Shown piece after piece: positions 1-30,396 of a stretch of 30,396 bases of DNA. The position numbers and the translations under genes were made by a program. A model generated the notes under the pieces. That model was not told the origin of the DNA. It did not search any database and saw only the letters and a program-made list of their open reading frames with translations. The stretch spans positions 1-30,396 of the IMG/VR virus record IMGVR_UViG_3300048577_000466; one strand, written 5' to 3'. Numbering within the stretch: the first letter of the stretch is position 1; every line of letters begins with the position of its first letter. The DNA is from a virus (Duplodnaviria > Caudoviricetes).

Positions 1-627
1 ATGCGGTCAAAGCTCTTCCTCAGCCTCTCCCTACTGTCGCTCTCGTTGCTGGCACAATCGCCTGTGGCAACAACCACGCAACCCTGCGCCGTCACCGTGC
101 AATCACAGCAACCGAATTCTGAAGCGGCTTGGCTTCAATTGGTGAAACTCTTCGTCCCGCCCATCCTTGCCACATGCTTAGGTGCAGGCATTACGTTGTT
201 GGGCATACGGATGAACAATAAGCACAATGAGAAACAGAGCATGAAGGCCGAATTGAGAAAACTGCAAATCGAAGCCTACAATGATTGCATTGGATTGCTC
301 GTTGAGCTGAGGTCTCTGTCATTGTCCGTTCAAGAACACCACACGGCCCTAACAGACAACCCCAGCGCAGAAAATCAATCAGCATTCATAAACTGTGACA
401 ATACGATGACAAATGCGACATTGCGACTAATGAAATCCCTCAATCTCCTCACCTTGTCTCGCTCAACCGCTGGGGCGGAATCATTTAGGCAGCACGGCGC
501 AAAGCTCGCCCGACGAATCAAATGGGGAGAAGAGAAGGCATTCGATCAATATCTGGATGATCTTTCAGTATGTCAGATGGCGCTTGTCAAAGCGGGAACG
601 ACTGACATTTGGGGTGAGAAGCCTTGA
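1..627 (+). CDS. Accessory membrane-anchored hypothetical protein
   Basis: Signal-peptide-like N-terminus, second hydrophobic segment (LFVPPILATCLGAGITLLGI), then a helical region; opposite strand to the late genes. Confidence 0.75.
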   Translation: MRSKLFLSLSLLSLSLLAQSPVATTTQPCAVTVQSQQPNSEAAWLQLVKLFVPPILATCLGAGITLLGIRMNNKHNEKQSMKAELRKLQIEAYNDCIGLLVELRSLSLSVQEHHTALTDNPSAENQSAFINCDNTMTNATLRLMKSLNLLTLSRSTAGAESFRQHGAKLARRIKWGEEKAFDQYLDDLSVCQMALVKAGTTDIWGEKP

Positions 628-641
628 CATTGTGTCGGTGC

Positions 642-938
642 CTAAGACCAGAATCCCAAGATCAGTTTCTTTAGCGCTTCCAAAGCTCCGTCCCACTTGA
701 CACCAAGCACTGTGACCGCCGTGACGCAGACGATAGCGACCATTTTCACGAGCGATGCAGAAGACACCTTGACAGATCCGGACATCTCATCGACCTTAGC
801 CCGCAATGTGCTGATGCTGGCATCACGTTCACGCATGGCTGACTTCAATTCCGTAATGTCTGTCACGATGGTCGTGATTTTGTTGTTCATTTGGTCGAGG
901 GTGTCCATGATGCGTTCGACGATTTTATCCGTGTCCAT
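642..938 (-). CDS. Holin-like small membrane protein (coiled coil plus C-terminal TM helix)
   Basis: Last gene of the late module; coiled coil followed by LVKMVAIVCVTAVTVLGV; start placed at ATG 938, downstream of the ATAAATA box. Confidence 0.55.
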   Translation of the reverse strand: MDTDKIVERIMDTLDQMNNKITTIVTDITELKSAMRERDASISTLRAKVDEMSGSVKVSSASLVKMVAIVCVTAVTVLGVKWDGALEALKKLILGFWS

Positions 939-954
939 TTCAGATGATCCTGTA

Positions 955-1185
955 CTATTTATTGTCATGACTCATTTCAACCAACGTTTTTAGGTCTGCT
1001 GAGAGTTGATAATTGTCTCCAACTCCATGAATTATTCTCAATAGTGCCTGCACACCATATACTTGATTCATTAAATTCTGTGTATACTGCTGTTGCAGTG
1101 CCGCACAATCTTTTTCGTAGGCGGCATCTGCATCAGCTTTCAGTTTTTGGATTAGTGTAATTTGCTCTTCTGTAAGTTCGATCAT
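955..1185 (-). CDS. Hypothetical phage protein (possible tail fibre chaperone)
   Basis: 76 aa; ATG lies 1 nt after the stop of the large tail gene. Confidence 0.7.
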   Translation of the reverse strand: MIELTEEQITLIQKLKADADAAYEKDCAALQQQYTQNLMNQVYGVQALLRIIHGVGDNYQLSADLKTLVEMSHDNK

Positions 1186-1186
1186 A

Positions 1187-4100
1187 TTAACTACCTGTAT
1201 AACCAGTATTCGGATCGGTGCTTGAGACTGCCTTGATCCAACGTGTTCCAGACGGCGTCAAAACTTCAACGTCTTCTGTATTGATCGTGTGCCTGTGAGA
1301 CGCTGGTGTTCTGGCATTTGACAATCTTGAATCATCACCAGCACAGACAGTGCCAGATGACGTGCCAACATTGAGACCCGAGGAATTGCCAAATGTCGGT
1401 TTGCTGGTAATGTCCCCCCACTGCACACCGTACACACGAGATGCGGATACGGTGCCAGCCGTGTAGATTCCGTTGCTATCCCACCATCCAACTTGTAGGG
1501 CCCCACTGTACCTAATAAGTGATCCAGTCCATTGCAGGCTGCCTGTATACATCTGCGATGCTGTGACGCCTGTGGAATTGATCACTAAGGAACTACTGCC
1601 GCCGCCAACAGTGCCGCCCTTGATCGTAACTGATGTGGGGCTGACAGTCACATTGCTGGCAACACCACCAACCACAAGTGAATTAGTAGCGACAAGACCA
1701 GCCAGCAAGACAGATGTCTCAATAGCAACCATTTTGAAGGTGCCACTGCTTTTGCTGAAAACCGAAGTGTCGAAGTTCTGAGCCTTCAACATATCGACCA
1801 CGTTTTGAGAGATTGCACCTGTCGATGGATCAAATGCAAAATCAGTGCTGTTGATTAGAGGTTGTAGTTTTCCACCAGTAACCGTAAGACCCTTCAACTT
1901 GGAAGTATCTGAAGCAGTCAAGTCGAGACCAGCCGAAGCCGACAATGTGACTGTAGATGACGTCACATATGCACCCGGCGTGCCATCTTTGTTTTCGCCA
2001 GCGACACGGACACGAACATATTGCGTGGATTTATCCCAATCAAACCAGTCCGTAGAACTGACAAGAGTTGTTCTGTAGACAGGTCCAAGAGGAATCCAGT
2101 CAGTGATCGGATTCGTTAGACCTGAGTCGTACCAAAAGCGCATCTCACGAATGTACTGCTCTGTCGTGCCCAATGCGGCATTTGCTGAGACAGTGATGGT
2201 CGGTCGGAATTTCGGCACGCCAGCAATTGTAGAAGTCGCCAACGTAAATGACACTCCTGTTGGTGCTGGTGGTGCGGTCACTGGATCAACTGTCCCAATT
2301 GTCGATGACGTGATCCAATTACCTACGCCACCAGTCGAATTCAACGAGCGAATTCGCATTTTGGCATACGAAATGTAAGTATGACGATCAAATGGTCCGA
2401 ATGGTGTTTTGTCTGTCCAGTCAAGACGGTTGCCTAAGTCGATCCATTCCGAATCAGGCGTTGTTGTTGCACCCGAATCCAAATAGAACCTTGCCTGTGC
2501 CTGATAGCCAATGATTGCAGGATCAGTTGGATTAGTAAACGATGGCGTAATTGTGAACGATACGTTGTTGCCGCCAATGGTAAACGAAACGCCTGTGATG
2601 TCTGATGGCTGTTGATAGCTCACAGCCTTTGGCACAAGCGCACCCGTGCCCGACATAGTGACCCACGCAGATGCCTGACCATTGCCGTTGACGGCCTTCG
2701 CCCGTGCGAAAACATAACGATCAACTGTCTGCCGGGCGAATGGACCGATGGTCACACTGGTTGTATTTTTGCCGTTTTGGTCGGCTGTGGTCGGTGCTTG
2801 CCAACCAGTGCTGAGCAATGTGCCAGTCGGTGTGTCGAGATACTGAACCTCAATTGCATAGCCCACATTGCCGCCTTTGTTCGATGGCAAGGTCCATGTC
2901 GGTGTCAGCGAAAACACATCTGGCTTCGACGAGTCAACAGCAATGGTGATGCCAGTAGGAGCAACAGGAGCATCACTGACACTTACAGCACCATCAATCA
3001 TCGACTGCGTGATTGAGATTGCAATCCAGCTTGAACCATTTGCCAACGTGTGATCTTTATAACCAAGTTGACCATTCGTAGAAACTGACAAAACGTGGAA
3101 ATACAGAGTTGTCGGTGCCGAAGGCTTGTCCATGTTGACCGATACAACTTGCAAGTTGCCAGGAGGATCTAATGCGGGATTGCTGGTGTACGGCTGTGCT
3201 GGATAAGACAGCACTTGACCATCAGCCAATTCGATCATTGGCAACGCAGCAATTAGCGGTGTGACTCTCGATGGCGGCTGTGGGTATGGCGGTGCGTATT
3301 GTACGGACACATCCATAGTGCCGTCAGAATTGGACACGACCATGTATCCAGATCCGTTGTAATTGGTGTTGAGCGTGACGTCATCCAATGTGGCGTCAAT
3401 CGGCAATGCAGTAATTGCACTACGTGCCGATGTTGTGACCCATGTAGATTTTGTATTTTCAAAGTTGATCAGAGCAATTCTTGCTTCAACTTCGAATTCG
3501 CCAGAACGTTTTTCGAATGGACCATCTGTTGCTGTCAGTGACGATGCCAAATCAAGTGTTACACCTGTTGTGACCCAATCACTGTCAAGCACCCAGACGC
3601 CACTTGTCTTAGTCCAATAACGCACTTGTCGAATTGTTCCTGTCGCAGTTCCAATGTTCGACGGATTTGTCCAAGCCCAATTGAAACCAAATTGTTCATT
3701 CAGGTCATTGAGAGTGAATGCCAGACTTGCAACAGGTGGTGGCGCAGCAATGGGCACACGCTGATCCGACAACGGCACTGTGTTGTATGCGGTCCATGTG
3801 GTCGTTCCAACATTGCTGAATGCACCCGCCGTGTTGCTCGACAAAATGCAATCCGAGAATCGGACATTGCAGGTATCTGCTTTCACGCCATAGCCTGTGT
3901 TTGCAGTGCTCTGAGTGTTCGTGATTGCGATGTCTGTCACACGCTTCACACTGATGCCGTCCACAGAGTTACCTGTTGCAATGCAGTCTGTGATGTTGGC
4001 GACAGGAATCAATCCAGCCGTGGCATTGTTCAGGATGCCGACACCTGTTGTGCAACCTGTGACTGTGCAGGCGTTGTAGATAACCGACGTCGGCACACCT

Positions 4101-6811
4101 GCACCAGTGTCAGAGATAGCCATGATGCCGCCTGCTTTGCCGTCTTTGGCAGTCACAGCGTCAGCAGTGATGGTTCCTGTGCAATTGCTGAAGTACAGCA
4201 GGTTATCGACGGCATTTGCTTGGTTGGTCTTGTTGCCATCGAGGATGACGCCCTCGATGTATGGTTCAACACAGTTGGTCACCAGCAACAGACAGGAACC
4301 TGCTGGTGCATTTGCTTTCTGCTTCAGCGTGCCGCCGCCGTAGATGTAGGGCGAGGTCTTGCCAGATACGTACACACCATTCGTAAGGAACGTGTACCCG
4401 GCAGGAATCTTCAATGTCGTGTTGTCGTTGATGGCGTTCTGGACTGCCAGAGAATCATCAGCCACACCGTCACCAAGTGCGCCGTAGTCGAGAGGAGTTT
4501 TCTCAACAGCGTCCTCAAAGTACAGTTGCAAGCTGTCGATGTCGATGGAGCCCGACTGAAGCTTTCCAATGAAGGCAAAGAACGACAGATACACAGCGCC
4601 TGCCGGGGCCACTCCGTGGCCCGTCAAGTGTGTCCAGGTGCTCGTAGTGCCCTCTGGATACGAGAACACGAAACCACCGAGATATGTCTGTGCTGCGTTG
4701 TAGAAGCCTACCTGTGTATAGAGGTTGTTGCCTGCTGCCTTGACCGCCGAATTCGTGCGATACCAACCCTCAAACTTGAAGGATTGACCTTCGACGACTG
4801 GGAAGAATCCAGAACCGTTGTAGCTGTGTTTTACGGATGCTGCGATGGATTGACCACCAGCGATGCGTAAGAACTTGCTGCCCGACTTTGCGCCGCCAGT
4901 CTGAATGCTTACGTACGAGGTCAACGGAACTTCGACGTTCCACTCTTCCAGCGCTCTTTCGAAGTCTGGATTGAGCAGAAGGTTTGCGCCCACGGTCTGT
5001 TGTGACGGTGCGCCCTTGTACATGCGGATTGCGTCGATGTCCACTGTGCCGTTGACGAGCTTGCCCCAGACGGCAATCAAGGATGCCCTGGTCGCATTCT
5101 CTGGCACCTGACCTGAGACACGGAAGAACGTCCAATCGTACGTTCCAAGTGGAACTGTGGATTGGATGGAAGAAATGTAGGTTCCCGATGCCGATTGAAA
5201 ATTGATCTGTGGCGACGAGATGCCTTCACCACCTGAACCAAGCGCATAACCATTGGTCCTAATCCAATACTCGACTGTGTACCAATCACCAGCAGCGACA
5301 GGGAATGAATGGTCGCTGTATTGGCTCACGTCACCATAGGCGGTCATCGGCTCCAGGTGGAGATACTTGCTGCCAGACTTCGCACCAGTCGAGCCCACGG
5401 AAACACTGCTCGCAATGGGCGCATAGACAGTCCAACCGTCGAGGTCGTGTTCGAAATCAGCATTGACGACGATGTTGTCGCCAACCGACGCCAGACCAGA
5501 TGTGCTGCTCGATGTGTCTGGCGGTAGTGTGATCGTGCCTCCAGAGAGAACCGACTGACCTGTCATGGCTGAGAACGCATCAAAGCCATCGCTCAAGATG
5601 TTGCCTGATACACACTCGTACGACCGTCTGAGGATCTTGCCGAGTAGGTTTGTACGCACGGATCTGACGACGTAGTTCCCTGGTGGCACACCTGTGACAT
5701 TGATGTTGATGCGGTCACCGATCTGCGATGTGATTGTGTCGGACTCGAAGGTCACGACATAAGAGATGTGCTTGTACTTTTCGAGCAGGCGGTCAGCAAT
5801 GGATTGTGCATCGGTGATGGTCGTGTCGTCGCTGACGTTGATGTTTTTCACGAACACGCCACTGCCGCCAACGAGCGCCTGCATTGCCGCAACGCCATCA
5901 GCATCAACAGCGTCTTTGACGTCGATCACTCGACCACGATAGTCAACGACGATGGTTGCGCCTGACGCTGGTGCAGTCGTGAATGTAATCTCTCGACCAC
6001 CAGCAGTCCAATAGACTTGTTTGCCCGTGTCTTGGCCGAACACGCCGATGGTCTGCGTGGTTCCGTTGACCTTGACTGTCGGCTGTGAAGCTACAGGGTT
6101 ATTGACGCTGAAGTCGGTCTGCGTGGCATTGCCAGTAAATGTCTGGCTGAAGTCTTTGATGAAATTGGAATACCGAACAATGATGGTGTTAGCGTACTGC
6201 TCTAATGTTGCCCGTGACGCCAATGTCTGCGCACGCACATTATGACTTGTGTCGGTGACGACAGCACTGATGATTCCTGCGTCCCAGTTGCCGAATTGAA
6301 GAGTCTTGGTGTAATCAATCTTCCAGAATTTCTTGTACAAAGTTGCCAGAGTGTTTAACGCATCGGTCAGTGTCGTATAGACGGGATTGAACACTTCTGT
6401 CGTCAGATCACCAGCGCCAGCAGGAACCATTGAAAGATTGACGCCATCAGCACTCATCGGACTGTTGGTGATGAGATCACGAACGATGTTATTCAGTCGA
6501 GTGTCTTTTGCCCATTCATATTCACCACTCGAATACCGAGACGGCAACGCATTCCAATCTTGAGCCGAAATGGACATGACACGAGTATTGCCATGTACAA
6601 GTTTGATGCTTGTGTCCGTCACAAATCCAGCGAACAGAATTAGCGCATCATCTGTGATTGAGATGGTCTCGCCAACTGGAATGGTAAGAGTGCCGAGTAC
6701 ATCTGGCAGAACAAGCTCACAGGTGCCAACTTGACCCAAGGTGCTTGAGATGGAAAGTGATGATTCTGCAATATGGTGAGTTGTGGAGCCGATTGTTACT
6801 GTCAAAGACAT
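1187..6811 (-). CDS. Large multidomain tail tip / receptor-binding protein
   Basis: Follows the tape measure gene; hub-like N-terminus, two CBM-like repeats (N-x-x-x-N-x-DFE...W), beta-helix cap motif DYGALGDGVADDS, four FN3/Ig-like repeats, C-terminal GDDSRLSNAR fibre motif. Confidence 0.85.
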   Translation of the reverse strand: MSLTVTIGSTTHHIAESSLSISSTLGQVGTCELVLPDVLGTLTIPVGETISITDDALILFAGFVTDTSIKLVHGNTRVMSISAQDWNALPSRYSSGEYEWAKDTRLNNIVRDLITNSPMSADGVNLSMVPAGAGDLTTEVFNPVYTTLTDALNTLATLYKKFWKIDYTKTLQFGNWDAGIISAVVTDTSHNVRAQTLASRATLEQYANTIIVRYSNFIKDFSQTFTGNATQTDFSVNNPVASQPTVKVNGTTQTIGVFGQDTGKQVYWTAGGREITFTTAPASGATIVVDYRGRVIDVKDAVDADGVAAMQALVGGSGVFVKNINVSDDTTITDAQSIADRLLEKYKHISYVVTFESDTITSQIGDRININVTGVPPGNYVVRSVRTNLLGKILRRSYECVSGNILSDGFDAFSAMTGQSVLSGGTITLPPDTSSSTSGLASVGDNIVVNADFEHDLDGWTVYAPIASSVSVGSTGAKSGSKYLHLEPMTAYGDVSQYSDHSFPVAAGDWYTVEYWIRTNGYALGSGGEGISSPQINFQSASGTYISSIQSTVPLGTYDWTFFRVSGQVPENATRASLIAVWGKLVNGTVDIDAIRMYKGAPSQQTVGANLLLNPDFERALEEWNVEVPLTSYVSIQTGGAKSGSKFLRIAGGQSIAASVKHSYNGSGFFPVVEGQSFKFEGWYRTNSAVKAAGNNLYTQVGFYNAAQTYLGGFVFSYPEGTTSTWTHLTGHGVAPAGAVYLSFFAFIGKLQSGSIDIDSLQLYFEDAVEKTPLDYGALGDGVADDSLAVQNAINDNTTLKIPAGYTFLTNGVYVSGKTSPYIYGGGTLKQKANAPAGSCLLLVTNCVEPYIEGVILDGNKTNQANAVDNLLYFSNCTGTITADAVTAKDGKAGGIMAISDTGAGVPTSVIYNACTVTGCTTGVGILNNATAGLIPVANITDCIATGNSVDGISVKRVTDIAITNTQSTANTGYGVKADTCNVRFSDCILSSNTAGAFSNVGTTTWTAYNTVPLSDQRVPIAAPPPVASLAFTLNDLNEQFGFNWAWTNPSNIGTATGTIRQVRYWTKTSGVWVLDSDWVTTGVTLDLASSLTATDGPFEKRSGEFEVEARIALINFENTKSTWVTTSARSAITALPIDATLDDVTLNTNYNGSGYMVVSNSDGTMDVSVQYAPPYPQPPSRVTPLIAALPMIELADGQVLSYPAQPYTSNPALDPPGNLQVVSVNMDKPSAPTTLYFHVLSVSTNGQLGYKDHTLANGSSWIAISITQSMIDGAVSVSDAPVAPTGITIAVDSSKPDVFSLTPTWTLPSNKGGNVGYAIEVQYLDTPTGTLLSTGWQAPTTADQNGKNTTSVTIGPFARQTVDRYVFARAKAVNGNGQASAWVTMSGTGALVPKAVSYQQPSDITGVSFTIGGNNVSFTITPSFTNPTDPAIIGYQAQARFYLDSGATTTPDSEWIDLGNRLDWTDKTPFGPFDRHTYISYAKMRIRSLNSTGGVGNWITSSTIGTVDPVTAPPAPTGVSFTLATSTIAGVPKFRPTITVSANAALGTTEQYIREMRFWYDSGLTNPITDWIPLGPVYRTTLVSSTDWFDWDKSTQYVRVRVAGENKDGTPGAYVTSSTVTLSASAGLDLTASDTSKLKGLTVTGGKLQPLINSTDFAFDPSTGAISQNVVDMLKAQNFDTSVFSKSSGTFKMVAIETSVLLAGLVATNSLVVGGVASNVTVSPTSVTIKGGTVGGGSSSLVINSTGVTASQMYTGSLQWTGSLIRYSGALQVGWWDSNGIYTAGTVSASRVYGVQWGDITSKPTFGNSSGLNVGTSSGTVCAGDDSRLSNARTPASHRHTINTEDVEVLTPSGTRWIKAVSSTDPNTGYTGS

Positions 6812-6832
6812 GCCAGTATTTATGTGGAGACG

Positions 6833-6879
6833 AAAAAAGGGCGTCGGCAGGAGATAACGTAGGAGATGCCGACGCCCTT
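6833..6879 (-). terminator. Intrinsic terminator after the tape measure gene
   Basis: GGGCGTCGGCA/TGCCGACGCCC stem followed by T6 on the minus strand. Confidence 0.8.
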
Positions 6880-6913
6880 GGACGGTATGAACAATAGTAT
6901 GTATACGTTTCGA

Positions 6914-9457
6914 TTAGAGCTTCAGTCCTCGTGCTCGCAATCTACCAATAAAGGCATCAGTGAATGAGTCGAGCGCTCCGTCAGTCATGAAGTAACCACC
7001 ATTGACCACGACTTGCATGGTGCCACCAGCGCCGACAAGTGAGTTGTCAGCCATGCGGACACGGACCTCAGAATCAGGAAATGAGTACACACCAAGACCA
7101 CCTGTGATGAGTTGTTTGATTCTGTCCTCAACACCTTTCATGGCTGGCAAGTACTCATTGATCTGTTCGTTCAGACCTGTGGAATTACCAACCATGCCAC
7201 GGATGCCAGACTCGATGGCGTAAAGCTTCGAATTCATCTTCGACATCATGAACATGCTGCCGAGTGATCCGACTGCGCTGGCAATGCCAGAGACCATATT
7301 GACGGCACCAGCAATGCCGCCAATTGAGCCCAATGCACCACCAGCGCTCGAAGCTGCCGATGAGGCTGACTTGGCTGCTGATGAACCAATGTCAGCCGCC
7401 TTATCCACACCAGAGCCAAGGATCTTGCCGAGTCCGATTTTCTTCAAGCCGCCCCCAAGCACATCGACGATGCCATTGATGCGGTCTTTGGTCAGCACCA
7501 TCTTGGTCAGGATCTCAGCAATGATGGCTTTGCCGATCTGCTTCAACACGCTGACGGCAGTCTCTCCAAAGCCCTTCCAATTGACGATGGCTTCTGCAAT
7601 CGACTGATTCATGTTTGTCATGATTGTCGAGATTTCTTTTAGCACGCTGTCTTTCTGTTGATGTGAGCCACCACCTGTCTTGCCGTTGTAAACCTTCAGC
7701 AATTCCTCATACACACGACGGAATTCTTCCACACTGATTGCGCCCGACTGGTAAGCAGCAATGGTTGATTTCATTGCATCCTGGACCACGGTGCCTTTCA
7801 TCACTTCGTTGGTCTTGATGTTCAGTTCCTTGAGCCGGGACTGATACTTGAACATTGCCTCTGTGGTCTCGTCATAGGAAACCTTCATGCCTTTGGGCAA
7901 TTCCAGGTCAGTCAACTTGGCATTTGCACGAAGCATCTTTTCGAGGCCCGCCGCCACCTGATCGAGCGATGTAACCTGCTTTGCGTATTCTGCCGACTGT
8001 GCTGACAGTTCTGTGCGGAAACCAGCGCCAATCTGTAGCAACTCAGTTGTGAGTTGTTTGTCGAGTGCCTTGCTGGTGTAGTATGCGTCGAGCCACTTCT
8101 TAGCGTCCGTGTATCGTTCGCCGATCAAACCAAGCTCTGCTCTTTCCTGGATAGACAATTCCAGCTTGGCGTGTCCCGGCTGGTAATACTTAATGGTCTC
8201 TTCGTTCAGCCCTTTTTGAGCGGCAAGTTGCTTTTGGAGTGCTTCTGCACGCTTCTTTGACTCTGCTGCGCCGTCTACCCTGTCCACAGCTTCTTTTGCT
8301 TGACGTACCAGGGCTTCTTCTTGAGCTTTTAACTTTTTTTCAAGGGAGCCGTACAAAAGGTTATCGCTGTTTTTTTGCACTTGCTGACTATGCAGATATT
8401 CCTTGTAGCCAACAGCAGCAACACCGAGAGCCGCCATCGCTGCAACACCAGCAGGAGAAAACAAGAGCTTAAATGCGCCTACGCCCTGCAAATACGTGAA
8501 TGCTGTTGCGAGATCCTTGACGACTGTGATCACACCACCGATACCACTAATGATGAGCGGAGTGACAACCACACCAATTGCAAACTTCGTCCAGAATGCT
8601 TTTGCCTCTGGATCAAGTTTTGAGAATTGCTCAGCCATCTCACCGAGCTTGGCCGTCATACTCTCAATTTTGGGAATAAGCTCCTGAACCAGAGGCATGA
8701 GGTTCTTGCCAATCTGTGCAGATGACCGAGAAATGGCGTCTTGCAGATTCTCGAAAGTGTTCTTTGTTGAGTTGCCTGCGGCTGGTAGCTTCTCCAGTCC
8801 GGACACAACCGTGTCGATGAACTGAGACGTACTGACGCCCATCTTCTGGAGCGCTTCCGGGTCGATGGTGCCGAACGCTTCCTTGACGATCTTGGCAACC
8901 TGCGGCGTGGAATTCATGAGCGGCTTCAGGTCATCGGCGGTCACCTTGGTTTTTGCAGACATCTGCCGCAACTGTTCGATGACGCCCTGAAGCTCAGCTT
9001 TGCCCTTGCCGACGCCAGCAAGGGCGTTGCCGAATGCCTTGATGTAACGTTCTGCCTGCTGTGCCGACAGTCCTGCTGATTGGAGGTTCACCGACGCTCT
9101 GACGGCTTCTTCCAGACCGAGACCCGGCAACTTGGCAACCTCAACAAGTCGCTTCATCTGCGCCTGTGTCTCTTGTGCCGATCCAGCTACGCCACGGAGT
9201 GCCATCTCAAGCGACTCCATGTCCATAGCGGACTTGACCGCCAATGTGCCTGCGCCAATCAGTGGGAGTGAGATTGCGACTGATAGTTTTGTGCCGAGAC
9301 CTGTGAGGCGGTCACCGAGTTTATCCAAGTTGGCGAACTTGGTTTCGACGCCCTTGACGGTCTTTTCCGCTGTGGCGAGCACGCCAAGCATCGCATCTTG
9401 ATACCCGTCAATCTGAGCACCAACCTTTACAATTAAATCGCCTAATGTGTTCGCCAT
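6914..9457 (-). CDS. Tail tape measure protein
   Basis: 847 aa, Ala/Gly/Lys-rich and helical; MANTLGDLIVKVGA start and tape-measure-like domain; follows the chaperone pair. Confidence 0.9.
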   Translation of the reverse strand: MANTLGDLIVKVGAQIDGYQDAMLGVLATAEKTVKGVETKFANLDKLGDRLTGLGTKLSVAISLPLIGAGTLAVKSAMDMESLEMALRGVAGSAQETQAQMKRLVEVAKLPGLGLEEAVRASVNLQSAGLSAQQAERYIKAFGNALAGVGKGKAELQGVIEQLRQMSAKTKVTADDLKPLMNSTPQVAKIVKEAFGTIDPEALQKMGVSTSQFIDTVVSGLEKLPAAGNSTKNTFENLQDAISRSSAQIGKNLMPLVQELIPKIESMTAKLGEMAEQFSKLDPEAKAFWTKFAIGVVVTPLIISGIGGVITVVKDLATAFTYLQGVGAFKLLFSPAGVAAMAALGVAAVGYKEYLHSQQVQKNSDNLLYGSLEKKLKAQEEALVRQAKEAVDRVDGAAESKKRAEALQKQLAAQKGLNEETIKYYQPGHAKLELSIQERAELGLIGERYTDAKKWLDAYYTSKALDKQLTTELLQIGAGFRTELSAQSAEYAKQVTSLDQVAAGLEKMLRANAKLTDLELPKGMKVSYDETTEAMFKYQSRLKELNIKTNEVMKGTVVQDAMKSTIAAYQSGAISVEEFRRVYEELLKVYNGKTGGGSHQQKDSVLKEISTIMTNMNQSIAEAIVNWKGFGETAVSVLKQIGKAIIAEILTKMVLTKDRINGIVDVLGGGLKKIGLGKILGSGVDKAADIGSSAAKSASSAASSAGGALGSIGGIAGAVNMVSGIASAVGSLGSMFMMSKMNSKLYAIESGIRGMVGNSTGLNEQINEYLPAMKGVEDRIKQLITGGLGVYSFPDSEVRVRMADNSLVGAGGTMQVVVNGGYFMTDGALDSFTDAFIGRLRARGLKL

Positions 9458-9464
9458 AAATGAG

Positions 9465-9494
9465 AAAACCCCCGATGAACTATTTATCGGGGGT
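9465..9494 (-). terminator. Terminator hairpin containing an ATAAATA box
   Basis: ACCCCCGAT/ATCGGGGGT stem then TTTCTC; box at 9481-9487. Confidence 0.6.
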
Positions 9495-9839
9495 CTTGTT
9501 TAAGGCGGCGAACTGCTCAGCCCAGGCGAGCATCTGTTCTGGTGTTTGCTCTGGTGTCGCTTTCGCTAACTGCGTGATGGAAGGAAAGAATAAGTCGGGA
9601 CTGATCTTGGCTCCATTGTTGGTCTTGACGCCTTGACTCAGCGCAATGATTTCACACAGCTTGCCGAAGCGATAATCTTGATAAGCTTCTTGTTTGCGAT
9701 GTGAAGCGAACAAGGCATCTAATTCGACAAATGCAAGATCCCATAATTCATCATCAGACAGCTTTAATTGTGTTCTTGCGTCTGCCCACAGGACGAGCCA
9801 GTCTATTGGCTTGCTGTCTCGTCCTTTGGTGCGTTTGGG
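9480..9839 (-). CDS. Tail assembly chaperone, frameshifted C-terminal part (lambda gpGT-like)
   Basis: The -1 frame is open from the slippery site CCCAAAC (9833-9839) to the stop at 9480 and includes the 77-aa ORF. Confidence 0.8.
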   Translation of the reverse strand, partial: PKRTKGRDSKPIDWLVLWADARTQLKLSDDELWDLAFVELDALFASHRKQEAYQDYRFGKLCEIIALSQGVKTNNGAKISPDLFFPSITQLAKATPEQTPEQMLAWAEQFAALNKTPDK

Positions 9840-10138
9840 TCTGCATCGGTACTCATCGAGGCCGACAAGGCATTGAAGAAAGCAATTGCGAGACGTTCAA
9901 TGTCAGAAACTGGAAGATCTTCGATATCTTCGACTGTGACGTCTTTCTCAATGCATGACTCAACGATTGCTTGAGGCACGATTGTGTATAGAGGACGTTC
10001 TGCCACAGAGCCGTCGAATTTGATTCCATGCTTTTCATCGAGTCTGCGAAGAACACCAGTGGTGACGACGAGAGTGCGAAGCACGCCGTCACCAAAGATG
10101 TCTACCGAGACTTTTAGGCGGTCAGGGTAATTACGCAT
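9803..10138 (-). CDS. Tail assembly chaperone (lambda gpG-like)
   Basis: Between tail tube and tape measure genes; in-frame C CCA AAC near the 3' end. Confidence 0.85.
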   Translation of the reverse strand: MRNYPDRLKVSVDIFGDGVLRTLVVTTGVLRRLDEKHGIKFDGSVAERPLYTIVPQAIVESCIEKDVTVEDIEDLPVSDIERLAIAFFNALSASMSTDADPNAPKDETASQ

Positions 10139-10142
10139 ATTG

Positions 10143-10565
10143 TTATGCCAGCGTTACAGCACCGCTTACCTTGATCATCACAGTTGCTTCAAGAGCGCTG
10201 CTGATTTCGGCATTGCCCCAATCGTAACCCGTCACGATGCCACTGAATGTCAGTTTCTTGACAGGACTCGTCATTGGGTAACTAATTGCGAATGCTGTTA
10301 CTGCTCCACTATTGAAGAGCGACAACAGACCAGTAGAATTACCCTGCGTCGTGTCAGACGGGTCATAGACAAGATTCAACGATACTTCGCCCGAATCTTT
10401 GAACGACTGGACGAATTCACGATATGAACCCGAACTATCATGTGTGGTCACGTCAATCTGTTCTGCTGAAAGCTTCGGACCAGAAATGCTCTTTACGTTT
10501 GCGACCGTTGTTAGTGGCGAGCCATAACCAAATGTTACGCCTTTTGCGGCATACTTGTTTGCCAT
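10143..10565 (-). CDS. Major tail (tube) protein
   Basis: ISGPKLSAEQIDVTTHDS...KDSGEVS motif typical of siphovirus tube proteins; GGAGG RBS. Confidence 0.9.
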   Translation of the reverse strand: MANKYAAKGVTFGYGSPLTTVANVKSISGPKLSAEQIDVTTHDSSGSYREFVQSFKDSGEVSLNLVYDPSDTTQGNSTGLLSLFNSGAVTAFAISYPMTSPVKKLTFSGIVTGYDWGNAEISSALEATVMIKVSGAVTLA

Positions 10566-10617
10566 CGGAAAAAACCTCCGAGATGAGAATTCTCAGAAGT
10601 TATTTATGAGATGACAA

Positions 10618-10974
10618 TTATGCAGTGTGCCAAATGTCGAATCGTAGAAAAACGTGGTAGAGCTTCGTGTCGTACTCGTAGGATGAACCCTCAGTCACGA
10701 GTTCAGTGTTCTGAATTGCATCACCAGTGAAGCCGATCAGTGTGTCTGCAATGATGTCCGCCTTTTGCAGTGCATCGGTGCTGCTGGTGGAGAAATAGGA
10801 TACTTGGATGGTCTTCCGTCGCAATGATGCATCGCCATCGAGTGTCATGTCGGCATCTGCGCCAATGCGCCAAATCACACAATATGGCAAATCAGCATCT
10901 TGTGGTGCGGAAATAGGGTACACAGATGCGATGCCTGCCGTGACGAGCGCTTGTCTGATTGTTTGTTCGATCAT
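10618..10974 (-). CDS. Tail completion/terminator protein (DUF3168-like)
   Basis: VYPISAPQ...PYCV...IQVSYF pattern; immediately upstream of the tube gene. Confidence 0.8.
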   Translation of the reverse strand: MIEQTIRQALVTAGIASVYPISAPQDADLPYCVIWRIGADADMTLDGDASLRRKTIQVSYFSTSSTDALQKADIIADTLIGFTGDAIQNTELVTEGSSYEYDTKLYHVFLRFDIWHTA

Positions 10975-11483
10975 TAGTCTACCTTCGTAAGTACCTTGAG
11001 CAATTCATCACGCACGAATAATTTCACTTCGGCTTTCTTCTCTTTGAGCGCTTTTGCGAAGAATGGTCGTGGTGGCATCTTGCTCGTGCCAAATTCAAAC
11101 ATCGTCGCCAACGACATGCCGATGGTGCGCCCTGGTGCGGATGTGGCTTTGATGGTCCGATTTGATCCGACTCCTGAACGTGTCCCTGGTCCGCCCGAGG
11201 CTTGCCACTCGACATATGCAGGTGTGCCCTTGCCACGCTTGACGCCAACCAATGCAGATGGATTCTTTCGCACCTTGCCACGGAGACGACCAAAGGCAAA
11301 GATGCTGTCGGCAACCTCTTTTGGCAAGCCTTCTGACGAGGCATTGGCAAGCGCCTGCTGCCGGAACATGTTGGCGGCTTTGCCGAGGACATCCATCACG
11401 GCTTGCCCTTGCGCCCTTTCAATGATTGTGTGGATTGACCGCTCAAGCTTGCTTAAGCCATCGACTCTGACTGACCTTGCCAT
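10974..11483 (-). CDS. HK97 gp10-like neck/tail component
   Basis: V.GL..L N-terminus and EFGTSKMPPRPF motif. Confidence 0.85.
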   Translation of the reverse strand: MARSVRVDGLSKLERSIHTIIERAQGQAVMDVLGKAANMFRQQALANASSEGLPKEVADSIFAFGRLRGKVRKNPSALVGVKRGKGTPAYVEWQASGGPGTRSGVGSNRTIKATSAPGRTIGMSLATMFEFGTSKMPPRPFFAKALKEKKAEVKLFVRDELLKVLTKVD

Positions 11484-11487
11484 GCAC

Positions 11488-12147
11488 TTATTTATGGGTT
11501 TGCCAGCGTTGCATCAGATCCAACGTTTCTGCGGTGTCAATGTCGCTGTAGCTGCTCGTGTAGATGCGTGGGCATGTGTTGCCCTGGTGGTCGAGAGCGA
11601 TGCATCTATCGAGGCCTTCTGTGGGTGTCAAGAGACTGCCCAGGTCGGCAAGCCAGATGCATTCGTCACCATGGGTAAGGTCGGGATATGGATGCTCTAT
11701 GAGGACTGAACGCTGATAGGTGATGCTGGTGCCCAGCACTAAGGCGTCATCGTGGTAGCGGTAAGCTCTGGCTTGACCGTCAATGACGTTGTAGAAGCGG
11801 ATGGACCTGTAGCCTGTGATCGGCTTGTCTGGCGTCAGGATGGCTTGCTGCTCTGCGAGTCGAGATGGGTGATACAGGTCGTCATCGTCCCAGTGCGCCA
11901 CGACATCGCCGGATGCCGCTTCTGCGCCTATGGTGCGTTTCCTACCCAACGTGAGCCCTGGAGGGCATCTGACGAGCCGTATGCGTGTATCTGATGGGAC
12001 AACGGCTGATACGTCGTCCTCTGAGACGATGACCAGTTCTCTGTGAGGATAGGTCTGATTGCTGAAGCAACGAATTGCTGTCGGCAGGTACTCAATTCGG
12101 CTTGCCCTGGTCGGACAGACGGCAGTGATTAGCGGACCAGACTGCAT
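11488..12147 (-). CDS. Glycosyltransferase family 2 (GT-A fold)
   Basis: ITAVCPT...AIRCFSNQTYPHRELVIV N-terminus, LGRKR...A.GD.VAHWDDDD (DxD motif), GDE late motif. Confidence 0.85.
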   Translation of the reverse strand: MQSGPLITAVCPTRASRIEYLPTAIRCFSNQTYPHRELVIVSEDDVSAVVPSDTRIRLVRCPPGLTLGRKRTIGAEAASGDVVAHWDDDDLYHPSRLAEQQAILTPDKPITGYRSIRFYNVIDGQARAYRYHDDALVLGTSITYQRSVLIEHPYPDLTHGDECIWLADLGSLLTPTEGLDRCIALDHQGNTCPRIYTSSYSDIDTAETLDLMQRWQTHK

Positions 12148-12449
12148 TGCAACTCAATCGATTCCCGGCGTTTCTCTGAGTACCTGACAGCCGTAATGTT
12201 GTACGTGTCGGCACCATGCAGCACACGCATCGTGCTGTCGAGCCCGTCCATGTGCCGAATGGTGAAGAACACTGCGTCCTCTGCCACGGTTCGTGATGCC
12301 GAATAGAATTCTCTACCAGACCGAGACGACTTGTGAGCGTGCATGTATGCGGTGTCAGTCCAGGTCTCGACGGCTTCACCGACTGAGTTCTGTGTGACAG
12401 TGCGTGACTGGATCGTGATGAGCGTATCGAGTGTGCCAGAGGCGAGCAT
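12129..12449 (-). CDS. Head closure / head-tail adaptor (SPP1 gp16-like)
   Basis: G.L...ITIQ...GE...W...SGREFY...FTIR...MRV...YNI pattern. Confidence 0.85.
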   Translation of the reverse strand: MLASGTLDTLITIQSRTVTQNSVGEAVETWTDTAYMHAHKSSRSGREFYSASRTVAEDAVFFTIRHMDGLDSTMRVLHGADTYNITAVRYSEKRRESIELQCSLVR

Positions 12450-12452
12450 CAG

Positions 12453-12746
12453 TTAATACCTCACGAATGGTGCCAGCAAAGCCTTGACGCCCATCGGCAA
12501 CTCGTACATCTGACCAGCGACCACAGACTCTCTATTGCTGTAGAGATGCCCGACTGTCAGTAGCATTGCCGCTTGAAGATCAGCAGGCACAGGATTCACT
12601 CCATCCACAACGCCAATCTCTTGTCCGATGTAGCGCTCAGTTGCTTGACGTGCCGCCGTGATCAAGTGAGCAATGTAAGCATTATCGGTGTCGTCGATAA
12701 TTCTCAGATGCGATTTGGCGAGATCAAGAGAGATGGATTCTGACAT
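12453..12746 (-). CDS. Head-tail connector (HK97 gp6-like)
   Basis: AKSHLRI.D...AA...E and LL.VGHLYSNRE...P.GV.ALL.PF motifs. Confidence 0.9.
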   Translation of the reverse strand: MSESISLDLAKSHLRIIDDTDNAYIAHLITAARQATERYIGQEIGVVDGVNPVPADLQAAMLLTVGHLYSNRESVVAGQMYELPMGVKALLAPFVRY

Positions 12747-12747
12747 G

Positions 12748-12930
12748 TTACTTGCTCTTCTTTTCCTTCACAGGTTTTACGACTTTGTTTGCTTCGGCAG
12801 GATTGAATGGTTCAACTAATCCAATTTCGATTAGTTCTTTTGCTCGATTCTCGTCGGCATCGAATACCTGACCATTGTCAATAAGACCTTCGACACTACC
12901 AAGAAATGGTTTGATTGCTTTAATTTGCAT
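12748..12930 (-). CDS. Small capsid-adjacent hypothetical protein
   Basis: 60 aa from ATG 12930 (MQIKAIKPF...RAKELIEIGLVE), a type common after capsid genes. Confidence 0.7.
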   Translation of the reverse strand: MQIKAIKPFLGSVEGLIDNGQVFDADENRAKELIEIGLVEPFNPAEANKVVKPVKEKKSK

Positions 12931-12937
12931 GAATGTG

Positions 12938-12963
12938 AAAAAGGGCGGGCTTGCGGCCCGCCC
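12938..12963 (-). terminator. Intrinsic terminator after the major capsid gene
   Basis: GGGCGGGC-CGCAA-GCCCGCCC followed by T5. Confidence 0.8.
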
Positions 12964-12985
12964 CAATCCTCCAGTCTGATGAGGT

Positions 12986-14101
12986 TTAGCTCAGCAAACC
13001 CGTAATGAATGCACCCGGCGCATATACTGCCAATGCTTCACGCTGCTCAGCCATAACAGTCACGATGCCTTGAGTGAAGTTGCTGGCGTTCTCATAGGAC
13101 AGGCTGATGGTTGAGCTTTGACGCTCTGCAACCGATGCCGCCAGACCCGAGCCAACCAAGAAGTTGTTGGTCGTCATCTTCGGCGACGGAACAACCGGAA
13201 CGCCCCAGATGGTTGCTGCGAAACCGAATGCAGGGCTGCCAAGCAAGTAGTTGCCAGAGGTCGATGCCTTAGCGGTCACCAGCTTGCCGTAGTCAACCGG
13301 AGCCACAACAACGAAGGTCGGCACATAGCCAGTTGCCAGGGCGTCAGCCACCGACAAAGCAATGCGGTCAACCATTGTTTCGGTCGTGAAAGTCTTGGTC
13401 GTTGCGTACGGTACGAGCCCCTTGAGGTTGCTGCCAGTGCCATCACCGATCAGCAACTGAGCCTCTTCAGCGCCACGGACACCAAAGCCCATGCGTTGGT
13501 CAACAAATGATGCGAATGCAGGAGCGTCAGCGAGGAATTCCTTTGCGATGTTGGTGAAATGAGCAATCGTGCGCACAGTCGTATCGACCATCGTGATTGC
13601 CGTGGTCGTTTCAGCAGCAGCAGAGCCGAGCGTCTTGACTGTGGCTGCCTGAGTCGTTGTCTCCTGCGGCACTCGTACTAAGTCGGTCTGGATCGGCATC
13701 GAGCCCAGGTAGTTGCGCACCTGGAAGGCAAAAATGTTATTGCCCTGCGGAGTTGCAACGATTGGCGCAGCATGAGACGGCGACGTATAAGTTGCCTTGA
13801 TTTCGGCAAGCGCCTGACGGTTCTTCCCTTCTGCCATCTGCCGGAACGATTCCGTCTCGATAAACTGCTGACCGATAGACTTGATTTCAGCCTTGGTCTG
13901 GATCGGCGCAATCGACTTCTGTTCGGCAGCAACAACACGATTGGTCAAAGAAGCAATTGCCTCTTCCATTTTTGCCATTGCAGACTTGATTTCTGGGGAA
14001 GCAAACCCTTGTGCCTTGACTTCTGCAAGCGCCTGATTGTGCGCTTCTTTCATGTCGGCATGGAGTTTCTTAATTTCGTTGATGAGTTCTTGATTTTCCA
14101 T
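12986..14101 (-). CDS. Major capsid protein, HK97 family
   Basis: N-terminal coiled-coil delta domain, EEAQLLIGDGTG, GNYL, IWGVPVV, AEQR motifs; start ATG 14101 directly after the protease stop. Confidence 0.93.
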   Translation of the reverse strand: MENQELINEIKKLHADMKEAHNQALAEVKAQGFASPEIKSAMAKMEEAIASLTNRVVAAEQKSIAPIQTKAEIKSIGQQFIETESFRQMAEGKNRQALAEIKATYTSPSHAAPIVATPQGNNIFAFQVRNYLGSMPIQTDLVRVPQETTTQAATVKTLGSAAAETTTAITMVDTTVRTIAHFTNIAKEFLADAPAFASFVDQRMGFGVRGAEEAQLLIGDGTGSNLKGLVPYATTKTFTTETMVDRIALSVADALATGYVPTFVVVAPVDYGKLVTAKASTSGNYLLGSPAFGFAATIWGVPVVPSPKMTTNNFLVGSGLAASVAERQSSTISLSYENASNFTQGIVTVMAEQREALAVYAPGAFITGLLS

Positions 14102-14102
14102 A

Positions 14103-14732
14103 TTACACCTTGTAGATCTGCCGGATTTGCTCCAGCAGTGCCGCCGACTCATCAACGTCTCGTTGTGACTTCAGCGTTTTGTAGCCTGACGAAATGATCG
14201 TCTTGGCTTCTTTTTGAGAAAAGCCTGCATCCCGCAAGATCTTCTCTAAATCTCTTTCTGTTAGTTCATTCGCCTTTACGCTGGAGACCTGAGCCTCGAC
14301 ATTGCAAGGAAATGTGACTAAGCTGATTTCGTATAATTCGATTTGCTTCAATTGCCGTACGCCATCGCTCCACACAGCGCCGCCAACAGGAATGGCGTAA
14401 CCAATGGACAACCCAGTGATTGCTTTGAGCTTGAGCAATTCGTAGGCGTCATTACCTTTTTCGGTCTTGATCGCAAGCTGACCTTTGACGAGCAAACCAT
14501 TCTCGTCCTCTGCAAGTTCCAGGCAGACGCCAATCACATCATCTGTGTCGTGCTGGTAGCAAATCGGGACATACTGCTTGCGATTCTCCAGCGTGGCCGA
14601 AAATGCCCCCGGCAGAATTACATCATTCGCCTGATCGACGTTGCCAAACACAGCAGCGTACCCTTCAAAGATGCCCTCTTCGGTCGGTGCTGCTTTCAGA
14701 GCGAATTGATATGTGAGCTTTTTGGTTTCCAT
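14103..14732 (-). CDS. Prohead protease, HK97 family
   Basis: FEGYAAVF..VD...D...GAF, QH, GLSIGY, LYEISLVTFP motifs. Confidence 0.95.
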   Translation of the reverse strand: METKKLTYQFALKAAPTEEGIFEGYAAVFGNVDQANDVILPGAFSATLENRKQYVPICYQHDTDDVIGVCLELAEDENGLLVKGQLAIKTEKGNDAYELLKLKAITGLSIGYAIPVGGAVWSDGVRQLKQIELYEISLVTFPCNVEAQVSSVKANELTERDLEKILRDAGFSQKEAKTIISSGYKTLKSQRDVDESAALLEQIRQIYKV

Positions 14733-14744
14733 GTGCGTCTCTCT

Positions 14745-15938
14745 CTATTTATTCGACGGCAAATCCTGGATCGGACTCATGTTGAGTTGCACGGTGATGT
14801 CATCGCCGCCATCAATCGGTGTGAGACGCTCAAGACGACGTGCCTCATTACGAGTCATGATGCCGTTTTGGACCATTTGCGAGTAATATGCTGCTCTTGC
14901 TGCACTATCACCACGCATCAAACTGGAAACGTTGAATTCAGGAAAGATAATGCCTTTATCCTTCTGCTCGATCAGTGCTTTCACAATAGCGGCTTCGATC
15001 TTGGCGAGATACGGCATGAGCGTGAATTGCACAAATGACATTCCCTGACTTTCGATATTGCTGAACGTGGCGTGCGACAAATCACCAATTAAATGAGGCG
15101 GGACACGGAAGATTCTTGCTATCTCTTCAATGGAGAACTTGCGACTCTCAATGAATTGTGAGTCCTCTGGCGGAATCGTGATCTGTTGCCATTTGAAGCC
15201 AACAGGCAACACGTCAATCTTGTGCGCATTGTCAAGCCCTTGATTGTTGGAATTGAATCTTGCTTTGAAGGCCGTGATTTGATCGGCAGTCATCGCCTCA
15301 GTCGGACTGACAAATCCGGCTGGTGTGGCACCGTTGCTGTAAAAGCGTGCGCCGTACTCTTCAGAGGCAACGGCCATGCCGAGGGCTTGACGGCAGGTGC
15401 CGATTGGACTCAAACCAACCAGACCATCAAACGAGAACAATTTGACGTGGAAGATGTCCCGAGGCTGATACTCTTTGATTCCTGTGGCGGTCGAGACACG
15501 ATAGAGGATTTGCTGGTCCACAGCCTGAACTGTCATGTTGGCGGGATTGACCGGAATCAGTCCAATAACCTCCATGCCAGATCTGACAATCACCGAATAT
15601 GCATTACCCCATGTCGCAAGGCTGGCAATCATGGACTCCCAATATTCATTGGATGTCATCCACGCATTCGGCTCTTGAGAGACGATGTAATCGAGTTTGT
15701 GCTTGATGCGAGATGTGGAATCGTCCGAACCACGTTTATAGAAATGCAGAGGCAGATTGCCGCCAACCTCTGCCAACAGACGCACAGACGACCAAACCGC
15801 CGCAATGCCTAATGCAGATTCCTCTGTTACGACTCTGCCGACGTTTGTGCTGTAGATGTTGAGTCCGGTGAGTGTTCGATTGGTCGGCAAAAGACCAAAA
15901 TAGTCCAGAATCTTAATTGCGGCGGCTTTAATGTTCAT
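14745..15938 (-). CDS. Portal protein, HK97 family
   Basis: PNAWMT, GLVGLSPI, NGATP.G, QFIESRKFSIEEIARIFRVPPH, SNIESQ, MT.NEAR motifs. Confidence 0.95.
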   Translation of the reverse strand: MNIKAAAIKILDYFGLLPTNRTLTGLNIYSTNVGRVVTEESALGIAAVWSSVRLLAEVGGNLPLHFYKRGSDDSTSRIKHKLDYIVSQEPNAWMTSNEYWESMIASLATWGNAYSVIVRSGMEVIGLIPVNPANMTVQAVDQQILYRVSTATGIKEYQPRDIFHVKLFSFDGLVGLSPIGTCRQALGMAVASEEYGARFYSNGATPAGFVSPTEAMTADQITAFKARFNSNNQGLDNAHKIDVLPVGFKWQQITIPPEDSQFIESRKFSIEEIARIFRVPPHLIGDLSHATFSNIESQGMSFVQFTLMPYLAKIEAAIVKALIEQKDKGIIFPEFNVSSLMRGDSAARAAYYSQMVQNGIMTRNEARRLERLTPIDGGDDITVQLNMSPIQDLPSNK

Positions 15939-17533
15939 AATCTGATAGAGACTGGATCAGACAACCAGTCATCTATTAAGTTATTTATCGCCCTTGCTTT
16001 TTGGTCCGACGTATTACGCTGAGCCCGATCAAATGCCATAATTGACGCAATCACGCCGTCGATGCGTTGATTATTCTGCCGCTTGTTGGATTTGATGACA
16101 CGGATGTTATTGTTGGCGTCTTCTTTGACGGTCGAGCACCCAATATTCCACCGCAGTACAGGATTTGCGCCATGTATGATGTTGCCCAAGTAGGCGTGCT
16201 CTTTGAGGGCCTTGGTAGGATTGGTGAAAGCCATGATGGATTGGTTAAAATCCCATGTCTCTATGCCGCCTTCTTGTAGTTCCTCGATTACCTCTGCCGC
16301 CATCGCACGGTCAACGGCGATTTCGACAAGTTCGTACTTGGTCGCAACCTCCAAGATGTGTGAGATCACGTACTTATGCCGCACAACAGGACCAGGGCAA
16401 AGTGTCAGATACCCTTGTTTTGCCCATTCGGAATAAGGCACTCTATCCAAGCGCTCTTTTTCAGCCAAGTTTTCGGCTGGCATGAAAAAATGAGGCAAGA
16501 TGGCGTACTTCTCGTTATCGAGTGGGAAAACGAGTGAAAAGCAGGTCAAATCGTGTTTTTGGGACAGATCAAGACCGCCGAAACAGCGCTTACCTGTCAA
16601 ATCTGGCAATGGCTCATTGCAGGCATCCCATCGGTCGAGCGGGATATATGGCGTCTCAGAAGCGAGAACCCACTGATTCAAGCTCAGCAGGCGGAATCTG
16701 AGCATTGCGCCGGGGTCATTCAACGCTGTTTTGTACTCATCCTGGAATGTCGAGAGCCGTAAGAATCCTTTGCCCTGGTCACAATCCTCATCTGTAGCCA
16801 GGGCTGGATTTGCAGCAAACCAATATTGCTGGTCGGAGATGTCGCAATCGGCTGGTGCCTCACAGATATAGGCGTAATAGCGGTCGTCTGTGATCGTGCC
16901 GTCTACGATGCCTCTGGCGTACTCGTATTGCTGGCGTCCAATACCAGTGAGATTGTTGGATGCGGTCGTGATGGAGATGACGAGAGGCTGACGGCGATAC
17001 TTCATGCTGGACACCATGGCGTCGTAGAGATCCCTGGTATCCCAGAACGCAAGCTCGTCACAGATCACAGCAGACGCATTGAGTCCGTATGCAGACGAGG
17101 CGTCCGAAGACATCACCTTGAGTCTGCGTGTCCCGTAAATGATGCGCTTTTGTGAGTCGATCACCCGGCAGATCTTGTTGAGTTCCGGATTCGAGCGGAC
17201 CATACGAGCGGCATAGCGATACACCACAGATGCTTGCTCCCGATCACGGGCGCAGATGTAGACCTGTGCGCCCTCTTCGCCATCTCCCAGCAAGAGATAC
17301 AGCGCCAACATTGCAGTGAGGAATGATTTTGCGTTCTTTCGTGGGAGAAAAATTAACGCATGTCGATATTGCCTGAGTCCGTCATTGTCAACTGTGCCAA
17401 AAATAGGATTGATGATATTGTCAATCTGCCACGGTAGTAATTTGACATTTGTGCCTGCCGCTGGACCTTCAAAGTGTTGTCCGTACGTTTCGCAAAACTG
17501 AATTACTCTATCTGCTTTTACTTTGTCAAACAT
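15935..17533 (-). CDS. terL: Terminase large subunit
   Basis: LLPWQ, Walker A-like PRKNAKS, Walker B ICDE, ITTA, nuclease GGLDLS..DL and RIDG motifs. Confidence 0.95.
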   Translation of the reverse strand: MFDKVKADRVIQFCETYGQHFEGPAAGTNVKLLPWQIDNIINPIFGTVDNDGLRQYRHALIFLPRKNAKSFLTAMLALYLLLGDGEEGAQVYICARDREQASVVYRYAARMVRSNPELNKICRVIDSQKRIIYGTRRLKVMSSDASSAYGLNASAVICDELAFWDTRDLYDAMVSSMKYRRQPLVISITTASNNLTGIGRQQYEYARGIVDGTITDDRYYAYICEAPADCDISDQQYWFAANPALATDEDCDQGKGFLRLSTFQDEYKTALNDPGAMLRFRLLSLNQWVLASETPYIPLDRWDACNEPLPDLTGKRCFGGLDLSQKHDLTCFSLVFPLDNEKYAILPHFFMPAENLAEKERLDRVPYSEWAKQGYLTLCPGPVVRHKYVISHILEVATKYELVEIAVDRAMAAEVIEELQEGGIETWDFNQSIMAFTNPTKALKEHAYLGNIIHGANPVLRWNIGCSTVKEDANNNIRVIKSNKRQNNQRIDGVIASIMAFDRAQRNTSDQKARAINNLIDDWLSDPVSIRL

Positions 17534-17904
17534 TATCGGATGAGATCATTACGCTTAATTGCGTTAGCCTGATCGTCGGCGTGTTTCATTCTTTTGCGTG
17601 AGGCTGGAGTCAGTCCGTATTCTTTGGAAAGCTGGCGGACAGTTTCCGAGGCTGAATTGACAATGCTGATTAAGGGATTCGGTGCAGGCCAGCCAGTCTT
17701 TGCGGAGATCACAGTCAGTCCCTGTGTTTGCAATTGCTGCTGTGCTGTGACCATTCGAGAAAAGGCACAACATAGCGACGTGAGCCCTTGTAGATCGGCA
17801 TCGGTCAGCTTATCGCCCAATAAGAGGACAATACGGTTCCATTCTGTTGTCGCTAATTCGTCGAGATAAGATGGGGCGGGGAATTGTGGTTTGCGCTTTG
17901 CCAT
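17533..17904 (-). CDS. terS: Terminase small subunit, P27 family
   Basis: P.YL...A..EW.R, NPLI, EYGLTPASR motifs; overlaps the terL start. Confidence 0.92.
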   Translation of the reverse strand: MAKRKPQFPAPSYLDELATTEWNRIVLLLGDKLTDADLQGLTSLCCAFSRMVTAQQQLQTQGLTVISAKTGWPAPNPLISIVNSASETVRQLSKEYGLTPASRKRMKHADDQANAIKRNDLIR

Positions 17905-17954
17905 GTGTGTTCATACCCCTTTTAGCAATCAGTCCTTGGGGCAGAACTATTTAG

Positions 17955-18040
17955 CGCTCTTTCGTGAGGCGGAGGACGGTGTCGGAGAGGCGGTCATGGG
18001 AAGATTTAACCCGCCCCTCCGGTGCCAGGAGATTGAACAC
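17955..18040. other. Candidate cos packaging region
   Basis: Non-coding gap between the packaging HNH and terS, where cos lies in HK97-like phages; GC-rich GGGGCGGGTTAAATCT on the minus strand; cut site not identified. Confidence 0.45.
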
Positions 18041-18046
18041 CAATAT

Positions 18047-18415
18047 CTATACGCCGTCGAGTTTTGACTTGCGCTCTGAGGCGGTCTTCATCGAGTGGCA
18101 GGAGTGACAGAGTGATTGCAGTGCGCCATACCAGAACAGGCGCTCGTCGCCACGATGCGGAGTGATGTGATCCACGTCTGTTGCCACAGTGACAAGCTGA
18201 CGTGATGCACAGTCACGACACAATGGCTCATTGCGCAACTGCTGTGCTCGTACTTGTTGCCATCTCACGGTCGAATACAAATGATGCCCTGGTCTGTCCC
18301 ACTTCGCCTGCTGCTGCGGGTCGTAGGTCTTGCGGCGTGATGCGTGGTCGTCACAGTAGCCGTTGGTTGCGGCATTGGGACAGTTGCTAACTCGACAAGG
18401 TTTCTTTGCAGGCAT
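18047..18415 (-). CDS. Packaging-associated HNH endonuclease (HK97 gp74-like)
   Basis: PLCRDC...ATDVDHITPH.GD...LQSLCHSCHS.KT; directly upstream of terS; start MPAKK at 18415. Confidence 0.9.
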   Translation of the reverse strand: MPAKKPCRVSNCPNAATNGYCDDHASRRKTYDPQQQAKWDRPGHHLYSTVRWQQVRAQQLRNEPLCRDCASRQLVTVATDVDHITPHRGDERLFWYGALQSLCHSCHSMKTASERKSKLDGV

Positions 18416-18417
18416 GG

Positions 18418-18452
18418 AAAAAACTAAAGGGCAGACCATTAATGATCTGCCC
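18418..18452 (-). terminator. Terminator-like hairpin just before the packaging HNH start
   Basis: GGGCAGATCAT/ATGGTCTGCCC stem followed by TTTAGTTTTTT. Confidence 0.6.
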
Positions 18453-18577
18453 CAACTCTTACTACATGATATTAATTCTATTTATGCTTGTTGATTAGTT
18501 CGCCAAGCAATTCAATCTTGCGCCTTAAACGTTCGGCATGGGCGGCGAAGAGATCATGCCATTCTTGAAGTTCGTTC

Positions 18578-19066
18578 TTATTCATGGAGGCAAATGTTCC
18601 GCACTGTCGAATAAGAAATGCCCATCATTGTTCCAATCTGATTTTTGGAAAAGCCGTGACCGTAAAGCATACGGACAATCTCTCTTCCCTCTTCGTCGAG
18701 GACAGTGCCAATGCGTGTGGCAATGTGACGTCCTCTGGTGATGGCGTCGTGTGTATTGTCTTTGCAGGTTCCAGTGCGCAGATGATTGGGATTGCAGCAC
18801 AGGCGATTGTCACACGAGTGCAGAATCATTAGCTCTGCCGGATCAATGCCATAATAGAGAAAATATGCCACTCGTGAAGATTTGAAATTATCGTGGTTGA
18901 TTGAGATTTGACCGTAGCCACCAAATGATGTTGATGCAGTCCAATTCCAGCAATCATTGCGTTGTCCGATTTCTACTTTATTCCAGAAACGGCGAATCTG
19001 CTGTTTGTTCATTGTTGGAATTGTACGGACTCGGAATCCGTTATGATGTGTTGTCTTGTTGTTCAT
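18578..19066 (-). CDS. Free-standing HNH homing endonuclease-like protein with C-terminal HTH
   Basis: RFWNKV...CWNW...GYGQ...HSCDNRLCCNPNHL..GT..DN..D; C-terminal GFSKNQIGTMMGISYSTVRNI; GGAG RBS before ATG 19066. Confidence 0.85.
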   Translation of the reverse strand: MNNKTTHHNGFRVRTIPTMNKQQIRRFWNKVEIGQRNDCWNWTASTSFGGYGQISINHDNFKSSRVAYFLYYGIDPAELMILHSCDNRLCCNPNHLRTGTCKDNTHDAITRGRHIATRIGTVLDEEGREIVRMLYGHGFSKNQIGTMMGISYSTVRNICLHE

Positions 19067-19114
19067 ACCGTTGTGCTCTCCAAAGCACAACAGTATTTAG
19101 ATTTTCGGAGTATT

Positions 19115-19360
19115 TCAGATTGACGTGTCTAAAATGCTTGATACGCCGTGCTTTAGCAAATGCATTTTAAGTGCGGCCACGGCTTCGCTCTTGAGTTTGT
19201 AAAACTTGTCCGACGTTAGGCGATGCGTTTTCTGATATGCTAATTGCGACATCCCATCAAGATGCATGACCGATGCAAGTAGATCATAATGGAATGGTTG
19301 CTCATTCTTGAATGTTGCGAACAGGTGCTCGATATAAGATTCTTTTGTGCCAATGAACAT
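19115..19360 (-). CDS. Small protein resembling a sigma region-4 / ArpU-like HTH
   Basis: MHLDGMSQLAYQKTHRLTSDKFYKLKSEAVAALKMHL resembles the sigma4 pattern; judged by eye only. Confidence 0.5.
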   Translation of the reverse strand: MFIGTKESYIEHLFATFKNEQPFHYDLLASVMHLDGMSQLAYQKTHRLTSDKFYKLKSEAVAALKMHLLKHGVSSILDTSI

Positions 19361-19368
19361 ATCGACAT

Positions 19369-19626
19369 TTAGCCGACGTCAACGCAGGCAATCGTCACAG
19401 AGCGCTCAACGATCTGACCCGAACCACAAGTCATGAGCACTGTCAGCGTATACGTTGTGCCTGCCGTGAGACCCGAGACCAAGCACGTTGCAGCATCGGC
19501 ACTGGTGTCCTGTGTGGTCACCGTGGCTGATGGCGTGATGGTCCATGTGGCAGTCGTGATGGTGTCGCCTGCGATGGTCTGGCGGTATGCGAGTTTTTCT
19601 GTTTCGGCTTGTTCGAAATAATTCAT
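19369..19626 (-). CDS. Small Ig-like fibre adaptor protein
   Basis: 85 aa, Thr-rich beta pattern GDTITTATW...VSG...G.TY.LT...T.G...ERS. Confidence 0.65.
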   Translation of the reverse strand: MNYFEQAETEKLAYRQTIAGDTITTATWTITPSATVTTQDTSADAATCLVSGLTAGTTYTLTVLMTCGSGQIVERSVTIACVDVG

Positions 19627-19635
19627 GTGTGTTCC

Positions 19636-22260
19636 TCAGTCCCGGCTGACGGGTCTTGTATTGGTGATGGTTCGTGATACCGTCTTGGGCGCACCGATGA
19701 CAGGTGACAGCGTGCGGACTCTGCTGATGACCTGGATACCAGCCAACGAGCCAACGAGCGTACCTTGCCCTGTCAGAGCCCCTGCAAGGTGCTTTCTCGT
19801 GATGAGCGTCCCTGTCATGCCAGATGTGGCTTGCAACGCACCTGAGAGCAACTGACGACGCACCAGGGCACCACTCATCGAGCCTGTGCCACTGAGAGCA
19901 CCTTCAATGCGAATGACAGTCGTGCCAGCGCCATACAGGGCACCAGTCAACGTGCCTGCGCCCGTCAATCCACCGCTGAGCAAGATGCGCTTGCCGAGTG
20001 TGCCAGCCAAGGTGCCAGAACCAGACAGATTTGCCGCCAACAGCGCACGTCTCGTGATGGTGCCAGATAGCGTGCCTGTGCCCGTCAGTGCGCCACTGAG
20101 CAAGATGCGCTTGTTGAGAGCACCAGCCAGAGTGCCAGAGCCAGACAGATTTGCCGCCAGGAGTGCTCTGCGTCCCAGAGAGCCCGACATTGATCCACTG
20201 CCGTACAGGGCACCTGCAATCGTGATGTTGGTCGCCGGATCACTCCACAGCCAGCCTGTGTTGCCGCCGCCGTCCGTCGAGTGCGACCCGGCGTACCAAG
20301 TGGCGGTGCCTGCGGCAGTGATGTCCTGGAGGTACAGGTAGTCCTCTGCGATCTGCGATGCCGACGACGTCAGTGTTGCTGGAGATCCAAAGGACGTGGC
20401 CAAGAGTGTTGCCAAGTTGCCAGCACTGCCATTGCTGGTCATTGCGTTGATTGTTGTGGTTTGAGAGGACGTCAGCTTCAGACCATTGGGGAGACCAGCA
20501 TTGTTGACCGCAAGAGTGCCAATTGTGCAAGTGCCAGCGTTGTTGTACGTGATGTTGTCACCCGCAAAAGTAACTGTGGCGTACGTCTTGGTTCCCGAGC
20601 TTGTAAAGGACTTGGCAATGGATGTTGTGTTCGAGACGACAACGTTAGAAGTTCCAGCATTCAAAGTGCCGTTTGCTTGTGCGTTCCACACTGCACCAGT
20701 TCCAGATAGTGTTACTGTACTTGTGCCCAAATTACAGAATGCCAAAGCACTCGAATTTAGAGTGAACGCTGTCAATACCGTCACGCTGTAGTCATTGGTC
20801 GTCAAGGTGCCAGCATTCACGTTGAGGCTTCGACCACACGACAACGCATCTTGCAGCGTCAGCGTGCCACCAGGAGCATTTACAGTGACAGTCGGAGAGA
20901 TTTGCAATCCCGCTGTTGTCAATGTGTAAGAACCACGACCAGAGAATTGTACGACTGTGTTGATATTCGCAATCGACATTGTTGGCACGAGTGTCAAAGA
21001 ACCATTAACAGTCGAGATAATGCCCGACGTAAAAGTAAGTGCAGGCGTTCCAGTCGTACCCGTAAAGTCAACATTTGCGCCCATGCGTGGCACATCGACA
21101 GTGATCACTCGTCCTGCTGGTGTGAATGCAGATGCGACGACAACATTGTCTTGAGGCAATGGCATGCGTGACGTCCAAGCATTTGCTGACCAACTTCCAG
21201 ATGCTGTGCCCGACCACGTTTGTGTTGCAGGCGTGGTGAATGTGATATTGCTGTTGCCGGATGCGTCTCCGCAAAACCCAGTGATCGCAGATGCATTGTA
21301 AGCTTCGGTCAATGCAATATCTTGCAAGTCAACATTGGACCACGCAATAGTAGCGCCATCATTGATAATCGTGCGTTGTGTGCCAGCAACACTGCTCGAA
21401 ACAAACAATCGATTGACAACAGAATTGCCAGCAAACGTCAATGTACCAGAGACCATAACGTCACCAGCAAATGCGATGCCGTCTGTCTTGACTGCGGTTC
21501 CAGTGCGTGTAAGATTTGCAAATACAGAATTCGCAGCGGTAAAGGTGGATACACCACTACCGTTAATAACGACGCTGAGACCGCCAAAATCCTTTGATGG
21601 ACCAAAGTTGACGTTAGCGGCAGCACCAGTACAAGTCACAGTTGCTGTGTTTGTACTTACGGTCAGATTGAAGTTGGCCGAAGTAGCCCACGGAGATGTG
21701 CCTGACAACGTGATTGCGGACGAGCCCAATGTCAGCGTACGGACATTCGAGTTGTTTGAAGAGAACGCAGTAGCTGTGATTGATTTGCCGTTGGTGTCAA
21801 ATGCACCATATGTCAACGTGATCGTCGATCCAGTTGCCGTTAGATTGTCTTGCAGTTGCCAACTTCCACCAACACCAGAAAAGGTGATATTGCCGAGAGT
21901 CTTGCCAGCAGTCGTGATGGTCTTGCCAGTACTCGTCGAATTGAATGTGATTGCTGACGTTGCTGCATTGCCCAAGCTATACGTCATGCCAGACGCCAGC
22001 GTAAGACTGCCGCTGACGGTCAGAGTGGTAGCTGTCGGATGGCTCAGCGTCCCTGTAAAGCCAGTACAGGTCAGATCACGACACACCGAGGAAGAGCTTA
22101 GGGTGACGGTGCCAGAGCCCGATGAGCCGTTAAAGAACACGTCATCAGCCGCTGTAGGAACAGACGCACCTCCAGCGCCACCACTTGTAGCGCTCCATTT
22201 GGAGCCTGCTGTAGCGTCCCAGGTGCCGCCTCCTGTAGAAACCCAATAACGATTTGCCAT
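19636..22260 (-). CDS. Virion fibre/adhesin protein with beta-helical repeats
   Basis: MANRYWV.GG.W...WS..SGG.GGASVP.A.DDV.F N-terminus, Gly/Thr/Ser-rich repeats, C-terminal 20-aa repeats. Confidence 0.75.
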   Translation of the reverse strand: MANRYWVSTGGGTWDATAGSKWSATSGGAGGASVPTAADDVFFNGSSGSGTVTLSSSSVCRDLTCTGFTGTLSHPTATTLTVSGSLTLASGMTYSLGNAATSAITFNSTSTGKTITTAGKTLGNITFSGVGGSWQLQDNLTATGSTITLTYGAFDTNGKSITATAFSSNNSNVRTLTLGSSAITLSGTSPWATSANFNLTVSTNTATVTCTGAAANVNFGPSKDFGGLSVVINGSGVSTFTAANSVFANLTRTGTAVKTDGIAFAGDVMVSGTLTFAGNSVVNRLFVSSSVAGTQRTIINDGATIAWSNVDLQDIALTEAYNASAITGFCGDASGNSNITFTTPATQTWSGTASGSWSANAWTSRMPLPQDNVVVASAFTPAGRVITVDVPRMGANVDFTGTTGTPALTFTSGIISTVNGSLTLVPTMSIANINTVVQFSGRGSYTLTTAGLQISPTVTVNAPGGTLTLQDALSCGRSLNVNAGTLTTNDYSVTVLTAFTLNSSALAFCNLGTSTVTLSGTGAVWNAQANGTLNAGTSNVVVSNTTSIAKSFTSSGTKTYATVTFAGDNITYNNAGTCTIGTLAVNNAGLPNGLKLTSSQTTTINAMTSNGSAGNLATLLATSFGSPATLTSSASQIAEDYLYLQDITAAGTATWYAGSHSTDGGGNTGWLWSDPATNITIAGALYGSGSMSGSLGRRALLAANLSGSGTLAGALNKRILLSGALTGTGTLSGTITRRALLAANLSGSGTLAGTLGKRILLSGGLTGAGTLTGALYGAGTTVIRIEGALSGTGSMSGALVRRQLLSGALQATSGMTGTLITRKHLAGALTGQGTLVGSLAGIQVISRVRTLSPVIGAPKTVSRTITNTRPVSRD
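19951..20170. repeat. Intragenic tandem repeat, 120-bp period
   Basis: 19951-20050 closely matches 20071-20170 (CTGAGCAAGATGCGCTTG and CCAGACAGATTTGCCGCCA occur in both). Confidence 0.85.
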
Positions 22261-22261
22261 A

Positions 22262-22435
22262 TTATCCGATCCGACCCGTCACGACGCCTTTGCTGTCGAT
22301 TGCTAATACCAAGGGAAATGACCTATGACCATCGTCGATCTGCATCGTGATGGTTGCTCCGATGACATCACCAGAGTCCGAATAGACGTAGGCTGTGGTC
22401 ACACTATCCCTGCGTAGCGTTATTGTTCGTGTCAT
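22262..22435 (-). CDS. Hypothetical 57-aa protein, absent from the ORF track
   Basis: MTRTITLRRD...VVTGRIG*; TAATG overlap with the upstream gene; ends 1 nt before the next ATG. Confidence 0.7.
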   Translation of the reverse strand: MTRTITLRRDSVTTAYVYSDSGDVIGATITMQIDDGHRSFPLVLAIDSKGVVTGRIG

Positions 22436-22614
22436 TACTCAACCTCAGTAGCCGTCGCTTGATCTGCGACCATTGCCGCCCAGGCGTCATAACGTGCTTG
22501 CTTGTCCGTCTCGATTCGCTCAGGCGTCAATGACGACCACTCTTCAAGGGTGTAGTAGAGGGCGTCAGCGTAATTGCCCATGCTGAATCGGACCTGAATG
22601 AGGATCGTGTCCAT
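22435..22614 (-). CDS. Hypothetical 59-aa protein, absent from the ORF track
   Basis: MDTILIQVRF...ATEVE*; GGAG RBS; fills the gap in the operon. Confidence 0.75.
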   Translation of the reverse strand: MDTILIQVRFSMGNYADALYYTLEEWSSLTPERIETDKQARYDAWAAMVADQATATEVE

Positions 22615-22625
22615 GCAGGCTCCAG

Positions 22626-22985
22626 TTAGTCAACCGTGATTGTGAATGTGCCCGACGTGATCTCTGCTGTGTCTGCTGTGCCGCCTGCGCTGTAGGTCTT
22701 GCTGGCGCTGGCCGGACCACTCCACAAGAAGTTGCCGCCAGAAGCTGCGTCCCACACGCCGAAGTGCGTAACAGTGCAAGCTGGCATTCCGGTGAATAGT
22801 ACTGTCGTCGATAATGTGACGACTCCATTTGTTGGTCCGGAAAAGGTCCATGATTTGCGGCTGTATGTGCCGCCTGTGACTTCGGACGTTCCTGTTTCGC
22901 CAGGATCTGCGGTGTGAAGGGACAGGTAAGATCCGGTAAGGTTGTCGGTGAGGATTTTGTTTTCGAGATAGTTTGAGATACTCAT
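22626..22985 (-). CDS. Small virion fibre-associated protein
   Basis: SNYLENKIL...YLSLHTADPGE.G..EV.GG.Y.R...THFG.WDAASGGNFL, a pattern common in phage structural modules. Confidence 0.8.
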   Translation of the reverse strand: MSISNYLENKILTDNLTGSYLSLHTADPGETGTSEVTGGTYSRKSWTFSGPTNGVVTLSTTVLFTGMPACTVTHFGVWDAASGGNFLWSGPASASKTYSAGGTADTAEITSGTFTITVD

Positions 22986-23005
22986 AGTGCGTGATGCCTA
23001 TGAGT

Positions 23006-23012
23006 TATTTAT
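23006..23012 (-). promoter_or_regulatory. ATAAATA late-promoter-like box, first of a family (others at 19094, 18479, 17948, 15982, 14746, 11489, 10601, 9481, 6817, 956)
   Basis: Recurrent coding-strand motif near late gene starts; matches the core of the T4 late promoter TATAAATA. Confidence 0.75.
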
Positions 23013-23020
23013 GTGTGAGC

Positions 23021-23044
23021 AGAAGGCGGCAATGTTGTGCCGCC
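23021..23044 (-). terminator. Hairpin upstream of the first late box
   Basis: GGCGGCA/TGCCGCC stem followed by TTCT; weak U tract. Confidence 0.5.
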
Positions 23045-23084
23045 ATCAACATTACATTATGGTGACATCAGAATAATAATGGTG

Positions 23085-23166
23085 TAGCAATACCCGAAGG
23101 GCCGAAGGCTCAAATGTTAGAAGTTATAGAGATCTTATGCAGTGCTTCGCACCCTTCGGATTACTA
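23085..23166. repeat. Two-fold symmetric element with four GAA mini-hairpins; candidate origin
   Basis: CCCGAAGGG and GCCGAAGGC on +; GTGCGAAGCAC and TCCGAAGGG on -; AT-rich spacer and flanks. Confidence 0.55.
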
Positions 23167-23224
23167 TAATATAATACCTGACAGGGTTTTTGAATGGTAG
23201 CGAGTACTGCTACCACTCGATCAC

Positions 23225-23593
23225 ATGGTCTGACATGGGAATCGCCGGGACTTGATCTTAGCGCCCGAAGCATAGACTTGTTACTGGTAACCCACCCGAA
23301 GGCCAATCCCGCTCTTCAGCGCCCGTTCTTCGTCTCCACGTTACTTGGGTTGGTCTTAGTCTGACTAAGACCTTTTAGGACCGTGGCAGAATTGCTCTGC
23401 TATCCACGGTGGCTGTAGGTACTGCTATTCGCAGCTATCGGCATCGTTACCCACCTTTCGTCTGGGAGGAGTACATGCCGGGCGGATTTCTCCGCCAATC
23501 TGCCAAGCGGCTTAATATGCGCCCTCTTGGACTTTGTGCCCGACTCACTATCCATGGCTCAGTGATACCTTCACCGAACCGGAATCAGATCAC
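23225..23593 (-). ncRNA. Putative ~370-nt structured non-coding RNA of unknown family
   Basis: Many nested stems, GAAA tetraloops, G-U pairs that work only on the minus strand, pairing between 5' and 3' ends, no credible ORF. Confidence 0.65.
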
Positions 23594-24164
23594 AACAATA
23601 TATAGACACGGACATTTGGACGGCGACGACCAAAATGGCTTCCGACCACAAGGGGTTGTGTATATCAGTGATAGACCCTATATTTTGTGTTCAGAAAAGT
23701 GAAAGAATTCTCTCGTGCATTTGTGCGAGGGTTGGTTTGTGTTGCATATGGGACTCATTGTTGCACGGATTCTTGGTTTGTCAAATGCCCTGTGCGTGTG
23801 CGAATGATGTATCTAAATTCCGGTGACGCAAGTATGCACGTCGTGCGGTTCGGCGGGCAAAGAAGGCCCAAGACGCTGGCGAAGCGTTGCAGTTGCGCCG
23901 AAAGAGAATGACGAATGCCACAGGACATGCGATTGATGTGCCCACGACGGCGCAAGGCCAATCGGACTGTGCAGCGTAGCAGTGAGATTGTTTATACGGC
24001 CCTCCCAGATCGGCGGCGTAGTGCTGGTATAAGGCGAATTGATGGAGTCCGTATCGCTATAAGCTGGATTTATGCTGATAGCTTCTCCGGACACTCCCGG
24101 AAGTCATGATCAGCTTGGTTACTCCGCTGCGCCACGTACTACGTTATACTCCATCGGAGATGCC

Positions 24165-25049
24165 ATGCTGTTAGATGTCGCAGAAACGATTCAGAAGTTT
24201 GTCAATTCTCCTCCTGGTCAGTTGCTTGCTGGTGGTGTGATTGCTGGATTGGTCTGGAAATGTTTTGAGCGGGTGGAGGTGGTTTTGACGGATGACACGA
24301 AGTTGGAGATTGCGGTTTGGTTAGTTGGAGCGAAGCCACTCGGTCCAAAGATGGAGCCTTGGCCTGATACGATTATTCGGTTATTTGATGTAGTGTTTGG
24401 CCGTAAGCATCTGTCACTGCAATGCTTTCTTCGCTCATTTATGGTGTCATTTGTTCTCTCCGTTGCTATCTGGATCCATGATATTGTTAGGGATGGTTAT
24501 GTAGCAAAAGTGAGAAGCGTGTGGTACGTAACGTATATTATTAGTGCAATTGTATTGGCAAGTGCCTTGCCGGATTACGCTTCACTTTGCAAGACGAGAT
24601 GGACGCTAACGAGAATGGCCAGAACAAAAGTGAGGAGTGTCAGGTGGGGGGTAATACTAATGGATGCAGCACTAACGGCTATGATATCTATGTGTGGCTT
24701 GGTGCTCATTACATTGTTCTTGAGTGTGGTTCTATTACGCAAAGCGGTCGTATTGTCCGATGTTGCCGATATGGTGACGTTCTATTGGTTTGAAATTGTT
24801 GATGGTGTTCCCAATATTGCGGTGAATACGTTCTATGCGGCGTTTGTAAGCTCCCTCTGGATATGGCTGTATGCGGGGGCGGGCTTCCTTCTCAAAGCGG
24901 CCCGCCGTTTTGATATAGGCTTCCAGTGGTTCAATAGGCACTTTGACATCGAGAAGAAGCCCCTACAATCCATCGGTTTGGTGTCTGGTGTTTTGGTGGC
25001 GTTTGTGTACTGGGCGGTGGTAGGGGGATTGTTTCTTGCGCAGCATTAA
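24165..25049 (+). CDS. Multi-pass membrane protein (moron)
   Basis: About six hydrophobic segments; TATACT -10-like box (24145-24150) and GGAG RBS favour ATG 24165. Confidence 0.8.
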   Translation: MLLDVAETIQKFVNSPPGQLLAGGVIAGLVWKCFERVEVVLTDDTKLEIAVWLVGAKPLGPKMEPWPDTIIRLFDVVFGRKHLSLQCFLRSFMVSFVLSVAIWIHDIVRDGYVAKVRSVWYVTYIISAIVLASALPDYASLCKTRWTLTRMARTKVRSVRWGVILMDAALTAMISMCGLVLITLFLSVVLLRKAVVLSDVADMVTFYWFEIVDGVPNIAVNTFYAAFVSSLWIWLYAGAGFLLKAARRFDIGFQWFNRHFDIEKKPLQSIGLVSGVLVAFVYWAVVGGLFLAQH

Positions 25050-25100
25050 CGACTCAGTCAGTATGTGCTTCAGGCGTTTAAGCGGTTCTACATGGACAGA

Positions 25101-25823
25101 TCAAACTTTACCGCAATCAGAAAAGCGAAGTGTTATATCGTCATTGCGCAAGTCCATAATGCAAATGGAATAGTATGATAGATTGTCTGCGCTTGAATAC
25201 TGTAGTCGTACTTGGATTGCGGAATTGCGAAATAGAGGCAAGAGGTTGTGCCGTAAAGTTGCCCGCTTGTCTGTAGGTGACATGGAAGAGCCAGGAGTCC
25301 GGAGATCCAGCATTGCGCCAGCGGAAATGCGACTTGCGAGAAAGTCTGGCCCGCTAAGTGTAAGCGAGTGTTCGTCTTGTTGTATTGGTAAGGCAACGAT
25401 ATTAAGCGCAGGTCCATTTCCAATGTTGTCGTAATGTAGGCGGTCGCTCAGAAAGGAAATGATGACAAGGGGACGATTGGCATTGTCGGTTTGTCGTCGT
25501 AACTCCTCCAGTTGTTTGGCGGCTGCGTCAACTTGTGCTTGTGAGATCGTGATTTGTTCAAGTGCTGTTGCGGCCTGTGTCTCTGCGGCCTTCGTTTGTG
25601 CATTTGCTGCCGCAACCTGCTTGAGTGAAACCTTGATCTGCTCTTCAGCAGTCCTGCGAAGGTTGTATGTCTCAATGGTGTACACAATTAAGACGATGAG
25701 AGTTGCTATAACCGAGATTATGCTGATGTAGTCCCAGGCGCTTTTCTGCTGTGCCAGAGTGAGACGGTCAATTGCATTGATCAGTTGTGATGCGTCTGGG
25801 GCAATGAGAAGGGTCAGTGTCAC
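25101..25823 (-). CDS. Membrane-anchored coiled-coil protein, paralogue A
   Basis: TM helix, Ala/Gln coiled coil, NRP and NIGNGPALNI motifs. Confidence 0.8.
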   Translation of the reverse strand: MTLTLLIAPDASQLINAIDRLTLAQQKSAWDYISIISVIATLIVLIVYTIETYNLRRTAEEQIKVSLKQVAAANAQTKAAETQAATALEQITISQAQVDAAAKQLEELRRQTDNANRPLVIISFLSDRLHYDNIGNGPALNIVALPIQQDEHSLTLSGPDFLASRISAGAMLDLRTPGSSMSPTDKRATLRHNLLPLFRNSAIQVRLQYSSADNLSYYSICIMDLRNDDITLRFSDCGKV

Positions 25824-25824
25824 G

Positions 25825-26502
25825 TTAGCTTCCTTCTATCGGTTTGATCGGACTGACCCGATCAAAGGCTTGAAACTCAAAACGATGTGGGTTTGGAGGG
25901 TGGCACAGACGCATTGTGGTTTTGTATTCGGTTCTGTCTGGTGCAGCGTATGTAATGTCGAATTGGTTCAAGGTGGTTCGTTGTGGGAGATAGTAATCGC
26001 AGTAACCATCAAGAACCGAAGTTGTTTCAGCATGCACCTCGTGATGGTCTTCAATCCGCTTGAAGGCAATTTTAATCGGCACCTCCGCTTTGGCATCTAC
26101 CATATCTGGTGGACGTATCACCACTATTGGTGCTCCAAAGGGAAGTGATACCGCAATATTAAATGCGGGAGCGGTGCCAATATTGCGCATCACCAATAAG
26201 TCACGCAGGGTGTTTGTGCCCTCTGATGCAAGGGTGATAACTAAAATAGGTCTATTGGAAAATTCCGTTTGACGATGTGATTCGGTCAATTGGAGTTGTG
26301 ATGTGGTTAGCTGCGACTGTGCCACTTTGCGAAGGTTGCGGGTTTCGACTGTGTACCAAATGAGAGCCCCTAAAGTAACCAGACCTACACTGATGCTGAT
26401 GTAGTCCCAGGTGCCTTTCTGTTGGGCCAATGTGAGGCGGTCAATGGCCTTCTCGATGGCGGCAGGATCGGGTGCGAGTAGGGTAAGTAGGTGCATGGCC
26501 AT
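25825..26502 (-). CDS. Membrane-anchored coiled-coil protein, paralogue B
   Basis: Same N-terminus as paralogue A, NRP and NIGTAPAFNI motifs; start moved to 26502 to avoid overlap with the upstream gene. Confidence 0.8.
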   Translation of the reverse strand: MAMHLLTLLAPDPAAIEKAIDRLTLAQQKGTWDYISISVGLVTLGALIWYTVETRNLRKVAQSQLTTSQLQLTESHRQTEFSNRPILVITLASEGTNTLRDLLVMRNIGTAPAFNIAVSLPFGAPIVVIRPPDMVDAKAEVPIKIAFKRIEDHHEVHAETTSVLDGYCDYYLPQRTTLNQFDITYAAPDRTEYKTTMRLCHPPNPHRFEFQAFDRVSPIKPIEGS

Positions 26503-26510
26503 AGGTGGTG

Positions 26511-27104
26511 TTAAGAAATGCCAAGCTCCGTACGAACGGCCTTGACAAATGTTGCGAGAGACGATCTTAGCAGGGCTATGGCTGCAAGCTGTTCTTCTGC
26601 GCCAAGATTCGGTTGGATTGCCCCCTTGAGTGCTGCTGGTATTGAATCCAGGGCCTGCATGCACGTATCCGACAGGACAAGCGAGGCGAGCGCTTTGTGT
26701 TGTGAGAATTGCGCTGACAAGCGTAGAAATTCTGCTCGTTGTTCGGCATCGTGTGACCGTACTCCTGGCGTGCGAATCCTAAGTTGATCAGCTACTTGCA
26801 TGAGTGGAATAAGGATTTCTTTACGTGTCTCTTGCCGCCATTGCCATCGAAGCTTATCCATGTCATGGCTTCTATTGGCGGCATTTTCCCGGCGAGTATT
26901 TCCACTCGTGAGCCAGACACCAAATAGAGTGATGCAGCTACCGACTAATGCGCCTACACTGCCTTGAAGGATGATAACTGCCCATTGTGGTAAGCCGCCC
27001 TGAGTTGGCAATTCGACCTTCACAACCATGTCTGGTGGCGTTGCTTGCAGGGATAAGGCAAATGTGATCACTGCGGCTGGAAGGATGGCGAGTAGTTGCC
27101 TCAT
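26511..27104 (-). CDS. Membrane-anchored hypothetical protein
   Basis: Signal-like N-terminus, TM helix, charged helical region. Confidence 0.75.
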   Translation of the reverse strand: MRQLLAILPAAVITFALSLQATPPDMVVKVELPTQGGLPQWAVIILQGSVGALVGSCITLFGVWLTSGNTRRENAANRSHDMDKLRWQWRQETRKEILIPLMQVADQLRIRTPGVRSHDAEQRAEFLRLSAQFSQHKALASLVLSDTCMQALDSIPAALKGAIQPNLGAEEQLAAIALLRSSLATFVKAVRTELGIS

Positions 27105-27110
27105 ACTGCC

Positions 27111-27794
27111 TCAGTTTCCAAGCAATGGAATGTAGCGGTAGATGGTCTGCATTCCGTGCATGAGCGTGTCCCAGATAGAATGGATGACATGCATGTCTAT
27201 CTTCTGGATAGCAAGTTTGGCCAATTCGCCAATGACAAGAGTTAGAAATTGCTTCTTCGTTACATTGGTGGAACTCGCTTTGAGGTCGTCGAGAGCGTCA
27301 GCTATGCGTTTCAGTTGTTCGGCTGGGAGGTTGTTGGCTTCGCTGGCGGTCTGTTTTGCTGACTCGACTGCATTTGCGATTACATGCTGTTCCTGTGGTT
27401 GGAAGATATCGTCAAGGCTCTGACTAAAATAATCGACGAGAGTCTGGCTCGATGTTAAGTGTTCCCATGGATTGGGTGTCTCTAACTCCTTTCGTAGTGA
27501 AAGAAGCCAGATGTTGACGTCATTTAGTGTCGTACTCCAGTCGGATACTGCTTGCTCGGTTGTGCGTCCCAGTGGATGCGGGGAGTATTCGTTCCAGAGG
27601 CCCCCAAAGATGAAATAGTGGCCGGAATCCGTATGAACGCATTTAGTCGTTGTGAATGTTCCCGATTGGAAGCCATTATACTCTTGTCTGGTCAATTGCA
27701 GAAGCGAAAAGGCGGAGAGTGGATGAGTGGTATTGCTGATGGCGTTCGCTAAGTCCTGACGTTGTAGATTAGTTAAGCGAATATCTTTCGACAT
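27111..27794 (-). CDS. Hypothetical accessory protein
   Basis: 227 aa from ATG 27794 with AGGAG RBS; no recognised motif. Confidence 0.75.
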   Translation of the reverse strand: MSKDIRLTNLQRQDLANAISNTTHPLSAFSLLQLTRQEYNGFQSGTFTTTKCVHTDSGHYFIFGGLWNEYSPHPLGRTTEQAVSDWSTTLNDVNIWLLSLRKELETPNPWEHLTSSQTLVDYFSQSLDDIFQPQEQHVIANAVESAKQTASEANNLPAEQLKRIADALDDLKASSTNVTKKQFLTLVIGELAKLAIQKIDMHVIHSIWDTLMHGMQTIYRYIPLLGN

Positions 27795-27846
27795 GGGGGG
27801 CTCCTGGTGGGGGTGACTTCTGTCTTTGGTCGGCACCCCCACATGA

Positions 27847-28215
27847 CTACTTCTTGTATGCCTCCGCTACCGCCTGCTCTGCCTGTGCCAGCACATCATC
27901 AGGCACAGAGACGCCCTTCTTGGCCGCCAACCTGTCAAGTGCTAAGCGCACAGAATCGAGTGCCTGCGCCTTGGTGAGCTTGTTGGCTTTGGCGTAGTTG
28001 CTGATGCGGGTGATACTTGTGCTCCACCTGATGTCCGCTGATGCGGCCTTGGACCGTTTGGTGCGGCGTGGCGTGGCATCTGATCGCACGAGCACATAGG
28101 AGTAGCCCAGGTCGTTCAGGGCCTGCACTTCGGACTGTAGCTGTTCAACTGCCTTTTCTAATAGTTGCTGGCGTTTGGCGTCGAGATCCCGTAGCTGATC
28201 AAGTATGGATGGCAT
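27847..28215 (-). CDS. Small basic protein with an H-NS-like N-terminal coiled coil
   Basis: MPSILDQLRDLDAKRQQLLE...LNDLGY followed by a basic linker PRRTKRSK. Confidence 0.55.
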   Translation of the reverse strand: MPSILDQLRDLDAKRQQLLEKAVEQLQSEVQALNDLGYSYVLVRSDATPRRTKRSKAASADIRWSTSITRISNYAKANKLTKAQALDSVRLALDRLAAKKGVSVPDDVLAQAEQAVAEAYKK

Positions 28216-28347
28216 AAGGAGAGGATACCACCAGCAGAAGGTGCATCTCGCAGAGGTCAAAGCAAGTTACGCATCCGATTTCATCACCAAGAATAAAGAT
28301 AAGCTTCTCAAGATGGATCTGAATGTGTATGTGTGATCAAACAAACA

Positions 28348-28373
28348 GCAGACACACAAATGCCGCCATCGAG
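28348..28373 (+). repeat. 26-bp direct repeat, copy 1 (copy 2 at 29096-29121)
   Basis: GCAGACACACAAATGCCGCCATCGAG vs GCAGAAACAAAAATGCCGCCATCGAG, 24/26 identical. Confidence 0.8.
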
Positions 28374-28601
28374 GGAAACGTTGAAAAAGCTACTTAGTAC
28401 GTCGGTACTATTGTGCGGCAGTCCGAGAGGTTGATGCTGATTCCATTGGGTTTGAGTGCGGTGGAAATTGCAAATTGGAAGATGCGATAGTGATCTAATA
28501 TAGATGTATCTTTATAATGATTGACGCAATGCAATAGGGCCCGTATCCTGAAAACGTAGTGCAAGTACTGCGACACACTGAAGCGATGAAAAAGGATCAG
28601 C

Positions 28602-29048
28602 ATGCGTGAAATATTGAGTAAAGGGTATGGCGTCAGGAAACGGTTTTCTGCGACATTCGTGCGCCTCGGCAAGAAACGTGCATATCGAGGCTTCGGAACA
28701 AACGGAGACGGGACAGATGCAACACTCCTGTTGATGGATGTACGTGAGTTCGATTCAGGACGCATTGTTGCGGACCACTTGTGGTTCAACATGACAGTTG
28801 GATTCGAGGAAGTTAACGATGGAATGGGGTTGTTTGACGGCGAAATCGTCAGCTTCGATGCCAGAGTAGATTCCTACGTGAAGGGTTATCGACGAGATGA
28901 TTATGACTACAAACTGTCACGCCCCACCAAAGTGATTGCTCATAGCTGCCCTGACTGGGACGACTATGATGGTCCCGAACATTCGAGAGCGATTTCAGAG
29001 GCAATGCAAGCGAACAAGGCGAACTGCGACAAGCAATCCAACACTTGA
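28602..29048 (+). CDS. Hypothetical phage-type protein, possibly OB-fold
   Basis: AAGGA RBS; beta-rich with DHLWF, FDARV..Y.KGY and YKLSRPT motifs. Confidence 0.75.
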   Translation: MREILSKGYGVRKRFSATFVRLGKKRAYRGFGTNGDGTDATLLLMDVREFDSGRIVADHLWFNMTVGFEEVNDGMGLFDGEIVSFDARVDSYVKGYRRDDYDYKLSRPTKVIAHSCPDWDDYDGPEHSRAISEAMQANKANCDKQSNT

Positions 29049-29100
29049 TCAGACCATATCCAAAGAGTGCCTTGCTGGCGGCGTAGACAATAAACGCAGA

Positions 29101-29152
29101 AACAAAAATGCCGCCATCGAGATACAAAGTCTCTTTGGCGGCATTGTTGTTT
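29101..29152. terminator. Bidirectional terminator between the 148-aa gene and the integrase
   Basis: AATGCCGCCA/TGGCGGCATT stem with A-rich left and T-rich right flanks, between convergent genes. Confidence 0.75.
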
Positions 29153-29166
29153 GTGGAATTGCTACG

Positions 29167-30270
29167 CTACTTATCAGGACCGTAATCAAATGGTACTTCG
29201 ATTTCGGGTTCGAATGCGTTTTCTGCAAATCGCTTGATCTCATCAGGTGCGCCAGTCGTAGCGAAGTACTGTAATTCTCTTTTGCGGGATTGCTCATAGC
29301 GAGACATTGCAGTTGCCAAATCCGCCTCATCAACAACGTTGTATCTGTCGAACACGGATCTGGTTTTGTGTCCGCTGATTGCCATCGCAACGGCCTCAGG
29401 TGTGCCGCCACGTACCATGTTGCGAATTGCAGACCTACGCATATCGTGAAACAACAAACCCTTGAATTGGGGACCAGCAAGCGCACACGCCTTTTGCCAT
29501 CCTGTTCGAATATCGTGGATGGGCTTGCCACGGAAGGTGAAGACGTAATCTGACTTTGCAAATGGTCTGATGTCATCGAGGATCTGTTTCATCAGGTCGG
29601 TGAGTGGAATCACACGCCCTTGTTTGTTCTTGGTCTCACCAGGATGCAGACGGACGCAGTAGCGCAGCGTGTCACCAACACGGATCTCATCAATCTGGTT
29701 CCACTTCAAGCCAAGCACTTCTGACTTGCGGCAACCTGTCTCGAACGCAAAGAGCACTGGTGGCTTTAGGTGCTTTGGAAGCTTCTCGTACAACTGCCAG
29801 AAATCCATGTGGTCGAGAAAGCCCTTGCGCACGTTGTTCTCTTGGAGCAGTGAGAACCCTGGATAGGGCACGCCACGGAGCTTGTAGGCCCGCTGTAGGA
29901 GCGCCAAGCACCGATTGACGGTTGCATTCTTGTATTCGGCTTTCAGCATCGCCGCCACGAAGGATCTCAGGTCATCGGTTGAGAGACGGTCTGCCTTCAA
30001 ATCGCCAAAGACAGGGCGGATGTGCTTCTCGACGTAGGTGCGGCACCAAGCTGCATCCTTGCCATTGATTTCGTAGTCCTCGATCAGCGTGTCGAGCAGA
30101 CTGCCGATGCTGGCTTTCGTGGGCACCTTGTTGCCGACGATTCGCTGTGACAGGAATAGCTCTGCCTCTTTGCGGTTGGTCGTGTTGGTTGACTCTCTAA
30201 CCTGCTTGCCCTGGACCGTGTAGCGTGCCCACCAGTTGGCGCTTCCAGGCTTCTTGAAAAGTTGTCCCAT
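29167..30270 (-). CDS. int: Tyrosine recombinase (phage integrase)
   Basis: Catalytic R (TGCRKSE), K (ETKN), HxxR (HDMRR), H (SGHKT), Y (DRYN); arm-binding-type N-terminus; start MGQLFKK at 30270. Confidence 0.95.
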   Translation of the reverse strand: MGQLFKKPGSANWWARYTVQGKQVRESTNTTNRKEAELFLSQRIVGNKVPTKASIGSLLDTLIEDYEINGKDAAWCRTYVEKHIRPVFGDLKADRLSTDDLRSFVAAMLKAEYKNATVNRCLALLQRAYKLRGVPYPGFSLLQENNVRKGFLDHMDFWQLYEKLPKHLKPPVLFAFETGCRKSEVLGLKWNQIDEIRVGDTLRYCVRLHPGETKNKQGRVIPLTDLMKQILDDIRPFAKSDYVFTFRGKPIHDIRTGWQKACALAGPQFKGLLFHDMRRSAIRNMVRGGTPEAVAMAISGHKTRSVFDRYNVVDEADLATAMSRYEQSRKRELQYFATTGAPDEIKRFAENAFEPEIEVPFDYGPDK

Positions 30271-30281
30271 GCCAGCGACAT

Positions 30282-30315
30282 TAGCACAGTTGGTAGCACA
30301 GTTGTGGTAGCACAG
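30282..30315. repeat. Three TAGCACAG direct repeats, probable integrase arm-type sites
   Basis: Copies at 30282, 30294 and 30308, between int and the att core. Confidence 0.7.
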
Positions 30316-30320
30316 GAGCC

Positions 30321-30333
30321 TAAGTTGTTGATT
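30321..30333 (-). promoter_or_regulatory. IHF binding site in the att arm
   Basis: AATCAACAACTTA fits the consensus WATCAANNNNTTR exactly. Confidence 0.7.
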
Positions 30334-30360
30334 GGAAAGGTAGGAGGGAAGTGTTTGGAG

Positions 30361-30396
30361 GGAACCTAAATCCAGTGCGTCTGCCAGTTCCGCCAC
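30361..30396 (-). tRNA. 5' fragment of tRNA-Leu(UAG), truncated after the anticodon loop (att junction)
   Basis: GTGGCGGAACTGGCAGACGCACTGGATTTAGGTTCC is a D arm plus anticodon arm; the expected AG, variable arm and T arm are absent. Confidence 0.85.

Follow-up and report, generated by a model that had tools for sequence, protein, structure and literature searches.

How are the late genes of a small integrated element read when T4-like promoter boxes stand before them and no sigma factor of that type is detected among its genes? This question is raised by a stretch of viral DNA of 30,396 nt (IMG/VR virus record IMGVR_UViG_3300048577_000466), the full length of which we will call the window. 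It is a nearly complete integrated element of ~30 kb, which encodes a head of HK97 type and a tail, and whose integrase lies next to one half of a tRNA-Leu gene. Since the record is a provirus cut out of a 628-kb contig, its left att is missing; by synteny with the closest relative the window is short of less than ~1 kb at this end. A sigma gene in that last kilobase could still belong to the window copy.

Number and placement of the boxes

We will start with the boxes themselves, which were described in the initial annotation. All eleven boxes with a TAAATA core are found at the coordinates given there (Table 1), on the minus strand, which also encodes the structural genes. ATAAATA occurs nine times on this strand and never on the plus strand of the whole window, which agrees with that description; two CTAAATA complete the eleven cores, none of them on the other strand. 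The accessory and integrase part (23,100–30,396) is free of boxes, also as described. A count against shuffled sequences had been proposed: over both strands ATAAATA appears 1.01 times on average and at most 4 times, TAAATA 4.61 times on average, and none of 100 shuffles reaches the observed 9 or 11.

The boxes had been placed 5–63 nt upstream of a late gene start. Their position shortly before late starts holds, with a measured range of 5–43 nt. Each of the eleven has one of 26 late starts at most 70 nt downstream; the 70-nt intervals before these starts make up 8.1% of the region (binomial p ~1e-12). In a test of placement upstream of starts TAAATA ranks first among 3,688 hexamers. The five boxes which fall within coding sequence do not exceed a synonymous-codon null (mean 2.8; 140 of 1000 reach 5), so that the signal resides in position and strand, not in the raw count within genes.

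Table 1. Coordinates of the boxes and other features of the window
Feature	Position	Strand	Remarks
Two small late genes	642..1185	-	the last one a coiled coil with hydrophobic C-terminus, holin-like by inspection only
ATAAATA box	956..962	-	17 nt before last late gene (ATG 938)
Glycosyltransferase, tail completion, terminator, major tail, chaperones, tape measure, tail-tip/fibre	1187..12147	-	
ATAAATA box	6817..6823	-	exactly 5 nt before ATG of 1874-aa tail-tip/fibre gene; predicted leaderless
ATAAATA box	9481..9487	-	in loop of 12-bp terminator-like hairpin, 23 nt before tape-measure gene
ATAAATA box	10601..10607	-	35 nt before major tail gene; predicted ribosome-site hairpin
ATAAATA box	11489..11495	-	exactly 5 nt before tail-completion ATG; predicted leaderless; spacing equal in G001 and G002
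HK97-type packaging and head: terS, terL, portal, protease, major capsid, head-tail adaptor, closure	12129..17904	-	
ATAAATA box	14746..14752	-	over portal stop codon, 13 nt before protease-capsid unit
ATAAATA box	15982..15988	-	within terL 3' end, 43 nt before portal gene
CTAAATA box	17948..17954	-	43 nt before terS; predicted hairpin over ribosome site, in G001 too
Two HNH endonuclease genes	18047..19066	-	free-standing and terminase-linked
ATAAATA box	18479..18485	-	39 nt before terminase-linked HNH gene
CTAAATA box	19094..19100	-	27 nt before free-standing HNH gene (ATG 19066); 3' end in 5' arm of predicted 14-bp hairpin covering ribosome site
81-aa gene	19115..19360	-	in the slot holding gp55 in G002; predicted stand-alone sigma-region-4-like helix-turn-helix
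Variant box TAAATG	19366..19371	-	5 nt before 81-aa gene; 11 nt identical before G002 gp55 gene
gp80-like, two small genes, 874-aa fibre-like, gp77-like adaptor	19369..22985	-	adaptor absent from G002
ATAAATA box	23006..23012	-	20 nt before gp80-like gene, first of late module; predicted downstream hairpin covers ATG
Conserved hairpin-rich non-coding stretch, ~430 nt	23165..23604	-	upstream of late module; TATATA one-mismatch box 23599-23604
Variable accessory genes	24072..29048	.	no known family
Two small accessory genes	27847-28218; 28602-29048	minus; plus	common to all three elements
Tyrosine integrase	29167..30270	-	open frame; TGCR, HDMRR, GHK, RY motifs
5' half of tRNA-Leu(UAG)-like gene	30362..30396	-	att core; 94% like G002 att repeat

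T4 late promoters and the relatives of the element

Published T4 late promoters read TATAAATA at positions -13 to -6, and phage Aeh1 has the variant CTAAATA, according to the accessible part of the source (PMC1524935). The window boxes share with them the TAAATA core at -11 to -6, the A or C before it, the absence of a -35 element and the presence of many promoters before virion genes; the start is predicted 6 nt downstream. They differ in that the first two bases of the T4 sequence are not kept. Over the sites compared, A, C or T precedes the core, and upstream there is no conserved -35, just a weak A at -26. A purine stands at the predicted +1 in only 21 of 33 sites, counted on DNA.

The closest relative (G001) is found in Paludibaculum fermentans T20B24, with a terminase 93% identical, from which we infer a host in or near the Bryobacteraceae. 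Its element is complete, 29.1 kb between 22-bp repeats, which by inspection are the 3' end of the tmRNA; its GC content is 52% versus 62–64% in the flanks. The integrase is different; the late genes and the eleven boxes are the same. All 66 box bases are identical in the two elements, with an ungapped flank identity of about 75%. The terL genes differ by 202 synonymous versus 38 replacement codons, and these counts indicate purifying selection on the virion genes.

A more distant complete relative (G002, a 29.5-kb record) has a terminase 54% and an integrase 81% identical, and is bounded by tRNA-Leu att repeats at 29.2 kb. It has nine boxes on the coding strand and none on the other. They are not simple copies: the box in the terL tail lies at a different codon, TGA stops precede several of them, and at four the distance to an ATG is exactly 5 nt, as at two boxes of the window. 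Each of the three elements measures 29–31 kb; between them there are two integration sites and two integrase types.

Other searches gave no further member. A single-protein terminase scan of viral contigs found no relative, a capsid alignment scan returned only G002 again, and a pattern search in 11 genomes had no match. Among cultured phages the best terminase identity is 39.8%. The next terminase relatives in Bryobacteraceae (G134, G058, G013 and G010; 37–41%) belong to other elements, which have no boxes. A shared 123-aa protein, without fold match, was dropped as a family marker because it is also present in an unrelated island of G001. A shared protein of 148 aa belongs to a common viral family with no known function.

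The late region of G002 is headed by a gene for a protein of 221 aa, which falls in the late-sigma family phrog_234 (E 5e-36), matches T4 gp55 (PDB 7d7c_F, E 7e-13) and also matches the late sigmas of cultured T4-like phages. No gp55 is found in the window or in the G001 element by a six-frame search with a profile of 12 gp55s: the scores are below 0 versus 264 bits on G002. With G002 as positive control, there is none in the 10.1-Mb P. fermentans genome either, nor in samples of 401 genomes of the family and 401 of the class, which are often incomplete. A word search found no close homologue of the G002 gp55.

In the window the slot of gp55 is occupied by the 81-aa gene. In G002, TAAATG and 5 nt lead up to the start codon of the gp55 gene; the same 11 bases stand before the 81-aa gene, and an HNH gene follows both. 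The 81-aa protein is predicted to fold like sigma region 4: in its model (pLDDT 83, built from two sequences) the top 24 VIA rows are all sigma-factor chains, with a middling best Z of 8.4. Foldseek gave no match for the model at E 0.001, and the protein has no close homologue and no match in PHROG, Pfam or NCBIfam, the RinA/ArpU family included. In T4, according to the available text, gp55 by itself suffices for basal transcription, and gp33 mimics region 4 at the beta flap (PMC2988020). The 81-aa protein may tune the late switch, as a gp33-like partner or as a competitor at the beta flap, which is speculative.

An outward search from the gp55 of G002 led to G741, an unrelated prophage of acidobacterial type with 39.7 kb, which has a serine integrase, a primase-helicase, gp55, tail genes and a terminase and portal of a different family. 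Its ends are 80–84% like a gene of three Bryobacteraceae genomes. Thirteen of its 17 coding-strand boxes lie at most 90 nt from a start (p 2e-11, with hand-picked starts). Its gp55 gene (151 nt) and an excisionase-like gene, which lies upstream of the primase, also have boxes before them. A quick tree places the 12 closest gp55s, those of G002 and G741 among them, apart from 21 gp55s of larger viral loci (support 87); T4-like neighbours were inspected at 6 of these 21, and among the 12 the context is known for G002 and G741. One of the related gp55s, P0132, comes from a contig of 523 kb. From this split, gp55 in small integrating elements seems to form a separate lineage and not to have been captured recently.

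The T4-type reading of the initial annotation is supported by the sequence and geometry common to T4 and Aeh1, by the lack of a -35, by the difference from the ordinary promoters of the host and by the gp55-family sigma of a relative. We conclude, as far as DNA comparison can tell, that the eleven boxes are very probably late promoters of the gp55 type. Late transcription of this kind is described as peculiar to T4-related phages in the part of the review available (PMC2988020). The element would function like a T4 late regulon, yet it is not a T4-superfamily phage: it has an HK97-type head, a non-T4 tail, an integrase and ~30 kb, whereas that superfamily has a T4-type replisome, gp45 and gp33, a T4-type virion and more than 100 kb. 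In this integrating element gp55, gp33 and gp45 are not detected in cis.

Undetected modules, predicted hairpins and a conserved non-coding stretch

Chosen ORFs of the window were scanned for protein families (35 of 181 with PHROG, 23 with Pfam, and also with NCBIfam). No sigma, replication, repressor or lysin family was detected among them; the ORFs scanned in the G001 and G002 elements gave no match to families of replication, repressor or lysin genes. Many accessory ORFs belong to no family, and divergent replication or regulatory genes could be among them. The window thus differs from an autonomous lambdoid or HK97-like prophage, both by the repressor, replication and lysis families which are not detected and by having eleven boxes instead of a single late promoter.

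Several boxes are associated with predicted hairpins. After boxes 23006, 19094, 17948, 15982 and 10601 a hairpin would cover the ribosome site or the start codon, with the predicted RNA start inside its 5' arm. The one at the major tail gene (box 10601) is kept in G002 with a different sequence. When the RNA begins at box+6, predicted accessibility increases for 8 of 9 leadered sites, strongly in 4–5 of them, a comparison made without shuffled control and in which shorter RNAs fold less anyway. The T4 genes e and soc have ribosome-site hairpins with an embedded late promoter. The arrangement is the same here, with a hairpin which covers the ribosome site and the box within its 5' arm or next to it; the difference is that the present hairpins are only predicted, and belong to structural genes of a temperate element.

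Between the three elements the non-coding stretch upstream of the late module has 86–88% identity, which exceeds the conservation of the genes. It folds at z -3.2, and 13 of 58 consensus pairs have double changes (six sequences, in two groups). Diverged copies are found in four other genomes, in islands linked to tRNA or IS which have no virion genes; the full-length core is present in 1 of 401 genomes. Rfam gave no meaningful match. A likeness to RNase P or to a group I intron, seen by eye only, was dropped, and DNA pattern matches to the core (8/9 viral, 9/9 metagenome) are chance. The stretch is a candidate for a structured RNA, a replication origin, or both.

How the late genes may be switched on

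In the account which we favour, and which is fairly likely to be right, the boxes are gp55-type late promoters and the element is a satellite with its own head and tail, which would take late sigma, replication and lysis from another phage. It is likely to be silent until that phage brings the sigma, since a relative carries a T4-type late sigma gene and the element has no detectable one. It is a probable helper-dependent satellite because no sigma or replication genes are detected in it, a point missed in the initial annotation. The host RNA polymerase with a foreign gp55 would start RNA about 6 nt after each box; two late transcripts would then become leaderless, and the ribosome sites hidden in hairpins on read-through RNA would be freed when the RNA begins at the box. 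Without a repressor the integrated element would stay off, and it would be turned on only where a gp55 phage has entered the cell; the lack of a repressor would be explained, since the late genes could not be read without gp55.

The source of gp55 might be a large phage of the T4 superfamily or a small element with its own gp55 gene, for instance G002 or G741, and these could themselves be helpers. In these two their own gp55, behind a box or a variant of it, may act as an amplifier which needs a trigger, or as a self-starting loop. No helper phage was found: a gp55 scan of 15 of 64 parts returned mostly T4-like contigs, and contig searches for gp55s P0134 and P0137 gave nothing beyond phages with T4 context. 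Against this account stand the absence of a helper from these searches, with the gp55s of G002 and G741 falling outside the group which has T4-like neighbours, the modest share of purines at +1, the missing left end, the accessory ORFs without family, and a candidate regulator in the element itself.

That candidate is the basis of the main rival, in which the 81-aa protein has taken over activation. As an activator in the style of RinA or Mor it would read the inherited boxes together with a host sigma, the non-coding stretch would let host enzymes replicate the element, and no helper would be needed. The gene has replaced gp55 in the same slot and is kept, its model matches region 4 best, and the non-coding stretch surpasses the genes in conservation and has compensatory pairs. 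Region 4 reads -35 DNA, however, and no -35 is conserved; sites of sigma-70 type are at chance level (15 versus 13.0), and TAAATA does not fit a sigma-70 -10 with both A-11 and T-7. The gene for the 81-aa protein has a box variant before it, and no lysin was detected. We consider this rival unlikely.

The element might also be a decayed prophage which has lost its replication, lysis and sigma genes, the boxes being left over from an ancestor with gp55. Prophages commonly lose genes, and gp55-bearing relatives or analogues do exist, namely G002 and G741. Decay is nevertheless hard to reconcile with the same modules missing from three elements of different integrase types and sites, with open frames, strong purifying selection and boxes kept to the last base; we regard it as quite improbable. 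A host origin of the switch has a similarly poor chance: an alternative sigma of Bryobacteraceae would read TAAATA, and a stress state of the host would turn on the element in the manner of a gene transfer agent. Hosts of this type have many ECF sigmas, and replication genes are missing in gene transfer agents too. The comparison with host promoters proposed at the outset speaks against it: the 10.1-Mb P. fermentans genome shows no enrichment of boxes with an ATG after them (9 matches versus 6 in the control, two of the nine within the element). The element is also low in GC, bounded by att and rare, and its sister G002 encodes gp55. There is hardly any chance that the boxes are a by-product of stop codons or AT-rich gene junctions, or a translation signal: 4 of the 11 overlap the stop codon of the preceding gene, yet 7 do not, G002 has TGA before the box instead, no strand-specific excess of boxes appears at 70 other, more distant terminase loci or at 17 of Bryobacteraceae, and no hexamer is better placed than TAAATA.

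Returning to the helper-dependent satellite, a wider version can be proposed, tentatively and with somewhat less than an even chance of being right. There would be a class of integrated satellites without repressor, with a complete tailed virion of their own, in which T4-type late promoters act as an infection sensor and the gp55 of the invader as the on-switch. G002 and G741 would amplify the signal with their own gp55 behind the same box; the window and G001 would have swapped gp55 for a lone sigma-4-like protein, and the conserved structured RNA would be a protein-free replication origin.

How does such an element compare with known satellites? Like a satellite virus, the window encodes encapsidation genes. 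The cf-PICIs carry their own replication genes, and in the window element, their reverse, none are detected. In the accessible text of PMC10690885, MulchRoom and MiniFlayer have capsid and packaging genes, as the window does, and miss key replication genes, none of which are detected in the window either; MulchRoom has a tyrosine integrase, as here; it is reported there without tail genes, whereas the window encodes a whole long tail with major tail, tape measure and tip. The word 'promoter' is absent from the main text of that paper (PMC10690885). Like the cf-PICIs described in the same available part, the window is an integrated island which carries an HK97-type capsid, protease, portal, connectors, terS/terL and HNH; cf-PICIs have no tails, unlike the window with its major tail, tape measure, terminator and completion genes, so that it is not one of them (PMC10690885). 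PICMIs, the satellites of virulent vibriophages, are also integrated and minimal, with a proposed switch-on by a virulent phage; in the portion of the source at hand they have reduced gene content and use helper particles, whereas the window encodes its own virion (PMC10803314). EPIPs have no tail proteins in the accessible part of their description (PMC12822802), and the window has a tail. Our literature search, subscription papers and supplements aside, found no satellite or prophage driven by gp55-type promoters. What the present case contributes is a closely related element which does have the sigma gene, together with complete elements in which no replication genes are detected.

The T4-type promoter, and in relatives its sigma, thus sit in small integrating elements. 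This points to a gp55-bearing phage of Acidobacteriota, so far unknown, and a direct test is possible, one carrier being a named strain, P. fermentans T20B24. If the boxes are read in trans, a satellite would here sense a phage by a new means, and the usual dependence would be reversed: the head and tail would be its own, transcription and replication would be borrowed.

Boxes and gp55-like sigmas

Fifteen of the 20 boxes found in the window and in G002, a more distant complete relative, have an A at position -26 from the predicted start; it may represent a weak upstream contact or chance. The terminase P0002 is 85% identical to that of the window and has SLNN in its C-terminal part in place of AINN: judging from these residues, its codons could accommodate CTAAATA in the DNA.

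A group of gp55-like sigmas (P0129-P0139) comes from contigs of 39, 40, 54 and 523 kb; some have a C-terminal helix-turn-helix-like extension, as is the case for the gp55 of G002. G741 (L230-L232) is an integrated phage of 39.7 kb, with a virion type unrelated to the window element. It has a serine integrase, a primase-helicase and its own gp55-like sigma, with TAAATA boxes before both early and late genes. No lysin or repressor was detected among the ORFs scanned, and its insertion site appears to be a permease-like host gene.

Genes of the window

The glycosyltransferase gene is also present in G001, the Paludibaculum fermentans genome with a close relative, and absent from G002; it may be responsible for virion glycosylation. 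The gp80-like, 874-aa fibre-like and gp77-like genes ahead of the terminase resemble podophage GP4 fibre families; in their place G002 has an unrelated 296-aa gene. The tandem accessory genes are of no known family.

Coordinates of the features described
Feature	Position	Strand	Remarks
Hairpin-rich non-coding element, window	23165-23604	-	conserved
Same, G001	G001:C2:5034281-5034796		
Same, G002	G002:C1:4819-5280		
Same, G125	G125:C49:64697-64980		
Same, G202	G202:C35:21119-21398		
Same, G327	G327:C229:18691-18968		
Same, G360	G360:C7:164297-164335		truncated
Family-2 glycosyltransferase	11488-12147	-	inserted among head-tail connector genes
gp80-like, 874-aa fibre-like and gp77-like genes	19369-22985	-	ahead of terminase
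Two tandem paralogous accessory genes	25101-26664	-	59-nt repeat, 85% alike

A hairpin-rich non-coding element

A tRNA-Asn-linked island of G001 (G001:C3:631406-631863) has only the 3' hairpins in common with this element; CTAAATA is found about 390 nt upstream of them. Most copies of the element itself are preceded by CTATATA, and some lie in islands without virion genes. It has no match in Rfam and is a candidate for a new structured RNA or a protein-free origin.

Follow-up and report, generated by a model that had tools for sequence, protein, structure and literature searches.

The DNA analysed here (the window, 30,396 nucleotides) is recorded in IMG/VR as a provirus with an estimated completeness of 42%. 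Genes for a siphovirus-type virion lie on its minus strand (terminase, portal, protease, capsid, connectors, tail tube, tape measure, and fibres), and the window also has accessory genes, a tyrosine integrase gene, and two HNH genes. tRNA and tmRNA genes were looked for in the window, and none were found. No window gene matched a replication family (Rep, primase, or helicase) in a search by family, which novel initiators would escape, and no match to the gp55, gp33, or sliding clamp families was obtained. The window element has no recognisable sigma, Rep, primase, or helicase gene. Because these sigma and replication genes are missing, it may be a satellite-like prophage that is triggered by a helper and supplies a virion of its own. 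A gap of 1086 bases without genes (22986-24071) is the sole intergenic stretch longer than 341 bases among the genes called in the window. It holds, on the minus strand from about 23594 to 23179, a structured RNA of about 420 bases.

A large structured non-coding RNA of no known family had been proposed here from the sequence-only reading, at 23225..23605. Covariation in seven copies and the lack of an Rfam match bear out that proposal, and the RNA proved to be longer than first drawn; conservation continues to 23179, so that 23225 is not its 3′ boundary. Through the neighbouring fibre gene (gp80), a sister element was located in Paludibaculum fermentans T20B24; its copy (L209) is 88% identical to the window over 23618-23078. 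In 401 genomes of the family of Paludibaculum, which we take to be the Bryobacteraceae (Acidobacteriota), 11 matches at E ≤ 0.01 resolved into four full copies, one fragment, and six short chance hits that were dropped; the full copies beyond that of Paludibaculum were in G128, G330, and G205, and the fragment, a 5′ one, was in G363. Refined patterns matched 4, 43, and 39 viral loci, among which only two contigs, G744 and G745, were real. The seven full copies, 59-94% identical, lie in phage-like elements and islands and form subtype A (the window, L209, and L356) and subtype B (L298, L299, L300, and L310). Those in G128 and G205 adjoin insertion sequences. In G363 (L301:1500-1560, minus strand), the RNA breaks off after approximately 60 core bases in an island otherwise near-identical to that of G330.

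No new full copy was found in 401 class-level genomes or in two sets of 121 relatives. The gp80-based searches returned two genome loci, of which only L209 had the RNA, together with 80 viral loci and 79 metagenome loci that all lacked it, and viral pattern scans built from the window alone gave 1 and 121 loci, all by chance. Phage and plasmid collections searched by blastn yielded no real match; the three hits among 72,556 plasmids were chance ones of 32-33 bases, outside the RNA. The Rfam check proposed with the sequence-only reading gave no family match for the window: Rfam 15 at the gathering score (including ROOL, GOLLD, OLE, and known ribozymes) returned 0 matches, and ranking by E-value returned only weak chance matches in the 2-kb region (two) and in eight other loci. 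The RNA contains no conserved ORF, as the longest stop-free runs (57-87 codons) differ in frame and strand among the members, and when the surroundings of the members were compared, no neighbouring gene was common to them. A literature search found no account of the RNA, which may stand unnamed in the supplements of large candidate-RNA screens. The RNA represents a new, uncatalogued family of large RNAs.

The extensive structure of this RNA is backed by covariation. For ten hand-named helices in the seven copies, 96.3% of 294 cells were paired and 7 of the 42 pairs changed on both sides, with the reservations that the tested structure was derived by hand from the same seven sequences, that these form only two clades, and that many of the changes amount to one event. 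Slid controls of the helix test gave 31-47% of cells paired and 0-2 two-sided pairs; among 500 shuffles, none reached the observed paired fraction and nine reached the number of two-sided pairs. Folding of single sequences, which had been suggested as a check, was only modestly above chance (z = -2.67 for the minus strand and -2.01 for the plus strand), and for the 362-nt core of the window the plus strand folded better than the minus strand (z = -3.30 versus -2.73). The best local folding was at 23350-23499 (z = -6.2). Since lone-sequence folding is weak evidence, it is the homologues that decide whether the fold is real, and because the single-sequence z of the core ranges from -0.6 to -4.0 among the members, the fold is more than a set of strong hairpins. 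The interchange of G-U, A-U, and G-C pairs and the conserved GNRA loops favour the minus strand, as the sequence-only reading had it. The long-range helices that RNAalifold drew on the raw alignment were not adopted.

From 5′ to 3′ on the minus strand, the RNA begins in subtype A with a 5′ domain (23539..23594), composed of a hairpin (23580-23556) with strands on either side that can form local pairs or reach the 3′ region. This domain is kept in the window, L209, and L356 and is replaced or absent in subtype B. The first conserved domain (23502..23532) has a CA(A)G/C(U)UG stem, a GGC/GCC stem, and a loop (23520-23512) predicted to pair with 23255-23251; in the CA(A)G/C(U)UG stem, a one-base indel is matched on both sides, and 21/21 cells are paired in this domain. 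It is followed by a GAAA-capped hairpin of 6 bp (23481..23496), in which all 42 cells are paired and four of the six pairs change on both sides, and by a long hairpin with a conserved AGACGNANG loop (23439..23480; outer stem 36/42 and inner stem 33/42 cells paired). The variable region (23352..23438), which differs between the subtypes, comprises an optional hairpin (23435-23421), an invariant UACAGC, and hairpins at 23410-23380 and 23372-23352. At 23310..23349, a CCY/GGG stem encloses a 3-bp GRAG hairpin (23340-23331) and is followed by a 4-bp GAAG hairpin (23321-23310). The former occurs with four different stem versions and 21/21 cells paired, the latter with 28/28 cells paired and two two-sided changes; this region was missing from the earlier list of helices. 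The most conserved core (23244..23309) consists of three stacked stems (21/21, 28/28, and 35/35 cells paired, with one-sided changes only) and a near-invariant AGAUCAAG strand. The 3′ domain (23179..23243), with a CAUG hairpin, a long hairpin (23218-23192), and an invariant AACCCUGUCA end, is conserved in all seven copies and lies partly beyond the coordinates first assigned.

Three long-range pairings are predicted by complementarity, with little covariation. One is a putative pseudoknot between the loop 23516-23512 and 23255-23251 (31/35 cells, no covariation). GANAG of the variable region can pair with the terminal CUGUC (34/35 cells), and UACAG is predicted, by eye, to pair with a GUA-containing strand of the 3′ domain.

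All the complementary segments read from the single sequence were present at their positions, and the homologues treated them differently. The GAAA hairpin at 23496-23481 was confirmed by the two-sided changes noted above, and CGGCAU/AUGCCG was paired in 36 of 42 cells. The GGUUCGGUGA/UCACUGAGCC helix held by eye in the three subtype-A copies and not elsewhere, and only three pairs of GGGAUUGG/UCAAGUCCC were kept in all seven copies. The hairpins at 23410-23380 and 23372-23352 stood in the window; elsewhere their sequence varies, and by eye other hairpins take their place. Of the closing stem, eight of nine pairs form; subtype B lacks its 5′ strand, and the stem does not mark the end of the RNA. 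A long-range pairing had been proposed between GAGUCG and CGAUUC; pairing of the 5′ and 3′ regions does recur by eye, with different complementary sequences in subtype B. The proposed GCUUGG/CCAAGU helix fell, as its 3′ strand is kept in only 2/7 copies and its 5′ strand pairs locally in the CA(A)G/C(U)UG stem with the matched indel.

The predicted promoter of the RNA is a late-type box, CTATATA (23599..23605, minus strand). It had been read as a box variant, and the comparison backs it as a strand-specific late-promoter variant, CTA(T/A/C)ATA in 6/7 members and ATACATA in the seventh. In the window, CTA(T/A/C)ATA has four copies, all on the minus strand and none on the plus strand; the HNH and small terminase genes are preceded by copies too. 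ATAAATA has nine copies on the minus strand (962, 6823, 9487, 10607, 11495, 14752, 15988, 18485, and 23012) and none on the plus strand, and every one precedes a late-module gene, in an element without a sigma gene. In some cases, only approximately 12 bases separate the box from the start codon, which suggests that the mRNAs are leaderless. The one at 23006..23012 (minus strand) precedes the gp80-like fibre gene (22985-22626) and is also present in G001, a relative that lacks the RNA. A strong hairpin (23050-23020, minus strand; local z = -6.7) stands just ahead of this box in the window and is not kept in L209. The box of the RNA has C where most virion-gene boxes have A, and an a/gC variant of the late promoter box is reported for phage Aeh1 (PMC2988020). 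As described there, T4 late promoters consist of a solitary box that precedes the start by about one turn (PMC2988020); in L300, the conserved fold begins approximately 11 bases after the start of the box, a spacing that would fit transcription starting just downstream. The likeness to T4 gp55 promoters thus lies in a single AT-rich box near the predicted start with no conserved -35 element (as outlined in PMC2988020), whereas the window element lacks gp55 and any gp33 or sliding clamp family match.

A gp55-like sigma gene was found in the relative G745 (L410:7619-8284; E = 5e-36), where it lies in a small integrase-bearing siphovirus-like element, which is unusual outside T4-type phages. Such a gene was absent from the four other elements (the window, G001, the Paludibaculum element, and G744) and was not found in five host genomes searched with the G745-type query. 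Because of this distribution, we infer that the gp55-like sigma factor is supplied by another phage, and it likely directs transcription of the RNA from a T4-type late promoter. A TTGAC(A/G) hexamer is also present upstream of the RNA in all seven members, and the window has a sigma-70-like promoter candidate there (23757..23784, minus strand; 10/12 in a consensus scan). Given this hexamer, host-driven transcription of the RNA is possible.

After the RNA comes an AT-rich tract (23160..23176; 94% A+T over 17 bases), followed by a cassette (23094..23159) in which each strand has two GAA-triloop DNA mini-hairpins, four in all, set about an AT-rich spacer; it is a predicted priming or origin signal. 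This is the only mini-hairpin cluster in the window, and none of 200 shuffles gave such a cluster. Since GTGC-GAA-GCAC can close only with a triloop, it speaks for a hairpin in DNA and not for an RNA UUCG loop. By eye, both halves of the cassette are present in three members, part of it in three, and none in one. GAA-type mini-hairpins are known from N4 promoters, from the priming site of G4, and from ssiA of RSF1010, where CCGAAGG occurs (PMC13037366). The window cassette shares the hairpin type, including CCGAAGG and here on both strands, with RSF1010 ssiA/ssiB and the G4 priming hairpins as presented there (PMC13037366), and differs in the lack of a cognate primase gene in the element. Elsewhere the cassette patterns were uninformative, as seven of eight viral hits lay in coding regions, and in the 401 genomes six matched compared with 13 hits of the reversed control.

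The Paludibaculum sister element is complete between 22-bp direct repeats, spans 29.1 kb with host genes on both sides, and has virion-side genes with homologues in the window. The completeness of 42% estimated for the window is therefore probably too low. In the sister element, none of the genes could be recognised as encoding a Rep, primase, helicase, repressor, or sigma factor, and none matched a replication family. Other copies of the RNA lie in recombinase-bearing islands with no virion operon following. A Pfam search found no replication family among 150 + 135 ORFs (285) of the related elements and islands, the unannotated ones of which could hide a novel initiator.

What fills the place of the RNA differs between relatives. 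In G001 (L207:7892-9320), it holds six 35-nt repeats, an inverted copy, and a gene for a 334-aa helix-turn-helix protein, only two other homologues of which were found. Family, homologue, and fold searches identified this protein as a generic winged helix with no tie to a Rep or initiator family (model pLDDT 58; no fold match at E ≤ 0.001). The gene and repeats are a candidate for a novel initiator and origin. The RNA had been placed where a replication module would normally lie; this is upheld circumstantially by the repeat array and helix-turn-helix gene of G001 and by the sister element without a recognisable replication gene, although the G001 protein is not shown to be an initiator. Three other islands, bounded by direct repeats at a tRNA gene, have a similar box and similar hairpins, with unrelated folded non-coding sequences filling the space between the two: L293:1600-1895 (minus strand; ~300 bases, z = -2.67), L423:1515-2075 (~560 bases, z = -4.40), and L426:1570-2185 (minus strand; ~620 bases, z = -3.61). 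Each of these islands has a resolvase and none has a Pfam replication protein (150 ORFs). The three sequences had no match to an Rfam family, no mutual similarity was detected among them and the window RNA, and L293 had no relative in the 401 genomes; L423 shares the box and 5′ domain of L310. From these single sequences and their predicted folds, each may represent a new RNA family. The RNA apparently occupies an unusual, modular slot.

We propose, with a probability of roughly 40%, that the RNA is the initiator of a helper-triggered, RNA-driven replication origin that acts in cis and needs no protein encoded by the element. A gp55-like sigma of another, infecting phage would switch on the late box of the RNA, transcription would proceed through the folded body into the AT-rich tract, and the transcript or its read-through tail would open the duplex as an R-loop or primer. 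Host or helper enzymes would then use the GAA mini-hairpins on both strands as signals for priming or loading. We counted in favour of this proposal the sister element without a replication family match, the lone large gap, the repeat array and helix-turn-helix gene in the G001 slot, the non-random cassette, and the similar arrangement of box, fold, and hairpins in the three tRNA-site islands. Several results count against it. The RNA 3′ end is predicted to fold back (34/35 cells), unlike a primer tail; the cassette is incomplete in 4/7 members, and its pattern yielded no informative loci elsewhere; GC skew shows no turn at the slot in 4/4 elements; the RNA is broken after approximately 60 bases in the G363 island; and the searches on the G001 slot protein identified nothing beyond a generic winged helix. 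Absence of Rep genes is in any case common among islands. The broader proposal, that integrative satellites and islands replicate without a protein of their own because a phage late sigma drives interchangeable, unrelated ornate RNAs that fire a mini-hairpin origin, with the RNA being both the output of an infection sensor and the initiator, would in our judgment be unlikely on the whole.

An RNA of this kind would work like ColE1 RNA II or the origins of marine RNA-based (MRB) replicons, yet by our comparison it fails the ColE1 features tested except the absence of a Rep gene. With ColE1 RNA II/RNA I, as far as the system is set out in PMC8683028, it shares the lack of a Rep gene and a promoter driving a structured RNA of several hundred bases towards a candidate origin. 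It differs in having no sequence match among the 72,556 plasmids, in residing in integrated elements instead of plasmids, and in its late-type promoter and predicted multi-pseudoknot fold. In ColE1, a G-rich tract anchors the RNA-DNA hybrid; such a tract is missing here, with no run of at least five G in 6/7 members, which counts against the origin. The ~100-nt antisense RNA I that overlaps the 5′ end of the ColE1 primer is not matched either: no conserved 5′ antisense promoter was found, and a consensus scan gave antisense sigma-70-like candidates in only 2/7 members (the window, 23146..23175, plus strand, and L209), at the 3′ end. In the MRB replicons of Vibrionaceae, such as pB1067, an ORF-free, iteron-free region of ~500 bp is, in the published description, the sole conserved feature amid diverse cargo (PMC3035462). 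Those origins are reported to have been shown to replicate (PMC3035462), whereas an origin role of the window RNA is a proposal. The window RNA occurs in different hosts and has no plasmid match, and a cassette and late box are not among the MRB features in that description (PMC3035462).

Other roles would suit part of this evidence. The RNA could be a trans-acting ornate RNA of the ROOL or GOLLD kind, a late multi-pseudoknot scaffold or decoy that binds a host or helper protein or assembles with itself, with the cassette being a separate origin or an insulator; we consider this the main rival of the origin proposal, doubtful but not far behind it in probability. Its dense invariant single-stranded motifs and three predicted long-range pairings suit a three-dimensional fold, the 3′ end folds back, the members have no neighbour gene in common, unrelated folded sequences fill the equivalent slot, and the islands carry defence genes. 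ROOL and GOLLD offer a precedent: in the account given in PMC12286853, they are large pseudoknotted RNAs of prophages, of unknown function and not linked to a protein gene, and the level of GOLLD increases during lysis. The window RNA differs from them in having no Rfam match (the window and eight loci), in its length (~350-470 bases versus 659 and >800 bases, as given in PMC12286853), and in its linkage to a DNA hairpin cassette in a window without a tRNA gene. However, a trans-acting role leaves unexplained both the replacement by a repeat array and helix-turn-helix gene in G001 and the tight linkage to DNA mini-hairpins in several elements, and no partner protein was identified. An antisense regulator of helper-phage or element mRNAs would also act in trans and appears very unlikely. 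The PLE satellite with its RNA SviR provides a precedent for a satellite-encoded trans-acting RNA (10.1101/2022.04.08.487710), and the promoter of the window RNA would tie expression to infection. Like PLE, the window element is integrated, and it is predicted to respond to another phage and to express a non-coding RNA. The window element, however, has a full capsid, terminase, and tail set, and its RNA is larger, its conserved single strands have internal partners, and complementarity to the rest of its own element is limited to 12 bases, at chance level, in 4/4 elements.

A catalytic RNA (a self-cleaving, processing, or intron-derived core) that matures itself or a longer transcript would agree with the compact core, GNRA loops, and invariant junctions, and presumably with short likenesses to group I and RNase P motifs seen by eye. 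We judge it distinctly unlikely, as there was no match to an Rfam ribozyme, the helix order by our own reading departs from group I, no intron-less allele was found among the loci, and no maturase, reverse transcriptase, or nuclease partner lies beside any member. Searches for a group I intron (RF00028; controls found in 8/14 genomes, with filters that may miss very divergent cores) and for bacterial RNase P RNA (RF00010, type A model; controls found in 11/14) gave no candidate. Least probable, and very unlikely, is a role in cis on the late operon, with the RNA being its leader, attenuator, or antiterminator. The virion operon does begin right after the RNA, in the same orientation, in the window and in L209, but in G745 the RNA is ~5 kb from the virion genes, and no virion operon follows it in G744, G330, G128, or G205. 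Moreover, G001 runs the equivalent operon without the RNA, and the first late gene has its own box.

One copy of this uncatalogued family of large RNAs resides in a named strain, Paludibaculum fermentans T20B24, which makes direct tests possible. If the origin proposal holds, Rep-less replication driven by RNA would extend from plasmids to integrated phage-like elements and would be coupled to the late programme of another phage. If instead the RNA acts in trans, a slot shared by at least four unrelated folded sequences would offer a handle on the function of large ornate phage RNAs, because the predicted trigger, a gp55-type sigma, can be supplied.

Further features of the elements were also observed. 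The element type of approximately 29-30 kb seen in the window and in G006:C2 (about 5010431-5039519) has full capsid and tail genes and no recognisable replication, repressor, sigma, or lysis gene, and is possibly a helper-triggered satellite carrying its own virion. Judged by gene identities, the head module is swapped between the window and G001: over 14103-17904 of the window, the head and packaging genes are 27-38% identical, whereas the tail genes are 65-89% identical, and the integrases differ too. Two small genes of no known family, at 27847-28260 (common to G001 and L209) and 28602-29048 (common to L209 and G745), are candidates for a regulator or a hidden replication factor. A family 2 glycosyltransferase gene (11488-12147), conserved in both G001 and the element of L209, lies amid the head-tail connector genes.
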